Origin: Candidatus Parcubacteria bacterium
GTDB lineage: Bacteria > Patescibacteriota > Minisyncoccia > Phycocordibacterales > UBA918
Direction: 5' to 3'
Length of the DNA: 34,396 nucleotides
NCBI GenBank assembly: GCA_046049585.1
Contig: JBJORD010000028.1
Location: forward strand, 1 to 34,396
Made by a program: the position numbers and the translations under genes
Shown here: positions 1-34,396 of the stretch, piece by piece
How positions within the stretch are numbered: position 1 is the stretch's first letter
Layout of the letters: every line of letters starts with the position of its first letter
The notes under the pieces: model-generated
Told to the model about the DNA's origin: nothing
The model's input: only the letters and a program-made list of their open reading frames with translations
Database searches by the model: none

Positions 1-810
1 ATCCTTTCCTTGCTCCATGAAGTACTCGCCAATAGCGGCACCCGTAAATGGTGCGAGGAAGAGCATTGGCGACGCCTCTGAGGCTGAGGTCGCGATAATG
101 GTGGTGTATTCCATCGCACCAACCTTTTCGAGTTCGGCCATGATGGTCGCCGTCTTTGAGCGCTTCTGACCAATCGCTACATAGATACAGATAGGGCGCT
201 TGTCAGCCGGTTCGTACTTCTGGTTGATGATGGTGTCGATAGCAATCGTCGTCTTTCCTGTCCCTCGGTCACCAATGATGAGTTCGCGTTGTCCACGCCC
301 GATTGGGATCATTGAGTCAATCGCCTTGATACCTGTATGGATCGGTTCGTTCACACTCGAACGATCCATCACGCCGTACGCCACACGCTCAATTGGCATA
401 TCTCGGTCGGTCTTCACGGCACCCTTACCATCAATTGGCTGCCCGAGCGCATCTACGACGCGTCCCACAATACCAGCACCAACTGGTACTGAGAGAAGCT
501 TCTTCGTACGGTACACCGTCATACCCTCACGCACGAGCGTACTTTCACCCAAGATTACCACTTTCACACTATCCTCTTCGAGGTTCAGAATGAGACCATA
601 GAGTGCACCCTCAGTGGCGAGCGCGGCTTCGAGCGTCGCCCCTTCCGTCGTCGCAAACACCACCATCTCCATCATCTGCGCATCTTGGAGTCCTTCGATT
701 TCAGCAATACCGTCACCCACAGACACGACGGTGCCCACGGATTGTGCTACAGCCTTGAGATCAAGTCCTTCAATTTCTTTTTTGATGCGTTCAATAATTG
801 GTGTACTCAT
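1..810 (-). CDS. atpA: F-type ATP synthase alpha subunit, N-terminal ~270 aa (gene continues beyond the left edge)
   Basis: Reverse translation from the ATG (cat at 808-810) gives MSTPIIERIKKEIEGL... It contains Walker A GDRGTGKTT and ...IIATSASEASPMLFLAPFTGAAIGEYFMEQGKD, typical of alpha subunits. It is absent from the ORF track because it has no stop codon in the window. Confidence 0.93.
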   Translation of the reverse strand, partial: MSTPIIERIKKEIEGLDLKAVAQSVGTVVSVGDGIAEIEGLQDAQMMEMVVFATTEGATLEAALATEGALYGLILNLEEDSVKVVILGESTLVREGMTVYRTKKLLSVPVGAGIVGRVVDALGQPIDGKGAVKTDRDMPIERVAYGVMDRSSVNEPIHTGIKAIDSMIPIGRGQRELIIGDRGTGKTTIAIDTIINQKYEPADKRPICIYVAIGQKRSKTATIMAELEKVGAMEYTTIIATSASEASPMLFLAPFTGAAIGEYFMEQGKD

Positions 811-822
811 AGAAGATAATAA

Positions 823-1200
823 TTACTTAGTAATAGTGTGATAGAGGTTAATAAGAGTGGTTTTGTAGGTTGCGTCGATCAGGGTGTCGCCGCTGCGGAG
901 CTTAGCACCACCGATGATGGTTTCGTCGATTACAACAGTTGGTTTCTCGTCAACGGCCAACTCGGTAAGAAGTGCCTGCACTATGGCACTGTCGACATCA
1001 GCGGCTTTGGCTACCGTGAGGGTAGCAGAGCCAGTGCCAGTACGACGAAGGGTCTCACGCTCAAGCGTCCGTACAATCCGTAGCAAGAGACGCTCATGTC
1101 CGCGACGTGCAAGGACATTCTTGAGGCCAGAAAAAACCGCAGATGGTTTGTGACCAGCCTTGAGACTTTCTACAACCGCAGTGACGTACAAATCGTGCAT
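823..1200 (-). CDS. atpH: F-type ATP synthase delta (OSCP) subunit, unusually short (125 aa)
   Basis: It sits between atpF and atpA. The C-terminal ...IIGGAKLRSGDTLIDATYKTTLINL matches the conserved delta C-terminus (IGG..v..gd.viD.S). Confidence 0.7.
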   Translation of the reverse strand: MHDLYVTAVVESLKAGHKPSAVFSGLKNVLARRGHERLLLRIVRTLERETLRRTGTGSATLTVAKAADVDSAIVQALLTELAVDEKPTVVIDETIIGGAKLRSGDTLIDATYKTTLINLYHTITK

Positions 1201-1203
1201 AGA

Positions 1204-1653
1204 TTATGAGGTGCGCTCACGGAGCATCTTCTCGACTGCGAGAATTGCGGTCTTGGCGATTTCTCCTTCAGCGTCTTTTTGGATCTTAGTAGCAGCTTCA
1301 GTTGCTCGTAGTTCAGCATTACGCACCACAGCATTCGCTTTTTCTTCTGCTTCATTCATAAGCACTGCTGATTTTTCTTCAGCTGCTTGTTTAGCTCGGG
1401 TATTTATGTCTCGAGCTTCTTCGTGAGCAGCTGTCAGAACAGCTTGTTTGGCAATATCAGCATCAGCTTTTGCGCGTGCTGCGTTTTCAGCATCTTTGAT
1501 CCCTTGGGCAATTTTTTCTTCGCGTTCTTTGAGGAGATTGAGTATCGGGTTATACAATAGATACCCCAAAATACCCATCAACACCAAAAAGTTAACCATC
1601 TGAATGATGATTAGGCGAAGGTCGATGCCAAAGGTTGCGATAATGTCTTCCAT
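1204..1653 (-). CDS. atpF: F-type ATP synthase b subunit
   Basis: It has one N-terminal TM helix followed by a long Ala/Glu/Lys-rich helix (KEREEKIAQGIKDAENAARAKADA...). It lies between atpE and atpH. Confidence 0.82.
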   Translation of the reverse strand: MEDIIATFGIDLRLIIIQMVNFLVLMGILGYLLYNPILNLLKEREEKIAQGIKDAENAARAKADADIAKQAVLTAAHEEARDINTRAKQAAEEKSAVLMNEAEEKANAVVRNAELRATEAATKIQKDAEGEIAKTAILAVEKMLRERTS

Positions 1654-1698
1654 AGAGTGATAAATACGTATTTGCTGCTAACAAATACCCTAAGTAAA

Positions 1699-1977
<279 letters not shown>

Positions 1978-2027
1978 CTAATGGACAACGCGAGGAGAGA
2001 ATAGTATTCCCTCTTCGATACTGGCCA

Positions 2028-2828
2028 CTAGTGAGCTGGCTCTTCGACTGCTATCTTGATAAAGAACAACGTCAGAATCGCAAACACAAAGGCTTGAATA
2101 AAACCAACAAACACCTCAAATGCCAACATCGGTACTGGAACAATATAAGGCACAAACATCGTAATAACTAATAGTAACGTCTTCCCGGCCAAGATATTAC
2201 CAAACAATCGAAATGAGAACGAAATGAGGCGAGCTATTTCAGAAACCAATTCGATAAGACCCACAGCAAACGCCAGTGGCGATGAAAAATTAATAAATTT
2301 ACCAGCGTATTTAAATACTCCAATAGCTGATATACCAGCAATTTGAATAGTCAAGAATGCCACCAATGCAAACGCGAAGGTAATATTAAGATCAGTTGCA
2401 GCGGGATAGAGATAAGGCACAAAATGTGATTCTGTACCATGACCTTCATAGAAACCAATGGTCGTGATACCAGGAAAGAGTCCTAGCCAGTTGAGAGTCA
2501 AGATAAACAAGAAAATAGTCATCACTATCGGAAAGTACTTGCGGGCAAGGGTACGACTTTCGAGTACATCCGCCATATAGTCATACACGCCACCAATCAT
2601 GAGCTCAAAGACACTTTGTGTACGTCCAGGGACCATCGTCAATGACCATCTAGCAAATATAGCTACAGCGATCAAGATACACATACCCAACCAAACAGTC
2701 AGTAAGGTAGCGGTGATTGGTACACCAAAAATGTCACCAACAATATATGGTGAGAGGGATACTTTGACACCTTCTTCAGTTGCAGCGTATGCAGTAGCAA
2801 TCAATGACATAATAAGGTGCGGACGCAA
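2028..2828 (-). CDS. atpB: F-type ATP synthase a subunit
   Basis: Polytopic membrane protein with the a-subunit signature ...SFSFRLFGNILAGK... It lies upstream of atpE. The TTG at 2828 or the ATG at 2810 could be the start. Confidence 0.9.
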   Translation of the reverse strand: MRPHLIMSLIATAYAATEEGVKVSLSPYIVGDIFGVPITATLLTVWLGMCILIAVAIFARWSLTMVPGRTQSVFELMIGGVYDYMADVLESRTLARKYFPIVMTIFLFILTLNWLGLFPGITTIGFYEGHGTESHFVPYLYPAATDLNITFAFALVAFLTIQIAGISAIGVFKYAGKFINFSSPLAFAVGLIELVSEIARLISFSFRLFGNILAGKTLLLVITMFVPYIVPVPMLAFEVFVGFIQAFVFAILTLFFIKIAVEEPAH

Positions 2829-2856
2829 TGGCTATTTGGTAGCCTTATGCGCCTGC

Positions 2857-2884
2857 ATGATACCAGAAAATCGAGTATTTGCAA
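2857..2884 (-). promoter_or_regulatory. Candidate atp operon promoter (TTGCAA-N16-TGGTATCAT on the minus strand)
   Basis: Read on the minus strand, TTGCAA lies at 2879-2884 and the extended -10 TGgTATCAT has its hexamer at 2857-2862. This is about 30 nt upstream of atpB. Confidence 0.35.
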
Positions 2885-3024
2885 CGTTAGTATGTGCGAA
2901 AATGATTCTTTGTTCGATAAAAAGAGTCAATAATCAGTTAGATTCGAGACGCCAAGGAGGATTAATATGAGACGTACTAGTTGTTCATTGAATGTTGTTC
3001 TGACGCAGACAACAAAGAAGCTGA

Positions 3025-3255
3025 TTAATTAGTGGGTCGTTTTGGCTCAGAACCGAGGATCCCCCAATGCACCCTCCCCCATACTCGTTCATGACAATAA
3101 TAAAAGAAGATTTTGAGAGTAATATCGACCAAGCCAACCCCCGCTACTATAGCGAGATTGCCAGTCATAAAATACACAACCACCATGGTTGTGCCCGATG
3201 CGGTAATTCTCCAAGTTACACCTTTTACGATGCTACGCCATTTTGATTCATGCAT
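3025..3255 (-). CDS. DUF2061 family small membrane protein
   Basis: KWRSIVKGVTWRITASGTT...KIFFYYCHERVWGRVHWG matches the DUF2061 pattern (K..tWR ... yY.HERvW). It starts 3 nt downstream of the pgi stop. Confidence 0.72.
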   Translation of the reverse strand: MHESKWRSIVKGVTWRITASGTTMVVVYFMTGNLAIVAGVGLVDITLKIFFYYCHERVWGRVHWGILGSEPKRPTN

Positions 3256-3258
3256 AGA

Positions 3259-4563
3259 TTACAGATTGGTGAGTAATTTTTTTGTGACAGTCTTATACTG
3301 TTCAACCTGTGGCTGATCAAACGGATTGACTCCGAGTAAATAGCCAAGCATCATTACTTCACACATTTTAAATTGCATAAAAGCGACAATTGATTCGGGA
3401 GTAAGCTCGGGCAGTGTGACTTCCATAAACGGTAGACTGTTGGCATCATAGGTAGTTTTTGTGCCCTCATATATCGCAGACATAACAGCCGTTGGTGTCT
3501 GACCACCAAGGTATGGCAATACTTCTGGCCACGCCCGATGGGCGGTTAACGGCTCGTCGTGTTGACGTGATGCCACAGACACAAAGGTAGTCAGACGATC
3601 TTTTGGTCCACCAACATACAACTGTCCAACTGAGTGCAGATCAGTTGATCCAACAGTAACTGTTGGTGTGATACCAATTGGTGTATTGGTAGTTGTACTT
3701 GGCTTGCCAATACTTTCTGCCAACAATTGTCGGTACCATTTGCCGACAGACTCCAAGGCTGGCACAAAGACAAACGTATCATGCTGACGAATACCTTGAT
3801 TATAAAAATAGAACTGTGTTAGAGCAGATCGAGCTGCCGGGTTGTGATCTATATCTGGATGCACACATTGATCAAGCATACGTGCAGCACTTTTTTGGAG
3901 ATCTGCGGGGCCAAAACCAAGTAAACCAAGCGGAATAAGCCCCACTGGGGTCATCACAGAATACCGACCACCAACCATTGGCGGTAGTGCGATAGTGTAC
4001 ATTTCTTGTGTTCGCGCCGCTGCAAGCAATGGCGATCCTGTCTCACTGAGTACCACTACTCGCCGTGACTTGCCACCAAATTTATCTGCAAAAGCAGCTA
4101 GTATTGATTCGGCGTTGTAGATGGTTTCGGTGGTAGTACCACTTTTTGTAATAACTAAAAAAAATAACTCATCTGCTGACGTTGCCGCCTGGATAATCTT
4201 ATGCGCCATAGCGAGGAGCGCTGGATCCACGGTATCAATAAATAGTAATCGCGGTGATTCGTGCGGGGATAGGTCTCGAATTGAAGCCATGGCATCATAA
4301 ATTGCTTTGGTACCCAAATTGGAACCACCAATACCGACTACAAAAACATACCGTAATGTGCGTGAATACACACGTTCTATAATTGCTTCAGTCGCCTGCA
4401 GCATGTACTCATCGGTCGGAGCCAAGAGTGAACACTCTGGAGCCGTGTATCCACCCACCTCAATCACTCGACGTAGCTTGGTGATATAGGGTGCCAGACG
4501 AGACTGTACTACAGCCACTGCATTACTTTGTATTGCCTGACTGGTGCTGTTGGTAAATTTCAT
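3259..4563 (-). CDS. pgi: Glucose-6-phosphate isomerase (short ~430-aa type)
   Basis: It has the SIS/PGI motifs FVVGIGGSNLGTKA, ITKSGTTTET, GGRYSV and the C-terminal ...GVNPFDQPQVEQYK. Confidence 0.9.
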   Translation of the reverse strand: MKFTNSTSQAIQSNAVAVVQSRLAPYITKLRRVIEVGGYTAPECSLLAPTDEYMLQATEAIIERVYSRTLRYVFVVGIGGSNLGTKAIYDAMASIRDLSPHESPRLLFIDTVDPALLAMAHKIIQAATSADELFFLVITKSGTTTETIYNAESILAAFADKFGGKSRRVVVLSETGSPLLAAARTQEMYTIALPPMVGGRYSVMTPVGLIPLGLLGFGPADLQKSAARMLDQCVHPDIDHNPAARSALTQFYFYNQGIRQHDTFVFVPALESVGKWYRQLLAESIGKPSTTTNTPIGITPTVTVGSTDLHSVGQLYVGGPKDRLTTFVSVASRQHDEPLTAHRAWPEVLPYLGGQTPTAVMSAIYEGTKTTYDANSLPFMEVTLPELTPESIVAFMQFKMCEVMMLGYLLGVNPFDQPQVEQYKTVTKKLLTNL

Positions 4564-4575
4564 AGATACAAATGA

Positions 4576-6090
4576 CTAAGCTAATCCTGGGAAAAAATCT
4601 CGTTCAATACAACGAGCAGGCACGCCGAGAGTGTGCAGTGACTGATACGCTGCGTCGACCATTTTTGGCGGACCAGAGATATACCATGTACGAGTAGCAT
4701 AGTCAGGAATGCGACGCGAAATGATATCAGCAGACAGGAATCCCGATTCCGCGCCAGGCGGTATTTCACCACTCCCAATGACTGGTACGAGCTCACCGAC
4801 ATTCATGAGCTCCACCTGGTACGCCAAATCAGCGGCAGTCGCCACACAATACAGTGTTTTAATATCACGTTTTTCACCTTGTAGCGTCAGAGTTGTTGCA
4901 TGACTGACAAAGGGAGTCACGCCAATGCCCCCAGCAATAAAGCCAAGCTTCACTACTGGATTTGTCGGTAAGATAAAATCACCTGAACGTTGTGACGCAA
5001 TCACTACGTCTCCTGTCTTAAGATGCACCATAGCAGACTTGTAACTACTTGCATTTTCGGGCAACTTAAAAGCCAAACGCAACTCGTTTTCTTCAGGCGC
5101 TGAAGCGATGGTGAAATAACGACGAGTACCGCGACTATCAGTGTTTTTGTGTGGGACCATCCACTCAAGGTACTGCCCAGCTTTAAATATAAATCCAGCC
5201 GGTTTTGGAAACGAAAATTCGTAGATAGAACCAGTTACTTTTTTGAGACTAGTGAGGGTTAAAATGAGTTTTTGCCGTTGCCCCCATGGCGCGAGAGCGA
5301 TATTACCGACCACCAGCGCCAACTCTGGCGACATTACAAACGAACCAAGCGGCGGCAACGAGGCCACGACGGCCACCAGTGTTGCATATACATACCGAGC
5401 ATTTTTTTGACTCGGCATCGTAAAGGGTTCAGTCAACATGAAGAATCCAAGGAATAAGAACGGGTATGAAATAAAAAAAGTGGTGAGTAATTCAGTAGTC
5501 GAACTTGGATTTTGCCAAGACAAGAGCATATAACACAAGAATCCGACAGCAATAAATACCGCTACCATATCGAGCCGCTTCACTTTTTCTGTTACCAAAA
5601 AACCGCCAATCACAATCGGAATAAACAGTAATGGGGACGCAACCCACCAGGCACCGCCGCCAAAACCAAACAAAGACCCGAGGACAAGACCAGCAGCCAC
5701 AGGATTCACCAAATGTTGCTTTTTGTACACCAGCACATATTTGCTGGCAATAGCCAGTGCAGTAATAACCGCTGAGGCAAACAAATCTTCAGGGGTAGTC
5801 GACGGGAGTAGTAACAATAGTAAAATCAACCCCGTAATAATCGAAGAAGCATGTTGAAGTGGTACTTTTGTGGCAGTGGCACAAGCAGCATTTACCAAGA
5901 GCGCGGTTACCATAATAACTACACTGCTTGCGATAAGTTCCAGTGGTATAAAACCGATATATCCACCAAACGAAGCGAGGAGCGCAACCCCATAGACAGC
6001 AAGTAAAACTTGTATGATCACCGAATACATCGGCATACGATCAAGATACAAGAGCGGTAAACGAGTAACGGTTTGCATAACAGTTTGCAT
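4576..6090 (-). CDS. Fusion protein: N-terminal RnfD/NqrB-like polytopic membrane domain plus C-terminal FNR-like FAD/NAD(P)H oxidoreductase domain
   Basis: The N-terminal ~250 aa are multi-TM and end in FFMLTEPFTMP (compare the NqrB/RnfD f.atDPvTsP motif). The C-terminal half has the FAD motif RRYFTIAS, the NAD(P)H motif GFIAGGIGVTPF and ISGPPKM. I saw no 2Fe-2S Cys cluster. Confidence 0.72.
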   Translation of the reverse strand: MQTVMQTVTRLPLLYLDRMPMYSVIIQVLLAVYGVALLASFGGYIGFIPLELIASSVVIMVTALLVNAACATATKVPLQHASSIITGLILLLLLLPSTTPEDLFASAVITALAIASKYVLVYKKQHLVNPVAAGLVLGSLFGFGGGAWWVASPLLFIPIVIGGFLVTEKVKRLDMVAVFIAVGFLCYMLLSWQNPSSTTELLTTFFISYPFLFLGFFMLTEPFTMPSQKNARYVYATLVAVVASLPPLGSFVMSPELALVVGNIALAPWGQRQKLILTLTSLKKVTGSIYEFSFPKPAGFIFKAGQYLEWMVPHKNTDSRGTRRYFTIASAPEENELRLAFKLPENASSYKSAMVHLKTGDVVIASQRSGDFILPTNPVVKLGFIAGGIGVTPFVSHATTLTLQGEKRDIKTLYCVATAADLAYQVELMNVGELVPVIGSGEIPPGAESGFLSADIISRRIPDYATRTWYISGPPKMVDAAYQSLHTLGVPARCIERDFFPGLA

Positions 6091-6171
6091 ACATCACTAG
6101 TATACTACCCTCTGTAGCTGTCTGACCAACTTCCCTGTATACTTGTATTGTTATTCGTAAAAAATATATCT

Positions 6172-6738
6172 ATGCCAGTTGTTCTTATCATAATTGGATT
6201 AGCAGTAGCGATCGGACTTGGTGGTTACTTTCTTCGTCCTGAAGAAGTGGTCACTCCGGCCACAATAACTGAATTACCTACTACGCCTGAAGCAACGGGT
6301 ACTCCAGTTGTACCAGTTGCGGACAGTAATACCTCTACACCAACCACTCCAGCTGCCACCACACCTACCGTCCCGACTGTCCCGACCGCACCAACTACAC
6401 CTACCGTCCCTGTGACACCCACCACTCCAGCCACTGCCTACGCTGATGGACCATACACCGTGAATACCAGCTACGTTGCACCAGGTAATGCGAATCACAC
6501 CATGGCAGTTACTCTCACCCTTGCTGGTGATACAGTAACCACTGCTTCAATTGTCTACGGTGGTGACTCAGTCGATCAGTCAAGCAACTACCAGAGTCGC
6601 TTCATGCGCGCCTACGAATCACAGGTCGTCGGCAAGAAGCTCGACAGTATCAAGCTTTCACGTGTCGGTGGAGCATCACTCACCAGTAACGGTTTTAATG
6701 ATGCCGTTGCCAAAGTCAAAGCAGCAGCACAAAACTAA
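6172..6738 (+). CDS. Membrane-anchored FMN-binding domain protein (RnfG/NqrC-like) with a Pro/Thr-rich linker
   Basis: It has an N-terminal TM helix (MPVVLIIIGLAVAIGLGGYFL), a ~60-aa PT-rich linker, and a C-terminal FMN_bind-like domain. That domain carries the flavinylation-type motif RVGGASLTS (Ser codon 6676-6678). The ORF-track TTG at 6148 is an alternative start. Confidence 0.72.
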   Translation: MPVVLIIIGLAVAIGLGGYFLRPEEVVTPATITELPTTPEATGTPVVPVADSNTSTPTTPAATTPTVPTVPTAPTTPTVPVTPTTPATAYADGPYTVNTSYVAPGNANHTMAVTLTLAGDTVTTASIVYGGDSVDQSSNYQSRFMRAYESQVVGKKLDSIKLSRVGGASLTSNGFNDAVAKVKAAAQN

Positions 6739-6742
6739 GTGT

Positions 6743-7618
6743 ATGGAATCAATCACCATCGTTGCCCTTGGCACACACTGGTGGATTGAACTATTTGATG
6801 AGATGAGCCCTGAGCGTCGTAATGGAATCGCTAATGCCATTACGACGCTCTTGTCGTCTATCGAAGAACGATTTTCACGGTTTCGTGAAGATTCACTAGT
6901 GAGCACACTAAATCGCGAGCGCAGTGTGGCAACTAGCGATCGGGACCTGGCAGAGCTAATCGGTATTGGCCGATCAACGTATCGCCATACCAAAAGTGCC
7001 TTTAATATTCTGATTGGTGACGCGCTCATGGCGCGTGGCTATGACAACACGTACTCACTCGTAGCCATGGAGCGTGCAGTTGAAATCGGCAACCCACTCA
7101 CTGACCTCGACTACAACGACAACACATGGCGATTATCAACAGGATTACTTGATCTCGGTGGTATTGGTAAAGGCTGGGCTATCGATAAAGTCGCAGAACT
7201 ACTCCGCAACAACGGAGTGGTCGAGTTCCTCATCAACGGTGGTGGCGATATGTATGGTACGACCGAGCATAATGAGCCGATTACCATCTACCTCGAGCAC
7301 CCGACTGAGACACAGACGTATCTCGGCACTACCACCATCATGAACCAGGGCTTTGCCGCCTCAAGCACGTACAAACGTCGCTGGCAGACAGCCGCCGGTG
7401 AGACGAGCCATATAATTGATGACACCAAGGTAATTGACGCTAGTTTCGTTATAGCAACTGACGCTGTGACAGCAGATATTTTTGCCACAACCGCCCTCCT
7501 CCTCCCTGAGGAGGACTTTGCTCCGTTAGCAATGCAAGAACGAGTTTCCTACAGTCTCTTCATTGTAGCAACAGGAGAACTCCGCACTACACCAAATTTT
7601 CCACTACATAGACTATAA
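6743..7618 (+). CDS. apbE: FAD:protein FMN transferase (ApbE family)
   Basis: Matches ApbE in ALGTHWWIELFD, EERFSRFREDSLVSTLN, DLGGIGKGWAIDKV, INGGGDMY, AASSTYKR and HIID. The ATG at 6743 lies 4 nt after the upstream stop. The ORF-track start at 6551 overlaps the previous gene and encodes non-homologous sequence. Confidence 0.85.
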   Translation: MESITIVALGTHWWIELFDEMSPERRNGIANAITTLLSSIEERFSRFREDSLVSTLNRERSVATSDRDLAELIGIGRSTYRHTKSAFNILIGDALMARGYDNTYSLVAMERAVEIGNPLTDLDYNDNTWRLSTGLLDLGGIGKGWAIDKVAELLRNNGVVEFLINGGGDMYGTTEHNEPITIYLEHPTETQTYLGTTTIMNQGFAASSTYKRRWQTAAGETSHIIDDTKVIDASFVIATDAVTADIFATTALLLPEEDFAPLAMQERVSYSLFIVATGELRTTPNFPLHRL

Positions 7619-7735
7619 ATACTACTGGTTGGAGCCATTTCTACTACTTACAGAGTAATGTGTAAGAAATACATAGATCATCCGTCTAAGGCTTGGGAGG
7701 TTGACGGAAGAAGCCAAAACCTAAAGGAGATGACG

Positions 7736-8215
7736 ATGAAACCCCTGCATGAAATATGCAAATTGATTGTGATTTGTTCACTAGGAGTATTTGCTACTCC
7801 CACAATAGCGAGCGAATCAGAGTCACTACCCAAACAAGTGCTCACCAATGAGGATGTTCAGCGTGCTTTTATTCAAGCAAAAATTGTTGAACATTTCCCA
7901 GAAGACTACTCTGTAATGCTCGCAATAGCCTATTGCGAGTCGCGATCCCGGCCTTTTATCCATTACGAGAGTGATGGTTCACTACGGGGACATGACACCG
8001 GAGCGTCAACAGCTGGTGGAACTTACCAAGTGCTCATGGGGCTACATGGCGATGCCATTCGCGAAATGGGCCTCGACATGAGCAATCTCGACGACTACTT
8101 TACATTCGTCGAGCGCTTGAAACGCGAGAATCCCAACTATGGTGCCTGGAGCGAATCGAAGAGCTGCTGGAAGAGTCGGATTGGTGACTTTGATCCAAAC
8201 GTGAATATCAGCTGA
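7736..8215 (+). CDS. Secreted lytic transglycosylase-like (SLT/lysozyme-like fold) protein
   Basis: SD AAGGAG at 7724-7729 lies 6 nt before the ATG. It has a signal-like N-terminus (MKPLHEICKLIVICSLGVFATPTIASE). Motifs AIAYCESRS ... GGTYQVLMG ... NPNYGAW resemble the ES / GLMQ / AYNaG pattern of family-1 transglycosylases. Confidence 0.5.
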   Translation: MKPLHEICKLIVICSLGVFATPTIASESESLPKQVLTNEDVQRAFIQAKIVEHFPEDYSVMLAIAYCESRSRPFIHYESDGSLRGHDTGASTAGGTYQVLMGLHGDAIREMGLDMSNLDDYFTFVERLKRENPNYGAWSESKSCWKSRIGDFDPNVNIS

Positions 8216-8241
8216 GGCACGACGTGATGCTCGTCATATAC

Positions 8242-8277
8242 CCCGCCCAGGATCAGAATTGATCTTTGGCGGGTTTG
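8242..8277 (+). terminator. Hairpin terminator after the transglycosylase-like gene
   Basis: CCCGCCCAGGATC-AGAATT-GATCTTTGGCGGG followed by TTTG. The stem is imperfect. Confidence 0.45.
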
Positions 8278-8337
8278 TCATATACCTTTATGTATCAGGT
8301 TACGGTATTTCCTCCCCTGTCAGTCTGTCAGTATTTT

Positions 8338-11067
8338 CTAACCTTCAGTCGTAGCTATAGTACTTGGTTCTTGACTGTTCTCAGTTACCACAGGCTCGAT
8401 ACCGACTGCAGCTTCTGCATTTTCTGTTGTGTTTAGTTCGGTTGTATTGGTATCACTAGGCTCACTTGTTTCATTAGATGTCTCTTCTGTTGCTGGCGAC
8501 GGTGCCTCAAATTGATTTTCAATAGCTTCTAAACGTTCTCGCAACAGGGCGTTTTCATTTTCCAAATCAGTCAATCTATCTTCGTGTCCGCTGATAGTCT
8601 GCCAAATTTCTTGTATGGCTTCTACTACCACAGCTACTAGGTTCTTGGTATTGAGCGACCAATAATCTCCCCCTTTTTGTACTACTTCTGGCACAACCAG
8701 ATCTACTTCTTGTGCCAAAAATCCTACCTCCGATTGGGTACCAAAACGTTCCGTATCCAACCATTCATACCGTACACCACGCAGGGCCAACACCATTTCA
8801 AGCGCACCACTAATTTCTTGCACATTTGTCTTGAGACGCTCATCTGAGGGATCACGAATGATGGCGCCATTGGCATCGACACTGAGGTTGGTAGCACCAC
8901 CAAGCAGATTCGTGGCTGTAATGGTGCCAGTGACTGTCAATTTGGTACCAGGAGTCGATGTTCCAATACCTACATTACCGTTACTGTGTATGGCAAAAAT
9001 ATCACCGTCAGTTATATTGGTAATACCAAAATAGCCCAAAGTTGAGGTGGCCAGGCTTTCGATACCAAACTCAGGAGTAGTATCAAGTAACCCCAAATTA
9101 CCAGCTGAAGTAAGACGTAATCGTTCTGCAAATACTCCTACAGAGACGGTCGAGAATCCAATAAATCCGTTGGGTGTAGTGTTATTGGTATCCTCTCTAG
9201 AGAGAGTAATCTGTGATGCTCGATCATCTGTGGTCGTAAATGAGGTGTTGTAATGTGCAATCCGTCCTGCTGTAGTAGTGATACTGTTACCGGCAGAACG
9301 CATTAGTATTTCTGTACTACGATTACTCGTACTATCAGATCCCACAAAACCATCTAATGTCAGTGAAGTGCCCGTAGTGCTCGATGCTGTGCTAAAAGCA
9401 ATAAAAGTCGCTCCACCGACACCGAGATGCTGACCATTAAATTGTAACTTGTTTGAAAAGAGTAGTTGATTAGCTGTACTTGTTGCAAATGGAATTGCAT
9501 TAGCGGTATAGACACTCGGGGTATCAGTTAGGCCTAGAAATGTTGATGCCCCACCACCACTAATTCCAAGCGAGGAAGTGGCCACCCAAGTTGGCAAACC
9601 ACTTACGACTTGCAATACTTGACCAGTAGTACCAATAGCTCGACTGGCCAATGTATCAGCTCCTGAAGCATAGAGCAGGTCGCCACTAGAATACGTAACT
9701 AATCCTGTTCCTCCCGAACTAACATCGAGTACCTCAGATAAGGTCAGTCTGGTTATTGTTGTAGTTGCTAAAGTAGAGGTACCAACAACACTAAGCCTGC
9801 CAGAATTTGTAGTACTAGCAAAAGTGGCTGTACCGGTAAAGGTTGGGCCATTTGAGAATACCGCCAATCCTCCACCTGCTGAACCAGTTTCGTCAGAGAG
9901 TAGCGCAGCTAGTTGCTCTGAAGTGGTGAATGCTGAAGACAAACCAAGTGACGAGGTGGCAATTTGTGACCACGAGTTACCAGCTCCACCAATGAGGAGT
10001 TGGTTTGTGGTGATGGTCGAGAGACCAGTCCCACCACGGGTAGCAGCGAGGGTACCAGTAGTATCGGCGATAGCGATATTGAGACTGGTGGTAGACACAC
10101 TAAGGGTGTTGCCAGTCCAGAAGAGATTGGTACCAGCGGTAATGCGAGCACTAGGGGCGTTGTAGTACGTGTTCCAGTTGGTAGATGAAGCAGTGAGGAT
10201 TCCTTCATAGCCAGCTGCGTAATCAATGGCCAAAGTACCAGTGGTTGTTATTGGTGAGCCAGAGATGGTAAAGCCTGTTGGTACAGTAGCTGCGATAGAT
10301 GACACAGTGCCACTACCGCCCCCACTGATTCCAAGCGATGAAGTCGCGACCCAGCGAGTAGAAGTACCAGTGCTCTGTAATATCATGCCAGATGCCCCAG
10401 CACTAGCTGTCGCATCTCGTAACGAGCCAGCTAAGGCGAGATCACCAGCAATAGTTAGTAACGCGATTGAGCTACTCGTACCAATACTCACTCTACCAGC
10501 TCCGTCGATATATATCCCCTCATTACCACCATCACCAGTTAACCAATTGGTGCCGAGCGCTAAATTGGAACCAATCGCACCAGAGAATATTGGCGCAACA
10601 AGTGTCGTACTAGAAACAGTAGCGGGATTTACTACAACACTCTCACGCACTTCGATAAAGTCGCTACTTGCATCATCCATAAAACTAAATAGTTGTTTTT
10701 CAAGCCGATTGATCCGCACATCACGAGACTGCTGTTGCTGCATCAATTGAACATAGCGCACCATCCCCACAAATCGACTATCGGTATATTGTTTAAAAGC
10801 ATTCCATTCATCATGACTAATACCAGTACTGTTAGATAGCTTCGTAAATTGATTGGATTGCACGAAAGGACTCACTACGGTAGTAGAAGCAACAAGTAAT
10901 TGACGCGTGATTGGTTCTGAGACTGGGACGGTATGAGTTACCACAGTATCTGCCACTACTGGGAAGGTGGTATATACCACCGAATCAGAGGACGACGAAA
11001 AAACTCCCATAACAGTGGCTAAGAGAAATGTAGATACGGTGGACAGAGAACTTACAAACCAGTCCAT
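8338..11067 (-). CDS. 909-aa N-terminally membrane-anchored tail-fibre-like surface protein with a C-terminal Peptidase_S74 intramolecular chaperone domain
   Basis: It has an N-terminal TM helix (VSTFLLATVMGVF) and a Q-rich coiled coil. A ~600-aa Gly/Ser/Thr-rich beta-repeat region follows, with the duplicated modules WVATSSLGISGGG and GGTGL...LL.G. GNVGIGTSTPGTKLTV is followed by DPSDERLKTNVQEISGALEMVLALRGVRYEW...GFLAQEV (S74 autoproteolysis signature, Ser codon 8845-8847), a coiled coil and an acidic tail. Confidence 0.8.
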   Translation of the reverse strand: MDWFVSSLSTVSTFLLATVMGVFSSSSDSVVYTTFPVVADTVVTHTVPVSEPITRQLLVASTTVVSPFVQSNQFTKLSNSTGISHDEWNAFKQYTDSRFVGMVRYVQLMQQQQSRDVRINRLEKQLFSFMDDASSDFIEVRESVVVNPATVSSTTLVAPIFSGAIGSNLALGTNWLTGDGGNEGIYIDGAGRVSIGTSSSIALLTIAGDLALAGSLRDATASAGASGMILQSTGTSTRWVATSSLGISGGGSGTVSSIAATVPTGFTISGSPITTTGTLAIDYAAGYEGILTASSTNWNTYYNAPSARITAGTNLFWTGNTLSVSTTSLNIAIADTTGTLAATRGGTGLSTITTNQLLIGGAGNSWSQIATSSLGLSSAFTTSEQLAALLSDETGSAGGGLAVFSNGPTFTGTATFASTTNSGRLSVVGTSTLATTTITRLTLSEVLDVSSGGTGLVTYSSGDLLYASGADTLASRAIGTTGQVLQVVSGLPTWVATSSLGISGGGASTFLGLTDTPSVYTANAIPFATSTANQLLFSNKLQFNGQHLGVGGATFIAFSTASSTTGTSLTLDGFVGSDSTSNRSTEILMRSAGNSITTTAGRIAHYNTSFTTTDDRASQITLSREDTNNTTPNGFIGFSTVSVGVFAERLRLTSAGNLGLLDTTPEFGIESLATSTLGYFGITNITDGDIFAIHSNGNVGIGTSTPGTKLTVTGTITATNLLGGATNLSVDANGAIIRDPSDERLKTNVQEISGALEMVLALRGVRYEWLDTERFGTQSEVGFLAQEVDLVVPEVVQKGGDYWSLNTKNLVAVVVEAIQEIWQTISGHEDRLTDLENENALLRERLEAIENQFEAPSPATEETSNETSEPSDTNTTELNTTENAEAAVGIEPVVTENSQEPSTIATTEG

Positions 11068-11183
11068 TATAACTATTATACCTGTTTGTTACGGTTTATT
11101 TTGCTATTACACACATGAATCAACCCATACTACATCAAGACAGGCTTAGGTGTATCAAAAGAATATAGTATACTGCGAGCAAT

Positions 11184-11735
11184 ATGGCACTACCCACAAA
11201 AACTGAGGCCAGCATACTTTTACAAACCTACACCACAGACAGTTATTTACTCCATCATGCAGCTATGGTTGGTGCTGCTACTGCTTCGTATGCTGCTGTC
11301 TTTGGTGAAGACGAGCACTTGTATTGGCTCACTGGCTACTTACACGACATTGACTATGAGCAGCATCCGACCGAACATCCTGGACCATCACTAGCTTGGT
11401 TTCGAGAGTGGGGGTATCCAGAAGATTTAATCCATGCCGTTGAGGCTCATGCCAATGGTTTTAATGGATACACTATCAAACCCGCAAGTAACCTCGCCCG
11501 TGCGCTGATTGCCTGCGACGAGATCTGCGGTATCTTTTATGCCTACCAAAAACTAAATCCTATCCTGTACAGCGAGATGAAAGTGTCATCAATCGTAAAG
11601 CGCCTCAAAGAAGAAAAGTTTGCACCTGGTATCAGTCGTACCCATATCTACGAGGCAGTAGAAGCCCTGGGCGTCACTCTCGAGTCACACATCGAGCGAC
11701 TCATCACCGCCTTAACTACCTTAGATACAAAATGA
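11184..11735 (+). CDS. HD-superfamily hydrolase (COG2316-like)
   Basis: Contains LLHHAAMVGA...FGEDEHLYWLTGYLHDIDYEQHPTEH...AVEAHA, with His/Asp metal ligands in the HD arrangement. Confidence 0.78.
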   Translation: MALPTKTEASILLQTYTTDSYLLHHAAMVGAATASYAAVFGEDEHLYWLTGYLHDIDYEQHPTEHPGPSLAWFREWGYPEDLIHAVEAHANGFNGYTIKPASNLARALIACDEICGIFYAYQKLNPILYSEMKVSSIVKRLKEEKFAPGISRTHIYEAVEALGVTLESHIERLITALTTLDTK

Positions 11736-11739
11736 TTCT

Positions 11740-12057
11740 ATGCCTGGTCAATTTAGTCTCCGTGTGTATGAACTGGCGCTCAGTATTCCACCTGGTCGAG
11801 TGACAACGTATGGCACCATCGCCAAGGCTGCCGGAGGTGGCGCTATGGCGTCACGAAGTATCTCAAGCATACTCAGCAAAGCCCCTAATCAACGAGCTAT
11901 CCCCTGGCACCGAATTGTCTACGCTGGTGGCAAAGTCTGGCTCGATAACGAACACGAAATGACCCGTCGCAAAATGTACAAAAAGGAAGGTATTCTTATC
12001 GACAGCAAAGGTCGTATCAAAGACTTCGAGGAGATTTTTTACGACTTTAACGAATAA
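11740..12057 (+). CDS. Alkyltransferase-like protein (ATL; MGMT DNA-binding domain with Cys replaced by Trp)
   Basis: Contains VYELALSIPPGRVTTYGTIA...AIPWHRIVYAGGKV. The canonical PCHRV active site reads PWHRI, as in YbaZ/Atl1-type ATLs. Only the 105-aa DNA-binding domain is present. Confidence 0.78.
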   Translation: MPGQFSLRVYELALSIPPGRVTTYGTIAKAAGGGAMASRSISSILSKAPNQRAIPWHRIVYAGGKVWLDNEHEMTRRKMYKKEGILIDSKGRIKDFEEIFYDFNE

Positions 12058-12076
12058 TACTCATATAAAAAGCAAT

Positions 12077-12110
12077 AGAAAAACACTTTCATATATGAAA
12101 GTGTTTTTCT
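12077..12110. repeat. 34-bp perfect palindrome AGAAAAACACTTTCATA|TATGAAAGTGTTTTTCT (copy 1 of the ACTTTCATATATGAAAGT family), positioned like a bidirectional terminator
   Basis: Read directly from the sequence. It lies between the convergent ATL stop (12057) and the AlkC-like stop (12109-12111) and has A5/T5 flanks. Confidence 0.85.
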
Positions 12111-13236
12111 AACCCGAGCGAAGCGTAAAATCAGTTTTGCACACTACAACGCCGTTAATTTGTACGGCAACTGTATGCGTACCTGGATACAGTGTAAATG
12201 TAGTGGCATCGGCTTTGAGTCGGTGGTTTTTGATGAGCTCGAGTGACTCACCTCGCTTGAGCGAAACTATTTTCCACTTAAACACCTTAGGTGCAGTTGT
12301 ACCGTTTTTCTTTACAAAGTGGATGACGTAGTCGATGAGGAGATTTGTGTCATCAGTCGCAGTGATTGTGGTAGCAAATGACAACACGTCTCCAGCCTGT
12401 ATCTCTGAACTTGCGATAGTAAAACTATCTACCGTATATGTCGCACTGTTATAGCCAAGCAGGGTGAGTGTATCGCTATGTCCCTGTTTGATCAGAGTAC
12501 GTAATGCATGTTTCGTCATCCAAGCGAGCTCATGCGTATTTTGCTTCCCCAGCTTTTGCCACTGACGTAAAGTATCTATCACCACAGCCGGCTCTTTTTT
12601 CGCGATGTCATTGAGATGGTTTGCAATCGAGCGGGTCACATAACGAGTCGCATCTGCATGGAGGATATTGAGTAATGGGAGTGTATCAGCGCTCGAGAGT
12701 GGTACTCGCCCGCTCCAAGGCAATAAGGGCCTTGTCCCCTCACTCACTAGCCGCCTGACATGGTAGTTCTCATCACGAACCCACTGCTTCATAACGCGTA
12801 ATGTTTCTTTGGGAAACGCCCGCAGATAATACCGAATCGCGTCCTCCATAGAAAAACGCTGAGTTAGCTCACGGAGGGTTTCGAGTGATAGCGCGAGACG
12901 CTCCTTAGTACAACCATGCTTGGCCACATACTCACCAAAAGGCGCCAAAATAAATTCACCAAAATCATCATCAGTCTTTGTGGGATCTAGTGGTGGCGGC
13001 AAGGCGCGCACTATCACTGCTACCGCTTTTTTATAATCCGTTGGTAGATGTCGCGAAAGTACGTCTGCAATCCAGCGAATGCGGGCTTTGAGTTCGAGCG
13101 TGAGAAGTGTATGCATCACTTCCCGCTCAAATTCTTTAGCATCAAAGTTTTTGTCAGCTGCCGCGAGGAGTGACGCCAGGTACGCGACCCGCTCTTTATT
13201 AAACAAATGATCTTTGAGTGAAAAGCGTTCTGTCAC
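12109..13236 (-). CDS. alkC: DNA alkylation repair glycosylase, AlkC-like (HEAT-like repeats plus a C-terminal beta-rich Ig-like domain)
   Basis: Contains HVRRLVSEGTRPLLPWSGRV...YVTRSIANHLNDIAKKEPAVV, typical of the DNA-alkylation-repair HEAT-like repeat family. The ~100-aa beta-rich C-terminus is consistent with the long AlkC form. The start is GTG. Confidence 0.72.
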   Translation of the reverse strand: MTERFSLKDHLFNKERVAYLASLLAAADKNFDAKEFEREVMHTLLTLELKARIRWIADVLSRHLPTDYKKAVAVIVRALPPPLDPTKTDDDFGEFILAPFGEYVAKHGCTKERLALSLETLRELTQRFSMEDAIRYYLRAFPKETLRVMKQWVRDENYHVRRLVSEGTRPLLPWSGRVPLSSADTLPLLNILHADATRYVTRSIANHLNDIAKKEPAVVIDTLRQWQKLGKQNTHELAWMTKHALRTLIKQGHSDTLTLLGYNSATYTVDSFTIASSEIQAGDVLSFATTITATDDTNLLIDYVIHFVKKNGTTAPKVFKWKIVSLKRGESLELIKNHRLKADATTFTLYPGTHTVAVQINGVVVCKTDFTLRSG

Positions 13237-13468
13237 CAGAATAGCGTATCACAATAGGATAGGTTTGACGTGTCCTATAAATTGTGTTATCTTTGTCTTA
13301 CCTTAAGATTCTCGTGTAGTGCTCTTCGGGTGACAGGCGAATAGTGGCGACCTCATTTGTATTGGTCCCTGCCACATCGATTGGATTTATATACTGCACA
13401 CAAAAAACAGCAGAATCGTATCTTCCCTATTTTTGGCTTTGATACCTGTTGTCACTAACAACAAACAA

Positions 13469-14941
13469 ATGGATTCACACAATACCCGACCACGTCGGTC
13501 GAATGCTTATACTAGCGATGCTCGCCCACGCGGTGCTCGTCCTTTTAATCGCGCTCCTCGTACTGGTACTACCAGATCAGCCGATACTGGTGACCGCATC
13601 ATAGTTACCGGTTCAGACACTGACGAACGTGGATCACGCCGCACATACAGTGGCAGTACTGATCGTCGCACAAGTAGTGATCGTGGCCAAGGTGGCCGCA
13701 GTAGTTTTACCCCCCGCGACAGTCGTGGTGGTTACAACCGTGCCACTGCCTCGTTTGGTGGTGGTCGTGGTGGATACAGCCGTGGCGGTAGTACTGGCGG
13801 TGGTCGTGGTCGTGGCGGACGGGTTATGCAGAGTTTTGATGTATCACAATACATCAACAAAAACCCAGTCGTTGTAGACAACGAACCAGCCTACGTACCA
13901 AAACACACGTTCCACGACTTTGGTCTAGAGCGTCAACTGGTTGAAGCTATTGATGATATGCAATTGACGATTCCGTCACCAATCCAAGACCAAATCATTC
14001 CACACATTCTTGAAGGTCGCGACGTAGTTGGACTCGCTGCTACCGGTACTGGTAAGACAGCCGCTTTCTTGATTCCAACCATCAACAAAACCCTCAAGCA
14101 GCGTAACCGTCTCACACTTATTCTCGCGCCAACTCGCGAACTAGCGATTCAGGTTGAGCAAGAACTTCGCAAGCTTACGCCAAAGATGGGTATCTTCTCT
14201 ACGGTATGTGTTGGTGGAATGAACATCCGACCACAGATCATGGGCCTCAAGAAGCGTAACAACTTCATTATCGGTACCCCTGGTCGTGTACAAGATCTCA
14301 TTGACCGTGGCCACATCAAGCCAGGTGCGTTTACTACCGTGATCTTAGACGAGGCTGACCGCATGCTCGATATGGGATTCATCCACGATATGCGCAGTAT
14401 CCTCAAAGATATTCCGACCGATCACGAGACACTCTTCTTTTCAGCGACCATGAGTAAGACAGTCGAGGGACTCATCCACGAGTTCATGCGTAATCCAATT
14501 ACCGTCTCGGTAAAAAAGAAAGACATCACCAGTAGTGTGACCCAAGATGTAGTGTTTTATGAAGCACATCACAAATTTGATTTACTCGCGACCCTACTTG
14601 GCAAACCAGAATTCGAACGCGTGATCATCTTTGGTGCTATGAAGCACAGTGTTGAAAAACTCTCTGAAGAGTTGGTTAAGGTAGGCCTCAAGGCTGATGC
14701 CATTCACGGCAACAAGAGTCACGGCCAACGCCAACGCTCACTCCAAAACTTCAAATCTGGTCGGGTTAATATCTTAGTTGCGACTGACGTAGCGGCCCGT
14801 GGTATCCACGTGGACAACGTCTCACACGTGATCAACTACGACCTACCAAACACCTTTGAAGATTATGTACACCGTATTGGTCGTACTGGTCGCGCCGACA
14901 AGCGTGGCTCGGCCCTAACCTTTGTACCAAAACAAAAGTAA
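13469..14941 (+). CDS. DEAD-box ATP-dependent RNA helicase with an N-terminal Arg/Gly-rich extension
   Basis: It has the Q motif region, AATGTGKTAAF, PTRELA, DEAD (VILDEADRMLDMGF), SAT and HRIGRTGR. The ATG at 13469 is preferred over the ORF-track TTG at 13433. Confidence 0.9.
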   Translation: MDSHNTRPRRSNAYTSDARPRGARPFNRAPRTGTTRSADTGDRIIVTGSDTDERGSRRTYSGSTDRRTSSDRGQGGRSSFTPRDSRGGYNRATASFGGGRGGYSRGGSTGGGRGRGGRVMQSFDVSQYINKNPVVVDNEPAYVPKHTFHDFGLERQLVEAIDDMQLTIPSPIQDQIIPHILEGRDVVGLAATGTGKTAAFLIPTINKTLKQRNRLTLILAPTRELAIQVEQELRKLTPKMGIFSTVCVGGMNIRPQIMGLKKRNNFIIGTPGRVQDLIDRGHIKPGAFTTVILDEADRMLDMGFIHDMRSILKDIPTDHETLFFSATMSKTVEGLIHEFMRNPITVSVKKKDITSSVTQDVVFYEAHHKFDLLATLLGKPEFERVIIFGAMKHSVEKLSEELVKVGLKADAIHGNKSHGQRQRSLQNFKSGRVNILVATDVAARGIHVDNVSHVINYDLPNTFEDYVHRIGRTGRADKRGSALTFVPKQK

Positions 14942-14957
14942 GTAGAGCTATCAAGCT

Positions 14958-14998
14958 ACAAAAGCTCCTCCTGTACATAGTGCAGGAGGAGCTTTTGT
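14958..14998 (+). terminator. Rho-independent-type hairpin after the helicase gene
   Basis: ACAAAAGCTCCTCCTG...CAGGAGGAGCTTTTGT forms a 16-bp perfect stem. Confidence 0.7.
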
Positions 14999-15022
14999 AT
15001 GACTCTTGTATACTAGATGGAT

Positions 15023-15103
15023 ATGAAAGTTATCTTTATTGCCATTGCCTTGTTTGTAGCTCTAGCGATTCTCAATGCCTACTTTGGCGGGACTCCATTT
15101 TAA
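15023..15103 (+). CDS. Possible 26-aa hydrophobic micropeptide (MKVIFIAIALFVALAILNAYFGGTPF)
   Basis: TATACT at 15009-15014 lies 8 nt before the ATG, the same geometry as many real genes here. It would form a single TM helix. I have no homology evidence. Confidence 0.25.
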   Translation: MKVIFIAIALFVALAILNAYFGGTPF

Positions 15104-15207
15104 TCACAAGGAATTTGGATTATATTTACTTTTGAGTAATTCATGGTATTATATTAGTTCTACACGTCAGGATCAACTTGGCGGTAGCAGCACTGGGAGG
15201 TGCACAA

Positions 15208-15549
15208 ATGAGGTTTTCGGTAGTGGCGGTATTGTTCTTTTTTCCTGGTCAAGCATTAGCAGATGACGACAATATCTTGCTCGATATTGTCGACATGCAG
15301 GGGACAACACTTTATGAGGTGGTCGGTTGCACTCCTGTGTATGACCTTAGGCTTCCAGACGAACCCATTGTTGCTTGGAACCCAAATATACGACCTGTTC
15401 CCGATAGTCGCCTACAAGAGTTTCCTTATCTTGCCGAACCAGACGGCAATGAAAAGGTTCTCCACAACGGCGACTGGGTGAGAGTCGATGATACAGAGTA
15501 CTGGCAAAATTTATTGTACAAGGATGACCATTGTCATCCAATGAGCTAA
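15208..15549 (+). CDS. Small secreted hypothetical protein (113 aa)
   Basis: SD GGGAGG at 15195-15200 lies 7 nt before the ATG. It has a signal peptide (MRFSVVAVLFFFPGQALA/DDD). A terminator precedes the upstream micropeptide/promoter region and another lies directly downstream. I recognise no family. Confidence 0.6.
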   Translation: MRFSVVAVLFFFPGQALADDDNILLDIVDMQGTTLYEVVGCTPVYDLRLPDEPIVAWNPNIRPVPDSRLQEFPYLAEPDGNEKVLHNGDWVRVDDTEYWQNLLYKDDHCHPMS

Positions 15550-15556
15550 GAGGTCC

Positions 15557-15590
15557 GGGGCGGCTGCATTTTACGCCGCCCTTTCCTTTT
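15557..15590 (+). terminator. Rho-independent terminator
   Basis: GGGCGGC-loop-GCCGCCC followed by TTTCCTTTT. Confidence 0.6.
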
Positions 15591-15631
15591 GTCTCCATTT
15601 CTCCCTGCCAGCTGTCTGCTACAATAGTCTC

Positions 15632-16453
15632 ATGAAGATCCCTCGGTACGTTGTCCTCAATAAAAAAGTCGGCGAGACGCCTCTGTCGTGCGCTGAACAT
15701 TGGCGCAGTCAGCAATCTGCGACCTACCAAAATATCCCCTTGGCGTATGCCGGAAGACTCGACCCGATGGCTTCGGGCAAGCTATTAATCCTACTTGGTG
15801 ACGAATGCAAACGACAAGACAAATATCATGCGCTTGATAAGCGCTACGAATTTTCTATGTTATTTGGCATAGCTTCAGACACTCACGATGTCTTGGGAAG
15901 ACTCACTCCTGATAAGCGCATTCCCCACCCGACCAAGACAGACATCGATCACTGTCTCCCCATTTTGCGTGGACAGATCACTCTCCCCTTTCCTCATTTT
16001 TCGGCAAAAACGGTCAAGGGTAAACCGCTGCATATGTGGACGTTAGAAAATAGATTGCATGAAATTACTATCCCAAGACAACAAAGTTTTGTGTATGAAT
16101 TGCGCTGTACCAAAGTAGAAACAAAAATGCGCGCCACCATTCATGATGAAGTGCTCCAAAAAGTTAATAGTATCCCCGCTGTGACCGATCCTAAAAAGGC
16201 GCTTGGGAATGATTTTAGACGAGTCGATGTTCGGGCCGACTGGAGCAATTGGCGAGCTACTGATGAATTATCTGATCGTTATACCATTGCGCACTTTAGT
16301 TGTATCGCTAGTAGTGGGACATACATGCGCAGTCTGGCCGCCGAAATCGGCAGCCTCCTCGGTACTACGGGGCTCGCATACCATATCGAGCGCACCCATA
16401 TCGGACACTACCAAAAACTCGGACCCTGGGGGATCTGGCTAAAAAAGTACTGA
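15632..16453 (+). CDS. truB: tRNA pseudouridine synthase B-like (no PUA domain evident)
   Basis: Contains LAYAGRLDPMASGKLLILLGDECK (catalytic Asp motif G.LDP.A.G.L) and the C-terminal ...SSGTYMRSLA. Confidence 0.82.
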   Translation: MKIPRYVVLNKKVGETPLSCAEHWRSQQSATYQNIPLAYAGRLDPMASGKLLILLGDECKRQDKYHALDKRYEFSMLFGIASDTHDVLGRLTPDKRIPHPTKTDIDHCLPILRGQITLPFPHFSAKTVKGKPLHMWTLENRLHEITIPRQQSFVYELRCTKVETKMRATIHDEVLQKVNSIPAVTDPKKALGNDFRRVDVRADWSNWRATDELSDRYTIAHFSCIASSGTYMRSLAAEIGSLLGTTGLAYHIERTHIGHYQKLGPWGIWLKKY

Positions 16454-16467
16454 TTTTGCTTATTTGA

Positions 16468-16496
16468 TTGACGAAAAGCTGGTTCTCTGCTACAAT
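16468..16496 (+). promoter_or_regulatory. rpmG promoter TTGACG-N17-TACAAT
   Basis: TTGACG at 16468-16473, a 17-nt spacer, and TACAAT at 16491-16496. The ATG follows 9 nt later with no SD. Confidence 0.55.
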
Positions 16497-16505
16497 CGCA
16501 CCACT

Positions 16506-16685
16506 ATGTCACAAGATTTACTCGTAAAACTCGTATCACTCGGCGACGAAACAGGCGTTGGGAAAGGTCACGTGTACTACACTCGTTACAATAACAAAGT
16601 TAAGAAGGACCCAAGTAAGAAGTACGAAACCAAAAAGTTCAACCCGATTGCCAAAAAGCACACTGTCTACAAGCAAAAGAAATAA
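16506..16685 (+). CDS. rpmG: 50S ribosomal protein L33 (Cys-less form)
   Basis: MSQDLLVKLVS...GHVYYTRYNNK...KKFNPIAKKHTVYKQKK matches the L33 pattern. The ORF-track start at 16464 adds non-homologous residues. Confidence 0.88.
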   Translation: MSQDLLVKLVSLGDETGVGKGHVYYTRYNNKVKKDPSKKYETKKFNPIAKKHTVYKQKK

Positions 16686-16686
16686 A

Positions 16687-16720
16687 GAAAAAGCCACCCT
16701 ATGGTGGCTTTTTCTTTATT
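16687..16720 (+). terminator. Rho-independent terminator after rpmG
   Basis: GAAAAAGCCACC-CTAT-GGTGGCTTTTTC followed by TTTATT. Confidence 0.75.
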
Positions 16721-16761
16721 GACTTCCTATAGTCATCTCATCAAAAAAGGCTCCCTCTGAC

Positions 16762-16800
16762 CACAAAAAGAAATCCCGCCAGGCGGGATTTCTTTTTGTG
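16762..16800 (-). terminator. 18-bp perfect hairpin terminator after fba (bidirectional type)
   Basis: CACAAAAAGAAATCCCGC-CAG-GCGGGATTTCTTTTTGTG, 4 nt beyond the fba stop. Confidence 0.75.
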
Positions 16801-16804
16801 AGCG

Positions 16805-17830
16805 TTACTTTAGAATTTGATCAGCGGTTACTTCGTATTTGCCCTGACTAGCCAAGCTATTCATCTTGCAGGCGTGGACAAGTACCTTTTGTGCTTGCTC
16901 AGCATTTTCTGGTTTACCTTGCCAGGCCAACAAGAAAGGTTCTTCAATGGCCCGTGAGTAAGAGTAGGTCATCGGCCATGGTTGAGCACCGAGCTTCGCA
17001 ATGGCATTGAGGTTTTCGGTTGAACGCTTTGGTGACTGCCCACCAGACAAAAAGACAATCCCCCCCACCTCGTATGGTACCGCCATATGGAAGGTACGCA
17101 TGGTGGCGTTAGCTACCTCTCCTGGTGTTGATTGATCACGGCAGGTATCACCAGCCAAAACCATAGATGATTTCAGGATGAGTCCCCCGAGGTCTACTTT
17201 GTACTTCATGAGGGTCTGGAACAAAATTTGGAGGGCACGAGTAGTAACTACTTCAGCGCGTGCGATAGTGTGGTCACCAGCAAAAATTACTTCTGGCTCA
17301 ACCATCGGAACAATGCCGCACCGTTGTGCGATCTGTGCATATCTGGTCAAGAGCAATGCATTCATCTCAAGAGCGGCATCAGTAGGAGTATCTCGATCAA
17401 TATTTACTACCGCCCGCCACTTGGCAAAACGGGCACCCATATCTGCGTACTCAATAAAACGTTGTTCTAGTCCATCAAGCCCTTCTGTTACCACTTCACC
17501 AGGGAAATTTTCGAGGTCTTTGGTACCTAGGTCTACTTTGATACCGGGCAAAATACCCTTGGCGGTCAACACATCTGGAAACGGTACACCACTATCAGTA
17601 GCAGTACGCATTGAAGAATCGTACATGATTACGCCCGACAGATACTCCTCGATACCTGGCGCGGTAAAAAGTAACTCGCGAAAATCTTGACGGTTTTCTC
17701 CACTGTTGGGTAGATGGACCATTTCCAATCTTTTCCCAGCAGTGTTATCACTCTCATCAGCGGCTAATATTCCCTTACCTGGTGCCATCATGGCAGCTAC
17801 AGTTTCGTACAATGTTGTTTGTGTGTTCAT
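16805..17830 (-). CDS. fba: Fructose-bisphosphate aldolase, class I
   Basis: Contains GKGILAADESDNTAGKRL, VPMVEPEV, and LILKSSMV (Schiff-base Lys region). The ATG at 17830 is preferred because TGgTATGCT lies 9 nt upstream and residues upstream of it are non-homologous. Confidence 0.88.
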   Translation of the reverse strand: MNTQTTLYETVAAMMAPGKGILAADESDNTAGKRLEMVHLPNSGENRQDFRELLFTAPGIEEYLSGVIMYDSSMRTATDSGVPFPDVLTAKGILPGIKVDLGTKDLENFPGEVVTEGLDGLEQRFIEYADMGARFAKWRAVVNIDRDTPTDAALEMNALLLTRYAQIAQRCGIVPMVEPEVIFAGDHTIARAEVVTTRALQILFQTLMKYKVDLGGLILKSSMVLAGDTCRDQSTPGEVANATMRTFHMAVPYEVGGIVFLSGGQSPKRSTENLNAIAKLGAQPWPMTYSYSRAIEEPFLLAWQGKPENAEQAQKVLVHACKMNSLASQGKYEVTADQILK

Positions 17831-17886
17831 ACTGGTATTAGCATACCAGGTAGTAGTACGGTATAGGTGTACCCCTGTGCAAAAAG

Positions 17887-18669
17887 CTAGGCACGTATCT
17901 TCCAACCACGTTTGAATATTTGTGTCACCAAAACACCAAGTCCTACCACCAATCCAAGAATCACAAAGAGTCCGACTGAAGAATTTGCTTCACTGTAGCC
18001 AATCATACTGCTTCGAATTCCGTCAGCGAAATAGAAAAATGGATTGTAAGTCGTGATGGCAGCAGCCAATGGTGGCAGCATCGTAATCGAATAAAATATC
18101 CCACCCAGATATGTCAGTGGTGTGATCACAAATGTATTCAGCACCTGCAGTTGCTCAAAACTCTCAGCCCACAACGCTACGATAATGCCAAGCATCGCAA
18201 AGATCGCAGCAATCGCACTCACATATAGTAAGAAGGCTATTGGATGGACCAAAGACACCGCCCCAAACAAGACCCCGACCACCAAGATAAGACCCGCCAC
18301 CATAACAGCACGAGCGACCGCACTCCCCACAAACCCTACTAACATTTCCACATATGAGAACGGGGTGATGAGAATCTCTTCTATACCCCGGGTAAAGCGC
18401 ATAAAGTACAAGGCTGATGAGGCGCTCGAGAAAGACGCGTTGATGATCGAAAGCATAAGTACACCGGGGAACACAAAGGTAATGTAGGGTACACCCGCAA
18501 AGTCATTAATCTGTGAACCGATGACTGTCCCGAAAATAAAGATATAGAGAGCAGCCGACACTACTGGCGCAATCAGGGTTTGTACCACCACCCGCATGGT
18601 GCGTTTTACTTCACGTCGCACCATCGTATAAAGTCCAATCCAATTTGTTGTCATAATATTGTAATACAT
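17887..18669 (-). CDS. ABC-2 type transporter permease
   Basis: Six-TM protein with an ABC-2 layout. It lies downstream of an ABC ATPase. The start is 18669 or 18654. Confidence 0.82.
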   Translation of the reverse strand: MYYNIMTTNWIGLYTMVRREVKRTMRVVVQTLIAPVVSAALYIFIFGTVIGSQINDFAGVPYITFVFPGVLMLSIINASFSSASSALYFMRFTRGIEEILITPFSYVEMLVGFVGSAVARAVMVAGLILVVGVLFGAVSLVHPIAFLLYVSAIAAIFAMLGIIVALWAESFEQLQVLNTFVITPLTYLGGIFYSITMLPPLAAAITTYNPFFYFADGIRSSMIGYSEANSSVGLFVILGLVVGLGVLVTQIFKRGWKIRA

Positions 18670-18677
18670 ACACCAGA

Positions 18678-18787
18678 GACTCCTGGCTACTAGTACTTTC
18701 TGCAGGCCTCGCGGAAGTTTGCTTTTGAAAGCAAACTGAGCGGAGAACTTGATTCGTGCCTGAAGAAAGTACTAGTAGCCAGGAGTC
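18678..18787. repeat. 110-bp inverted-repeat element (30-bp arms, 1 mismatch) in the 148-bp gap between the two ABC genes
   Basis: GACTCCTGGCTACTAGTACTTTCTGCAGGC (18678-18707) pairs with GCCTGAAGAAAGTACTAGTAGCCAGGAGTC (18758-18787). An inner hairpin AGTTTGC...GCAAACT lies at 18716-18737. Confidence 0.85.
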
Positions 18788-18817
18788 GCATCACTTGCAA
18801 TAAAAGCACGTAATGGT

Positions 18818-19555
18818 TTATTTTTGTAAAAGCTCCAAATACTTCTCTTCCACCGATTTCCCTCCCGCCATAAAGTCAGTCTTGGTGCCGTTCCAAATAA
18901 TCTGACCGTGATTAATGACTGCAATCATATTGCAAAGTTGTTGAATTTCTTCGAGATAATGTGAGGTAAGGATAATGGTAGTACCGGCATCATTAAGCTC
19001 TTTTAGGTATGCCCACAAATCGCGACGCTGCTCGACATCAACCCCAGCGGTTGGTTCGTCGAGAATGAGGAGTCCTGGCATATGCACCAGCGCTCGCCCG
19101 AGCATGGCACGACGCTTTAACCCACCAGATAACTTTTGAAATTTGACGTTCCGATGTTCTTCGAGATCAAAGCGGTCAATAAGTTCATTCACGCGACGTA
19201 TACGATCTTCGTGCGGGATACCATAGTACCCGCCCATATAGTCCATCAGTTCTGTCGGTGTCGAAAAAATATCAACATTAAATTCCTGCGGTGACAGACC
19301 GACCTTGGTACGTGCTAGTTTGTACTCAGTAACAACGTTTGTTCCGTCGATAGTTATCGTACCCGACGTTGGTTGCGCAATGCCGGTCAAACAATGAATA
19401 GTCGACGACTTGCCTGCCCCATTTGGACCAAGGAGACCAAAAAACGATCCTCGTGGTATCGACAATGTAATGCCGTCCACCGCCCGCTTTGCTTTCGCTC
19501 CGGTTCCATACACTTTTACTAAATCCGTAATCGTCACCATGGGTTTTTCTGTCAT
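18818..19555 (-). CDS. ABC transporter ATP-binding protein
   Basis: It has Walker A GPNGAGKSS, signature LSGGLKRR and Walker B LLILDEPTAGVD. The ATG at 19555 (MTEKPMVTITDL) is preferred. The ORF-track extension to 19771 crosses the divergent promoter region. Confidence 0.9.
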   Translation of the reverse strand: MTEKPMVTITDLVKVYGTGAKAKRAVDGITLSIPRGSFFGLLGPNGAGKSSTIHCLTGIAQPTSGTITIDGTNVVTEYKLARTKVGLSPQEFNVDIFSTPTELMDYMGGYYGIPHEDRIRRVNELIDRFDLEEHRNVKFQKLSGGLKRRAMLGRALVHMPGLLILDEPTAGVDVEQRRDLWAYLKELNDAGTTIILTSHYLEEIQQLCNMIAVINHGQIIWNGTKTDFMAGGKSVEEKYLELLQK

Positions 19556-19668
19556 GTGTACAGTATAGCAGAAATATGGTGAGCACAGAGAATCAGGGAC
19601 AAAGCCATCAGTAATTCTAAAACAATTCAAGATTAGAATATTTGAGGCTTTTCTGATATGGTTTTCTG

Positions 19669-20511
19669 GTGAAAAATCAAGAATACGATTGGCTACTGCG
19701 AGAAAAGTATCATGGTGAAAAAAGTGAGGCTTTTTTAGCTGATTGTGCCCGTATGGAGTCAGGCGTGCCATTAGCTTATATCATAGGGTCGATACCCTTT
19801 TTGGACTGCACTATTTATCTGGACTCCCATCCCCTCATTCCCCGCACCGAAACTGAGTGGTGGGTCGAGCAAGCTATTTCAGTCGTTCGTAATACAATAC
19901 AATCGACTCACTCGGTAGCAGTTACGAAGTCTCCGCAGCGAAAATACTCTGAGCGAGGACGGGCTTCGGAACTGCTACCGAGTGAGTTACATTACCAGGT
20001 CCTTGATCTCTGTGCAGGTAGTGGTGCGATAGGCGTGGCAGTAGCCAAAGCAATACCTGAGGCAGTAGTGACCTTTGCCGAAATTGACCCCAACCACCTG
20101 CCGACTATCCAAAAGAATCTTACAGAAAATACTTTCATATATGAAAGTATTAAATATCCAGTTATTGAGAGTGATGTATTCTCGAATGTAACAGGGACGT
20201 TTGATTTTATTCTCACAAACCCGCCATACATTGATGCCAAGGCTAATACTGTTGACGCATCTGTCATAGCACACGAGCCACACCTCGCTCTCTTTGGTGG
20301 TATTGGTGGCATGGAGATCATTGCTCGTATTATTACTGACGCCCGAGCGTACCTTACGCCGCAGATCGGACAACTCTGGATTGAGCATGAACCATTCCAA
20401 GCGGACGCCATCATGGAGATAGCACAATTACACGGATTTGAGTCGGTGACCTATACCGATCAATACGGCACAGTGCGCTATAGCATCCTTACGTTACCTG
20501 TGGCAAAATAA
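19669..20511 (+). CDS. prmC: Release-factor glutamine N5-methyltransferase (HemK/PrmC) carrying two in-frame palindromic segments
   Basis: Contains LIPRTETEWWVE, the SAM motif VLDLCAGSGAIG, the catalytic NPPY (ILTNPPYI) and HEPHLALFGG. The start is GTG. Confidence 0.85.
   Translation: MKNQEYDWLLREKYHGEKSEAFLADCARMESGVPLAYIIGSIPFLDCTIYLDSHPLIPRTETEWWVEQAISVVRNTIQSTHSVAVTKSPQRKYSERGRASELLPSELHYQVLDLCAGSGAIGVAVAKAIPEAVVTFAEIDPNHLPTIQKNLTENTFIYESIKYPVIESDVFSNVTGTFDFILTNPPYIDAKANTVDASVIAHEPHLALFGGIGGMEIIARIITDARAYLTPQIGQLWIEHEPFQADAIMEIAQLHGFESVTYTDQYGTVRYSILTLPVAK
19906..19987. repeat. 82-bp hairpin element inside the prmC reading frame (18-bp perfect arms plus a 5-bp inner stem)
   Basis: ACTCACTCGGTAGCAGTT (19906-19923) pairs with AACTGCTACCGAGTGAGT (19970-19987). 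CGAAG (19925-19929) pairs with CTTCG (19964-19968). Confidence 0.85.
20128..20151. repeat. 24-bp perfect palindrome AATACTTTCATA|TATGAAAGTATT (copy 2), in-frame in prmC
   Basis: Read directly from the sequence. It equals exactly 8 codons (N T F I Y E S I). Confidence 0.9.
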
Positions 20512-20516
20512 CTGGT

Positions 20517-20720
20517 ATGACATCTTTTGATTTAGCCCCTTTCCTGCAGATTGGTTTTTACTTGTTTGCCATTTTGTACGCTATTTTTAGCGCTGTGTTG
20601 TTTTATCACTGGCAGAACTTTTCGATGTCGCGCCTGGTCACCACACAAACATACATAGCCTACGGAGTTACGAGTGTACCGTTGTTATTAATCATGGGAG
20701 TGATTGCTTTTGCTGGATAA
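20517..20720 (+). CDS. Small two-TM membrane protein (67 aa)
   Basis: It has two hydrophobic helices. It starts 5 nt after prmC and abuts the bPH-domain gene (a YdbS/YdbT-like pairing). Confidence 0.5.
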   Translation: MTSFDLAPFLQIGFYLFAILYAIFSAVLFYHWQNFSMSRLVTTQTYIAYGVTSVPLLLIMGVIAFAG

Positions 20721-20724
20721 ATAT

Positions 20725-21288
20725 ATGCTACACGACGAAATCGAACTCGAAGTAGGTGAAACAGTGATGAAAACTGTCCGCAAACATTGGTTTGTTATTA
20801 CTATTGAAATGGTAGCGATTGTGATAATGGGGCTGGTACCCGTGATTGGTTGTATTATTCTCTTAAACCTACCCTACAACCAAGCCACAACGGTTTTGTT
20901 TGAAGAGAATTTGCCCGTCTTATTGTTTGGTCTAGCTGGATGGCTCCTTATGTCGGTCATGGCCACTGTTGTAGCCTGGACACACTACTACCTTGATCTC
21001 TGGATTATCACCGACCGTCGTATCATTGTGATCGAACAAGTGAGTTTCTTCAATCGCAAAGTGAGCAACTTTCGACTCGAACGTATGCAGGATATCAAAG
21101 TCACCATCAAAGGTATCATTCCGACGCTACTTAATTACGGTACTGTGCGTGCTCAGACAGCTAGTGCCGCTGAAAGTAACTTCACTTCACCAGGTCTCCC
21201 TGATCCACGCGGGTTACAGTCACTTATTCAGACAGCTATGGACGCCCGCCTCAAGGCACTTGGTGACGCTCCAATAATGGCAGACTAA
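20725..21288 (+). CDS. Membrane protein with a bacterial PH (bPH_2/YdbT-like) domain
   Basis: It has two TM helices followed by YLDLWIITDRRIIVIEQVSFFNRKVSNFRLERMQDIKV, typical of the bPH fold. The TTG at 20704 is an alternative start. Confidence 0.68.
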   Translation: MLHDEIELEVGETVMKTVRKHWFVITIEMVAIVIMGLVPVIGCIILLNLPYNQATTVLFEENLPVLLFGLAGWLLMSVMATVVAWTHYYLDLWIITDRRIIVIEQVSFFNRKVSNFRLERMQDIKVTIKGIIPTLLNYGTVRAQTASAAESNFTSPGLPDPRGLQSLIQTAMDARLKALGDAPIMAD

Positions 21289-21397
21289 AAAGAAAACAGA
21301 TCCCAAAAAAAACCTGTGATATTTTGTTGCAAGACTTGGCCGAGCAGCCCGGAGCACAACAAAATATGGTGGGTATTTTTGATTTTGGGTAATGTCA

Positions 21398-21426
21398 TTG
21401 CAAATACAACAATTTTCCCCTAGAAT
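21398..21426 (+). promoter_or_regulatory. hisS promoter TTGCAA-N17-TAGAAT
   Basis: TTGCAA at 21398-21403, a 17-nt spacer, and TAGAAT at 21421-21426. The ATG lies 7 nt downstream with no SD, which predicts a leaderless transcript. Confidence 0.6.
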
Positions 21427-21433
21427 CAAGGAT

Positions 21434-22696
21434 ATGGCAGACAAATTCTTGACCACCGACTCATACAAAGGAGTGCGGGATTTTTATCCAGAAGACATGG
21501 CGATACAGCGCTACATCTTTGATGTATGGAGCCATACAGCTGAAAGTTTTGGGTATGAACGGTATGATGCGTCGGTACTCGAACCGTCAGAGCTATACAA
21601 GAGTAAAGGGGCGGAAAACGAGGAGATGGTTAATGAGCAGACCTACACCTTTGTTGATCGTGGCGAGCGCGAAGTAACCCTTCGTCCCGAAATGACTCCA
21701 ACCGTTGCCCGCATGGTGGCTGGTCGACGACGTGAACTGTCTTTCCCGATTCGTTGGTACAGTATCCCAAACCTTTTCCGTTACGAACGTCCCCAGCGTG
21801 GCCGCTTGCGCGAACACTGGCAACTCAACTGCGACATGTTTGGCTCTGCTGACTACACCGCTGATGTTGAAGTAATCGCTCTAGCCAGTCAACTAATCCG
21901 TAACTTCGGGGCCGATGATTCCCTCTTTGAAATCCGTATCAATGATCGCGCCGAAATGCGAGGCAAATACAATACTCTAGGTGTCAGCGATATTAGAACC
22001 CAAGACAGCATCACCCGCCTCAACGACCGCTTCCACAAAATTTCTGCCGCCGAGTACAAAGCTGCCCTGACTGATATTGTTACGGACCAAGCTATCGTAG
22101 ACAATGTCTACACCCTTGTTTCTGGTGGCGATACTACTGACACCAACCAAGTGGTCGAAGGTTTGCGCGCGCTTGGTATCACAAATGTAAAAATCGATCG
22201 CTCGATTGCTCGCGGCTTTAATTACTACACAGGCACCATTTTTGAGATCTTTGATGTCTCTAGCGAAAACAACCGTTCAATGTTGGGTGGCGGACGCTAC
22301 GACAACCTCACGAGCATGTTTAGTCCTGAACCTATTTCTGGTATCGGATTTGGTATGGGTGATGTTACTATGCGCGACTTCCTCGAAACTCACGATCTAG
22401 TGACTGCAAGCATTACTGCCCCTACCGTTATGGTTGTTCCGATGACTACAACAGAGAATTTGGTAGCTCAACAAATCGCTGCGACTATTCGTTCCAAAGA
22501 GATATCTGTAGCAACGGACATTGGTACCCGAAAGATTGGCAAAAAAATCAGTGACGCAGCCGATCGATTAGTTGAGTACATTCTTGTTGTTGGTGAAGAC
22601 GAAGTAAAAAGCGGTACTTATACGCTCAAGAACCTGCTCGAAGAAAGTACAACGAGAGGCACTCTAGACGAATTTATCATTCAATTAACTGAATAG
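21434..22696 (+). CDS. hisS: Histidine--tRNA ligase
   Basis: Contains GVRDFYPEDM, LRPEMTPTVARM, YSIPNLFRYERPQRGRLREHWQ and GGGRYDNL (class II motifs 1-3 plus the HisRS signatures). Confidence 0.92.
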   Translation: MADKFLTTDSYKGVRDFYPEDMAIQRYIFDVWSHTAESFGYERYDASVLEPSELYKSKGAENEEMVNEQTYTFVDRGEREVTLRPEMTPTVARMVAGRRRELSFPIRWYSIPNLFRYERPQRGRLREHWQLNCDMFGSADYTADVEVIALASQLIRNFGADDSLFEIRINDRAEMRGKYNTLGVSDIRTQDSITRLNDRFHKISAAEYKAALTDIVTDQAIVDNVYTLVSGGDTTDTNQVVEGLRALGITNVKIDRSIARGFNYYTGTIFEIFDVSSENNRSMLGGGRYDNLTSMFSPEPISGIGFGMGDVTMRDFLETHDLVTASITAPTVMVVPMTTTENLVAQQIAATIRSKEISVATDIGTRKIGKKISDAADRLVEYILVVGEDEVKSGTYTLKNLLEESTTRGTLDEFIIQLTE

Positions 22697-22717
22697 TAAC
22701 ATATAATCACCAACATT

Positions 22718-22745
22718 GGACCGTCACTGATGGAAACGGTCCTTT
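22718..22745 (+). terminator. Hairpin terminator after hisS
   Basis: GGACCGT-11 nt-ACGGTCC followed by TTT. Confidence 0.45.
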
Positions 22746-22764
22746 GTGGTATACTGACGGCCAT

Positions 22765-23340
22765 ATGCGCTACATCGTGTTTGACTTAGAAACCCAGAAT
22801 ACCTTTGAAGAAGTGGGTTCAAGCGACCCAACGGCACTTGATATATCGGTCGCCACTTTTTATGACAGTGCTACCGATAAGTATACTACCCTAACTATTG
22901 ATGAACTTGACCAAGCCTGGCCGATTATCGAGCAAGCTGACGCCCTGGTTGGTTACAACAGTAACCACTTTGATATCCCTCTCCTCAACAAGTACTATCC
23001 CGGTGATCTTACCCATATCAAAAGCATCGATCTCCTTGAAAGTATTCGATCATCACTAGGTCGACGACTACGTCTTGATAGTGTGGCTGAGGCAACAGTA
23101 GGAGCCAAAAAATCTGCCCACGGTCTTCAGGCTGTCCGCTGGTGGAAAGAAGGCAAAATCAATGAGATCAAAAAATACTGCGAGCAAGACGTAAAGGTCA
23201 CCAAAAAGGTATTTGATTACGCTATGACATATGGTCACGTAAAATTCAAAGATGGTAGCCGCAAACGCGAAATCCCCCTCGATATCTCAACCTGGATGAT
23301 CAAAGAAGACGCCGCGATGACCCACTCTTTACTTTTTTAA
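22765..23340 (+). CDS. DEDDy-type 3'-5' exonuclease / RNase H-like fold protein
   Basis: It has Exo motifs IVFDLETQ, GYNSNHFDIPLL and YCEQDVKVT. TGgTATACT lies 9 nt upstream of the ATG at 22765. Confidence 0.68.
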   Translation: MRYIVFDLETQNTFEEVGSSDPTALDISVATFYDSATDKYTTLTIDELDQAWPIIEQADALVGYNSNHFDIPLLNKYYPGDLTHIKSIDLLESIRSSLGRRLRLDSVAEATVGAKKSAHGLQAVRWWKEGKINEIKKYCEQDVKVTKKVFDYAMTYGHVKFKDGSRKREIPLDISTWMIKEDAAMTHSLLF

Positions 23341-23348
23341 ATACCCCC

Positions 23349-23374
23349 ACAAAACCGTGCGCGGTTTTGTTTTA
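23349..23374 (+). terminator. Rho-independent terminator
   Basis: ACAAAACCG-TGCG-CGGTTTTGT followed by TTTTA. Confidence 0.7.
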
Positions 23375-23412
23375 AAATTCATATCTCATTCTATAAGATG
23401 TAGTGTTAAAAG

Positions 23413-23520
23413 CCTCAAAATTTTTAAAGACGAGGCACGTGAGCAAAGTAAGCGGAGGCGTACTTTTTGTACGTTGACGATTACTTTGTGAGACGTAACG
23501 AAGTATTTGGAGATTTTGTG
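23413..23520. repeat. ~108-bp imperfect long hairpin downstream of uppP
   Basis: Nested stems: CGTAC/GTACG (23459-23473), CAAAGTAA/TTACTTTG (23444-23451 / 23481-23488), ACGT/ACGT, and CTCAAAAT/ATTTTGTG. The pairing was judged by eye only. Confidence 0.3.
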
Positions 23521-23524
23521 ACTT

Positions 23525-24334
23525 TTAACTCAGGGCGAAGATGTAGATGACTAAAAGAGCCAACATAACCCGATACCAAATAAATGGCCACAATGAGTAA
23601 CGTCGCACGAACGAAATCATAAAATGTATTGCTAGGAGACCAATGAGGAAAGCGGTGATAGCTCCTGCCGCTACAGCACCCCAAGCAACGACGTCACCAG
23701 AAGAAATCAAATCAAGCAGCTTCTTTGCTCCGGCCCCAAGGAGGAGGGGTACCGCCAACAAAAAACCAAAGCGCGCTGCCTCACTACGAGATAGACCGAG
23801 CAGCATCCCACCAGCAATCGTAGCACCCGAACGAGAAAAACCTGGTACCAGCGCCAGACACTGAAAGAGTCCAACCTGCAAACCTTTTTTCCAAGTCATA
23901 GTATTTTGCGGGACGGTATTATAGTAAAACCATTCAGCGTACACAAACAAGAACGAACCAGCGATCAAAGACCCTGCTACCAAAAGTGGATTGCGAAATA
24001 GTGTCGCCATGATGTCCTCGAGCAATAATCCAGCAATCACCGCCGGCACCGTACCGACCGCAAGTGCGGCCGCCATAGTGATATCGCGGTCATTGACCGG
24101 CAAGCGACTTAGTCGACGCAAGACTGCCTGGAGTAATACCCAGAGATCTTTGTGGAAATAACAAACAATGGCAGTGGCTGTTGCGAGATGGAGAATGGCG
24201 TCAAAAGCCAACGATCCCCCATTAAGAACTCCCAAAAAATCATTCGCTAACACTAAGTGCCCTGAGGAGGAAATGGGTAGAAACTCAGTAATACCTTGAA
24301 TAAATCCGAGAATGACTGCTTCAATCATTGACAT
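23525..24334 (-). CDS. uppP: Undecaprenyl-diphosphate phosphatase
   Basis: Contains GFIQGITEFLPISSSGHL and the PGFSRSGATI BacA signatures, with eight TM helices. Confidence 0.92.
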   Translation of the reverse strand: MSMIEAVILGFIQGITEFLPISSSGHLVLANDFLGVLNGGSLAFDAILHLATATAIVCYFHKDLWVLLQAVLRRLSRLPVNDRDITMAAALAVGTVPAVIAGLLLEDIMATLFRNPLLVAGSLIAGSFLFVYAEWFYYNTVPQNTMTWKKGLQVGLFQCLALVPGFSRSGATIAGGMLLGLSRSEAARFGFLLAVPLLLGAGAKKLLDLISSGDVVAWGAVAAGAITAFLIGLLAIHFMISFVRRYSLWPFIWYRVMLALLVIYIFALS

Positions 24335-24417
24335 ATGTGAGAGTATAGCACAATCGTTGTCTGTCTTGCGACATGATATACTAATTCTATTGTAAATAGT
24401 AATGATTGTTTAATACC

Positions 24418-25176
24418 ATGCCTGAAGATACATTTTCACCAAAGCAGCCCTCAACAATGAGCACCCTAGGGGTACCCATTGCGATTGTTGTTGGCTTTGC
24501 AATGATTGCCGCTGCTATCCTTTTTAGTGGGAACAATGCCACGACCCCAATTGCCCCAGTAGCAGACAGTGGCGCCGAAGAAACCACCCCAGCTAAGGTC
24601 ACTCCCGTATCAGAAACTGATTTCATCCGCGGTAATCCAAATGCTCCTATTATGGTGGTTGAGTACTCGGACTATGATTGCCCATTTTGTAAAAACTTCC
24701 ATGAGACTATGAGGTTGATCCTCGAAGACTATGGTGTGACTGGTAAAGTAGCTTGGGTCTACCGCCAATTCCCCATTGCCCAGCTACACCCCAATGCACC
24801 AAGAATCTCCGAAGCAGCCTTTTGTGTTGGTGAACTCGGCAACGATGAAGCATTTTGGAAATTTTCTGACCTAATCTTTAGTGAACGTGAAATCAATGAA
24901 CCAACAAACATGACAAGACTGCCTGAATTTGCAGAAAAGTCTGGGGTAAAACGAGCAGACTTCAATAGCTGTCTCGAAAGTGGTCGTCATAAAGTAACCG
25001 TCGAAAACAGTCTCAAAGATGGCGTACGCTCTGGCGCTCAGGGTACACCGTACTCAGTTATCCTAGTCGGTGACCAGCAAGCAGTGATCAATGGTGCACA
25101 ACCATATCCTGTTGTAAAACAAATAATTGAAAACCTCCTCACCCAACTTGAGGGAGGTACAGTCACTCCACAATAA
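24418..25176 (+). CDS. Membrane-anchored DsbA-family thiol:disulfide oxidoreductase
   Basis: It has an N-terminal TM anchor and a thioredoxin fold with active site DCPFCKNFH. It also has the GTPYSVI cis-Pro region. Confidence 0.8.
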   Translation: MPEDTFSPKQPSTMSTLGVPIAIVVGFAMIAAAILFSGNNATTPIAPVADSGAEETTPAKVTPVSETDFIRGNPNAPIMVVEYSDYDCPFCKNFHETMRLILEDYGVTGKVAWVYRQFPIAQLHPNAPRISEAAFCVGELGNDEAFWKFSDLIFSEREINEPTNMTRLPEFAEKSGVKRADFNSCLESGRHKVTVENSLKDGVRSGAQGTPYSVILVGDQQAVINGAQPYPVVKQIIENLLTQLEGGTVTPQ

Positions 25177-25210
25177 CAAAAACCCCTCGCTTAAGGCGAG
25201 GGGTTTTTGT
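25176..25210. terminator. 15-bp perfect bidirectional terminator hairpin
   Basis: ACAAAAACCCCTCGC-TTAAG-GCGAGGGGTTTTTGT, between the convergent DsbA-like and helicase genes. Confidence 0.8.
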
Positions 25211-25211
25211 T

Positions 25212-28211
25212 TTATGTGCGCAGTCGGTCTTGCAGTAAAGTGGCCAGTGACGCATATTCACTATCAGCAGCCAAGATTTCGTCAAACCAAAAATCTCCCC
25301 GTAGTAGCATTTCTAGGGTTTCTAGTATCTCTGCTTTTACCCCAGCTTGATTCTCGCTATCGCTTTCAAATAACTCTTCAACAATTTTGCCATTTGTATG
25401 TGGCTCAATAAACGACAACACCCCGTATGGACAATGGTAACGATTATCCTCATGGAGTGATAATAAGAGTGCGTAAAATGACAGCTGGCGCCGATAGTTA
25501 CCATCACTGGTAGCCGTCTCACCCATAATGTCTTTACGTGATTTAGTCTTACCTGTTTTGTAATCTACTACTCGGGAAACACTCCCATTGATCGCAAAAT
25601 CAAGCCGGTCGAGATTACCCTGCAACAATAATTCAGGCAACAGAGTCAAATTGGTCTGTATTCGTGCCGTACTAGAAAACTCTTCCTTTGTCATTGCTGG
25701 TAACGTCTCTGTGAGATGTGGTAAATATGCTGCCAGCGATGCTTGACCTTTTTGTAGGAGGTCACTCATCTCAACTGGTGAAAGTGGTAGCTTTTCCAAA
25801 CGCTGCACCAGTAGTCGATTAGCGTCATTGAAGCTCAGAATCTTGGCTGTAGCGGTATGGGTTTTGGTTACCTGTTCGAGTACTCCATGCATGGCTGTTC
25901 CAAAATGTAGGGCTGGGGTCTTGGGTTCAGGTAGACGAAATACATTTCGATACACAAAATGCCAAGGGTTCTTGAGCGCGTTGTTAAGTGAGGTGGCAGA
26001 AAAACCGCGCCTGGTCAGTGCACTTTGCACATTAGCAGTCAACTCTGCTCGCGCCTGGTTGGTACTGATCAATTGAGACAGTAATGTAGGACCATGCAGC
26101 ACTTCGTCATCAATTAGTGTGGGTACGAGTGACAGGTAAGATAGTAACGGGGTTGGTGACAAGGCTTTGCCAGAGGTGTTTGTGTGCGCATAAGACAGGG
26201 ACAGATTGGTTTTGGCACGAGTTAGTGCTACATACAACAAGCGCCGTTCGTCTTCATTCGCTTCAAGCTGTAATTCAGTAGTTTTTAGTAGTGGCAGCTT
26301 AAAGTAATCTGGGCGTTTGCTTTTACCCCAGGCTTGTTCGGTCAAATGTGGTACATACACTGAATGAAATTCGAGCCCTTTTGATTTATGTGCCGTAATT
26401 ACTTGAACCCCAGTACCACTACCCATATAGGGTGCTGAGAGTGGTAATCGGTACGCCACTCGTGCCGTAAAGAGGTGTACCACTTCAGACAAAGTGCGCA
26501 CCTCACCAGCTGCTACTGCTCCCTCAATTTCGTCATAAACGCGTCTTATGATTCGCCCACCTTCAATCGGAAAACGACCAATCACATAGGTAAGCAAACC
26601 ACTATCTAAGAACAAATCAGCTACCACGTGTTGCGCTGACGATACCAAAGCAGACGCTCGCGCTTTTTCTAATACTGTCATCACTCGGGTGCACGTCGCC
26701 TCATCAACCAACACAAGACCTTCTCTCGCCTCTTTGCTCGATAACAATTGCACTAAGTTATTCTTGTACGACTGGGCTGCTAAAAGCGTAGTCACATCGG
26801 TTAAAGGAATACCCCAATACGGAGCCTGTATCACCTTGGCTAAGGTAGCAATATTGGTTGGCTGCTCAGCCGCTTGGAGTAAATCAATAGCTGCCAAAAA
26901 TAACGGGTGATCAAGAATATCGCCGTCAGCACTAGCATCCACCAAGACGCCAGATCGTCGGAGCGCGTCAGCCAAAACTGCCACTTCCCGATTTGACCGT
27001 ACTATCACGGCTATTTCGTTTGGTGGTACTCCAGCCGCTAATTCGGCTTGTACGGCCGTCACTAGCGCTGCCTCCTCGACACTCTCATGACTATATACCT
27101 GCAAGGTCATCTTTTCTGGATCTGTAGAAGCAGCCTGAAGTGGTGTTCGATAATCGACCAGTGGTCCCTCAGTGACTTTGATCAAGTCATGCGCCTGATC
27201 CAGGATACCTTGTGTAGAACGATAGTTATCATCCAAGGTAATGACATTGGTAGCCGTGTAAGCTTGTTCAAAATGAATAAAATTCTCGAGTGAGGCTCCC
27301 TGAAAACGATAGATAGCCTGCTTTTCATCCCCCACCACAAATAAGTTTGGGGCGGTATGAAAATTTGTTAGGAGCTCAAGAATTTCATTTTGTGCACCAT
27401 TTACGTCTTGGTGTTCATCAGCCAGAATGTACTGAAAACGTTCCTGTAGATCGAAACGAACATTTTCACAATCACGCAACACTTTTACCGTCTCTAGAAT
27501 CATGTCATCAAAGTCGTAGCGTCGGTTGGTAGACATAAGCGCGTCATAACGCTGGTATACCGCATGAAGCACTAATTGTTTTTCGATTAATTCAGCGGCC
27601 TTTTTGTACTCGCTACGCTCCTTACCTTTGTGAGCACCTTTCTCATGGTATTGAGGAATGTGTAACAAGGTCTCTTGTGCGTCACTAATTATTTCAGATA
27701 GGCGATGTGGTGTCACATTCTCCTGCTTCATAGCACTGATAGCACTCGTGATCGCTTGAATATAAAAATCAGGAGCGTTGACTGGCCGCAACAGAGACAG
27801 GGCTGGATCTTCAAGAATTGATTCCAGGTATTGAATCCGCTCAATGTCAGTAATAGCTTGGCCACCTACGATTCGCTCGTACGCAGTTGGGTACTCACGG
27901 ATAAGCTGCTCAGCCAAGGCATGAAATGTATAGATGGGCACTTGGTACGCGCGGGGCCCGATAAAGGTCTGTAGTCGTTCGCGCATCGCACGTGCTCCTG
28001 ATTTGGTAAAGGTCAGGGCCAAAATACTTTCAGGCGCTGTGTCAGTCAGTCGGAGTATATTGGCAATGCGGAGAGTCAAAATCTGGGTCTTACCAGTACC
28101 TGGACCAGCAATCACCATGACTGGGCCTTCAATCGCATCAACAGCCGATTTTTGCTTTTTGTTTAGACGATTATAAGCGCTAAAGTAGTTTTGCTCGTAC
28201 ACCGAAGTCAT
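25212..28211 (-). CDS. UvrD/PcrA-type superfamily-1 helicase fused to a C-terminal PD-(D/E)XK (RecB/Cas4-like) nuclease domain
   Basis: The N-terminus has AGPGTGKTQ (Walker A), ILADEHQDVN and VGDEKQAIYRFQGA. The C-terminus has VVDYKTGK...YRRQLSFYALLL, a nuclease motif. The ATG at 28211 is preferred because TGgTATACT lies 8 nt upstream. Confidence 0.85.
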   Translation of the reverse strand: MTSVYEQNYFSAYNRLNKKQKSAVDAIEGPVMVIAGPGTGKTQILTLRIANILRLTDTAPESILALTFTKSGARAMRERLQTFIGPRAYQVPIYTFHALAEQLIREYPTAYERIVGGQAITDIERIQYLESILEDPALSLLRPVNAPDFYIQAITSAISAMKQENVTPHRLSEIISDAQETLLHIPQYHEKGAHKGKERSEYKKAAELIEKQLVLHAVYQRYDALMSTNRRYDFDDMILETVKVLRDCENVRFDLQERFQYILADEHQDVNGAQNEILELLTNFHTAPNLFVVGDEKQAIYRFQGASLENFIHFEQAYTATNVITLDDNYRSTQGILDQAHDLIKVTEGPLVDYRTPLQAASTDPEKMTLQVYSHESVEEAALVTAVQAELAAGVPPNEIAVIVRSNREVAVLADALRRSGVLVDASADGDILDHPLFLAAIDLLQAAEQPTNIATLAKVIQAPYWGIPLTDVTTLLAAQSYKNNLVQLLSSKEAREGLVLVDEATCTRVMTVLEKARASALVSSAQHVVADLFLDSGLLTYVIGRFPIEGGRIIRRVYDEIEGAVAAGEVRTLSEVVHLFTARVAYRLPLSAPYMGSGTGVQVITAHKSKGLEFHSVYVPHLTEQAWGKSKRPDYFKLPLLKTTELQLEANEDERRLLYVALTRAKTNLSLSYAHTNTSGKALSPTPLLSYLSLVPTLIDDEVLHGPTLLSQLISTNQARAELTANVQSALTRRGFSATSLNNALKNPWHFVYRNVFRLPEPKTPALHFGTAMHGVLEQVTKTHTATAKILSFNDANRLLVQRLEKLPLSPVEMSDLLQKGQASLAAYLPHLTETLPAMTKEEFSSTARIQTNLTLLPELLLQGNLDRLDFAINGSVSRVVDYKTGKTKSRKDIMGETATSDGNYRRQLSFYALLLSLHEDNRYHCPYGVLSFIEPHTNGKIVEELFESDSENQAGVKAEILETLEMLLRGDFWFDEILAADSEYASLATLLQDRLRT

Positions 28212-28249
28212 ATAAGCCCAGTATACCATTAGGCAGAATCACCTGCGAC

Positions 28250-29023
28250 TTAGGCTGTATCATCCAGGTAGCACTCATACAATGCTGCAAGTGTCATCGG
28301 CCAGACGAGTAGTAACACCAACTCTTCTAGTGGCACAACCTGACCAAAAAGGGTGACTGTAGCCATGTATTCGGTCGTAAACGCAAATACCCGTACACCA
28401 TTAGCAAGGGCTACTAATTCCATGAGGACAGATAGCGGCCACACCGCAACCGCAAACCAAAATACTTTTTCCAAAATCTTGCCCGACGCACCCCTCGCCA
28501 TAAATAAGAGTGTCACTATCAGGACCAAAAACAGCACTGCCAAAATCCACAAAAACGAAAAACTGACTAGTTCAACAGAGAATAAGTAGAAAAAACTGAC
28601 CACCAGAGCACCCAAAGTCACCATTAGTGGTAACAAGATTTTTTGGCGTCGGCTTTGTATAACGCCATCATCAAAGAAAAATTCGTAGAGGACCAAAAAA
28701 TACAAACTATGTACAAAGGCAAATAAGACCGATTCAAAAGAGACACCCAGGAGTCGGGTACTTGATTGAACAATCGAGTACCACGCGCCCGTTGTATGAG
28801 CAACCGCATCAATTACTACAAATACCACTGCCACCAAGGCTGTTGCAACCAACAAACGACCAAGCTGCAGTGGCCGTTCATACATCAACACAGCCAGCGG
28901 TACGCCGCAGAGCAAAAACAAAACAAAAGCCGTTGGAAGCGCTACCCACAAAGCAAGCCCAGCCACCACGACACTATAGAGTGTCAATGTAAGCAAATGC
29001 CACATTTGGAGACGAGGAACCAT
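28250..29023 (-). CDS. Polytopic membrane protein, possibly of the lycopene-cyclase-domain family
   Basis: About 7 TM helices in two similar halves. The second half carries VPLEELVLLLVW (compare the PxEE motif of CrtYc/Yd domains) and the first has SFESVLFAF. The start is moved to 29023 because codons 29024-29077 are the translation of a 17-bp hairpin. Confidence 0.5.
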   Translation of the reverse strand: MVPRLQMWHLLTLTLYSVVVAGLALWVALPTAFVLFLLCGVPLAVLMYERPLQLGRLLVATALVAVVFVVIDAVAHTTGAWYSIVQSSTRLLGVSFESVLFAFVHSLYFLVLYEFFFDDGVIQSRRQKILLPLMVTLGALVVSFFYLFSVELVSFSFLWILAVLFLVLIVTLLFMARGASGKILEKVFWFAVAVWPLSVLMELVALANGVRVFAFTTEYMATVTLFGQVVPLEELVLLLVWPMTLAALYECYLDDTA

Positions 29024-29035
29024 ATGACTTATATT

Positions 29036-29074
29036 GTACCAAGCACCGACCCATTTTGGGTCGGTGCTTGGTAC
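29036..29074 (-). terminator. 17-bp perfect GC-rich hairpin downstream of rpoD
   Basis: GTACCAAGCACCGACCC-ATTTT-GGGTCGGTGCTTGGTAC begins 16 nt beyond the rpoD stop. No clear U-tract follows on the minus strand. Confidence 0.5.
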
Positions 29075-29089
29075 CATTCTGTGTGTAGC

Positions 29090-30526
29090 CTAGTATGACT
29101 TCAGTCGTCGTGCTTTATCGTGACTACGGATTTTTTCGAGCGCTTTGGCTTCGATCTGGCGAATACGTTCACGGGTGACGCCGAATTCCTTCCCTACTTC
29201 TTCGAGTGTGTGATACGTTCCATCAAGGAGTCCGTGGCGCATCTCAAGAATTTTTCGTTCCTTCTCTGACAGGGTGTCGAGAATTTCGGTGATCTGATCA
29301 GTCAAAATACTGTGTGACACTTCTTGGTCTGGTGAGGTGATTTTGTCATCAGCAATAAAATCTGAGAGTCGTGAATGATCATCTTCATCACCAATCGGGA
29401 GCTCGAGTGAAATAGTATCCTGACTAATCTTTTCGATTTGATAAATCTTGTCTACCTCTACCCCCATTTCGGTAGCAATCTCTTCTGGCATCGGGTCACG
29501 ACCTAAGTCTTGTGAAAGTCGACGAGACACTTGTTTGTACTTGGCCATCGTTTCTACCATGTGTACTGGAATACGAATAGTACGTGACTGATCGGCCAAA
29601 GCTCGGGTAATAGCCTGGCGAATCCACCAGGTTGCGTAGGTAGAAAACTTGAAGCCCTTAGTGAAGTCGAATTTGTCTACAGCCTTAAAGAGACCAAGGT
29701 TACCCTCTTGAATCAAGTCAAGGAGAGTGAGATCAGGACTACGTCCCACGTACTTCTTGGCAATCGATACCACCAGTCGAAGGTTGGCTCGAGCCAACAG
29801 ATTACGTGCTTCTTCGTCACCGTCGACAATACGCTTGGCGAGTACCCGTTCTTCATGAGCATTCAATAGTGGATACTGACCAATTTCACGAAAGTACATT
29901 TGGATAGAGTCATAACTACTATCATTGCGCTTGAAAGCGTTCTTTTGTGCTAGTAGTTCTTCAGCTGGATCAGCACCGAGCATCCCGCCACTTTTGAGTA
30001 CATCAACACCAGCGACCGAAAAGCGCTCATATAACTCATCGAGGAACATGATGTCTTTTTCGATTTCAGGAAAAGCACGTAAGAGCTCGTCGTAGGTAAC
30101 ATAACCGCGCTCACGACCTGACTTCATGAGTTCAGCGGCTTTTAACTCAAGAATCTTTTCTGATTTTGTCAGTGGCTTTGGTGGCAATGCCTTAACTACC
30201 GGAGCGGCTTTTACCACTACTGGTGCAGCGGCTTTTTTGGTAACCACCTTACCAACGACAGCTTTTTTTACAGGAGCTACTTTTGCTACAACTTTTTTTG
30301 CTGAGACTGTCTTTTTAGTGACTGGTTTTTTGGACACCACTTTTTTCACAGCTTTCGCTGCTTTTTTTGCGACTTTTTTGGCAACTGGCTTCACGACTTT
30401 TTTTTGAGCACTGACCTTTTTGATGGTCTTTTTTGCTACAGATTTTTGAACTTTGGTAACGGTTTTGGCCGTTTTTTTAACTGCTTTTTTTGCGACTTTT
30501 TTGGCGGTTGCCATATGTGAAGACAA
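29090..30526 (-). CDS. rpoD: RNA polymerase primary sigma factor with a Lys/Ala/Val-rich N-terminal extension
   Basis: It has region 2 ([18 protein letters not shown]...[17 protein letters not shown]), region 3, and region 4 ([24 protein letters not shown]). The ATG at 30514 is an alternative start. Confidence 0.92.
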
Positions 30527-30558
30527 CTATACAGAAAAATACAGAATTGTCCAGTCCC

Positions 30559-32298
30559 CTACTCAAAAAGCACTTCTGTGTAGGCTGGTACCTGTCTGGC
30601 TTTGGTGAGTTCTACAATTCGAGCAAGACGAGCGACATCCGCTTCGCCACCATCATTTTGTATGGCGGCACGCTCTTTTTGCTGGGCATCGGTTAGATAT
30701 GACTCACGGTATTGATTGAGCTTATGCAAAAGCTCACTTTGCCGCACCTTGGCAGACATATGTTCAAAGGCAGATTCGAGTGAAAAGGTCAGTTCCGAAA
30801 TGATTCGCTCATCCATTTCAGCGACAATATCAGCGAGTGGCTGGTTACGGACACTAGTTAGTACACGCTCAATTACCAGAGCTTCTGCTGGTGACACTAC
30901 CCGCATACACGCCACCAAATAGGCACCTGCCTTGGCATGCCGATCAAGTGATCCTGACGCCCGTGGAGCAGCGATGGGCGTCTCTTCAGTTTGCTCAGAC
31001 GGCAAAGCCGCGTCCCGTTTTTCGAGCCGTACCACTTCCATATGCACCGCTTCTGTCGAGGTACCAAGGGCACTCGCGATTACCCCTTCAAAATGATCCC
31101 GATCGATGTGATTGGGTATGAGCGTCACAAATGGCAGCACCTCTTCACGTACTCGCAATTTGTAGGCACGGTCATCAGCAATTCCTCGACGTAAATGTTG
31201 TAGTAGATATTCAATCACGTGAATAGAATTCCCTACCGTCACTTTAAACGCTTTTGCGTCTGCCAATACCAAATCAGCCGGATCTGCTCCGTCTGGCAGC
31301 ACCGCCACCTTCACATCCATCCCGCGCCGCAACATGAGATCAGCCGCTTTCTTCATCGCATTAATACCAGCTTTATCGGCATCAAGCGCCAGCACAACGT
31401 TCTTAGAAAGTCTCTCGAGGAGTTGCACATGATGGAGTGTCAGCGCCGTTCCTGATACTGCCACAGTAGTTGTGTATCCTGCCTGGTGACTCATCACTAC
31501 GTCAAATTGCCCTTCAACTAGAAGCCAAAATGGTAACTGCCGAATATTGTGCTTGGCAAAATCGTAGCCATAGAGTACATCTGATTTATGAAAGAGATCA
31601 GTCTCAGGACTATTCACATACTTCGGAGACTTTTCGTCTGGATGCAATATACGTCCCGAAAAAGCTACCACCTTACCACTCGCGTCACGTAAAGGAAACA
31701 TAATCCGATCCCGAAATAGGTCAAACGGTTCCTTCCCAACATCGGCTGGCTTGGCGAGTCCAGCTTTGAGAATTATGTCATCGGTGTACCCGATACTATT
31801 GAGATGTGACTTGAGCTCTCGCCAGCCACCAGTCGGTGGACCAGGTGCATACCCTATCCGCCATTTAGCGATTGTTTCTTTACTCACTCCCCGCTTCTCG
31901 AGATAGGCCACTGCTTCAGTACAGTACGGGAGCTTTTCCGCAAAGAACACTGTCGCGGCTTCGGTTACCGCAATGAGTTGCTCACGGAGTCCCCGTTTCT
32001 CAGGCGCTTCAGGTACCAGTTCTACCCCTGCCTTTTGGGCCAGGGTCTTTAGTGCCTCCTTAAATTCCACCCCATCAATCGCTTGCACAAATGAAAAAAT
32101 ATCTCCCCCGACCCCACAACCAAAACAGTGATACGTCCCCCGCTCTGGTGACACATGGAAGCTCGGCGACTTTTCATTATGAAACGGACATCGCCCCTTA
32201 AAGTGCTTGCCAGCCCGATGGAGTTCGACCGTCTCACCCACCACATCCAAGATGTTCAGTCGGTCTTTGATTTGCTGTACTGCGTCACCCGATGCCAT
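30559..32298 (-). CDS. dnaG: DNA primase
   Basis: It has the zinc ribbon CPFHNEKSPSFHV...YHCFGCG and the TOPRIM region (LVEGQFDVV...LALDADKAG). It lies upstream of rpoD, the classical arrangement. Confidence 0.92.
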   Translation of the reverse strand: MASGDAVQQIKDRLNILDVVGETVELHRAGKHFKGRCPFHNEKSPSFHVSPERGTYHCFGCGVGGDIFSFVQAIDGVEFKEALKTLAQKAGVELVPEAPEKRGLREQLIAVTEAATVFFAEKLPYCTEAVAYLEKRGVSKETIAKWRIGYAPGPPTGGWRELKSHLNSIGYTDDIILKAGLAKPADVGKEPFDLFRDRIMFPLRDASGKVVAFSGRILHPDEKSPKYVNSPETDLFHKSDVLYGYDFAKHNIRQLPFWLLVEGQFDVVMSHQAGYTTTVAVSGTALTLHHVQLLERLSKNVVLALDADKAGINAMKKAADLMLRRGMDVKVAVLPDGADPADLVLADAKAFKVTVGNSIHVIEYLLQHLRRGIADDRAYKLRVREEVLPFVTLIPNHIDRDHFEGVIASALGTSTEAVHMEVVRLEKRDAALPSEQTEETPIAAPRASGSLDRHAKAGAYLVACMRVVSPAEALVIERVLTSVRNQPLADIVAEMDERIISELTFSLESAFEHMSAKVRQSELLHKLNQYRESYLTDAQQKERAAIQNDGGEADVARLARIVELTKARQVPAYTEVLFE

Positions 32299-32418
32299 AG
32301 ATAAAAGTGCCTACAGTATACCCGATTCCTCACTTTTTGATGAGGTATTGATTTTTTTAATATTTGATGTACTCTATGTAACAGTGAATCCTGTCAGAAC
32401 ATTGAAAGGTCTGCCCAG

Positions 32419-32619
32419 ATGATCAATCCCAAGTCAGCAATTCGTATCGCCCAGAAATGGGAATATAAAGAAATCAGGAGGGGTTCCGACCCAATACACT
32501 TTCTCAGACCAGCTGAGATGGAACAGCTCGGAATGGAAGGATGGGAAATGTGTGGTTGCCTTGCAAACAACCTGAGCGGTCCTTTCTACACAATCTATTA
32601 CTTCAAGCGCCCACTCTGA
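32419..32619 (+). CDS. DUF4177-like small protein
   Basis: Contains KWEYKEI...EMEQLGMEGWEMCGC...YYFKRP, resembling the DUF4177 pattern (WEYK ... GWEL ... lKRp). Confidence 0.55.
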   Translation: MINPKSAIRIAQKWEYKEIRRGSDPIHFLRPAEMEQLGMEGWEMCGCLANNLSGPFYTIYYFKRPL

Positions 32620-32644
32620 CCGCCCCGTACCCGCACCCATGCAG

Positions 32645-32681
32645 AACCCGCACCGGTCACACGGTGCGGGTTTTGCTTTTT
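32645..32681 (+). terminator. Rho-independent terminator
   Basis: AACCCGCACCG-GTCACA-CGGTGCGGGTT followed by TTGCTTTTT. Confidence 0.8.
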
Positions 32682-32706
32682 ATCTCCCATCTTCACCTCT
32701 TGTTCA

Positions 32707-32732
32707 AAATACTTTCATATATGATAGTATTT
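32707..32732. promoter_or_regulatory. 26-bp palindrome AAATACTTTCATA|TATGATAGTATTT (copy 3, 1 mismatch); candidate operator overlapping the promoter of the TrpR-like gene
   Basis: It ends 4 nt before the ATG at 32737 and contains the -10-like TAGTAT (32725-32730). Confidence 0.6.
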
Positions 32733-32736
32733 ATAC

Positions 32737-33156
32737 ATGAAGCGCAAACCATCGGATCTTTCACTTGAGGATCAGGCCTATACACGCAAGTTATTATTCG
32801 AAGCGGCTAAAGTAGCCAAGGACACGAAGCAGTTGGAAAAATTCCTTGATGGACTCTTAACTCCAAGCGAACAAATAATGCTTGGCAGACGTATATGGGT
32901 CAGTCGTTTGATTCTTGAAAACAAACGATATGATGAGATTAGTGAACGTCTACTGATTGGACATAACACCATTGCCAAAGTCGAGCTATGGCTACGTGGC
33001 CTCCTCCCCGATTACGGCAAACATATAGAGCGTGAAGTAAAACGTACAACGCATGAACGGCGTAAACAGATCGCGAAAGCTAACCCATTTGGTCTAACTG
33101 CTCTGAAAATGAAGTACCCACTTCACTTCCTTCTATTTCCCTGGCCAAAAAATTAA
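32737..33156 (+). CDS. TrpR-like / YerC-YecD family helix-turn-helix protein
   Basis: FLDGLLTPSEQIMLGRRIWVSRLILENKRYDEISERLLIGHNTIAKV resembles the Trp-repressor-fold family (f..dl.Tp.E...la.R......L..g.sy.eI......s.aTI.Rv). Confidence 0.68.
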   Translation: MKRKPSDLSLEDQAYTRKLLFEAAKVAKDTKQLEKFLDGLLTPSEQIMLGRRIWVSRLILENKRYDEISERLLIGHNTIAKVELWLRGLLPDYGKHIEREVKRTTHERRKQIAKANPFGLTALKMKYPLHFLLFPWPKN

Positions 33157-33161
33157 ATTTT

Positions 33162-33187
33162 AAATACTTTCATATATAAAAGTATTT
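33162..33187. repeat. 26-bp palindrome AAATACTTTCATA|TATAAAAGTATTT (copy 4, 1 mismatch)
   Basis: It starts 5 nt after the stop of the TrpR-like gene and lies immediately before an independent GC-containing terminator. Confidence 0.85.
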
Positions 33188-33192
33188 GTGAC

Positions 33193-33229
33193 ATAACAAA
33201 ACGGTCTCTTGGCGAGACCGTTTTGTTAT
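33193..33229. terminator. 16-bp perfect bidirectional terminator hairpin
   Basis: ATAACAAAACGGTCTC-TTGGC-GAGACCGTTTTGTTAT, between the convergent TrpR-like gene and rpoC. Confidence 0.8.
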
Positions 33230-33257
33230 TGGTTGTTATAGCAGTGATCGAGTACTG

Positions 33258-34396
33258 TTACTCGGCTAAATTCTTTAGTCCTTCTATCATTACTTGTTTG
33301 CGACTACCCTTGAATCCTGATCCAGCTGGGATCAACTTACCGATGATCACGTTTTCCATGAGACCGGCGAGGTTATCGTTGCTGCCCTTGACGGCTGCAT
33401 TGATGAGCACGCGAGTGGTGTTCTGGAATGAGGCGGCTGAGAGGAAACTCTTTCGAGAGAGTGACGTCTCGGTAATACCGAGGATAAGGCGTTCTGCCTT
33501 GGCCACTTCTTTTCCTTCTGCCTTGAGCTTGTTGTTGGCATCAATGAAGATCCACTCTTCCACCACATCACTGACAGTGAAGTGACTGTCACCTGGTACT
33601 GTCACCTTCACGCGGGACATCATCTGCTTCACAATGAGTTCGATATGCTTACGTGCGATGGTCACACCCTGTAGTTCGTAAATCTTGTTTACTTCAGAAA
33701 TGATATATTCCTGTGCTACTTCCTGACCACCAAACTTGAAGAGTTCTGGAAGGAGGGCCGAACCGTCGGTCATAATCTGACCAGCGCGAACAGTGTCTCC
33801 CTTTGAAACGTTCACCACACGACGGTATGGCACGGCGTACTCTTCGTTATCTTTCTTCTTTGGAGCACCTTTGGCTGTCATATCTGGTGCAATCACGATG
33901 ATCTTTTCACGACCTTCGTTACGGATATCTACCACCACACCATCATGCTTGGCAACAATCGCTGGGATCTTTGGTGCACGCTTTTCAAACACTTCTTCTA
34001 CACGTGGGAGACCTGAGGTCACGTCTCCAGCGGCTGACGCAGCACCTCCGGCGTGCTTGGTGTTCATCGTGAGCTGGGTACCTGGTTCACCAATCGCTTG
34101 GGCTGCCACTGTACCAACCGCTTCTCCGATATCAACGATCTTGTTGGTTGTGAGGTCAATACCATAACACTTCTGACACACACCACGCAGTGTCTTACAG
34201 GTCATTGGAGACCGTACCACTACTTCACCACAAGTTGATTCTTCGACAGCAATAGCGTCACGACGTGAGAGCAAGTGACCCTTCGGGAAGATCACATGAC
34301 CCTTACTATCAATAGCGTCTTCGGAAAGAATACGACCCTTGATAGCCTTACTAAAGGCGATCTCAATACCAGAAGCACTGATACGATTGATCTTGG
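33258..34396 (-). CDS. rpoC: DNA-directed RNA polymerase beta' subunit, C-terminal ~379 aa (gene continues beyond the right edge)
   Basis: Contains ...VRSPMTCKT..GVCQKCYG.DL, AVGTVAAQAIGEPGTQLTMNTKH, ITETSLSRKSFLSAASFQNTTRVL and GLMENVIIGKLIPAGSGF. The frame stays open from 34295 to 34396. Confidence 0.95.
   Translation of the reverse strand, partial: KINRISASGIEIAFSKAIKGRILSEDAIDSKGHVIFPKGHLLSRRDAIAVEESTCGEVVVRSPMTCKTLRGVCQKCYGIDLTTNKIVDIGEAVGTVAAQAIGEPGTQLTMNTKHAGGAASAAGDVTSGLPRVEEVFEKRAPKIPAIVAKHDGVVVDIRNEGREKIIVIAPDMTAKGAPKKKDNEEYAVPYRRVVNVSKGDTVRAGQIMTDGSALLPELFKFGGQEVAQEYIISEVNKIYELQGVTIARKHIELIVKQMMSRVKVTVPGDSHFTVSDVVEEWIFIDANNKLKAEGKEVAKAERLILGITETSLSRKSFLSAASFQNTTRVLINAAVKGSNDNLAGLMENVIIGKLIPAGSGFKGSRKQVMIEGLKNLAE

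Follow-up and report, generated by a model that had tools for sequence, protein, structure and literature searches.

Bacteria of the candidate phyla radiation (CPR) lack respiratory chains, so their redox balance and the role of their ATP synthase are open questions. A locus in DNA from a Candidatus Parcubacteria bacterium asks whether such a cell could pass electrons from NAD(P)H to its exterior with flavins only. The window analysed is 34,396 nucleotides long (contig JBJORD010000028.1). Its three-gene module encodes a 504-aa fusion of an NqrB/RnfD-like membrane domain and an FNR-type reductase domain (4576–6090, minus strand; Pfam PF03116 and PF00175), an NqrC/RnfG-like FMN-binding partner (6172–6738, plus strand) and an ApbE-family FAD:protein FMN transferase (6743–7618, plus strand). 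All three are open reading frames. The module probably belongs to the published NQR/RNF-like system, for which a one-way outward flow of electrons is proposed: two subunits, with flavins as their only carriers, would link cytoplasmic NAD(P)H to the outside of the cell.

Relation to the published NQR/RNF-like system

The NQR/RNF-like flavinylation-associated system was defined from a genome survey by Méheust et al. 2021 (PMC8238504), and the Ktedonobacter racemifer complex has been modelled with AlphaFold-multimer (PMC10979944). Both papers propose one-way transfer from NAD(P)H to an extracytosolic FMN for this architecture and report it mainly from Actinobacteria and the CPR. The architecture and its proposed function are already known, and the window adds another member rather than a discovery. 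A preliminary description of the locus had proposed the same flavin-only outward transfer; its content agrees with the two papers, but its novelty was overestimated. A literature search found no experimental study of any NQR/RNF-like member.

In PMC8238504 the system is recognised by an N-terminal PF03116 and a C-terminal PF00175 domain in one protein, with an ApbE (PF02424) or FMN_bind (PF04205) gene within five genes of it. Both domains of the window's fusion score above their Pfam cut-offs, and such a gene lies within that distance.

More than 2,600 homologues of the fusion were found at E <= 1e-5 (among 8,000 candidates scored), and for the membrane domain by itself the clusters at 50% identity number at least 551 (E <= 1e-30), so the module is not a chance arrangement. 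The fusion is conserved in Patescibacteria, Chloroflexota and Actinomycetota. Fusion, partner and ApbE genes are adjacent in 50 of 91 loci – 35 divergent and 15 co-directional. The loci in which the three are not all adjacent are mostly on short contigs.

The fusion protein

The membrane domain (aa 1–272; 5275–6090, minus strand) consists of an amphipathic N-terminal helix and about ten further helices in the AlphaFold2 model (pLDDT 88.9, pTM 0.85; mean pLDDT for the full fusion, 86.4). An alignment of 33 fusion sequences has a mean column identity of 55%. The preliminary description had read this domain as RnfD/NqrB-type, citing the segment FFMLTEPFTMP (aa 216–226), and three methods bear it out. 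PF03116 (NQR2_RnfD_RnfE) matches aa 140–243 with 30.3 bits against a cut-off of 27.7, and hhalign aligns the domain with E. coli RsxD at 82% probability (E 1e-5). A Foldseek search of the full-length model was swamped by matches to the FNR domain, and the fold search was hence made with the N-terminal domain alone: its top 15 PDB matches are all RnfD (TMq 0.66–0.70) or NqrB (0.53–0.63), followed by a gap and then urea transporters. The kinship is remote, resting on Pfam, hhalign and the fold search. A plain HMM search of PDB sequences with the membrane-domain profile reached no RnfD or NqrB, and the hhalign match begins only at RsxD residue 52, leaving the N-terminal region unshared.

The flavinylation site of RnfD has no counterpart in the fusion. 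The preliminary description had noted no [ST]GA[ST] site in the membrane domain, and none occurs anywhere in the 504 residues. In the hhalign alignment about 60 residues of RsxD (ca. 158–217), including Thr187, are unmatched between G145 and G146 of the fusion. Judged by this alignment, the flavin-carrying loop is deleted, not mutated, and the deletion site is the fusion loop at aa 141–152. An invariant Trp148–Trp149 pair was considered as a replacement for the flavinylated Thr and ruled out, since hhalign shows a loop deletion. Judging from helix order and positive-inside charges, the deletion site lies on the outer side and the FNR domain in the cytoplasm. The invariant polar residues of the membrane domain are K117, Q125, H126, N129, K169, T220 and E221.

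The C-terminal domain (aa 273–504; 4576–5274, minus strand) is an NqrF/FNR-type FAD–NAD(P)H module without an Fe-S centre, as the preliminary description had stated. PF00175 (NAD_binding_1) matches with 28.4 bits against a cut-off of 22, and FNR-type NCBIfam models cover aa 278–500. In a profile search of the PDB, the domain matched GcoB, NqrF and cytochrome b5 reductase at E values of 1e-15 to 1e-19 (NqrF up to 2.6e-17); with Foldseek, the full-length model matched NqrF FAD domains. All the motifs quoted earlier are present – RRYFTIAS (aa 323–330), GGIGVTP (387–393) and SGPPKM (472–477) – and the domain also has a C-terminal DFFPGLA. RRYFT (aa 323–327), the FAD motif, and GGIGVTP, the nucleotide motif, are invariant and conform to R-x-Y-[ST] and G-x-G-x-x-P. 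The N-terminal 2Fe-2S ferredoxin domain of full-length NqrF was not called in the fusion by Pfam or NCBIfam. An Fe-S or haem carrier was considered and rejected: the four Cys of the fusion are scattered and none is conserved, and among the membrane-domain His only His126 is invariant and His80 nearly so.

The FMN-binding partner

The partner ORF opens at TTG 6148 (6148–6738, 196 aa), but ATG 6172 is probably the true start, giving 188 aa, because the corresponding Met is invariant in relatives. Jackhmmer ties the protein to the partner genes of related loci. Pfam FMN_bind (PF04205) stays below threshold for the window's partner (16.3 bits against 22, E 0.016) and is matched by 10 of 14 aligned partners. 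Homology is instead given by hhalign, in which the window-type profile matches the canonical-partner profile at 97.4% (E 1.5e-11); the match of the partner family to a single RsxG sequence is not significant (probability 1%).

The protein has the layout described earlier, an RnfG/NqrC-like domain on a Pro/Thr stalk. A hydrophobic signal-anchor (aa 11–29 of the 196-aa ORF; 6178–6234, plus strand; Kyte–Doolittle 19-residue mean 2.59) is followed by a linker of 55% Pro and Thr (aa 33–107; 6244–6468, plus strand). Linkers in relatives are S/T/P-rich and of variable length. A signal-anchor-like segment is found in 77 of 82 distinct partners, with a mean net charge of +0.81 before and −1.12 after it. 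Many partners open with a classic MKK-hydrophobic sequence; that of the window's clade begins MPVVLIII, with no basic residue ahead of the helix.

The predicted flavinylation site is S-R-V-G-G-A-S (aa 171–177; 6658–6678, plus strand), which contains the GGAS (aa 174–177) singled out before and aligns with D-M-V-S-G-A-T of canonical partners. In the profile–profile alignment, Ser177 falls on their flavinylated Thr. Of 79 partners, 78 have the G-A-[ST] core with Gly at −2; 64 carry Ser at the acceptor position and 15 carry Thr. Compared with D-x-x-[S/T]-G-A-[S/T], the window's site keeps G-A-S and lacks the Asp and the [S/T] at −3, a caveat that the preliminary description did not carry. Replacement of the Asp by Ala had only minor effects in a mutational study quoted in PMC12052999. 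By the profile–profile match, the partner is an FMN_bind homologue, with Ser177 as its predicted FMN acceptor.

ApbE and the place of flavinylation

The adjacent ApbE gene, also reported earlier, begins 4 bp after the partner gene and encodes 291 aa; its real start is ATG 6743, not TTG 6551. PF02424 matches over profile positions 1–258 of 266 (E 4e-38), and the alignment with E. coli Ftp/ApbE spans the conserved GxGKG-like, SSxY and HxID segments. Partner site type and ApbE type co-vary (41 of 41 and 15 of 16), the non-canonical site going with the longer ApbE, which argues that the ApbE acts on the partner site.

The protein has neither signal peptide nor lipobox. Its residue 9 aligns with residue 42 of the E. 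coli enzyme, leaving 8 residues before the first conserved strand instead of 41, and even the longest ORF has no hydrophobic N-terminus. None of the 66 cluster-linked ApbEs has a hydrophobic N-terminus or signal peptide, and all are predicted to be cytoplasmic. Leaderless ApbEs beside an exported-looking target are an unexpected mismatch, which the preliminary description had not raised. Where an ApbE resides reportedly decides which targets it modifies, and cytoplasmic ApbEs are known to serve cytoplasmic targets (PMC12052999). The consulted portions of PMC8238504 and PMC10979944 contain no mention that these ApbEs lack signal peptides.

A tentative explanation, to which we give rather low odds, is that the covalent FMN is loaded in the cytoplasm: the leaderless ApbE would attach the flavin to the linear motif near the partner's C-terminus before that end crosses the membrane, and the flavin would be exported with the protein. 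In this scheme the ApbE would be made immediately after its target, the two genes abutting or overlapping. If true, extracytosolic flavoproteins would have a new route of maturation, minimal cells would be spared the export of FAD, and the view that ApbE must share a compartment with its mature target would be contradicted. The consistent absence of a leader from a dedicated ApbE calls into question either the label "extracytosolic" or the accepted rule on where in the cell flavinylation occurs.

Genome context

The fusion gene and the partner–ApbE pair diverge from an 81-bp intergenic region (6091–6171). Weak, overlapping promoter-like hexamers on both strands (6077–6106, plus; 6128–6099, minus) are no more than expected by chance over the region scanned, as are the results of a terminator scan; no riboswitch, other RNA element or tRNA was found. 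Outside the module, a gap of 12 bp separates the fusion gene from pgi downstream (3259–4563, minus strand; PF00342), and the two are probably co-transcribed. The same order of fusion gene and pgi is repeated in five loci (L082, L085, L098, L101 and L139). Next come a gene for a small DUF2061 membrane protein (3025–3255, minus strand; PF09834), then atpB, atpF and atpH. In 6 of 34 eligible lineages a DUF2061 gene follows the fusion gene at a distance of no more than 3.6 kb.

In the window's clade the neighbours of the module are pgi, DUF2061 and ATP synthase genes of the F- or V-type. The ATP synthase genes occur in three layouts – F-type downstream of the fusion gene, V-type beside ApbE, and F-type beside ApbE. 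With lineages clustered at 60% identity, the linkage to ATP synthase genes is present in 4 of 24 eligible ones, against a rough, uncomputed estimate of 2–3% by chance (genome ca. 0.8 Mb). It is limited to the window's clade and absent from all loci with a co-directional operon.

The preliminary description had placed the module immediately upstream of pgi and beside the ATP synthase operon, in a segment otherwise free of respiratory components, and the window indeed contains no quinone or cytochrome gene. Other NQR/RNF subunits are absent among the window's ORFs of at least 100 aa and among the Pfam-annotated genes of four related contigs. Clustering of neighbouring genes revealed no acceptor gene or recurrent reductase beside the module, and no partner gene beyond the three recurs. 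Clades differ in the genes downstream of ApbE; one has a secreted transglycosylase-like protein there, another an anchored protein of 245 aa.

Proposed electron path and alternatives

In the proposed path, NAD(P)H would reduce FAD in the cytoplasmic NqrF-type domain. NADH would be the likelier donor, given the acidic residue after the second strand of the nucleotide-binding fold. Electrons would then traverse the membrane domain, possibly by way of a non-covalent flavin on the cytoplasmic side, like the riboflavin in NqrB, and reach the covalent FMN of the partner, docked in the pocket vacated by the deleted loop; the AlphaFold-multimer model in PMC10979944 suggests such docking. The external acceptor that the partner's FMN would finally reduce has no gene nearby. 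For a CPR cell that ferments and has no quinones, the module would probably serve to dispose of glycolytic reducing equivalents and so regenerate NAD+, with which co-transcription with pgi would fit.

The same proteins could also be oriented differently, the FMN_bind domain staying on the cytoplasmic side, or being flavinylated and used there, so that the module would be a membrane-bound enzyme that faces inward and reduces flavin or another acceptor with NAD(P)H. The 66 leaderless ApbEs, the known service of such enzymes to cytoplasmic targets (PMC12052999) and the lack of a basic residue before the helix in the window-clade partner would all suit this arrangement. It is nonetheless unlikely, as it conflicts with the signal-anchor-like segments of 77 of the 82 partners, their charge bias (+0.81 before, −1.12 after) and many MKK-hydrophobic starts, and with S/T/P-rich stalks, a usual feature of surface proteins; the pocket vacated by the RnfD loop faces outward, and the membrane domain would have no purpose.

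Two other readings give the membrane domain a larger part. It might reduce a membrane quinone, for example one derived from a host, at a position comparable to the riboflavin/ubiquinone site of NqrB, which would leave the FMN partner as a side branch. The structural matches include NqrB chains, some of them from inhibitor- and quinone-bound entries, and the final steps of NQR to quinone pass through NqrB (PMC10979944). RnfD, which has no quinone site, is however structurally closer (TMq 0.66–0.70 against 0.53–0.63), the N-terminal region before RsxD residue 52 is not shared, the window has no quinone biosynthesis gene, and the conserved anchored FMN protein would be left unexplained; we consider a quinone reductase very unlikely. 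Slightly less probable still is a minimal redox-driven ion pump, in which the retained channel fold of NqrB/RnfD would link the flow of electrons to movement of Na+ or H+ and work with the neighbouring ATP synthase. The full fold is kept, with its invariant polar residues, and ATP synthase genes adjoin the module in three layouts (the 4 of 24 lineages against the rough 2–3%). Inherited synteny could account for an association seen only in the window's clade and absent from co-directional operons, though; the NqrD/E or RnfA/E partners used by NQR and RNF are missing; and outward electron transfer would itself move charge in the depolarising direction.

The outward flavin conduit is thus the reading preferred here. 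A widespread two-protein path from NAD(P)H to the outside is a concrete candidate answer to the question of redox balance in the CPR, and the system is small enough for reconstitution. The present analysis adds three testable elements – a deleted RnfD flavin loop, apparently replaced in trans by the partner's FMN; two site types, each paired with its own type of ApbE; and a dedicated ApbE that consistently has no export signal.

Comparison with known systems

The module shares the RnfD/NqrB membrane fold with Na+-NQR (NqrA–F) and RNF (RnfA–G); its reductase is like the FAD/NADH half of NqrF, and its partner resembles NqrC/RnfG, likewise served by ApbE. It has two subunits instead of six, without NqrD/E (RnfA/E), NqrA, RnfB/C or the Fe-S centre, and the covalent-FMN loop of subunit B/D is deleted. 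Its predicted electron path runs one way outward, whereas theirs makes a U-turn.

Like members of the NOX/ferric-reductase (FRD) family such as the NADPH oxidase of Streptococcus pneumoniae (PDB 8qt6), the module joins an FNR-type dehydrogenase to a membrane domain that would export electrons from NAD(P)H. Weak structural and profile matches to this family stem from the shared FNR domain. NOX carries two haems in a six-helix ferric-reductase domain, while the membrane domain here resembles RnfD and lacks conserved Cys and His pairs; its carriers would therefore have to be flavins. In the flavin-based extracellular electron transfer of Listeria (Ndh2/EetAB/PplA/FmnB), an ApbE-type enzyme also flavinylates a surface FMN_bind protein, and electrons pass from NADH to the outside of a monoderm cell. 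Listeria uses a dedicated quinone pool and a lipoprotein ApbE (FmnB); the module has no quinone step and its ApbE is leaderless.

The closest relative is the NQR/RNF-like system itself as described in the two papers. It shares the defining fusion, the NqrC/RnfG-like partner, the adjacent ApbE and the lost NqrB/RnfD flavinylation site, and it has the same phyla (CPR, Actinobacteria and Chloroflexota) and the same proposed one-way flow from NAD(P)H to the outside. Relative to those descriptions, the window's clade has the fusion gene divergent from the partner–ApbE pair instead of a single operon, a longer ApbE (ca. 291 aa against ca. 245 aa), a Pro/Thr-rich stalk, and linkage to pgi, DUF2061 and ATP synthase genes; the window's partner site is S-R-V-G-G-A-S in place of D-x-x-S-G-A-T.

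Gene content and start sites of the module

The fusion gene (4576–6090, − strand; a 504-aa ORF) is transcribed divergently from the partner ORF (6148–6738, + strand; 196 aa) and the ApbE gene (6743–7618, + strand), the three reading frames lying where the preliminary description had placed them. The motifs it had quoted are all present: FFMLTEPFTMP at residues 216–226 of the fusion, RRYFTIAS at 323–330, GGIGVTP at 387–393 and SGPPKM at 472–477, and GGAS at aa 174–177 of the partner. Most of the domain models proposed for the module were matched: the fusion contains PF03116 (NQR2_RnfD_RnfE; 30.3 bits against a cut-off of 27.7, aa 140–243) and PF00175 (NAD_binding_1), and the third ORF matches PF02424 (ApbE, E 4e-38). 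FMN_bind was not matched, the partner scoring only 16.3 bits against a cut-off of 22.

The ApbE frame is open from a TTG at 6551, with a 5’ stretch that runs over the partner gene and lacks hydrophobic character; translation really begins at ATG 6743, 4 bp past the partner stop, which agrees with how the gene is called in close relatives. For the partner, ATG 6172 is the probable start, since that Met is invariant in relatives. The fusion and partner genes are only about 60–80 bp apart, and in the intergenic region (6091–6171) promoter-like hexamers of the two strands overlap, with a TATACT/AGTATA palindrome in common at 6099–6106. These hexamers are not above chance for the region scanned.

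Distribution and gene order

More than 2,600 homologues of the fusion were found at E <= 1e-5 among 8,000 candidates scored, and those with an organism name belong to Patescibacteria lineages (Pacebacteria, Nomurabacteria, Kaiserbacteria, Parcubacteria). With a limit of E <= 1e-30, a membrane-domain profile recovered 551 clusters (50% identity). Among the best 150 of these, most are 480–530 aa, the length of an FNR fusion, and the shorter members among them are probably fragments. Full-length loci in species genomes were found in Patescibacteria, Saccharibacteria, Peribacteria, Ktedonospora, Micrococcales, Amnibacterium and Nocardioides. There the partner, ApbE and fusion genes follow in that order on one strand, tightly packed; in the clade of the window, the fusion gene and the partner-ApbE pair diverge. 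The divergent arrangement was counted in 35 loci, versus 15 for the co-directional one.

Membrane domain and topology of the fusion

The whole membrane domain was examined because the Pfam match spans only about 100 residues. For a confident AF2 model of aa 1–272 (pLDDT 88.9, pTM 0.85), the best 15 PDB matches consist entirely of RnfD chains (8rbq_D, 9eri_D, 8ahx_D and 7zc6_D; TMq 0.66–0.70) and NqrB chains (TMq 0.53–0.63). E-values beyond the top 15 are far weaker, and urea transporters are among those matches. A 17-member family profile aligns with E. coli RsxD (82% probability, E 1e-5; query 63–268, RsxD 52–334). A simple HMM search against PDB sequences found neither RnfD nor NqrB. The RnfD/NqrB-type assignment of this domain stands, with a kinship that is remote at the sequence level.

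In the RsxD alignment, RsxD residues about 158–217 have no counterpart, and the query passes directly from G145 to G146. The unmatched stretch includes D-G-I-S-Q-A-T187, which in RsxD corresponds to the S/T-G-A-T flavinylation site of RnfD. In the fusion the flavin-bearing loop of RnfD has therefore been lost by deletion and not just altered by mutation. No [ST]GA[ST] occurs anywhere in the fusion, in agreement with what had been said of its membrane domain.

Lys and Arg are concentrated in loops 120–129, 171–172 and 219–228 and beyond residue 266. Taken with the helix order of the model, this distribution gives a coherent topology: the N-terminus, the basic loops and the reductase domain are predicted to be cytoplasmic, as proposed earlier for the reductase domain, with the deletion site (aa 141–152) outside.

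Reductase domain

NCBIfam FNR-type models span aa 278–500 of the fusion, and the family profile matches, with E-values from 1e-15 to 1e-19, GcoB (a cytochrome P450 reductase), the FAD domains of NqrF and cytochrome b5 reductases. A full-length AF2 model (pLDDT 86.4) superposes on NqrF and FNR structures, and RRYFT, GGIGxTP, SGP and a C-terminal DFF are invariant across 33 homologues. The four Cys of the fusion are scattered and none is conserved, so an Fe-S centre is not expected; an NAD(P)H/FAD reductase half lacking Fe-S is what the preliminary description had read here. The nucleotide fold carries an acidic residue (AADLAY) after its second strand. An acidic residue at this place goes with NADH preference in FNR-family enzymes, which suggests NADH over NADPH as the donor.

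Partner protein and predicted flavinylation site

Despite its low Pfam score, the partner is RnfG/NqrC-like, as first described. Iterative searches among related loci tie it to partner genes adjoining ApbE, the FMN_bind model of Pfam recognises 10 of 14 aligned partners (best E 8e-12), and window-type and canonical partners match each other in a profile–profile comparison (97.4%, E 1.5e-11) that aligns S-R-V-G-G-A-S on D-M-V-S-G-A-T. An N-terminal hydrophobic segment with greater positive charge before than after it, followed by an S/T/P-rich stalk, is found in 77 of 82 distinct partners.

A review (PMC12052999) describes the flavinylation motif as D-x-x-[S/T]-G-A-[S/T]; changing D to A is reported to have only a minor effect and G-to-A or A-to-V changes to halve flavinylation roughly, with Ser accepted. 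Among 79 distinct partners, Gly is at position −2 in 78, position −1 is Ala (64) or Ser (15), the acceptor is Ser (64) or Thr (15), and Asp is at −6 in only 14. The commonest form of the site is S-R-V-G-G-A-S (34 of 79). All 41 window-type sites are paired with a long ApbE (about 291 aa), and 15 of the 16 canonical sites with a short one (about 245 aa). This co-variation supports, without proving, action of ApbE on Ser177 of the partner.

ApbE without a leader

The ApbE of the window has eight residues ahead of its first conserved strand, versus 41 in E. coli Ftp/ApbE, lipoprotein signal included. A hydrophobic N-terminus is absent from all 66 ApbE genes adjoining fusion homologues (related loci L002–L166), even when the longest possible ORF is considered; neither the window ApbE (6743–7618, + strand) nor any of the 66 has a signal peptide or lipobox. 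The ApbE of S. enterica is functional only if periplasmic, and a leaderless ApbE of K. pneumoniae modifies a soluble cytoplasmic fumarate reductase (PMC12052999, whose references include Bertsova et al. 2014 on localisation-controlled specificity of ApbE-type transferases). For a cluster, the two Light-laboratory papers (PMC8238504, PMC10979944) asked for a signal peptide in just one of its target genes; no mention of leaderless ApbEs was found in their available text.

A leaderless enzyme could serve a signal-anchored target in several ways. The near-C-terminal linear motif of the partner may be flavinylated before translocation: tags of seven residues are substrates for ApbE, with the ends of proteins the best place for them, and the ApbE gene adjoins or overlaps that of the partner. 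It is also possible that ApbE is exported non-classically, or that the FMN domain of the partner is cytoplasmic.

Genomic context

Downstream of the fusion gene on the same strand are pgi (12-bp gap), a DUF2061 gene (3-bp gap) and then atpB, atpF and atpH (823–2828, − strand), so that pgi and the ATP synthase genes do adjoin the module as reported. The DUF2061 membrane protein (3025–3255, − strand) has 76 aa, and in 6 of 34 eligible lineages a homologue lies no more than 3.6 kb downstream of the fusion gene, even with ATP synthase on the other side.

The fusion-pgi-DUF2061-atp order is repeated in relatives down to about 40% identity, with F-type ATP synthase genes (L082, L085, L098, L101, L139). 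Another group has V/A-type ATPase genes beside the ApbE end and DUF2061 downstream of the fusion gene (L084, L114–L128, L159), and at one locus the alpha, gamma and beta genes of an F-type enzyme adjoin ApbE; L140 also belongs to the loci with neighbouring ATP synthase genes. ATP synthase stands beside the module in three layouts in the clade of the window, F-type and V/A-type both. After clustering at 60% identity, ATP synthase genes lie within 5–7 kb in 4 of 24 eligible lineages, and none was found near any co-directional operon. The link is clade-limited and suggestive only. The commonest neighbours are pgi (7 of 46 lineages), DUF2061 (6) and atpB (6); among the neighbours, no gene for a terminal reductase or an acceptor recurs.

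The gene 3’ of ApbE varies by clade. In the window it encodes a 185-aa secreted protein (7658–8215, + strand) with no Pfam match, read as lytic-transglycosylase-like from an AIAYCESR motif. Homologues of 136–192 aa follow ApbE in L082, L083, L087, L088 and L092, and a 245-aa anchored coiled-coil-like protein takes this place in more distant clades. Beyond it is a 909-aa Ser/Thr/Gly-rich protein (8338–11067, − strand) with a C-terminal Peptidase_S74 domain, which in phage tail-fibre and endosialidase proteins acts as the intramolecular chaperone. The close relative L082 lacks this protein at the corresponding position, and a 1,591-aa S74 protein adjoins the module in L085; the 909-aa protein may be a surface fibre or phage-derived. 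A DsbA-like thioredoxin-fold protein (24406–25176, + strand) adds a further extracytoplasmic redox protein to a genome stretch in which neither a quinone-dependent reoxidation partner nor a clear electron sink is seen.

Proposed function and relation to known systems

The module is probably a two-subunit, flavin-only electron path. NAD(P)H would reduce the FAD of the reductase domain, and electrons would then cross the RnfD-like domain to the covalent FMN of the partner on the outer face, and pass to an acceptor that is not encoded nearby. For a fermentative CPR cell, such a path would be a means of regenerating NAD+, a role that fits the probable co-transcription with pgi. The domain identities, the deleted loop, the reasoning behind the topology and the conserved site are shown by the comparisons above, and the cofactors, the flavinylation, the acceptor and the direction in which electrons flow are inferred.

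Other functions were weighed against this path. Operation as an inward-facing reductase is unlikely. The module could instead reduce quinone, which is improbable; the window has no quinone or cytochrome genes, as had been noticed, and its remainder is housekeeping. The ATP synthase neighbours would suit a minimal ion pump tied to that enzyme, but they are confined to one clade, and this is the least probable of the functions considered.

The flavin-only path, as first described, is a correct interpretation, but it is a rediscovery of a published prediction, since two papers already describe the system. Méheust et al. 2021 (PMC8238504) define "NQR/RNF-like" by a PF03116 + PF00175 fusion inside a flavinylation gene cluster, and the 2024 follow-up (PMC10979944) models the Ktedonobacter racemifer pair, finds the NqrB/RnfD flavinylation site not conserved, and proposes that the covalent flavin of the partner samples a flavin pocket of the membrane subunit. 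A literature search found no other paper on the NQR/RNF-like system, and no experiment. The fusion in the window has the architecture that defines that system; the finding is real and correctly read – a fresh member of an already described, still uncharacterised system.

Follow-up and report, generated by a model that had tools for sequence, protein, structure and literature searches.

The window analysed here, a stretch of 34,396 nt, originates from a 716-kb MAG of an ultra-small Patescibacteria (CPR) bacterium of the class Paceibacteria ('Kaiserbacteria'/Parcubacteria). A -10-like box precedes 15 of the ~28 gene starts in this region, compared with 5.6% of internal ATGs (binomial p = 3e-12). 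The hexamer, spacer and start codon given for 15 sites by the initial annotation were all found exactly in the sequence (15/15), as were the TGn extensions and the two -35 boxes (genes starting at 16506 and 21434). A 16th site of the leaderless type, which had been missed, was identified at the GTG start (19669) of prmC. The sites are listed below together with rpoD and two SD-led genes for contrast; N followed by a number gives the spacer to the start codon in nt.

6088-6104, minus strand: TATACT-N8-ATG, RnfD/NqrB-like::FNR-like fusion gene (4576-6090)
7724-7738, plus strand: AAGGAG-N6-ATG (7736), SD-led contrast gene, small signal-peptide protein
11065-11080, minus strand: TATAAT-N7-ATG, 909-aa fibre-like protein with S74 chaperone domain (8338-11067)
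11169-11186, plus strand: TATACT-N9-ATG, HD-domain hydrolase (11184-11735); TATAAT N7 in the G007 orthologue
13234-13248, minus strand: TGaTACGCT-N6-GTG, DNA_alkylation-like gene (12109-13236); the G007 orthologue has ATG there and a TANNNT match at spacer 6
15009-15025, plus strand: TATACT-N8-ATG, ORF of a 26-aa hydrophobic peptide, conserved in G007 (58% identity)
15196-15210, plus strand: GGAGG-N7-ATG (15208), SD-led contrast gene, 113-aa signal-peptide protein
15620-15634, plus strand: TGcTACAAT-N6-ATG, truB (15632-16453); identical TGcTACAAT N6 in G007
16468-16508, plus strand: TTGACG-N17-TGcTACAAT-N9-ATG, ribosomal protein bL33 (16506-16685); TTGAC and the -10 box at N9-10 kept in 5 genomes
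17828-17845, minus strand: TGgTATGCT-N9-ATG, class I fructose-bisphosphate aldolase, fba (16805-17830)
19553-19567, minus strand: TGcTATACT-N6-ATG, ABC ATPase (18818-19555); orthologues keep TGnTATACT at N6-8
19654-19671, plus strand: TGaTATGGT-N6-GTG, prmC-like methyltransferase (19669-20511)
21398-21436, plus strand: TTGCAA-N17-TAGAAT-N7-ATG, hisS (21434-22696)
22750-22767, plus strand: TGgTATACT-N9-ATG, RNase H-fold 3'-5' exonuclease (22765-23340)
24332-24347, minus strand: TGcTATACT-N7-ATG, uppP/bacA (23525-24334)
28209-28225, minus strand: TGgTATACT-N8-ATG, UvrD-PD-(D/E)XK helicase-nuclease (25212-28211); TGgTATACT N7 in G007
29021-29038, minus strand: TGgTACAAT-N9-ATG, membrane protein (28250-29023)
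29090-30526, minus strand: rpoD (sigma-70, regions 1.1-4), own start probably ATG 30514 with TATAGT N11
32725-32739, plus strand: TAGTAT-N6-ATG, TrpR/YerC-like regulator (32737-33156); TAGAAT N6 in G007

The 15 starts had been described as free of a purine-rich SD, and GGAG, GAGG and AGGAG were indeed absent within 3-20 nt of every one of them. The two genes singled out as clearly SD-led (7736 and 15208) were confirmed as such, but a weaker third is present at 18669 (AGGAG N10).

Genome-wide box counts were performed on the 652 long ORFs of the MAG using the first ATG as the start (a heuristic, not a trained gene finder) and internal ATGs as background. TAYNNT was used as a stricter box since it cannot form a stop codon. 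The identical pipeline was applied to 100 kb of E. coli as a negative control, and the annotated starts of the Deinococcus radiodurans megaplasmid served as a positive control. For a promoter-centred count, which involves no choice of start site, all TGnTAYAMT motifs were taken first and a downstream ATG was then asked for.

Computing box-to-start distances across the genome, as the initial annotation had proposed, placed TANNNT at spacers 6-9 before 40% of the 652 first ATGs vs 5.6% of internal ATGs (104, 53, 62 and 54 ORFs at spacers 6, 7, 8 and 9, respectively, with a background of ~18 per position). The corresponding shares for TAYNNT were 28.7% and 3.8% (odds ratio 10.3, p = 7e-90); the enrichment at first over internal ATGs was 7-10-fold with a sharp positional peak. 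At 40%, the genome exceeds the share of at least ~25% of genes with TANNNT ~6-9 nt upstream that characterizes leaderless-rich genomes. The E. coli control yielded 1%, and the D. radiodurans megaplasmid 15% at spacers 5-9 (11/78 at 6-9), the modal spacer likewise being 6. In the promoter-centred count 91 of the 191 TGnTAYAMT motifs (48%) were followed by an ORF-opening ATG, at spacers 6/7/8/9/10 in 36/15/18/16/6 cases, and none of the 191 had an ORF-opening ATG at spacers 3-5. Start codons after this extended -10 motif were ATG, GTG and TTG in a ratio of 85:1:5, which makes the GTG site at 13236 the weakest case of the 15. In the window alone TAYAMT-N6-9-ATG occurred 11 times vs 5.3 +/- 2.2 in Markov simulations, and the loose TANNNT-N6-9-ATG was not over-represented (73 vs 81 expected). 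The co-occurrence of motif and ATG in the window alone is not striking; what makes it significant is the link with genuine gene starts.

The box had been called pervasive, which holds in that it affects ~40% of genes genome-wide and roughly every second gene in this region, but not all genes. Among tightly packed genes (gaps under 25 nt) 29% carried a box vs 42-59% otherwise, and boxes are therefore not confined to operon-first genes.

The consensus promoter is T-n-TG-g-TATA(a/c)T, in which the hexamer is TATAAT-like with invariant T1, A2, and T6, and the -35 element is weak or optional. In the box-aligned logo TGn was found in 43% of boxes vs 10% of control boxes and a -35 match in 24% vs 12%. 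Depending on the spacer class, 81-94% of cases had a pyrimidine at position -1, and pyrimidine(-1)/A(+1) held across all spacer classes. In related MAGs, 75 of 79 hisS orthologues (55-82% identity) had TANAMT no more than 20 nt from the ATG (TACAAT in 66). Of the 75 bearing a box, 66 also had TTG 16-18 nt before it; spacers were 6-11 in 67 of these orthologues and never below 6 nt. The -10/-35 architecture of sigma-70 promoters is seen in TGn, in the -35 element and in the hisS orthologues. The enrichment of TGn beside the box and the retention of both the box and the upstream TTG in the hisS orthologues mark the motif as an extended -10 promoter of the sigma-70 type and not a ribosome site. 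The box-start geometry is also conserved among orthologues throughout the class. These promoters are expected to be read by the product of rpoD.

Some orthologues have spacers of 10-17 nt, which suggests short leaders there; in the RNase H-fold exonuclease the box was 12-17 nt away in some orthologues. The boxes of dnaG, rpoD and a DsbA-like gene lie 11-35 nt upstream without an SD, giving short SD-less leaders at dnaG (TATACT N16) and the DsbA-like gene and probably also at rpoD. The frequency of U(-1) was 60% here vs 27% in Deinococcus and E. coli, and T at -1 rose to 79% at tightly coupled genes, mostly without a box. Since it is also strong at these genes, T(-1) cannot be taken for a pure transcription-start element.

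The genome-wide frequency of SD motifs, the other count that had been proposed, was at background level: SD 4-mers preceded 8% of starts vs 5% in controls, and 2% in tightly packed genes. A canonical SD (GGAGG/AGGAG at 5-9 nt) is kept by ~29 genes (~4%) with a clean positional peak. The 16S 3' ends of eight relatives of the same genus read GGAUUAAUUCCAAU in place of GGAUCACCUCCUUA (full reading GGATTAATTCCAAT), i.e., AUUCC where other bacteria have CCUCC, and two other families of the order likewise lack CCTCC in the 16S tail; across the phylum CCTCC was kept in 25 of the 26 16S tails read. The anti-SD is lost in the congeners and, judging from these, presumably also in the source genome, as the MAG itself holds no 16S gene. 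GGAAU, the complement of the congeners' tail, showed no positional peak at starts, and TATACT/TACAAT have no complementarity to GGAUUAAUUCCAAU. Ribosomal protein uL1 (PF00687) was found in none of the 21 genomes of the order (the source MAG and 20 relatives, 17 at at least 90% completeness) but in 14/14 control genomes; a homologue of S1 with four domains was detected. SD pairing has probably been all but abandoned in the source lineage.

The geometry is very probably explained by extended -10 promoters set at the ATG, giving rise to leaderless, SD-less mRNAs. The housekeeping sigma-70 holoenzyme would use extended -10 promoters whose hexamer ends 6-9 nt before the ATG, and transcription would start at, or 1-3 nt from, the A of the start codon, so that the mRNA would have neither a 5' leader nor an SD. 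By analogy with 70S/IF2-dependent leaderless initiation elsewhere, the 5'-terminal AUG would then be the initiation signal on which the ribosome loads. This would apply to ~35-40% of genes overall and, in the region, to about half; many genes would have their own promoter, even where it overlaps the 3' end of the gene before them, and the others would rely on tight coupling to the stop codon that precedes them (gaps of -4 to ~15 nt) or on short SD-less leaders. The leaderless interpretation of the initial annotation is thus supported by the genome-wide geometry, the 6-nt lower limit, the ATG preference, TGn and the -35 element, conservation, the absence of SDs and the congeners' loss of the anti-SD, all of which make it probable that the majority of messages begin at the start codon.

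The same promoters could be real and yet give rise to leaders of 1-5 nt and/or to polycistronic read-through, with initiation by another SD-independent route (U(-1)AUG, S1/AU-rich sequences or termination-reinitiation) and an incidental 5'-AUG. Such a route would accommodate the common spacers of 7-11 and those of 12-17 nt in some orthologues, the distant boxes of dnaG, rpoD and the DsbA-like gene, the boxes at tightly packed genes, the strong U(-1) at coupled genes and the S1 homologue. We consider it unlikely, as spacers peak at exactly 6, which matches the canonical -10 to +1 distance, with an abrupt onset, ATG is used near-exclusively, as expected if the 5'-terminal codon is the signal, and pyrimidine(-1)/A(+1) recurs in every spacer class.

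That TAnnnT acts at the RNA level in longer leaders, as a non-SD ribosome-binding or AU-rich enhancer motif like that of Bacteroidota (group B) and with no promoter, is a still more improbable reading. It would account for the motif before operon-internal genes, and with SD and anti-SD missing some replacement signal would be needed; TGn and the TTG at 16-18 nt, however, are conserved features specific to promoters, the TATAAT-like consensus has its invariant positions, the 16S tail offers no complementarity, GGAAU has no peak and spacers stop sharply at a lower limit of 6. Chance in AT-rich intergenic DNA, combined with start codons picked to fit the motif, gains some credit from the loose motif count in the window and from the choice of some starts by geometry in the initial annotation. 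It is nonetheless effectively refuted by the first-vs-internal ATG test with its sharp peak, the promoter-centred count and the E. coli control, and orthologue alignments validate the starts independently.

Leaderless-rich genomes form 'group C' of GeneMarkS-2, which includes Mycobacterium, Corynebacterium and Streptomyces (Actinobacteria) and Deinococcus-Thermus; the main text names Actinobacteria, Deinococcus-Thermus, Proteobacteria and Firmicutes (Lomsadze et al., 2018; PMC6028130). The present genome, a CPR/Paceibacteria lineage, differs from the phyla named there. It resembles group C, in which 25-50% of genes have a TANNNT -10 box ~6-9 nt before the start, in the box position and in a start codon predicted at the mRNA 5' end. 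Group C keeps the anti-SD and uses SDs for leadered and operon-internal genes (37% SD in the Deinococcus sample), whereas here the remaining leadered or operon-internal genes do not use the SD, SD motifs are at background and the congeners lack CCUCC. Further differences are the almost exclusive ATG starts, the predominance of the extended -10 and the higher U(-1). With Bacteroidota (group B) the genome shares very few SD sites and an AT-rich signal near the start codon; that group has an RNA-level motif in leadered mRNAs of all genes, whereas here the motif does not precede all genes and has promoter features (TGn, -35, hard 6-nt minimum). In haloarchaea and Sulfolobus (GeneMarkS-2 'group D') and in mammalian mitochondria most messages start at the AUG, and mammalian mitochondria have a small-subunit rRNA without anti-SD and a reduced ribosome. 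Unlike here, these systems have TATA/BRE at about -27 or processed polycistrons and no sigma-70 -10 box. Leaderless-type gene organisation is known from mycobacteria and Deinococcus, and no report for the present lineage was found in the literature; this is a new lineage for an already known kind of gene organisation.

About half of Parcubacteria were described as lacking the anti-SD, with loss of rRNA and ribosomal proteins and no possibility of forming the SD helix (Tsurumaki et al., 2022; RNA 28:1041; PMC9297842); the passages on these topics contain nothing on start choice, promoter-start geometry or leaderless mRNA. The CCUCCU missing in the congeners' 16S tail and the absence of uL1 across the order (21/21) agree with that description. 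We tentatively propose that uL1-less, anti-SD-less Paceibacteria may have abandoned SD pairing as the general means of choosing starts in favour of an extended -10 promoter set at the ATG of each individual gene, with leaderless 5'-AUG initiation. Stop-start coupling would supplement this, as would the U(-1)AUG context, in which pairing with A37 of the initiator tRNA is conceivable. If true, the clade would be a naturally occurring bacterial system in which to study how a reduced ribosome translates without the SD. The geometry offers a concrete, testable answer to how the anti-SD-less Parcubacteria of those passages choose start codons. Leaderless messages combined with a ribosome that lacks uL1 and the anti-SD would parallel mitochondria and some archaea, which is relevant to the question of whether leaderless initiation is an ancestral trait or arises repeatedly as genomes shrink. 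In other CPR classes still keeping CCUCC, leaderless-type promoters are common (13-29% of genes), and the leaderless habit may therefore precede and permit anti-SD loss. The promoters are near the E. coli extended -10 consensus, which is relevant to heterologous expression of CPR genes and to the prediction of their regulation.

An in-frame alternative start is present upstream at 8/15 sites, so that longest-ORF or SD-trained callers will mis-extend many CPR proteins; the -10/ATG geometry provides a start-site rule for thousands of Paceibacteria MAGs. The shorter starts previously preferred for fba, the helicase-nuclease, the membrane protein and the ABC ATPase were backed by orthologue N-termini, which begin at these predicted positions. 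For fba, 8/9 orthologues among the matches listed have the box at N9-10 before the homologous ATG (TGnTACACT in seven, TATACT at N10 in G007), and the JGI gene call is likewise 341 aa.

The 50 nt 5' of each of 15 start codons, listed in the initial annotation as preceded by a -10 hexamer at a distance of 6-9 nt, were re-read. The listed hexamer, spacer and start codon were exact at all 15 sites, the two -35 boxes and the TGn extensions matched their description, and the observation of this box-to-start geometry was confirmed. No GGAG-type motif was present 3-20 nt from the start at any of the 15 sites (0/15), which bears out the claim that these genes lack a Shine-Dalgarno (SD) sequence. The further claim that the window holds only two clear SD-led genes stood in so far as both are real, but a weaker third was found:

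7724-7738, + strand, SD-led gene with start codon at 7736, AAGGAG-N6-ATG
15196-15210, + strand, SD-led gene with start codon at 15208, GGAGG-N7-ATG
18669, weaker SD-led gene, AGGAG N10

One leaderless-type site was absent from the original list, namely that of prmC (GTG at 19669, TGaTATGGT-N6-GTG). The weakest of the 15 sites is the GTG start at 13236, where the orthologue in the same-genus congener G007 has an ATG at the same position.

The source metagenome-assembled genome (MAG) comprises 716,544 bp in 76 contigs (88.5% complete, ~46% GC), the window being its contig C28. The closest relatives of its HisRS (55-82% identity) were encoded by MAGs labelled Candidatus Kaiserbacteria, Paceibacteria, Parcubacteria or Patescibacteria. 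The 15 sites precede ordinary housekeeping genes, among them truB, bL33, class I fba, hisS, uppP, a UvrD-nuclease and an ABC ATPase; rpoD and dnaG also lie within the window, over which Rfam and tRNA scans gave no matches.

In the window alone, TAYAMT-N6-9-ATG occurred 11 times versus 5.3 ± 2.2 in simulations. The looser TANNNT-N6-9-ATG was not enriched there by shuffling or simulation, and a significant signal therefore had to be sought at gene starts. Genome-wide starts were assigned as the first ATG of long ORFs, a heuristic that misses four of the 15 window sites (19555, 21434, 28211, and 29023), has the GTG at 13236 outside its scope, and probably understates the leaderless fraction. The genome-wide enrichment anticipated by the initial annotation was found: among 652 long ORFs, TANNNT lay at spacers of 6, 7, 8, and 9 nt in 104, 53, 62, and 54 genes, respectively, versus a background of ~18 per position, and a box at spacer 6-9 preceded 40% of genes versus 5.6% of internal ATGs. 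Using only TAYNNT boxes, which are incapable of being a stop codon, the values were 28.7% versus 3.8% (odds ratio 10.3, p = 7e-90). We also performed a promoter-centred count, which departs from TGnTAYAMT motifs without choosing start sites and requires an ORF of at least 80 codons. For 91 of the 191 motifs in the genome an ORF-opening ATG followed at spacers 6-10 (36, 15, 18, 16, and 6, respectively), with none at spacers 3-5 and about 5% at spacers 25-30. Among ORFs of 300 codons or more, 38% had a signal with the strict motif within their first 100 codons, versus 4% in the control zone. The same pipeline applied to 100 kb of E. coli K-12 as negative control gave boxes at 1% and SD at 38% of starts, and the annotated starts of the Deinococcus radiodurans megaplasmid, used as positive control, likewise had a modal spacer of 6 (15% at 5-9, 11/78 at 6-9, SD 37%). 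Among genes with an upstream gap below 25 nt, 52 of 178 had a box 6-9 nt before the ATG, inside the 3' end of the preceding gene, which suggests promoters gene by gene rather than long operons.

When the box-bearing genes were aligned on the hexamer, the consensus was T-n-T-G-g-TATA(a/c)T, the commonest hexamers being TATACT, TATAAT, and TACAAT. TGn adjoined the box in 43% of these box-bearing genes versus 10% of TANNNT inside genes, and at least four of the six -35 positions matched in 24% versus 12%. The comparative evidence for the predicted promoters is stronger than this anatomy of aligned boxes. At hisS, a TANAMT box lay at most 20 nt from the homologous ATG in 75 of 79 orthologous loci of different MAGs (66 of them TACAAT), with TTG 16-18 nt 5' of the box in 66 of these 75. 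Their spacers were 6 (21 loci), 7 (8), 8 (7), 9 (14), 10 (12), 11 (5), and 12-20 (8), and none of the 75 was shorter than 6. TGnTAnnnT was also kept just 5' of the homologous ATG at fba, ABC ATPase, bL33, truB, and the helicase-nuclease gene. The canonical distance from the -10 box to +1 is 6 nt; a strict lower limit at that distance, together with TGn and the -35 TTG, characterises sigma-70 promoters rather than ribosome-binding sites. The start codons following the extended -10 motif were ATG (85), GTG (1), and TTG (5), a bias that fits a 5'-terminal AUG itself acting as the signal.

The base preceding the start codon was considered as a separate line of evidence. T(-1) was present at 60% of genes genome-wide versus 27% of internal ATGs (in the window, for example, at 11740, 4563, and 32298), and at 27% in both the E. 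coli and Deinococcus controls. As sole proof that transcription starts at the A of the start codon it was ruled out, since it is equally strong at coupled genes mostly without a box and is not raised in Deinococcus. Tightly coupled genes are common, most often spaced at -4 or at +1 to +10 nt; those with a gap of -4 to 15 nt (n = 123) had T(-1) at 79% and C(-1) at 14%, mostly without a box. According to Hollerer and Jeschek (2023; PMC10018350), a U at this position pairs with A37 of the initiator tRNA and thereby favours initiation. The only tRNA-Met found in the present analysis carries A37. Given the published effect, and since at coupled genes the base lies in the RNA, T(-1) was treated as probably a translation signal of the lineage and not as proof of transcription start at A; it may be a lineage-specific signal acting via U(-1):A37 pairing with the initiator tRNA.

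An in-frame alternative start lies upstream at eight of the 15 sites. The tblastn alignments to orthologues started from the very first residue of the short form for fba (17830, -), ABC ATPase (19555, -), hisS (21434, +), the exonuclease (22765, +), and the helicase-nuclease (28211, -); for the membrane protein (29023, -) the G007 alignment began at residue 6, projecting onto an ATG at the homologous position. The homologous ATG was present in the orthologue for all six. On two metagenome contigs, the gene calls by JGI gave an FBA of 341 aa on one and a TruB of 273 aa on the other, with TruB at 290 aa on the first. The orthologue ATGs and the JGI calls therefore support the use of the geometry as a guide to the shorter starts, as had been proposed for fba, the helicase-nuclease, the membrane protein, and the ABC ATPase.

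The state of the ribosome was approached through the 16S rRNA tail, in which the initial annotation had suggested looking for an anti-SD sequence. A search of the MAG with RF00177 found no 16S gene, and congeners were therefore used; their tails lack CCTCC. All eight same-genus 16S genes end in ...GGATTAATTCCAAT where E. coli has ...GGATCACCTCCTTA, and in two further families of the order the endings are GGAATTCTTCCGAA and GGAATCATTCAATT. Phylum-wide, 25 of 26 tails in a first sample carried CCTCC (28 of 29 after three later tails), the sole exception being G054, a genome of the same class. Tails vary among families of the order (GGAUUAAUUCCAAU, GGAAUUCUUCCGAA, GGAAUCAUUCAAUU; L081-L090), with AGACUAUUUCAUUU in another order (G054, L139), as expected for a tail freed from selection. 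Ribosomal protein uL1 (PF00687) was absent from the MAG and from 20/20 relatives searched (21/21 of the order, G000-G026), and present in 14/14 controls. Tsurumaki et al. (2022; PMC9297842) describe a Parcubacteria subgroup without uL1 and anti-SD and report anti-SD loss; on the basis of the missing uL1 and of the congeners' tails, which make anti-SD loss probable here too, the organism was placed in that subgroup, as delimited there. A four-domain S1 homologue is present in the MAG; across the order the protein is short (about 360-430 aa), has four domains, and scores below the rpsA model cut-off.

A new SD complementary to the altered tail was rejected, as GGAAT, GGAA, TAATT, AATTA, and TTAAT had no clear positional peak before starts. 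Conventional SD-led genes (GGAGG/AGGAG 5-9 nt before ATG) number about 29 (4%) genome-wide, and their SD can form at most 4 bp with the congeners' tail (GGAG:UUCC, one G-U pair). They are shorter, have a GC content of 49% versus 44.6%, and are more rarely matched by a homologue in the G007 sample (10% versus 36%, p = 0.004). Contamination as their source was ruled out, since they lie on many contigs adjoining leaderless-type genes, the window included; they look like accessory genes, possibly acquired. Many have signal-peptide-like N-termini.

The same pipeline was applied to other genomes of the phylum, in small samples of 70-100 genes each.

Frequency of -10 boxes at spacers 6-9 and of SD in genomes of the phylum, with the tail referring to the 16S 3' end
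G007, same genus: tail without CCUCC; box 31%, control 4.5%; SD at background
G028, same order: tail without CCUCC; box 28%, control 3.7%; SD at background
G019, same order: tail not read; box 31%, control 4.8%; SD at background
G021, same order: tail not read; box 34%, control 4.5%; SD 12%, control 6.8%
G120, same class: tail not read; box 26%, control 6.6%; SD 12%, control 6.9%
G033, G045, G051, G052, G056, G062, and G067, seven genomes phylum-wide: tail with CCUCC; box 13-29%, control 0.7-7.9%; SD 6-43%
G054, same class, other order: tail without CCUCC; box 11%, control 5.3%; SD at background

From these percentages leaderless-type promoters seem to be common in the phylum, with the present genome at the high, SD-free extreme of the range. 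G054 has neither SD nor close -10 boxes (11% versus 5%), yet T(-1) at 61% (L191, L196-L198); its start signal is something other than box or SD.

Leaderless-rich bacterial genomes form group C of GeneMarkS-2 (PMC6028130), and the gene organisation described here belongs to that known kind. A full-text literature search on leaderless mRNA, SD/anti-SD, and transcription starts in CPR returned no paper on leaderless organisation in this phylum; it is a known kind of organisation in a lineage for which no report of it was found. In a search for transcript-like contigs the FBA protein had no record, and bL33 occurred only on two JGI DNA contigs. Good support for the predicted leaderless reading comes from sequence statistics, from the anatomy of the promoters, from their conservation among relatives, and from the state of the ribosome, and this organisation offers a likely answer to how start codons are selected in Parcubacteria without an anti-SD.

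Three further genes of the window have a strong -10 box farther from the start codon, and the fourth entry, a short ORF, is one of the 15 sites:

within 29090-32298, - strand, dnaG, TATACT N16 before ATG, without SD
30514, - strand, probable ATG of rpoD, TATAGT N11, without SD; the longest frame opens at TTG 30526
DsbA-like gene, TGaTATACT N23-35, without SD
15023-15103, + strand, hydrophobic ORF of 26 codons (MKVIFIAIALFVALAILNAYFGGTP), own TATACT-N8-ATG

The rpoD and dnaG genes adjoin on the same strand (29090-32298, -), as in the classical macromolecular-synthesis operon, and rpoD probably starts at ATG 30514 rather than at TTG 30526. The 26-codon ORF is kept in G007 at 58% identity, with the box there too, and probably encodes a genuine small membrane protein.

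Follow-up and report, generated by a model that had tools for sequence, protein, structure and literature searches.

A gene built like a phage tail fibre but carried on a bacterial chromosome raises the question of whether it is a leftover from a phage or a working part of the cell, and, if the latter, what it does there. We have followed this question for such a gene in a contig of an ultra-small, uncultured Patescibacteria (CPR) bacterium, analysed as a single stretch of 34,396 nucleotides (the window). The original prediction saw in it a domesticated fibre used as a cell-surface appendage, and this reading is supported by the S74 dyad and fold, the non-prophage context and the signal peptides of homologs, with attachment as the presumed function. 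We suggest that the gene probably encodes an exported, homotrimeric surface fibre that follows the plan of phage tailspikes and tail fibres.

The open reading frame of the 909-aa protein, here called P0001, lies on the minus strand where it had been predicted, and its frame of 909 codons is intact (Table 1). The start at 11067 is backed by the N-terminal pattern MDW..SVSTFL..VFSS, which is conserved in the homologs P0006 and P0135; the database gene call for the same protein (P0002) puts the start at M20 instead. The TATAAT hexamer noted upstream of the ATG is present, but no partnering -35 element was found, and a promoter scan of the upstream region gave no more sites than shuffled sequence. 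A second TATAAT overlaps the ATG itself. At the other end of the gene, an imperfect hairpin in the spacer towards the convergent neighbour is possibly a terminator common to both genes; it is followed by a T-run on the plus strand only, and a terminator scan did not flag it.

Table 1. Features of the fibre gene and its surroundings, in window positions
Feature	Residues	Positions	Strand	Basis or remark
Whole gene	1-909	8338..11067	-	909 codons + stop; protein P0001
TATAAT hexamer		11075..11080	-	read from sequence, 7 nt before ATG
Hydrophobic N-terminal helix	1-23	10999..11067	-	export signal or membrane anchor; without basic n-region
T/V/S/P-rich linker	24-84	10816..10998	-	predicted disordered; composition, pLDDT 33-46
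Helical neck	85-143	10639..10815	-	AF2 helices 85-112 and 122-143, pLDDT ~50-60
G/S/T-rich fibre shaft	144-676	9040..10638	-	composition, homolog coverage, PHROG tail-fibre matches
Internal repeat copy 1	207-261	10285..10449	-	WVATSSLGISGGG at 239-251
Internal repeat copy 2	461-516	9520..9687	-	WVATSSLGISGGG at 494-506
Conserved stalk end	677-740	8848..9039	-	GNVGIGTSTPGTKLTV...LLGGATNLSVDANGAIIRDP; putative C-terminal end of mature fibre
S74 intramolecular chaperone-protease	741-855	8503..8847	-	Pfam PF13884; long C-terminal helix 807-853
Ser741 codon	741	8845..8847	-	predicted nucleophile and cleavage site; Lys746 downstream in SDERLK
Acidic T/E/S/N-rich disordered tail	856-909	8341..8502	-	composition, pLDDT <50
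Imperfect hairpin		8242..8273	.	in 122-bp convergent spacer; fold -21.9 kcal/mol, z -2.6

The N-terminus had been described as a TM anchor followed by a Q-rich coiled coil. A hydrophobic helix is indeed there (residues 2-21 in the AF2 model, pLDDT 70-75; Kyte-Doolittle value of 1.67 over residues 4-23) and is conserved in P0006, P0135 and P0019, but it may be either a membrane anchor or a cleaved signal, which leaves the term membrane-anchored unproven. As the helix (MDW...) has no basic n-region, targeting to the Sec system is not assured. Of the coiled coil, two helices predicted with modest confidence remain, while the Q-richness comes down to one QQQQ run. This neck carries the motifs DxRFVG and RLEKQLFSFMDDxSD, common to P0006, P0135 and P0137. 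The N-terminal module is rare: in a search of 1.84 billion representatives, the first 165 aa matched only 8 proteins, and the full module is common to only two other proteins. The same 165 aa show no similarity to the INYQGKL-type N-domain that other homologs and an S74 protein of Bdellovibrionales carry.

Residues 141-740 are 44% G, S and T, in keeping with the predicted fibre of about 600 aa, and PHROG tail-fibre families match residues 149-825 and 292-847. The internal duplication is likewise real: WVATSSLGISGGG starts at residue 239 and again 255 aa later, at residue 494, within a repeat of about 55 aa whose two copies give a Smith-Waterman score of 103 (shuffled mean 39 +/- 6) and are 84% identical in DNA. 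Residues 181-330 consist of widely shared fibre repeats and residues 541-676 form a little-shared cassette, according to a coverage profile over 119 homologs that is qualitative only, because it is BLASTP-based and BLASTP dropped a strong C-terminal HSP between P0001 and P0005 which tblastn, HMMER and Smith-Waterman all saw. Beyond the cassette, the end of the stalk is conserved, with G702, G714, G724, D731 and G734 near-invariant in a 40-sequence alignment. Searches of Pfam, NCBIfam and PDB sequences revealed no recognisable binding or enzymatic domain in residues 144-690, and an NCBIfam scan of the whole protein matched no family. In the monomer model most of residues 144-740 have a pLDDT below 50, so that a trimeric β-helix shaft is assumed rather than shown.

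It is the C-terminal part that defines the protein. Characterised S74 domains cut at a conserved Ser, which frees the chaperone after trimerisation. The Pfam Peptidase_S74 profile (PF13884) matches residues 741-796 with an E-value of 6.2e-15 and 55.7 bits, well above its gathering cut-off of 22 bits and spanning profile positions 1-57 of 58, so the predicted domain is present. The conserved Ser is residue 741, as predicted, and forms a dyad with K746 in the SDERLK motif; both residues are kept in 58/58 motif-bearing homologs and are near-invariant in the 40-sequence alignment. In the AF2 monomer model, residues 741-750 have a pLDDT of 74 and residues 751-850 one of ~89-95, with a helix at 807-853. 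One cellular protein with a related domain is MyRF, the eukaryotic myelin regulatory factor, an ER-membrane transcription factor from which cleavage frees the DNA-binding domain. A Foldseek search with residues 745-855 of the model (pLDDT >90) gave 7dc3 as the top hit (E 5e-6, TM 0.64), followed by 3gud and 3gw6, with 1v0e also among the matches; the modelled fold thus matches that of the solved intramolecular chaperones of MyRF, phi29 gp12 and K1F endosialidase. From Ser741 to the end the protein measures 169 aa, the length of the fragment that had been predicted to be shed. It includes the predicted acidic tail, with 22% E and 22% T over residues 861-909. The part after the Ser is 169-339 aa long in the Patescibacteria-type rows L019-L047 of our comparison (22 labelled as Patescibacteria and 2 further MAGs), and 90-195 aa, mostly 100-150 aa, in bacteria from other groups and in two distant Patescibacteria.

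Every one of the closest matches to the C-terminal module (50-76% identity) belongs to a Patescibacteria MAG. These matches came from a profile search of genome contigs with a 9-sequence C-terminal alignment; in the same search P0001 alone found nothing, and the 40-sequence alignment was too divergent. In the tree P0001 falls into a clade of 25 rows (SH-aLRT 83) that holds none of the viral contigs sampled. Phage and IMG/VR matches reach 29-40% identity, over residues 645-832 only; the nearest phage match covers 21% of P0001 at 34% identity. In a sample of genomes from across the phylum, ~24% have S74, and P0001 is an ordinary member of a very large, recurrent Patescibacteria fibre family. Similarity to syntenic and other homologs has a sharp boundary at about residue 677-693, and among homologs sharing the C-terminal module there are proteins with a pectate-lyase-3 β-helix (P0021 and P0040, PF12708) or with LVIVD/β-propeller repeats. 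Most homologs begin with a classical signal peptide, so the fibre is most naturally read as extracellular.

The surroundings of the gene are those of a chromosome. The other ORFs of the contig that were scanned with Pfam are housekeeping genes or match no family, and no phage genes were found within 8 kb on one side and 23 kb on the other, in agreement with the original prediction; nor does a larger prophage enclose the gene anywhere on the 34-kb contig. The GC content of the gene is native, no flanking repeats or mobile-element signature were found around it, and a six-frame search of the 716-kb genome gave it as the only S74 match (61.3 bits). ApbE and an HD hydrolase had been named as its flanks; the housekeeping character of the surroundings holds, but on the ApbE side the gene next to it encodes a 185-aa secreted protein (7658-8215) rather than ApbE. 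The AF2 model of this neighbour has a pLDDT of 68 and its Foldseek matches are nearly all lytic transglycosylases, none of them significant (E >=2); no Pfam or PDB sequence match supports an SLT-like muramidase.

The same kind of neighbourhood holds fibre genes in other Patescibacteria: in MAGs labelled Nomurabacteria or Kaiserbacteria, and in others, they recur next to ATP synthase and an RnfD::FNR/FMN/ApbE module. Synteny is nevertheless only partly conserved: the closest relatives by housekeeping genes have an identical gene order with no fibre gene at the site, so the gene is dispensable. We also considered a functional tie to the RnfD::FNR/FMN/ApbE module and rejected it; the fibre gene changes sides between genomes and is missing in the closest relatives, and the adjacency looks positional. 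Judged by sequence comparison, the fibre gene is mosaic and accessory and not a fixed chromosomal feature.

How such a fibre could be made is suggested by analogy with K1F endosialidase, with pb1, the L-shaped tail fibre of phage T5, and with Bd3182 of Bdellovibrio. From these we infer that the N-terminal hydrophobic helix would target the protein for export and may anchor it in the membrane. Outside the cell, the S74 domains of three chains would associate by their helices and nucleate folding of the intertwined, β-rich shaft from the C-terminus backwards. Ser741, together with Lys746, would then cut the chain before Ser741 and release a 169-aa fragment of chaperone and acidic tail, the tail (856-909) being shed with the chaperone if cleavage occurs. 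The mature fibre would run from residue 1 (or ~24) to 740, with the helical neck as its base and the variable cassette 541-676 in its distal half. Displayed on the surface, it would most likely bind a surface structure on the host cell of this presumably episymbiotic bacterium. We tentatively speculate, while thinking it rather less than likely, that this single-copy fibre is the main host-recognition device, that swapping of the cassette at ~541-676 resets host range, that the stalk end and chaperone serve universally as an adaptor for folding and assembly, and that the rare N-terminal module represents an undescribed way of rooting a fibre in an envelope that probably has no outer membrane.

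Several other explanations have to be weighed. The gene might do nothing for the cell, being either what is left of a decayed prophage or a tail-fibre gene recently acquired from a phage; its C-terminal third does match PHROG tail-fibre families and the long-tail-fibre genes of phages, and it comes and goes among close relatives. We consider this largely refuted and extremely improbable: the 909-codon frame is intact and of native GC, neither phage genes (within 8 kb and 23 kb) nor flanking repeats accompany it, a hydrophobic export-type N-terminus stands in place of a virion-attachment domain, and its nearest kin are chromosomal genes of Patescibacteria (50-76% identity, as against <=40% for phage and viral contigs). 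On the grounds of non-phage context, intact frame, native GC and Patescibacteria kinship the prophage remnant is rejected.

A role in the cell could still be of another kind than host binding. A surface-exposed or secreted depolymerase of the tailspike type, cutting polysaccharides of the host or of a biofilm matrix instead of merely adhering, would be in line with the pectate-lyase-3 domain (PF12708) and LVIVD/β-propeller repeats in homologs that share the C-terminal module, and with the enzymatic nature of the founding S74 protein, K1F endosialidase (3gw6 and 1v0e are among the fold matches). As searches of Pfam, NCBIfam and PDB sequences detected no enzymatic domain in P0001 itself, and its residues 144-690 are low-complexity G/S/T sequence, we find this improbable. 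A fibre used for cohesion with its own kind, for attachment to minerals or particles, or as a structural part of the envelope or S-layer would fit the anatomy just as well as a host-binding fibre. The gene is, moreover, dispensable in close relatives, and since only about a quarter of the sampled genomes of the phylum carry an S74 protein, the S74 fibre cannot be a universal host-attachment device. Against such a role, the analogue for which there are experiments acts on prey cells (PMC10769870), and the swapping of a cassette beside a conserved stalk end, together with the varied inserted domains, resembles receptor-binding proteins under diversifying pressure. We regard a use of this sort as unlikely, and favour an exported surface fibre that would bind a host cell.

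How Patescibacteria find and hold their hosts is, to our knowledge, largely unknown beyond the type IV pili of Saccharibacteria, and phage-derived, self-chaperoning fibres with swappable cassettes are obvious candidates for this task. Such fibres are common across the phylum, about one sampled genome in four having them, yet we found no paper that describes them. With 909 aa, a sole S74 gene, a conserved folding module clearly delimited at 677-855 and a variable cassette set apart from it, P0001 would be a convenient test case.

Among known systems, K1F endosialidase (PDB 3GW6), phi29 gp12 (3GUD) and T5 pb1 (4UW8) have in common with P0001 the Ser-Lys dyad, the chaperone fold with a C-terminal helix, and the position of S74 at the extreme C-terminus of a fibre or spike, from which the chaperone would be expected to leave after folding. 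Unlike these phage fibres, P0001 has a hydrophobic export-type helix instead of a virion-attachment N-domain and no adjoining tail genes, and its fold match to the phage chaperones (Foldseek E 0.02-0.1) is weaker than that to MyRF. The ICA domain of MyRF (7DC3) is both the best structural match and the sole PDB sequence match to P0001; in both cases a phage chaperone-protease has been taken over by a cellular protein, a membrane protein in MyRF, which has neither a fibre nor an extracellular role. Nearer by phylum are the Patescibacteria proteins named "Tail fiber domain-containing protein", an automatic NCBI name for which we found no describing paper. They have the C-terminal module and the fibre repeats (181-330) in common with P0001, but most are longer, up to giant repeat proteins of 2,000-8,800 aa, and begin with a classical signal peptide or an INYQGKL-type N-domain.

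Of the systems described so far, the MAT (mosaic adhesive trimer) fibres of Bdellovibrio bacteriovorus come closest, in particular the S74 subgroup with Bd3182 (Caulton et al. 2024, Nat Microbiol, PMC10769870). Bd3182 self-cleaves at S782, cleavage is blocked in S782A, and MAT fibres have been localised to the predator surface (PMC10769870). Like members of this subgroup, P0001 is chromosomal and not phage-borne, ends in an S74 domain with SDxxxK, and is a protein of around 1,000 aa with a putative N-terminal export signal and a predicted long fibre of phage-like repeats; its GIGT..P...L before the putative cleavage site resembles the reported MAT "capping loop" consensus. Modules are exchanged in mosaic fashion between paralogs or orthologs in both, and both are proposed to recognise another bacterium. 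The owners differ, a periplasmic predator with 21 copies in strain HD100 as against a Patescibacterium with a small genome and one copy. Given that design and processing have been shown in Bdellovibrio and that there are many sister genes, P0001 alone adds little that is new in kind. Published work on MAT-like fibres does not, however, cover this phylum, and what is new relative to the known MAT design is just that, together with a rare N-terminal module, in which a hydrophobic helix, a disordered linker and an α-helical neck replace the signal peptide and conserved β-rich N-domain (~130 aa) described for MAT, and an extra acidic tail of ~55 aa after the chaperone.

The reading frame from 8338 to 11067 on the minus strand is open throughout its 909 codons, as in the original prediction, and encodes the fibre protein P0001. 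A database gene call (P0002, 890 aa) begins at Met20 of P0001; judging from conservation, we consider the first ATG to be the better start, since the N-terminal peptide MDW..SVSTFL..VFSS is common to P0001 and two homologous fibre proteins, P0006 (1417 aa) and P0135 (2414 aa), and since conservation between P0001 and P0006 is highest over their N-terminal 55 aa. The TATAAT reported upstream is indeed present, 7 nt 5' of this ATG, and a second copy overlaps the ATG itself, but neither gains statistical weight in a consensus promoter scan.

Segments of the fibre protein P0001, with the basis for each assignment
Segment	Residues	Basis
Hydrophobic helix	2-21	Kyte-Doolittle 1.67, pLDDT 70-75; no basic residue preceding
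T/V/S/P-rich segment, predicted disordered	24-84	sequence composition and model
Two predicted helices	85-143	motifs DxRFVG and RLEKQLFSFMDDxSD, found in a handful of proteins
G/S/T-rich region, 44% G/S/T	144-740	composition
Pfam Peptidase_S74	741-796	E 6.2e-15
Single long helix	807-853	AF2 model
Acidic T/E-rich tail	856-909	composition

The proposed S74 chaperone domain is borne out by the Pfam match, by the SDxxxK dyad (Ser741 and Lys746), whose Ser and Lys are kept in all S74-bearing homologs examined, and by the modelled fold. The full-length AF2 monomer is poor overall (mean pLDDT 51.8), as is expected of a protein whose folding requires an intertwined trimer, while residues 745-855 reach a pLDDT of about 90-95. 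The first Foldseek match of this model in the PDB is the ICA domain of the eukaryotic myelin regulatory factor MyRF (7dc3; E 5e-6, TM 0.64), followed by the chaperones of phi29 gp12 (3gud) and K1F endosialidase (3gw6); in a PDB sequence search MyRF was the sole match. The duplication described in the fibre region is a true internal repeat, residues 207-261 aligning to 461-516 with a score of 103 (shuffles 39 +/- 6) and sharing an identical 13-aa string at residues 239 and 494. The N-terminal helix is a candidate for either a membrane anchor or a removed signal.

Searching a large protein collection yielded 275 homologs of P0001, the named ones being 'tail fiber domain-containing protein' entries of Parcubacteria or Paceibacterota MAGs. 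Matches occur in 39 of 61 related genomes, often within ORFs of 2,000-7,300 aa, and across the phylum the S74 domain is found in 49 of 201 sampled genomes (45 of 169 genera). Among named genomes, only Patescibacteria MAGs match the C-terminal 145 aa at 50-76% identity, while Bacteroidota, Bdellovibrionales/Bacteriovoracaceae, Planctomycetota and others show 28-52%, with most values in the 30s; phage and IMG/VR contigs reach at most 34-40%, with the alignment limited to residues 645-832. In a maximum-likelihood tree of the C-terminal module, P0001 falls within a clade of 25 rows (SH-aLRT 83) comprising 22 Patescibacteria rows including its own, two further MAGs and one long-branch artefact, with no viral contig among them. 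The tree thus lends moderate support to the module being a Patescibacteria lineage of its own; we do not claim a single origin, because the support is moderate and the domain short. BLASTP with compositional adjustment repeatedly missed the C-terminal 145-aa alignment, ~75% identical, between P0001 and its collinear homolog P0005, which tblastn, HMMER and Smith-Waterman all recovered; best-BLASTP identity and coverage can therefore mislead for low-complexity fibre proteins.

A position within a prophage would have refuted the reading as a cellular fibre, and the surroundings argue against it, because the contig is without phage genes, GC content is level across the P0001 gene, and P0001 is the only S74 match in the source genome, where no paralog was found. 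The remaining genes of the 34-kb contig encode ATP synthase subunits, PGI, an RnfD::FNR/FMN-binding/ApbE module (4576-7618), the secreted 185-aa protein P0122, which has no family name, an HD hydrolase, an alkyltransferase-like protein (ATL), an AlkC-like protein, DEAD helicase, TruB, aldolase, an ABC transporter, PrmC, HisRS, UppP, DsbA, an AddA-like helicase, RpoD, DnaG, a TrpR-like protein and RpoC. The genome itself (716 kb in 76 contigs, 88.5% complete) is of a size typical for Patescibacteria.

The gene is a mosaic. Homolog coverage peaks at residues 181-330 and 691-860, with troughs at 1-150 and 541-660, and similarity to both P0005 and the fibre gene of the syntenic locus L020 begins sharply at residue ~677-691: past this boundary the Smith-Waterman scores are 607 (L020) and 617 (P0005) against a null of ~40, and directly upstream they are at the null level. 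In the closest relatives by housekeeping genes (loci L144-L146; HD 86%, AlkC-like 79%, ApbE 70%), ApbE is followed by the P0122 homolog, HD and ATL in that order, and just 74 bp occupy the fibre-gene site. In L020, which is more distant (ApbE 50%), a fibre gene stands precisely at the site of P0001. Four other genomes (L017, L022, L027, L031) carry the fibre gene on the opposite side of the flavin module, downstream of RnfD::FNR, and at five more loci (L023, L032, L034-L036) it is located downstream of F1 ATP-synthase alpha/beta-type genes, at a distance of a few kb. The fibre gene is therefore accessory, sitting in a conserved housekeeping neighbourhood yet gained, lost or moved within it; no flanking repeats marking a mobile element were found around it. 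S74 fibres adjoin the flavin module in L020 and in those four genomes, under varied Patescibacteria labels, on either side and in either orientation, an adjacency that probably reflects position, not function.

The close relatives L144-L146 and L148 carry two extra genes for secreted enzymes (Peptidase_C39_2 and Peptidase_M23) between ATL and the next downstream gene, which in L144-L146 is AlkC-like; the equivalent site here (12057-12109) has neither. Taken with the variable presence of the fibre gene, this suggests a small variable island, embedded in conserved housekeeping genes, that encodes envelope-active or secreted proteins.

P0122 (7658-8215, plus strand; likely start near 7730) is a small secreted protein convergent with the fibre gene. 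Its nine homologs (44-64% identity) share C-E-[ST] with E70 invariant, G..QVL with Q-V-L invariant, and two Cys. Pfam and PDB sequence searches gave no match, and lytic transglycosylases make up almost all the Foldseek matches of its AF2 model (pLDDT 68), every one non-significant (E >= 2). P0122 stays after ApbE in relatives that have no fibre gene, so its presence does not track that of the fibre. The convergent spacer holds an imperfect hairpin (8242-8273; 14-bp stem, -21.9 kcal/mol, z -2.6) followed by a T-run on the plus strand only.

The original observation is confirmed, and the dyad, the fold and the non-phage context support the interpretation as a cellular fibre as far as computation goes. 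We found no publication that connects Patescibacteria with S74 or tail fibres. P0001 is a real but ordinary representative of a branch of S74-capped fibres that is recurrent in Patescibacteria and undescribed; its cleavage, trimerisation, surface display and binding partner are putative, by analogy with characterised systems.

Among described systems, the mosaic adhesive trimer (MAT) proteins of Bdellovibrio bacteriovorus come closest. There are 21 of these chromosomally encoded fibres, each about 1,000 aa long; in all of them a signal peptide is accompanied by a beta-rich N-domain that is conserved, and 13 have a C-terminal S74 bearing SDxxxK (PMC10769870). MAT fibres have been localised to the predator surface, and their adhesive tips vary across the family; one of them, Bd3182, cleaves itself at S782, which S782A blocks (PMC10769870). 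P0001 has the same overall plan, but differs in its acidic tail and in being without the MAT-defining N-domain. The part following the Ser measures 169-339 aa in Patescibacteria-type rows (L019-L047); in two distant Patescibacteria and in other bacteria it measures 90-195 aa, with most values at 100-150. The N-terminal 165 aa of P0001 are predicted to be alpha-helical or disordered, a module present in 8 of 1.84 billion representative proteins. About 17 of 120 homologs instead begin with a classical signal peptide and then an N-domain of INYQGKL type. This conserved domain, with the pattern INYQGKL..dGtY.m.F.ly...WtE immediately after the signal peptide, is present in many Patescibacteria fibre proteins (P0003, P0010, P0023, P0025, P0027, P0031 and others; loci L024, L044 and L048). 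It shows weak similarity (E 2.5e-4) to the N-terminus of a Bdellovibrionales S74 protein of 2,522 aa (L069, 7549-15117) and is probably the MAT-type N-domain, in which case its Patescibacteria carriers would be true members of the MAT family.

Follow-up and report, generated by a model that had tools for sequence, protein, structure and literature searches.

A perfect 24-bp palindrome written over codons of prmC in a Patescibacteria genome: a candidate operator copy for a TrpR-like protein

The prmC gene of a Candidatus Parcubacteria bacterium contains a perfect palindrome of 24 bp that is translated in frame, and we wanted to know why such a sequence is present inside a housekeeping gene. To our knowledge, almost nothing is known about gene regulation in the CPR/Patescibacteria. 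We analyzed a stretch of 34,396 nucleotides (hereafter the window) and the genome to which it belongs (716 kb in 76 contigs with a GC content of 45%, referred to as G000). Judging by the names that its homologues bear, the organism falls within the Paceibacteria/Parcubacteria. The palindrome has no loop, its 12-nt arms are 100% complementary, and it corresponds to eight whole codons (residues 154-161 of the 280-aa product) between the motifs VLDLCAGSG and NPPY, exactly as had been described originally. It is the longest loop-less perfect palindrome within any ORF of the genome. A simple calculation of our own gives a chance expectation of about 0.04 perfect 24-bp palindromes per 716 kb, and none of 100 dinucleotide-preserving shuffles (0/100) contained a match, which bears out the view that a chance origin is unlikely. 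The features discussed below are listed in Table 1.

Table 1. Positions of the prmC dyad, its related copies and the genes concerned, in coordinates of the window.
Feature	Position	Strand	Remarks
24-bp dyad AATACTTTCATATATGAAAGTATT	20128-20151	.	TTTC variant of the family core CTWTCATATATGAWAG; in-frame reading NTFIYESI
prmC, HemK-family release-factor glutamine methyltransferase (host ORF)	19669-20511	+	Pfam MTS, NCBIfam hemK_fam
Genes 3' of prmC, probable transcription unit: small TM protein, bPH_2 protein, hisS (21392-22696)	20517-22696	+	Pfam
Another in-frame hairpin (82 bp), located in the prmC linker	19906-19987	.	Outside the dyad family
TrpR/YerC-like HTH protein, 139 aa, recognition-helix motif GHNT	32737-33156	+	Pfam Trp_repressor 5.5e-10
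Upstream dyad of the TrpR-like gene	32708-32731	.	23/24 identical to the prmC copy
Downstream dyad of the TrpR-like gene	33163-33186	.	23/24 identical; 6 nt past the stop codon
36-bp perfect palindrome, core CACTTTCATATATGAAAGTG	12076-12111	.	Between convergent ATL-like and AlkC-like genes; RNA hairpin -19.1 kcal/mol

The assignment of the host ORF is based on matches to Pfam MTS (1.9e-16) and NCBIfam hemK_fam (150 bits versus a cutoff of 115); its score for the NCBIfam PrmC equivalog is slightly under the cutoff. The gene order ABC permease, ABC ATPase, divergent prmC, small TM, bPH, hisS is kept genus-wide, and the identity of hisS is backed by Pfam. The dyad is located about 460 nt into the ORF, and thus downstream of the start within the probable prmC-hisS unit. 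Simple scans detected neither a promoter nor a terminator signal at this position. Moreover, the AT-rich stem without a T-run differs from an intrinsic terminator, which has a GC-containing stem and a T-run; an intrinsic terminator and an internal promoter were accordingly ruled out. As RNA, the dyad would form a modest hairpin (-8.9 kcal/mol, z -5.1). The 82-bp hairpin upstream of it was also considered as a family member and was rejected, as blastn shows no relation to the dyad; in this region, residues 86-109 have a low pLDDT in the PrmC model.

Besides the prmC dyad, the window contains copies at 12082 (two mismatches with respect to the prmC dyad), 32708 and 33163 (one mismatch each), and a further copy at C45:11523 brings the total for the genome to five. 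Four of these five fall within 21 kb, and the copies in the related genome G016 are similarly clustered. Screening for the family core with at most one mismatch resulted in 4-8 copies per genome in eight congeners and none in other congeners. Other families of the order have hardly any copies of the core, with single one-mismatch matches in two genomes, and a control search with the reversed pattern gave about zero (matches in one genome). Intergenic copies form the central part of longer palindromes that are likewise perfect and whose arms often consist of A/T tracts (extended consensus AAAACACTTTCATATATGAAAGTGTTTT). Most satellite copies are present within ORFs or between convergent genes, and also at terminator tips, rather than at promoters.

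Of the copies in the window, those at 32708 and 33163 enclose a gene for a TrpR-like protein, and each of them shares 23 of 24 bases with the prmC dyad, in agreement with the original statement that the latter shares its core with sites flanking a regulator gene. A separate canonical terminator hairpin comes after the downstream dyad. The protein scores 39.6 bits against Pfam Trp_repressor (gathering score 27), its best solved relatives are the TrpR-like structures 3g1c (E 0.007) and 3frw, and it remains under the NCBIfam cutoffs for YerC/YecD (21.3 vs 42.2) and TrpR (20.8 vs 67.25). It is the only G000 match of the HMM built for its cassette family. Domain searches with the cassette protein gave only HTH and Trp_repressor matches, and neither a catalytic domain nor a Y1/HUH transposase.

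The bracketed arrangement is not limited to this locus. The orthologues of the TrpR-like gene in congeners are likewise bracketed, by copies of CACTATCATATATGATAGTG, and genus-wide the paralogues of the HTH gene are, without exception, each enclosed by a specific perfect dyad, whose upstream and downstream copies are about 450 bp apart. We distinguished at least 15 types of cassette dyads, with one to four paralogues per genome that occupy non-syntenic sites; where G000 was examined for an empty site corresponding to the rplU|recR cassette of G021 and the metG|tatD cassette of G020, it contains a small ORF that is unrelated. In four genomes, the type-1 cassette has a syntenic location between dnaG and rpoC. 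Genes in the relatives were called by our own ORF scans, and many of these genomes are fragmented MAGs.

HisR, the YerC protein of B. subtilis and a member of the TrpR family, recognizes the 20-bp palindrome cacTTTAnnnnnnTAAAgtg (PMC9413887). The sequences CACTTTCATATATGAAAGTG at 12082 and ACTTTCATATATGAAAGT in prmC differ from cacTTTAnnnnnnTAAAgtg only at two mirrored positions by the spacer, so that the prmC dyad, as judged from its letters, has the geometry of a TrpR/HisR operator. Exact 18-mers in Firmicutes were rejected as independent proof of a HisR operator, as they are located beside genes for GH43, DAHP synthase, IclR/MFS and HAD proteins and not beside his genes, and the Fredinandcohnia 18-mer turned out to be conserved coding sequence only.

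The strongest available evidence that the TrpR-like protein would read the dyad is the covariation between its recognition helix and the dyad, which was assessed in 15 cassettes. In all TATC-type cassettes (the TATC variant of the 24-mer being AATACTATCATATATGATAGTATT) the recognition helix begins with GPNT, and in the TTTC-type cassettes the position of the Pro is taken by His or Ser (11/11). The ten cassettes with exact TTTC dyads that come from public genomes and metagenomes contain GHNT, SHPT, SS[AT]T or GSAT. Within the Pro-type clade, GHNT is found in G000 and L141. The mirrored change from TATC to TTTC in G000 affects the prmC copy, the 12082 copy and 1.5 of the two flanking copies, and the C45 copy retains TATC. 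As far as the sequences allow such a reading, this shows that the prmC copy has tracked the predicted specificity of the regulator, either through selection or through conversion from other copies. The original idea of an intragenic operator is thus well supported as far as the identity of the site as a predicted operator is concerned, by its HisR/TrpR geometry, by the bracketing of the regulator gene and by the covariation between helix and dyad, which includes the prmC copy. One feature of operators, location at or before the promoter of the regulated gene, is absent at prmC and was found only for the 32708 copy. The right arm of the latter, TGATAGTAT, reads as a putative extended -10 located 6 nt before the ATG, and this overlap suggests that binding to the 32708 dyad may autorepress the TrpR-like gene.

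The explanation that we prefer, and to which we would give about even chances, is that the prmC dyad is a genuine operator copy for the homodimer of the TrpR/YerC-like protein that has been overprinted on the PrmC connector, where it possibly acts as a roadblock. The dyad would have been written over codons of a tolerant surface connector, which leads from the last part of helix aB to strand b3, and not have been inserted as a unit. This last point bears on the alternative offered originally, that a mobile palindrome had inserted into a surface loop, and could be addressed with orthologue alignments and a structural model. The G000 connector is about two residues longer than usual, as deduced from 20 congeners, and four residues longer than that of E. 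coli HemK (2b3t). In the AlphaFold2 model (pLDDT 86 overall and 89-93 at residues 151-170), residues 154-161 comprise the end of helix aB (141-154) and a confident short helix (157-162) that precedes b3 (165-167); in this model the dyad residues form a tolerant surface element away from NPPY. Mapping on the PDB structure and the AlphaFold2 model therefore agree with the predicted tolerant surface position, the predicted loop being a surface connector that contains a short helix, whereas a discrete insertion of eight codons is not in line with a connector that exceeds the canonical length by only about two residues.

A similar picture was obtained for other genes that contain the dyad in frame. 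In relatives, these encode a TrmB-like regulator (three species), MurC and reverse transcriptases. The exact TTTC 18-mer was detected in public collections in genes for AlaRS (4 loci), ArgRS, enolase, PolA, ComEC, MurC (3), PrmC (2 more) and 16 reverse transcriptases. Within ORFs the 18-mer is always read in a stop-free frame, which yields TFIYES or LSYMKV; the third frame is interrupted by TGA. Comparison with the dyad-free orthologues of G000 revealed that six native residues had been swapped without gaps in the TrmB-like protein (RLVYAN), AlaRS (PNLAEK), ArgRS (HDAEVD), PolA (WSVFEK), ComEC (ALVSPV) and one further ORF. Since unrelated native residues have been replaced without gaps, the dyads are length-neutral overprints and not transposon-like insertions; the dyad sites in MurC are not length-neutral with respect to the G000 orthologue (+5 and +2). 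The conserved unit measures 18-28 bp, the copies have no fixed insert size, and direct repeats (target-site duplications) are absent beside them. The PrmC alignments (about +2 aa) together with the gap-free replacements in other hosts thus rule out a clean insertion of eight codons. Two associations suggested by the list of hosts were also dropped: a reverse transcriptase cannot be a required partner, as G000 lacks an RT homologue, and the independent cases are too few for an enrichment of aminoacyl-tRNA synthetases (AlaRS, ArgRS, PheT and the neighbouring hisS).

We then compared the prmC connector among relatives. A type-1 dyad is present in the same connector of G000, G001, G018, L195 and L258. 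Between G000 and the metagenomic L258, whose PrmC proteins are 66% identical, the dyad and the 20 nt on either side are 94% identical, versus 71% gene-wide. Likewise, the three TrmB-like genes share 67% of their DNA sequence and are 100% identical over the 18-23 nt of the dyad block, synonymous positions included. In every relative whose DNA was read, the recurring residues are encoded by a palindrome; the opposite outcome, conservation of the residues in non-palindromic DNA, had been named originally as an argument against a role of the dyad. Other prmC connectors contain dyads of other cassettes. Thus, CCAATCG(A/G)TTGG, present in G016, G007 and G004, also encloses a paralogue in G020 and G021, ACCTGTTAACAGG in G024 is the dyad of a G018 cassette, and G001 has, beside the type-1 dyad, AACCTTTCTGTTGACAGAAAGGTT, which is close to the dyad of a G007 cassette. 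The dyad types are interleaved on the PrmC tree (clade (G024, (G000, G007), (G018, G001)), support 100/99), implying repeated gain or replacement.

Among 120 PrmC homologues, about half have some palindrome in the connector: 18 contain T[FI]IY[ED]S, to which about 12 variants can be added, about 12 are of the EYSNRLxY type and about 18 have NLSVNRKV-like peptides, corresponding to AACCTTTCTGTTAACAGAAAGGTT. Screening 116 homologues for in-frame peptide palindromes (10-14 residues that are reverse-complement-compatible) resulted in 17 in the connector, compared with an expectation of about 2.4 for shuffled proteins over their whole length. The nearly identical prmC genes of P0002 and P0003 differ at three mirrored core pairs (TTCATATATGAA versus ACTATATATAGT), both being perfect 24-mers with identical flanks. 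In assembly CAZTWW the cassette has kept its TTTC dyads and the prmC dyad is now AATACTACTATATATAGTAGTATT, the P0003 variant, in which six core bases have changed and the palindrome is perfect. The distant PrmC of L158 (34% identical) contains AAAACACTTTCATATATGAAAGTGTTTT without gaps at another position, recurrent in-frame hairpins are found at three further positions of prmC orthologues, and many congeners have no palindrome in the connector.

These comparisons indicate that, by sequence, regulator and prmC site are not paired in a conserved manner among relatives. G007, G016 and G024 have a type-1 cassette and no type-1 dyad in or near prmC. Conversely, the prmC genes of G018 (99% complete) and G001 contain the type-1 dyad, and the type-1 regulator was not detected in these genomes; since contigs break at dyads, it could be located in an assembly gap.

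How might an operator copy within prmC act? The TrpR-like dimer would occupy a site about 460 nt into the unit formed by prmC, the small-TM gene, the bPH gene and hisS, and the conserved gene order from prmC to hisS means that a bound dimer would stand in the path of RNA polymerase. The occupied site may then act as a roadblock, as an auxiliary operator or as a mere extra binding site. There is precedent for such locations, as the purB operator and lacO2 lie in coding sequence. Several repressors, among them PurR (at purB), GalR, CcpA and CodY, block elongating RNA polymerase downstream of the transcription start (PMC10310618). The prmC dyad shares with these sites that it is a palindromic, candidate repressor site in a housekeeping gene and downstream of the transcription start. 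It differs from them in its perfect symmetry over 24 bp and in the non-conserved pairing of regulator and prmC, whereas the known cases have a conserved regulon and a known effector. The resemblance to HisR(YerC)/TrpR operators (PMC9413887) comprises a 20-bp palindrome that is bound, here by prediction, by a TrpR-family dimer, cacTTTAnnnnnnTAAAgtg being nearly the same as CACTTTCATATATGAAAGTG, and a site at the regulator's own promoter, which suggests autoregulation. However, HisR sites are located upstream of genes for his biosynthesis and transport, whereas the dyads studied here are mostly in ORFs or at 3' ends, with the regulator gene bracketed on both sides, and the only tie to histidine is hisS, downstream in the same gene cluster.

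As to the origin of the copy and its perfect symmetry, templated, palindrome-directed conversion by template switching of the quasi-palindrome type would be a plausible route, and stepwise point mutation seems less likely. Conversion of a templated patch is suggested because the replacements are gap-free and involve many bases. Quasi-palindrome template-switch mutagenesis is a known route from imperfect to perfect inverted repeats (PMC7202029). Such switching would account for mirrored changes as well as for arms that are extended and perfect, but not for the identity to copies elsewhere in the genome.

The main competitor of the operator reading holds that the palindrome is selfish: the dyads would be self-propagating satellites of the HTH cassettes, and the prmC copy, as a passenger or relic that is tolerated, would play no part in regulation. 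Two known systems are relevant here. Rickettsia palindromic elements (RPEs) are discrete, MITE-like elements of about 150 bp; inserted in frame, they provide the host protein with an additional peptide module (PMC10969869). With these elements the dyads share that repeated palindromic DNA is translated in frame in unrelated housekeeping genes at fold-tolerant positions; unlike RPEs, they are 18-28 bp long, mostly swap native codons length-neutrally and are tied to the putative operator of a DNA-binding protein. Features of RPE- or MITE-like elements, namely a discrete insertion, a length of at least about 50-150 bp, terminal inverted repeats and a target-site duplication, were not observed. 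In REPtrons, genes for RAYT transposases of the Y1/HUH type are flanked by their own REP palindromes, which are present in hundreds of copies. The arrangement is REPtron-like in that each paralogue is bracketed by its own palindrome and further copies are scattered in the genome, and it differs in that the protein is a TrpR-type HTH protein, not a Y1/HUH transposase, and in that there are a handful of copies, about half of them intragenic.

Several of the observations above would fit selfish spread. The placement of the copies follows tolerance, not promoters, as expected if they were templated into protein surface segments and terminator tips; identical 18-28-mers recur in unrelated housekeeping ORFs of distant CPR lineages, only in the frames TFIYES and LSYMKV; stepwise replacement in AlaRS, ArgRS, PolA and ComEC would need more than 10 point changes; the prmC genes of G016, G007 and G024 contain orphan dyads without the cognate cassette in the genome; and the cassettes themselves occupy different sites. 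On the other hand, the HTH protein has no catalytic domain, a copying mechanism is not known, copies are very few (4-8 per genome), neither target-site duplications nor a fixed insert size are seen, and the type-1 cassette is syntenic in four genomes. The concerted, regulator-matched change in G000 is also expected from selection for binding. We consider this explanation rather unlikely. A broader version of it, a process in Paceibacteria by which codons of essential genes (PrmC, MurC, aminoacyl-tRNA synthetases, PolA, ComEC and reverse transcriptases, for instance) are overwritten in frame, and with no change in length, by the cognate palindromes of TrpR-like HTH cassettes, with copies that symmetrise themselves, is put forward tentatively and with somewhat more doubt.

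According to a third explanation, an mRNA hairpin or DNA cruciform would be maintained as such in the connector, its sequence being free and the operator match in G000 secondary. The lineage-specific perfect palindromes with their mirrored, compensatory changes (G016 versus G007; P0002 versus P0003), the excess of peptide palindromes in the connector, the recurrent prmC hairpins at other positions and the z-score of the RNA hairpin would all be accounted for. It leaves unexplained, however, that the prmC palindromes match the cassette dyad types (T1, T2, T3) and that the same mirrored change occurred at three separate G000 loci. The hairpin is weak, many congeners lack a palindrome in the connector, and template switching of quasi-palindromes keeps palindromes perfect without selection (PMC7202029). 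A structural role of this kind is thus improbable in our opinion. Even less credit can be given to the possibility that the dyads are position-independent chromosomal sites, like those of parS, Noc or MatP, at which a protein organises or marks the chromosome and which may lie in ORFs: few perfect palindromes per genome, many in ORFs, some near the protein's own gene, and the clustering in G000 and G016 are reminiscent of such sites, but the protein is TrpR-like and unlike ParB, Noc or MatP, and several paralogues with different dyads share one genome. Finally, a palindrome that results by chance from the amino-acid sequence, for which only the AT-rich local composition speaks, was already rejected as next to impossible in view of the shuffles, of perfect symmetry (24/24) combined with a match of 23/24 bases to two other sites and of the recurrence of the same DNA in prmC orthologues.

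As an operator copy, the prmC dyad and the TrpR-like protein would constitute a concrete candidate regulator-site pair with a testable prediction, namely that the residue at a single helix position, His or Ser as against Pro, determines whether TTTC or TATC is read. The dyad appears, from the sequences compared, to be part of a wider, previously undescribed pattern in which palindromes overwrite housekeeping codons, mostly length-neutrally; in the literature on Patescibacteria palindromes or operators we found no description of such dyads. That this overprinting is categorically new is, in our view, unlikely on balance, although the chance is substantial. If templated copying is true, it would be a new route by which binding sites or selfish DNA spread in coding sequence, and if the broader process is true, it would represent a new class of selfish or mutagenic system that reshapes proteins by reverse-complement codon rules. 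The sequences of the housekeeping proteins concerned are locally dictated by a nucleic-acid palindrome, and residues covary as reverse-complement codon pairs (T/S, F/E, I/D, I/Y, N/V, L/K and S/R). In practical terms, the dyads break assemblies and can mislead the alignment of loop regions.

Among the hosts of the dyad that lies in frame within prmC, the most frequent are CPR reverse transcriptases (Pfam RVT_1), where it occupies two fixed positions (loci L061, L072, L081, L122, L126, L139, L142, L165, L173, L189 and L208, among others). At the first position, within the N-terminal portion of the RT domain, the encoded peptide is drTFIYESYscr, which overlies the native RT motif FIxDSY. At the second position, just after YxDD, the peptide is llkTLSYMKVfl. 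The source genome, G000, itself lacks an RT.

In-frame copies were also found for the type-2 dyad, namely CTCAATAGTCCAATCGATTGGACTATTGAG within the ORF of PheT, the Phe-tRNA synthetase beta subunit (L090, G022:C3), and a copy within an ORF encoding an SLT-domain transglycosylase (L088, G023:C22). The protein of the type-2 cassette (genome G021, locus L084) weakly resembles IS630 transposases in their N-terminal HTH (NCBIfam E 4.5e-4, well short of the cutoff), and likewise HTH_23, HTH_28 and HTH_7; the catalytic region is absent from the L084 protein.

The prmC genes contain other hairpins and palindromes. Orthologues have an in-frame hairpin close to the 5' end, CGGCGAAAAAAGC-nnn-GCTTTTTTCGCCG, whose arms covary (L002, L006, L007, L009, L010, L012, L013, L016, L018 and L019). 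Variant arm pairs are GGCGTGGAAAGC/GCTTTCCACGCC, GCGCGGAAAGC/GCTTTCCGCGC and GCCAGGAAAGC/GCTTTCCTGGC, and the encoded peptide, G-E/V/A/Q-K/E-S-x-A-F-F/H/R/L-A, shows amino-acid covariation in the pattern of reverse-complement codon pairs. The G000 version of this hairpin is weaker. The PrmC motif-II strand (MVRIDFSEIDAHH), which is conserved, is encoded by near-perfect 41-bp palindromes with arms of 19-20, and the L014 and L023 copies are separated by compensatory changes. The 82-bp hairpin encodes linker residues 86-109 of PrmC, which are of low confidence, and unrelated hairpins are present at the same site in the relatives L002, L004 (two), L005, L013 and L022.

Coordinates of cassette, hairpin and palindrome features
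Feature	Location	Properties
Type-2 cassette protein	L084 1493-1894	
5'-end prmC hairpin	window about 19708-19745	at about 7% of the prmC ORF in the loci
Motif-II palindromes	L014 1890-1930; L023 1374-1414; L009 1572-1594	
In-frame prmC hairpin	window 19906-19987	82 bp; RNA -51 kcal/mol
Inverted repeat	window 18678-18787	110 bp; 24-nt perfect arm cores, 62-nt loop
hisS-adjoining dyad	L256 12869-12898	30 bp, perfect
Very long palindrome, G000	C47 6533-6604	72 bp, perfect

Just upstream of the prmC region, the inverted repeat separates ABC ATPase and permease genes. Downstream, no dyad follows hisS in G000. In a near relative (assembly JACCDG/CAZTWW), the dyad AAAAATACTTCTATATATAGAAGTATTTTT is located directly 3' of hisS and has the centre CTATATATAG in common with the prmC dyad of that assembly, so that the two together bracket the TM-bPH-hisS genes.

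In several MAGs, dyads coincide with contig starts or ends (G015:C27, G008:C59, G018:C12 and C22, and G001:C49); the assemblies are broken by palindromes at these dyads, and cassette genes may therefore be absent from bins. Very long perfect palindromes abound in G000: the one on contig C47 is accompanied by dozens with 17-27-nt arms on many other contigs. These are usually intergenic and consist of an A-tract, a stem and a T-tract, a form that resembles bidirectional terminators.

Follow-up and report, generated by a model that had tools for sequence, protein, structure and literature searches.

The prmC gene of the window and its hairpin

The DNA analysed here (hereafter the window) is a stretch of 34,396 nt of Candidatus Parcubacteria bacterium, namely positions 1-34,396 of the forward strand of contig JBJORD010000028.1 (assembly GCA_046049585.1). 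Its prmC gene harbours a long hairpin within the coding sequence, and a second hairpin is found at the junction of the genes for an ABC ATPase and a permease (Table 1). The product of the prmC reading frame was recognized as PrmC/HemK by TIGR03534 (E = 2e-51, with a score under the equivalog cut-off) and by TIGR00536, in the latter case above that model's own cut-off.

Table 1 Positions of the features in the window
Feature	Position	Strand	Remarks
prmC (release-factor glutamine methyltransferase)	19669..20511	+	280 aa; insert at about residues 80-107
Left arm	19906..19929	+	ACTCACTCGGTAGCAGTT then inner ACGAAG; codes for THSVAVTK
Tip 'core 1', 9-nt-centre subtype	19932..19960	+	TCCGCAGCGA-AAATACTCT-GAGCGAGGAC; codes for PQRKYSERG
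Right arm	19964..19987	+	CTTCGG + AACTGCTACCGAGTGAGT; codes for ASELLPSEL
Second hairpin, 114 nt	18676..18789	-	arms 26-30 nt; fills the 148-nt ABC ATPase/permease gap

The hairpin in prmC is 82 nt long. Its arms, 24 nt each and spaced by 34 nt, are 96 % complementary: 18 perfect base pairs are followed by one mismatch and then by an inner stem of 5 bp (CGAAG/CTTCG). Both stems had been read from the letters in the initial annotation. Folded as RNA, the segment 19896-19997 reached -51.2 kcal/mol compared to -23.2 ± 3.4 kcal/mol for 200 dinucleotide shuffles (z = -8.4), and none of the 200 shuffles attained the native energy; the fold calculation proposed earlier as a check thus returned a strong hairpin. 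A second assembly, L082 (JGI 3300043447), differs from positions 18499-22592 of the window by 8 mismatches in 4094 nt and is identical in the compared hairpin stretch, which makes an assembly artefact unlikely. Indeed, a sequencing-adapter or fold-back artefact was ruled out by the normal in-frame gene on both sides of the hairpin, by the agreement of the two assemblies and by the variation of the tip with host GC.

The open reading frame had been described as running straight through the hairpin. Five of the six frames across the 82 nt are interrupted by stop codons; the sixth, which is open, is the frame in use, and the encoded peptide takes in THSVAVTKSPQRKYSERGRASELLPSEL. Compared to HemK of E. 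coli, PrmC of the window has 36 residues in the linker in place of 5, flanked by aligned blocks (query 24-71 with HemK 57-104, query 108-268 with HemK 110-266). Among the 80 prmC loci compared, the distance from the PR.ETE motif to the LDLCAGSG motif is 31-37 aa in most orthologues, these being most Paceibacteria and the non-CPR controls (Clostridia, Rickettsia, others), versus 62 aa in the window. Removal of the 82 nt brings the linker of the window to ~35 aa. The hairpin adds about 28-30 residues, and the length added to the gene (~84-93 nt) fits the whole hairpin, ~28 codons matching the 82 nt plus 2 nt. On this comparison of sequences, relative to E. coli HemK and ~60 orthologues, the 82-nt segment is an insertion and foreign to the ancestral prmC. 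Earlier it had been proposed that a palindrome was inserted in-frame into a housekeeping gene, after the ETE helix and ahead of the SAM-binding motif, and that orthologues would differ in its presence; the alignments and linker lengths agree with each of these points.

The structure of the window PrmC was predicted with AlphaFold from an alignment of 48 sequences (mean pLDDT 85.6). In the model the insert is coil, its 10-residue blocks having mean pLDDT values of 52-66, and it follows a helix (residues 60-85) and precedes the first Rossmann strand (residues 110-114). The insert sits in the linker between the N-terminal helical domain of PrmC and the Rossmann fold. The open frame and this predicted low-confidence coil are consistent with a translated spacer, as had been supposed. 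No sign of intron-like excision was found, the frame being kept in every orthologue except that of L045, in which two frameshifts resemble assembly indel errors. Most prmC orthologues lack a tip-bearing hairpin. The PrmC tree is star-like and did not separate one old acquisition from several.

A conserved tip on variable stems

Two other Paceibacteria, L081 and L207, have the tip of the window hairpin at the same site of prmC, the copy of L207 in inverted orientation. The hairpin of L081 has unrelated arms of ~19 nt and the tip TCCGCAGCGA-GAATGTTCC-GAGCGAGGAC; the peptide PQRECSERGHAE of its protein P0017 corresponds to PQRKYSERGRAS of the window. A homologous peptide encoded by non-palindromic DNA had been named beforehand as evidence against an insertion. 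The peptide of L081 is indeed homologous, but its DNA is palindromic and built with other arms. The idea of an insertion stands, though in a reshaped form.

L207 is a syntenic relative (65-80 % DNA identity over matching blocks). Its tip, on the opposite strand, is identical to that of the window at 19 of the 20 half-site positions and at 3 of the 9 centre positions. The left arm of L207 is homologous in frame to that of the window (S-P-H-V-V-A-V; 19 of 30 nt identical) and the pairing of its hairpin has decayed. As this arm is common to both and the length added to prmC corresponds to the whole hairpin, the window hairpin has been inherited as one unit since before the window and L207 lineages split. 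In inverted orientation the tip of L207 codes for QQVLARDILAADA, versus PQRKYSERG in the window. The two 10-nt halves of the tip are nearly invariant in the window, L081 and L207, while centre, arms and peptide vary; this invariance is free of query bias, since L081 and L207 were both reached via the protein. An inverted tip with a differing peptide argues that the constraint lies on the nucleic acid and not on the peptide, whatever the orientation of the tip relative to prmC.

The tip defines a family, designated 'core 1', with the ~29-nt bipartite form UCCGCAGCGA-N7-11-GAGCGAGGA in which the closing positions are paired. It folds as an irregular mini-helix capping a long, almost perfectly paired, copy-specific stem. 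Metagenomes were queried with the exact pattern TCCGCAGCGA-N7-11-GAGCGAGGA, derived from the window and L081, with no requirement for flanking complementarity, and at least 120 matches were obtained. Among the matches listed, 34 of 120 have a flanking stem of at least 12 bp, versus 3 of 600 control positions in the same contigs (~57-fold enrichment), and 16 of 120 have a stem of at least 20 bp (up to 32 bp), versus none of the 600 controls. The hairpin of the window has 24 paired positions. The stems of the listed matches are mutually unrelated and the GC content of the contigs ranges from 0.38 to 0.72. Tip diversity and copy numbers derived from these matches are lower bounds, and the invariance of the half-sites within this set is imposed by the query itself.

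Two subtypes of the tip were distinguished. The first has a 7-nt centre (N-C-GNA-G-N') and conserved GAGT and CTGTCTGAG shoulders, and occurs mostly in high-GC contigs. The second, found in low-GC contigs, has a 9-nt centre and a CCA/CAA bulge 3' of the tip; it includes the window, L081 and L207, as well as contig L160, which belongs to the Patescibacteria by its protein homologues. A cultured species, Collinsella aerofaciens, harbours two copies between convergent genes that have the inner ~65 nt in common and differ in their outer arms of 17-22 nt. Both tip orientations occur at the Collinsella loci and at L131/L140, between convergent genes. Copies are sparse: the 34 kb of the present genome contain one, as do 21 kb of L207, 869 kb from other Paceibacteria loci contain none, and 900 kb of Collinsella contain about two. 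Related copies elsewhere, which the initial annotation had put forward as a test, therefore exist in L081, L207, metagenome contigs and C. aerofaciens. The element is not peculiar to this genome: the tip spans the GC range given above and is present in Collinsella, and Paceibacteria genes often contain in-frame hairpins that have a different tip or no tip at all.

Base-pair covariation could be followed at the only two tip pairs left free by the query pattern. The first is GC in 12, CG in 11 and AU in 3 sequences, the second CG in 18, UA in 5 and GC in 2. The observed score was reached by none of 500 shuffles, and slid controls collapsed. A covariance model (R1) was built on a seed alignment with 28 metagenome sequences. 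It scored the window at 19924-19969 with 37.9 bits (E = 1.6e-6, partly circular as the window is in the seed alignment), L081 with 41 bits and L207 with 33.5 bits on the opposite strand; the E-values for the three, which are rough, lie between 1e-6 and 1e-5. For the window copy, support independent of its own sequence comes from the 28 metagenome sequences of the seed and from the covarying free pairs.

These data bear on the view that the prmC hairpin arose on the spot, as a palindrome made by a template switch in prmC itself, is unrelated to other loci and shares its tip with other hairpins by coincidence. Coreless perfect palindromes do occur at the same site in L014, L035 and L061, that of L061 adding one arm and a loop. 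However, an exact bipartite pattern of 19 nt finds dozens of hairpin-capped copies, with the stem enrichment given above for the matches listed, and the R1 E-values of the window, L081 and L207 also speak against coincidence. A local origin of this kind is hardly credible.

A functional RNA hairpin in the prmC mRNA and in other transcripts, protein-binding or of the RNase III type, with a stem kept by compensatory change and tuning expression, would explain the very stable fold, the covarying tip pairs and the fact that the stems of the window and L081 differ yet pair, with a sense-oriented tip in both. Several copies next to tRNA or tmRNA genes could be read in the same way. However, the L207 tip is antisense to prmC, the tip of L165 is antisense between two tRNA genes, and Collinsella and L131/L140 have copies of either orientation between convergent genes. 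Functional RNAs of bacteria do not typically contain perfect duplexes of 18-32 bp, no Rfam match was obtained even at permissive thresholds and most prmC orthologues do without the tip. The inverted L207 copy and the mixed orientations elsewhere leave a role at the level of the mRNA disfavoured, and this explanation is considered improbable.

Specific RNA motifs were also considered for the tip. A kink-turn (tandem G.A after a 3-nt bulge) was rejected on account of variants without the tandem G.A or with an extra base in the non-bulged strand, such as the reverse copy of L131, UCCGCAGCGCGAAGCGCGAGGA, and the Collinsella copies. A hammerhead or other ribozyme motif, and a likeness to the sarcin-ricin loop through the shared GAGGACC, had been suggested by inspection; they found no support in Rfam and were set aside.

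Stem origin, other hairpins and known repeat families

In L093 the T-arm and acceptor 3' end of a tRNA form the 5' arm, and their reverse complement forms the 3' arm. L200, L102 and L158 have the tip joined to the 3' end of tRNA-Ser(GGA), with a downstream complement that matches the acceptor of the respective tRNA. The flanks of L131 and L140 are 95-98 % identical while the arms of their elements are entirely different, and the right arm of L131 is an inverted copy of the flank common to both. The prmC palindrome of L061 adds exactly one arm plus loop, 27 nt. Judged from their sequences, the stems of L093, L200/L102/L158, L131 and L061 fit fold-back or template-switch copying, a process that creates and repairs perfect hairpin stems (PMC8794818). 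The likeness to template-switch products, which extends to perfect copy-specific stems, copied host flank and one-step addition of arm and loop (L061, L093, L131; PMC8794818), has a limit: template switching alone leaves a bipartite tip conserved across phyla unexplained. The hairpin arms of L208 and L209 are conserved between these relatives. Several tip copies adjoin tRNA or tmRNA genes, and in L165 an antisense tip lies between two tRNA genes.

Hairpins are a more general feature of Paceibacteria genes. Expanded prmC linkers in the sampled Paceibacteria contain strong hairpins in 9 of 11 cases, each of different sequence (among them L001/3/4, L002, L014, L035, L036, L038, L049, L061); those of L015 and L026 have no strong hairpin. 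Loci L208-L210 have another, nested prmC hairpin in common. A second tip, GGCCTAGCGGCC-YSGAGCG, was found at five non-homologous sites in five genomes (a prmC linker, a truB loop, an ABC junction and two unannotated positions), often on terminator-like stems. A third, G-rich tip ('core 3') occurs twice in L006, in-frame in truB and at the ABC junction. The comparison of TruB for a native arm is confounded, as the closest orthologue, L028, has a decayed hairpin of its own there. Further hairpins lie inside a helicase-nuclease gene and dnaG. Overall, Paceibacteria loci contain 20.7 long hairpins per 100 kb versus 11.8 in control loci, about a twofold difference.

The second hairpin of the window belongs in this setting. 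In most syntenic relatives the genes for the ABC ATPase and the permease directly adjoin each other; hairpins separate them in the window, L207, L014 and L006. The L207 element at this junction is homologous to that of the window; the hairpins of L014 and L006 carry other tips. A loop motif common to the prmC hairpin and the element at 18678-18787 had been reported in the initial annotation. Local alignment of the two loops was no better than that of shuffles (p ~0.05 in either orientation) and the R1 model did not detect the 18678-18787 element at E <= 10. From its sequence, this hairpin is not demonstrably related to the one in prmC, the resemblance being not significant.

The prmC hairpin had been likened to the palindromic elements of Rickettsia (RPEs). 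RPEs are ~150 bp long (100-150 bp) and comprise ten families, within which both the sequence and the encoded peptide are conserved; they are confined to Rickettsia (PMC10969869). The likeness holds as an analogy. Both are palindromic and lie in-frame in housekeeping genes that are unrelated to one another, within a reduced genome; they are tolerated there and add a surface segment, and both also occur between genes. It does not hold as membership. Here a tip of ~29 nt alone is common to the copies, the arms are copy-specific and differ wholly between the window, L081 and the metagenome copies, the peptide depends on orientation, as seen from the inverted tip and other peptide of L207, the copies are few and the hosts belong to distant phyla. 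Furthermore, the named homologues of the window PrmC belong to Patescibacteria/Paceibacteria, outside the RPE host range of Rickettsia and relatives.

It can also be proposed that a classical MITE- or RPE-type element was moved whole by a transposase encoded elsewhere and that its arms diverged after an old insertion. The ~28 added codons, which correspond to the complete hairpin, are in line with such an event, as are the arms inherited between the window and L207 lineages and conserved between L208 and L209. Moreover, in-frame insertions of MITEs have precedent (PMC10969869). However, MITEs have conserved terminal inverted repeats, and here the terminal sequences are unconserved between any two copies, even in one genome, as illustrated by the pair of copies in Collinsella and the pair of core-3 copies in L006. 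No target-site duplication flanks the 30 best-defined hairpins or the window copy (...AATCG / TACAT...), no high-copy burst was seen, and host tRNA or shared flank makes up several of the stems. Membership of the classical RPEs or MITEs thus fails on conserved full length and termini, on target-site duplication and, as far as the sequence available indicates, on copy number, and this explanation is rated as highly improbable.

REP/REPIN sequences and other MITEs (ERIC, Correia, BOX) are likewise short, hairpin-forming and non-coding, lack a transposase of their own and are often intergenic, close to the ends of genes. These families keep their stems or termini, for example GTAG/CGTC-tagged ends (PMC3733652), and occur in tens to hundreds of near-identical, lineage-specific copies, whereas in the present family conservation is confined to the tip, and the stem varies freely. 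In REP/REPIN sequences, which are mobilized by RAYT, the tag stands at the end of a palindrome of 20-40 bp. A GTAG lies inside the window arm (CGGTAGC) and not at its end, and the arms of L081 are without GTAG. Hairpin-forming insertions in compact genomes, also within protein-coding genes that stay functional, are described as the repetitive hairpin-forming elements of sponges and the coding palindromes of Nematomorpha (PMC2800124, PMC6649704). These organelle hairpins differ in being mitochondrial and, in Nematomorpha, in having arms that both encode conserved protein regions; a shared apical module is not reported in their abstracts. The attC sites of integrons, and other recombination substrates of folded single-stranded DNA, resemble the present elements in that they are hairpins recognized in folded form, with structure prevailing over stem sequence and with copies that vary in length and sequence. 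In attC it is the hairpin base that carries the conserved boxes, and the tip is what varies. Integrase and cassette context are absent here.

Searches of databases and literature added no known relative. The window and 40 tip loci gave no element-related match above gathering threshold in Rfam, whose families include group I and II introns and ribozymes, and at E <= 10 the generic long-hairpin match mir-3160 alone, below its cut-off. Searches of the literature with sequence strings and concepts yielded no description of the tip family, and plasmid, phage and viral-contig searches gave short or stemless matches at most. Tandem Repeats Finder did not detect the short composite arrays of L124, L133 and L123.

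Interpretation and significance

The favoured reading, given a probability of roughly 0.45, takes the 82-nt segment for a selfish DNA insertion that forms a hairpin, belongs to a family so far uncatalogued and is translated as part of a tolerant loop. At the same level of confidence, this family would be widely scattered, low in copy number and defined by its ~29-nt bipartite tip. The tip would be the recognized or propagated unit, as folded single-stranded DNA, and the stem would be built, or kept perfect, by intrastrand template switching, sometimes from flanking host sequence. Copies may survive at the few permissive sites of gene-dense genomes, such as protein surface linkers and gene junctions, and with so few sites available the same ones would be hit or remodelled repeatedly. 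If insertions are frequent and nearly everywhere else lethal, recurrence at the same sites would be what selection leaves over. In prmC the ribosome would simply read through a tolerated insert.

Several findings sit uneasily with a selfish insertion. No transposase or identical sister copy was found in the loci examined, target-site duplications are lacking as described above, and the copy number is low, with a single copy in the 34 kb available of this genome. In three diverged prmC lineages, and in either orientation, the half-sites are near-invariant, which would not be expected of a decaying selfish remnant; either selection in place or gene conversion from unseen copies is indicated. In the window copy the length gained by prmC corresponds to the complete hairpin and not to 'tip plus one arm', so that fold-back copying of native flank is not supported for this copy. 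Near-invariant half-sites combined with a low copy number keep functional readings alive.

One such reading holds that the tip is a protein-binding or recombination site at the level of the DNA, under selection in place, and that the long stem extrudes or presents it. Candidates are a site of the tyrosine-recombinase type, with imperfectly inverted arms of ~10 bp and a 7-11-bp spacer, or a single-strand hairpin signal. The half-sites are nearly invariant on either strand while centre, arms and peptide vary, and by inspection the left half matches the reverse-complemented right half at ~6-7 of 10 positions. The centre, of the GCGAAGC type, resembles a DNA mini-hairpin that is known to be very stable. 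Weak partial matches were seen in an IncP conjugative plasmid, a Burkholderia phage and haloarchaeal pleolipoviruses, but these are short and near chance (E 0.02-0.9; R1 E = 0.23). Moreover, no partner gene is linked to the element, recombinase core sites do not usually vary in spacer length as seen here (7-11 nt), and the host gives no reason for such a site within prmC. A DNA-level site is regarded as unlikely.

The favoured reading of a selfish insertion can be taken further. The ~29-nt tip may be the mobile or recognized unit of a previously unrecognized class of elements that crosses phyla, starts a hairpin at any landing site and builds its own stem by fold-back copying of adjacent host DNA; several tip families would then be remodelling, time and again, the same permissive linkers in essential proteins of Paceibacteria, and a widely conserved protein would read the folded tip. 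A mobile tip that provides its own stem would account for stems made of tRNA 3' ends and shared flanks. This extended proposal is tentative and, taken as a whole, rather doubtful.

If a selfish origin is correct, essential genes of ultra-small CPR genomes have repeatedly been lengthened by hairpin DNA that is then translated, and some of the unexplained insertions and length variation of CPR proteins would stem from hairpin inserts. Such inserts inflate and confuse protein alignments and can break metagenome-derived assemblies. A conserved tip on a free stem, found from Paceibacteria to Actinomycetota, is the reverse of what is seen in catalogued bacterial repeats. The pattern points to an unrecognized route by which hairpins are made or spread, or to a protein, likewise unrecognized, for which folded DNA or RNA of this kind is the recognition motif, and a concrete sequence of 29 nt is now at hand for testing.

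The ABC junction and prmC in the window and its relatives

At the boundary of the ABC ATPase and permease genes (the ABC junction), the window was found to harbour a 114-nt hairpin that occupies a gap of 148 nt, while the two genes abut in most relatives. A homologous element lies at the same junction in L207, and the sequence common to both reads CAGGCACGA.TC...TCTC.GCTC...GC.AGG.CT; the outer arms and the inner hairpin of the window element are unlike those of L207. The mechanically predicted ORF of the ABC ATPase (317 aa) runs over the prmC start. Homology, together with the gene call in L082, a second assembly of the same sequence, places the true start at ~19555 (MTEKPMV, 245 aa).

A perfect palindrome of 18 nt, ACTTTCATATATGAAAGT, is present in the window in four copies at no more than one mismatch, compared to 0 expected. 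The copy inside prmC is lengthened to 24 bp and encodes the peptide NTFIYESI, many orthologues showing NTIIYDSI at the same position, and a matching palindrome was also found in L021. The element looks like a protein-binding site that is translated as well.

A nested hairpin family, GCAATCCAG...CTGGATTGC, was found at the prmC linker (the segment between the N-terminal helical domain and the Rossmann fold) of the three relatives L208, L209 and L210, where the encoded peptide is AIQ...GLPR or GLLR. Between L208 and L209 the outer arms of the hairpin, TCGTCGTTGCGAG/CTCGCAACGACGA, are conserved, and the L208 linker has retained CCGCAGCGA, one of the two halves of the core-1 tip (the bipartite apex of ~29 nt of the in-frame prmC hairpin of the window). 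The prmC of L045 (CP060229.1, the complete chromosome of a Candidatus Nomurabacteria genome) is spread over three frames by two frameshifts inside the gene. These most likely are indel errors of the assembly, the alternative being that the gene is a pseudogene.

Coordinates of the repeat elements, hairpin tips and genes discussed
Feature	Contig or locus	Position	Strand	Remarks
Copies of ACTTTCATATATGAAAGT	window	12085-12102; 20131-20148; 32711-32728; 33166-33183		
Lengthened prmC copy	window	20128-20151		
Matching palindrome	L021	3567-3598		
Hairpin at ABC junction	window	18676-18789	minus	26-30-nt arms, z = -10
Mechanical ABC ATPase ORF	window	18818-19771	minus	
Hairpin over a start codon	window	29033-29077		21-nt arms, 3-nt loop; overlaps annotated ATG of ORF 28250-29077 (minus)
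prmC with frameshifts	L045	10001-10754		
Second tip	L010; L014; L027; L028; L038	12240; 7970; 5797; 923; 3229		
Third tip	L006	5627-5702; about 8540-8615		
Helicase-nuclease gene	L010	14143-17463	minus	
Helicase-nuclease gene	L061	16394-18349		
dnaG	L036	8906-10669		
Plasmid hairpin	L203	2403-2622		
Core-1 tip at tRNA-Ser(GGA)	L200; L158	5839; 4233		
Core-1 tip with inverted tRNA segment	L093	31-56		

Further hairpin tips and inverted repeats within genes

A second conserved tip, (T)AGACTT-GGCCTAGCGGCC-YSGAGCG, is shared by five Paceibacteria genomes, its five positions being non-homologous and including the prmC linker of L038, a truB loop in L028 and the ABC junction of L014. The stems carrying this tip differ in each copy and often resemble terminators, having runs of A and of T. 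The third tip, GG(T/A)GGGCGGTGTTGGGGTGGTGGG(C/T)GAA, is rich in G, possibly forms a quadruplex and is bordered by ATTTGC/GCAAAT. It occurs twice in L006 with unlike outer arms, once in-frame in truB, adding ~19 aa, and once at the ABC junction.

In-frame inverted repeats were also found in other genes. The helicase-nuclease gene of L010, coding for UvrD and PD-(D/E)XK domains, harbours three with arms of 18-27 nt; the L061 gene with the same two domains harbours one, in the inter-domain linker, and dnaG of L036 has one on the C-terminal side of the Toprim domain. In the window, ORF 29090-30526 has its stop just upstream of the hairpin that overlaps an annotated start codon; this hairpin has no terminator-like character.

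Settings of the core-1 tip on other contigs

The 3' end of tRNA-Ser(GGA) is joined directly to a core-1 tip in three contigs (L200, L102 and L158), and in L093 the tip is bordered by an inverted copy, 17 nt long, of the T-arm and acceptor end of a tRNA. Further core-1 tips lie 25-200 nt from genes for tmRNA (L127, L188), tRNA-Phe (L191), tRNA-Asn (L124) and tRNA-Met (L165). A weak relative of the tip, ACCGCAGGGAGCGCAGCGAGCGAGGATATG (20.4 bits, E = 0.23 with R1, the covariance model of the core-1 tip), forms the apex of an imperfect hairpin of ~170 nt in Pseudomonas IncP/MOBF plasmids (L203; about 30 records). It is located in an unannotated stretch with small hypothetical genes on one side and umuD on the other.

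Six contigs of high GC content (0.65-0.70; L117, L137, L145, L171, L104 and L134) carry the core-1 tip within a conserved hairpin whose inner stems consist of a T-run and an A-run, adjoined by short terminator-like hairpins with GAGCGNAGCGA loops. In L117 the 3' end of a gene (…LDEKGLPIRL*) is duplicated, with one copy on each side of the tip element. These contigs possibly are haloarchaeal, because partial matches were found in Halorubrum pleomorphic viruses.

A conserved composite element of ~170 nt was found in L115, L123, L124, L133, L146 and L175 (contig GC 0.53-0.57), and Rfam gave no match to it. One full core-1 tip is placed between two units of ~29 nt (CTGTCTGAGTYGTCACACCATGTYCGAGT), with a 3' half-tip at the left and a 5' half-tip at the right, and the outer arms closing the element covary from contig to contig. 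It looks like a structured RNA or DNA made from the core-1 module.

Follow-up and report, generated by a model that had tools for sequence, protein, structure and literature searches.

E. coli TrpR, which controls trp and aro genes, binds as an intertwined homodimer to a dyad operator that overlaps the -10 region of its own promoter, and thus regulates its own gene negatively. The ACT and AGT triplets of the trp operator stand 8 bp apart, and trpR has a single operator with no downstream copy. In the lac system, the promoter operator O1 is accompanied by O3 at -82 and O2 at +412, and the lambda repressor gene cI lies between two operator clusters (OR and OL). Roadblock operators inside coding regions, well past the start codon, are represented by PurR at purB and by CodY/CcpA. 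REPtrons, which consist of REP sequences and a RAYT gene, also have a gene flanked by a dispersed palindromic repeat, with intergenic and 3'-end copies and lineage-specific variants. Among groups for which structures have been solved, the closest (3g1c, 3frw and 3kor) is that of HisR (B. subtilis YerC), which shares its Pfam family with the protein described here. HisR is a histidine repressor; it regulates genes of histidine biosynthesis or uptake and has histidine as its corepressor. The HisR operator is a 20-bp palindrome with the consensus cacTTTAnnnnnnTAAAgtg, of the type cacTTTA-N6-TAAAgtg, and is predicted upstream of the regulator's own gene in about half of the genomes studied (PMC9413887).

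Here we describe a gene for a 139-aa TrpR-like protein of a Candidatus Parcubacteria bacterium, an ultra-small, uncultivated member of the CPR (Paceibacteria), situated in a stretch of 34,396 nt (the window, analysed over its whole length) and enclosed by two palindromes. The palindromes of the window have the ACT-N12-AGT architecture of HisR/YerC operators, with ACT and AGT 12 bp apart in place of the TrpR-type 8-bp GNACT spacing; the 20-mer CACTTTCATATATGAAAGTG at 12084-12103 fits the HisR operator type, and the other copies read TACTTTC...GAAAGTA. HisR is shorter than 100 aa, whereas the window protein has one more helix and ends in a conserved tail. HisR operators have no conserved centre, but in the family of the window the centre of the putative operator is invariably ATATAT, and here, unlike in HisR, the sites lie on both sides of the gene. 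No his biosynthesis operon was seen, the sole histidine link being a site in the candidate prmC-hisS operon, and no trp or aro genes were found in the window or adjoining the sites. In contrast to E. coli trpR, the gene has a downstream copy of its putative operator and a transcript that is predicted to be leaderless. The geometry is like that of lac, with a putative promoter operator, an auxiliary site ~100 bp upstream and another ~450 bp downstream, although the downstream lac operator lies within a gene and the downstream site of the window just outside the coding sequence. The gene is also placed like cI, and its downstream palindrome in the window shows no evident outward-facing promoters.

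The locus and its flanking palindromes

The features of the locus, and of the other sites in the window, are listed in Table 1.

Table 1. Coordinates of the TrpR-like gene, the palindromes and associated features within the window
Feature	Position	Strand	Remarks
TrpR/YerC-like HTH gene, 139 aa	32737..33156	+	ORF; ATG at 32737, stop TAA 33154-33156
Upstream palindrome (putative proximal operator) AAATACTTTCATATATGATAGTATTT	32707..32732	.	26 bp, one arm mismatch
-10-like hexamer TAGTAT	32725..32730	+	Inside right arm of upstream palindrome, 6 nt before ATG
Downstream palindrome (putative distal operator) AAATACTTTCATATATAAAAGTATTT	33162..33187	.	26 bp, one mismatch
Terminator-like hairpin of preceding 66-aa ORF	32641..32676	+	15 pairs, 10 GC, T-run
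Intrinsic-terminator-like hairpin	33193..33229	.	Separate from palindrome family; 16 pairs, 6 GC
Perfect palindrome AGAAAAACACTTTCATATATGAAAGTGTTTTTCT	12077..12110	.	34 bp; putative operator core and A/T-tract flanks
Perfect palindrome inside prmC coding sequence	20128..20151	.	24 bp; intragenic putative operator copy
prmC, bPH-domain gene, hisS, RNaseH-like exonuclease gene	19669..23340	+	Tightly packed co-directional block

Each of the two flanking palindromes, which lie 455 bp apart, deviates from a perfect palindrome at one position. In the upstream copy, whose last base is 4 nt short of the ATG and whose centre lies 17.5 nt before it, the mismatch is GATAGT where the perfect arm has GAAAGT; in the downstream copy, which begins 5 nt past the stop codon, it is ATATATAAAA. 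At one mismatch or fewer, ACTTTCATATATGAAAGT has four copies in the window against 0 expected, and a search with the 18-mer at up to three mismatches returned only the same four matches (0.00 expected; 100 dinucleotide-preserving shuffles). Two of these four copies flank the TrpR-like gene. The sequences and coordinates that a preliminary description of this DNA had given for the flanking palindromes, the ATG and the stop codon were all correct on recheck, as were the hexamer that it had placed in the upstream copy and the two further full copies that it had reported elsewhere in the window.

The terminator-like hairpin of the preceding ORF leaves the TrpR-like gene ~60 nt for its promoter region, in which the arm mismatch of the upstream palindrome creates the TAGTAT hexamer. 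An ATG-anchored matrix of 66 orthologous loci showed T(-12) in 58%, A(-11) in 68%, T(-7) in 76% and T(-1) in 68%, followed by A(+1), position -1 across the family being a pyrimidine (Y-1) before the A of the ATG. Similar hexamers occur 6-11 nt before the ATG of other genes in the window, and most genes of this genome lack a Shine-Dalgarno sequence. From the conservation of the promoter we infer that the transcript of the TrpR-like gene is leaderless and starts at the A of the ATG. Since the upstream palindrome, centred at -17.5, overlaps the conserved T-12 A-11 ... T-7 of this putative promoter, negative autoregulation is the best reading.

At the other end of the gene, the hairpin at 33193..33229 is placed between the TrpR-like gene and the convergent 3' end of rpoC. 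The downstream palindrome as RNA forms a weak hairpin (-6.1 kcal/mol, z -1.8) without a T-run, and the joint fold of the downstream region with the neighbouring hairpin reaches -29.6 kcal/mol (z -7.7). Across the family, T-runs follow 40% of downstream copies and 39% of upstream copies, so they are not enriched, and in a terminator scan 12076-12111 combined a stable hairpin with a T-run whereas 33162-33187 did not. We therefore rejected the downstream copy as the intrinsic terminator of the gene, in agreement with the earlier claim that it is dispensable for termination.

The 139-aa protein

The protein matched Pfam PF01371 (Trp_repressor) over residues 18-99 at 39.6 bits (gathering cutoff 27), and failed the NCBIfam models TIGR01321 (TrpR equivalog; 20.8 bits versus a cutoff of 67.25) and TIGR02531 (YerC/YecD, that is HisR; 21.3 bits versus 42.2). 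Sequence profile matches were obtained with 3frw (3e-9), 3g1c (3e-8) and 3kor (6e-7). In a Foldseek search with the AF2 monomer model (pLDDT 91), the best match was E. coli TrpR (TM 0.68), and the top 40 PDB matches were all TrpR or TrpR-like, with TM about 0.65-0.69 on the target. On this model the protein is a TrpR fold, all-helical with a C-terminal helix-turn-helix.

A TrpR core (residues 18-99) with the HTH at 65-86 is joined by an additional helix (93-115) and a tail that is near-invariant in alignments of the family, NPFGLTALKxKYPLHFLLFPWPK; this non-TrpR tail is the best-conserved part of the protein. The ligand-pocket-like motif LTPxE...LGxR and the HTH Thr, both common to TrpR, are also conserved. 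The 291 homologs are nearly all from CPR, and the protein is probably a member of a CPR-specific TrpR-fold subfamily whose closest characterized relatives would be HisR/YerC. A literature search found no described CPR TrpR-like regulator or palindrome family of this type. The dyad symmetry of the palindromes agrees with a dimeric protein.

Conservation of the palindromes at orthologous loci

The comparison covered three first loci, then 80 metagenome loci, and a set of 66 distinct orthologous loci (97–40% identity). Both proximal palindromes were present in 47 of the 66 (about 70%), with the upstream copy only in 9, the downstream copy only in 4 and neither in 6. The preliminary description had held that orthologous loci without flanking palindromes would argue against operators; the opposite was found. 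In relatives the upstream copies are ATATAT-centred, and in most loci the centre lies 15-21 nt before the ATG (modal 17.5), whilst a downstream copy 9–45 nt past the stop is present in 51/66 loci. Relatives have auxiliary copies as well, approximately between -105 and -128 and between +60 and +160. Within 300 bp of the gene the site density is 4.14/kb versus 0.057/kb elsewhere, a 73-fold difference.

A 104-bp segment that lies exactly between two palindrome copies is present in L137, the 97% relative, but absent from the window; an apparent rearrangement breakpoint at the palindrome proved to be an aligner artefact, the true difference being this indel. Three further ideas about the surroundings of the gene were rejected. 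Symmetric upstream copies do not appear to serve a divergent leaderless ORF, as none is present at 57 of the 64 loci. The idea that replication starts or ends at the palindrome cluster is contradicted at locus L003, where GC skew does not switch and the genes keep one orientation across the cluster. Finally, the aaRS beside the TrpR-like gene is ProRS (in L003, L005 and L091) rather than the HisRS that a histidine-sensing logic would have suggested.

Co-variation of palindrome arms and protein residues

The palindrome arms vary by lineage, in step with residues that align to the DNA contacts of TrpR. When mutual information (MI) between protein columns and arm positions was ranked, residue 80 was the top column and residues 77, 76, 66 and 65 were among the top nine; these residues align to R69, I79, A80, T83 and R84 of TrpR, which are listed as DNA contacts (PMC9413887). 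Asn77 was found with TC in 36/36 cases, Asp77 with TG in 4/4 and Ala77 with CC in 7/8, and Tyr80 was paired with T-rich outer arms in 9/9. Three further high-MI columns (104, 139 and 10) fall outside the HTH, indicating that shared phylogeny inflates the MI signal. Moreover, the centre variants CATATATG and CTATATAG are both present within single genomes, so that the matching of arm and protein is not strict.

Dispersed copies of the palindrome

The 34-bp palindrome takes up almost the whole of a 51-bp gap between two convergent genes, one ogt-like (11740-12057, +) and the other of 375 aa (12109-13236, -), and locus L114 has a positionally equivalent site between the orthologous gene pair. The window copy, whose hairpin reaches -19 to -20 kcal/mol on either strand, has the anatomy of a bidirectional terminator. 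The scan for dispersed copies across genomes was made with exact 20-mers only; it returned 3-4 separate stretches with perfect 20-mers per CPR genome versus singletons in other genomes. About 40 of 46 dispersed sites are intergenic, and away from the gene their density is about 0.06/kb, or ~1 per 18 kb. Several are positionally conserved between genomes, some of them distant. These properties (few, mostly intergenic and positionally conserved sites) support the suggestion that the regulator has a small regulon or a dispersed repeat family linked to it.

Most dispersed copies lie off promoters. Many are found where genes end or in the gap of a convergent pair, and the -17 position of another gene is occupied by none of those examined; in this they are unlike a classical promoter-occluding regulon. 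Besides prmC-hisS, dispersed sites adjoin proS, trpS and lysS, and with sites near trpS and lysS no logic based on one amino acid is apparent. In many cases the copy is just the tip of a much longer perfect palindrome, whose outer arms are specific to the site and add up to +19 bp per side. A duplex-binding dimer needs no such long outer arms, and the extended palindromy counts against the operator model.

Other explanations for individual sites were discarded. No tRNA or Rfam family was found between paired dispersed sites that might have bracketed tRNA or sRNA genes, and the sites of L105 are merely near an rRNA/tRNA cluster. An orphan half-site at 15021-15030 is just the ATGAAAGT start of a small ORF. 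With regard to a phage or defence origin, a motif scan of viral contigs gave isolated singletons in unrelated contigs, and PHROG and PADLOC searches with the 139-aa protein gave no matches.

The copy inside prmC

The preliminary description had not placed the 24-bp palindrome inside prmC. The palindrome is in frame, its codons ACT TTC ATA TAT GAA AGT encoding TFIYES (within the peptide NTFIYESI), and the same prmC codon positions bear a palindrome in L079, L217, L218 and L219, with symmetric arm variants. Codon choice maintains the site in five genomes at ~50% PrmC identity, and the symmetric arm changes alter two amino acids. The peptide footprint of the site is found in about one third of CPR PrmC homologs. 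We know of no described counterpart to an intragenic operator preserved by codon choice across genomes.

The order and tight spacing of the prmC–hisS block are repeated in L217, L218 and L219, and L218 has another perfect site right after the hisS stop. The block is a candidate regulated operon, with the intragenic copy in its first gene. In that position the prmC site resembles the roadblock operators of PurR, CodY and CcpA, and a comparable role may be proposed for it by analogy.

A model for the locus and its alternatives

We consider it likely, with a probability of roughly 0.75, that the palindromes are operators bound by the 139-aa protein, which would regulate its own gene negatively in a ligand-modulated manner and act at dispersed further sites. 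A dimer on the upstream copy would exclude RNA polymerase from the promoter of the leaderless gene. The downstream and auxiliary copies could raise occupancy through cooperative binding or DNA looping and might also stop transcription that enters from outside, and the C-terminal helix and tail are a candidate oligomerization surface. The conserved LTPxE...LGxR motif suggests that binding is likely to be modulated by a small ligand, which, by comparison with TrpR and HisR, is probably an amino acid. The same protein may also occupy other sites, a few tens in each genome, and a dimer bound inside prmC, at the head of the prmC-hisS operon, would be a roadblock. The autoregulatory operators and occluded leaderless promoter envisaged in the preliminary description are strongly supported by the 47/66 bracketed loci, by the co-variation of recognition helix and half-site, by the HisR/YerC-type architecture and by the conserved -10 positions together with the scarcity of Shine-Dalgarno sequences. 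Looping between the flanking sites is plausible. Repressors of the lac/gal/lambda type have two or more operators, spaced by roughly 50-500 bp around one promoter, which are bridged by a tetramer or higher oligomer; the 455 bp between the window copies is within this range, and helical phasing of the auxiliary sites (distances 55-195 bp) showed no clear pattern.

The position of the dispersed sites, at 3' ends and in convergent gaps and almost never at promoters, would also fit a protein that binds the palindromes mainly as a boundary or architectural factor (a roadblock, insulator or DNA organizer), autoregulation only setting its level. The two-sided insulation of the gene, seen in 71% of loci, the conserved intragenic prmC site, the terminator anatomy of the 12077-12110 copy and the strong conservation of the non-TrpR tail all lean this way. 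We nevertheless regard it as unlikely: T-runs are no more frequent after downstream than upstream copies, a strong terminator distinct from the palindrome lies beyond the downstream window copy, one site per ~18 kb is far too sparse to mark most transcription-unit ends, and the ligand-pocket-like motif common to TrpR is conserved. Somewhat more speculative still is a proposal that the (AT)3-centred palindromes, which are often the tips of perfect palindromes of up to 58 bp, switch between two states, duplex and extruded hairpin or cruciform, and form a dedicated boundary and insulation system together with the CPR-specific TrpR-like protein and its invariant C-terminal tail. If true, this would be a sequence-specific termination and insulation system from a metabolite-repressor fold, with the regulator's own gene as the prototype insulated unit, and would imply protein-assisted roadblock termination at gene ends, in convergent gaps and inside operons of tiny leaderless genomes that lack Shine-Dalgarno sequences.

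It is very unlikely that the protein does not recognize the palindromes at all, the link to the gene being historical and the palindromes being structure-forming elements such as RNA 3' hairpins, terminators, stabilizers, cruciforms or REP-like sequences. Perfect palindromy often extends into outer arms that are specific to the site, the hairpins go as far as -19 to -25 kcal/mol, sites are intergenic and at 3' ends, and the (AT)3 centre, which favours extrusion, is invariant. Yet changes in the arms track those residues of the protein that read DNA, the architecture is shared with HisR operators, the fixed -17.5 geometry leaves the upstream copy outside a leaderless transcript, and sites are enriched 73-fold at the gene, where the two copies of the window fold only poorly as hairpins (-6 to -9 kcal/mol, with z near -2) and T-runs are not enriched. 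More improbable again is a mobile cassette, REPtron- or integron-cassette-like, with recombination between palindromes moving the gene and solo palindromes as its targets or footprints. A gene between copies of a dispersed palindrome does resemble the RAYT/REP arrangement, gene neighbourhoods differ by clade, and the 104-bp indel implies that palindrome-palindrome recombination does occur. However, RAYT is an HUH Y1 transposase, whereas Trp_repressor is the sole domain of the 139-aa HTH protein, which has no HUH, tyrosine or serine recombinase or DDE domain and no PHROG or PADLOC matches. REPs number hundreds of copies and the present family tens, with mere singletons in unrelated viral contigs. 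Unlike those of REPtrons, the solo sites keep their positions even between distant genomes, the one inside prmC among them, and the location of the gene is vertically inherited: the dnaG|gene|rpoC arrangement is kept from 100% down to 45% identity and other contexts are clade-stable, which disfavours the self-contained cassette raised as an alternative in the preliminary description.

Implications

The CPR/Patescibacteria represent a large share of bacterial diversity and are almost all uncultivated; to our knowledge, almost none of their transcription factors or regulons have been characterized. A regulator with its probable DNA site is a rare pairing in this group, and one open to direct tests with synthetic DNA, either in vitro or in a heterologous host. 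The analysis supplies a widespread single-domain regulator family with its probable site, a leaderless promoter as predicted from conservation, a few conserved putative targets and a clear putative specificity code, in which residues 76, 77 and 80 are set against half-site positions. Two features are uncommon: a regulator gene enclosed on both sides by its own putative operator across a whole clade, and a putative operator kept inside the essential gene prmC through codon choice. Should the dispersed sites at 3' ends be functional, minimal genomes would seem to control the boundaries of their transcription units by means of roadblocks.

A TrpR/YerC-like regulator of CPR bacteria

The ORF at 32737-33156 (+) encodes a 139 aa protein that matched the Pfam Trp_repressor family at 39.6 bits (cutoff 27), and fell far under the curated cutoffs for TrpR proper (20.8 versus 67.25) and YerC/YecD (21.3 versus 42.2). 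The family is conserved in length (approximately 138-146 aa), and its members are annotated from the CPR bacteria Candidatus Paceibacteria, Parcubacteria and Kaiserbacteria. The protein had no match to phage or defence families. An AlphaFold2 model based on 89 homologues was confident (pLDDT 91), and consisted of a TrpR core, a helix-turn-helix (HTH) at residues 65-72 and 76-86, an extra long helix (93-115) and a tail. The best structural matches in the PDB were Escherichia coli TrpR (TM ~0.68) and 3g1c, 3frw and 3kor, which resemble HisR, the YerC-type histidine repressor of Bacillus subtilis. By sequence profile, the HisR-like structures were nearest (3e-9 to 6e-7), with TrpR at ~2e-4.

The C-terminal tail, NPFGLTALKxKYPLHFLLFPWPK, is among the best-conserved parts of the protein, nearly invariant across the family, and is without counterpart in TrpR or HisR. 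The tail region (residues 104-139, window 33046-33153) was modelled at high confidence with little secondary structure. We consider the tail a candidate interaction or oligomerization surface.

Palindromes bracket the regulator gene

The 18 bp core ACTTTCATATATGAAAGT, with up to three mismatches allowed, had exactly four matches in the window, at 12085, 20131, 32711 and 33166, whereas 0 were expected from 100 dinucleotide-preserving shuffled controls. On recheck, the sequences and coordinates given in the preliminary description for both flanking 26-mers and for TAGTAT were all correct, a terminator-like hairpin was present where it had placed a separate terminator (33193), and the two further copies that it reported were borne out by the core matches at 12085 and 20131.

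Palindrome copies and associated features of the window
Feature	Coordinates	Context
Terminator of upstream transcription unit	32641-32676	Leaves only ~60 nt for the regulator promoter
Upstream 26-mer palindrome	32707-32732	Ends 4 nt 5' of the regulator ATG at 32737
Hexamer TAGTAT	32725-32730	In right arm of upstream palindrome
Downstream 26-mer palindrome	33162-33187	Begins 5 nt past the TAA stop (33154-33156)
Terminator-like hairpin	33193-33229	Separate from downstream palindrome
Intragenic copy	20128-20151	Within prmC/hemK coding sequence, in frame: ACT TTC ATA TAT GAA AGT = TFIYES
34 bp perfect palindrome	12077-12110	Fills the 51 bp gap between an ogt-like gene and a convergent 375 aa gene

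In all of the first three orthologous loci (83, 76 and 68 % identity), ATATAT-centred palindromes lay directly before the ATG and directly after the stop codon, even where the neighbouring genes differed. A metagenome scan added 80 loci with identity down to 40 %, nearly all of which shared this layout. It had been argued that orthologous loci without flanking palindromes would count against an operator, and the result was clearly the opposite: of the 66 distinct loci whose flanks were long enough, 47 carried proximal copies on both sides (within 40 nt upstream and 45 nt downstream), nine upstream only, four downstream only and six on neither side. The modal distance from palindrome centre to ATG was 17.5 nt (29 loci), with 18.5 nt in ten more, and many loci had extra copies at about -105 to -128 and +60 to +160. 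The density of ATATAT-centred 18 bp palindromes was 4.14 per kb up to 300 bp from the gene versus 0.057 per kb over the other 283 kb of the same loci, a 73-fold difference.

The palindromes as predicted operators

The palindromes look like operators of the 139 aa protein. HisR has predicted 20 bp palindromic operators with the consensus cacTTTAnnnnnnTAAAgtg, a motif validated with Ruminococcus gnavus HisR in DNA-binding assays (PMC9413887). The window copy at 12084-12103, CACTTTCATATATGAAAGTG, is of equal length, and both have ACT...AGT arms 12 bp apart and TTT/AAA.

Half-site arms varied by lineage (ACTTTC, ACTTCT, ACTATC, TCTATC, CTTATC, TTTACC, AGTTCC and ACTTTG...CAAAGT, among others) and agreed between copies within a single locus. 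Across 75 distinct orthologues, the protein column most informative on the half-site was residue 80, with residues 77, 76, 66 and 65 also in the top nine. Asn77 was associated with TC at half-site positions 5-4 (36/36), Asp77 with TG (4/4), Ala77 with CC (7/8), Gly77 with CT (6/10) and Tyr80 with T-rich outer arms (9/9). As a lead, profile alignment with what we take to be the E. coli TrpR sequence placed residues 66, 76, 77, 78, 80 and 81 opposite R69, I79, A80, T81, T83 and R84. These TrpR residues are the ones named as contacting DNA (PMC9413887). Some high-entropy columns outside the HTH scored too, so part of the signal comes from shared ancestry; the blind co-variation ranking nevertheless agrees well with known contact residues.

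Two centre variants, CATATATG and CTATATAG, were both present within single genomes, so recognition at half-site positions 4-6 may be looser than co-variation suggests; they reflect either such tolerance or incomplete homogenization between copies. The variants split by locus, into prmC/hisS sites and regulator-flanking sites (related CPR loci L217 6529-6546 versus L001 9974-10446; L218 6415 and 8875 versus L149).

Predicted promoter occlusion and autoregulation

Almost no gene in the window has a Shine-Dalgarno sequence, and TATAAT-like hexamers (TATAAT, TACAAT, TATACT, TAGTAT) lie 6-11 nt 5' of many start codons, which suggests that leaderless or near-leaderless mRNAs are the norm in this organism. 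Base frequencies anchored on the ATG of 66 orthologous upstream regions (T at -12, 58 %; A at -11, 68 %; T at -7, 76 %; T at -1, 68 %; A at +1, 97 %) carry the predicted signature of a -10 element with the transcript starting at the A of the ATG. The window TAGTAT is owed solely to the right arm GATAGT of the upstream copy (consensus GAAAGT), a mismatch also seen in relatives (ACTTCTATATATAGTAGT). The predicted upstream operator, at about -26 to -9, overlaps the -10 element and spacer; a protein bound there would occlude the promoter, leading to negative autoregulation. Given this overlap and the short promoter space, promoter-occluding negative autoregulation, as inferred from conservation, is the best-supported mechanism.

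The interval between dnaG and the regulator gene also holds a 66 aa ORF (32419-32619, +) with its own strong terminator and only a sub-threshold 'Sp36 family' match; the related locus L002 has a 57 aa ORF at the equivalent position. At 15024-15104 (+), a 26 aa hydrophobic ORF (MKVIFIAIALFVALAILNAYFGGTPF) has a TATACT box 8 nt 5' and no Shine-Dalgarno sequence, and is possibly a leaderless small membrane peptide. An isolated half-site match at 15021-15030 was rejected, being produced by the ATGAAAGT start of this ORF.

Downstream, auxiliary and dispersed copies

As RNA, the downstream copy of the window forms a weak hairpin (-6.1 kcal/mol, z -1.8) and is followed by the strong separate terminator, in line with the earlier proposal that this copy is not needed for termination. 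Across the family, downstream hairpins were somewhat more stable than upstream ones; a general terminator role is unsupported, because T-runs were no commoner after downstream copies (40 %) than after upstream copies (39 %).

Multi-operator layouts are found in lac (O1/O3/O2) and in lambda, where cI lies between OR and OL. The CPR regulator gene resembles these in arrangement: besides the primary site at its promoter, it has auxiliary sites ~100 bp upstream and ~450 bp downstream. The conserved extra helix and the tail are candidates for mediating higher-order assembly. Distances to auxiliary copies showed no clear pattern of helical phasing. Looping or cooperative binding at multiple copies is plausible, though less likely than not; it is also plausible that downstream and auxiliary copies block read-in transcription. 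Relative to L137, a locus of 97 % identity, the 104 bp that separate the -121 and -17 copies are missing from the window (32676-32736 versus L137 2870-3000), and one hybrid upstream copy is present where L137 has two, which fits deletion by recombination between two repeat copies.

When one genome per species was scanned for exact matches, AT-rich non-CPR genomes yielded only singletons, whereas CPR genomes each had several separate stretches (for example, GCA_046293175.1 and isolate SAT3048 with four apiece, and a Campbellbacteria MAG with three). About 40 of 46 dispersed sites were intergenic, though the genomes are mostly coding; many lay in convergent gaps or directly 3' of stop codons, and none of the 46 sat at -17 relative to another gene. 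In L114, the orthologues of the 375 aa gene and the ogt-like gene likewise have a site between them, as in the window. In two genomes a site separates a DUF3467 gene from ychF, and in a third a site adjoins a DUF3467 homologue.

In many cases, for dispersed and gene-proximal copies alike, the motif is the tip of a much longer perfect palindrome whose outer arms differ from site to site and extend up to 19 bp per side (58 bp in total). Extensions of at least 6 bp are common, each with a chance of ~2 in 10 000. The 20 bp core is often the tip of a 38-58 bp perfect palindrome (for example, L074 2105-2162, L122 3380-3425, L085 5825-5868), some with GC-rich outer arms and no T-run. The symmetry of some upstream copies runs through the ATG, and a divergent ORF is usually absent. 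Long extensions may have been selected for forming hairpins or cruciforms, or may stem from template-switch mutational 'palindrome growth' where tolerated. A 50 bp perfect palindrome at L001 5865-5914, located between the 3' end of rpoD and a uvrD-like gene, has a GATATATC centre, arms (AGTGCG...) unlike the operator arms of that genome, and a following TTTT; this could be either a conventional long terminator or a site of a different factor.

An intragenic site in prmC

The prmC site is found at the same codon positions in five genomes: the window, L079 and L217 (ACT ATC ATA TAT GAT AGT), L218 (ACT ACT ATA TAT AGT AGT) and L219 (ACT ATC ATA TAC GAT AGT). The arms change symmetrically, with replacement of two amino acids as a result (F/I, E/D), and the chance of synonymous codons for TIIYDS forming a palindrome is ~1/864; by these sequence criteria, the conserved entity is the DNA palindrome, not the peptide. 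The peptide footprint is present in about one third of 67 CPR PrmC homologues, and the surrounding loop is variable.

prmC is the first gene of a conserved tight block (prmC, a small ORF, a bPH-domain gene, hisS and an RNaseH-like gene), and L218 has a further perfect site right after hisS. A dimer on the prmC site would form a roadblock-type operator. Given the HisR relatives, the association with hisS is suggestive; we do not claim histidine control, because dispersed sites also adjoin proS, trpS and lysS. The divergent ABC-ATPase ORF (18818-19771, -), listed at 317 aa, overlaps the start of prmC (19669-20511, +) by ~100 nt. Because its orthologues are shorter (245-254 aa), translation probably begins at a more downstream codon, which would make this a plain divergent gene pair.

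A 909 aa protein (8338-11067, -) has a Peptidase_S74 domain (endosialidase/tail-spike intramolecular chaperone), which is unusual in a CPR genome of small size; the protein may be a surface fibre or derive from a phage.

Alternative explanations and significance

Were the palindromes purely structural or REP-like, with no binding by the protein, the recognition-helix co-variation, the HisR-type site architecture, the fixed spacing from the ATG and the 73-fold excess of sites around the regulator gene would all be unexpected, and this reading is contradicted. The preliminary description had also raised a self-contained cassette. Mobility of the gene with its flanks is disfavoured: the protein has no catalytic domain, the position between dnaG and rpoC is kept from 100 to 45 % identity, other gene contexts are clade-stable and solo sites are positionally conserved. 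The alternative of greatest interest is that the protein may function primarily as a boundary or roadblock factor.

Repressors of the TrpR family are already well known, as are their dyad operators and autoregulation, and operators with the same architecture have been published for HisR/YerC. Judged against the searchable literature, what appears new is a CPR-specific subfamily with a conserved C-terminal extension, a regulator gene enclosed clade-wide by copies of its own predicted operator, the invariant (AT)3 centre of that operator, a predicted intragenic operator held by codon choice and a legible specificity code. The system involves no new principle, and represents a well-supported, experimentally tractable entry to gene regulation in a major uncultivated lineage.
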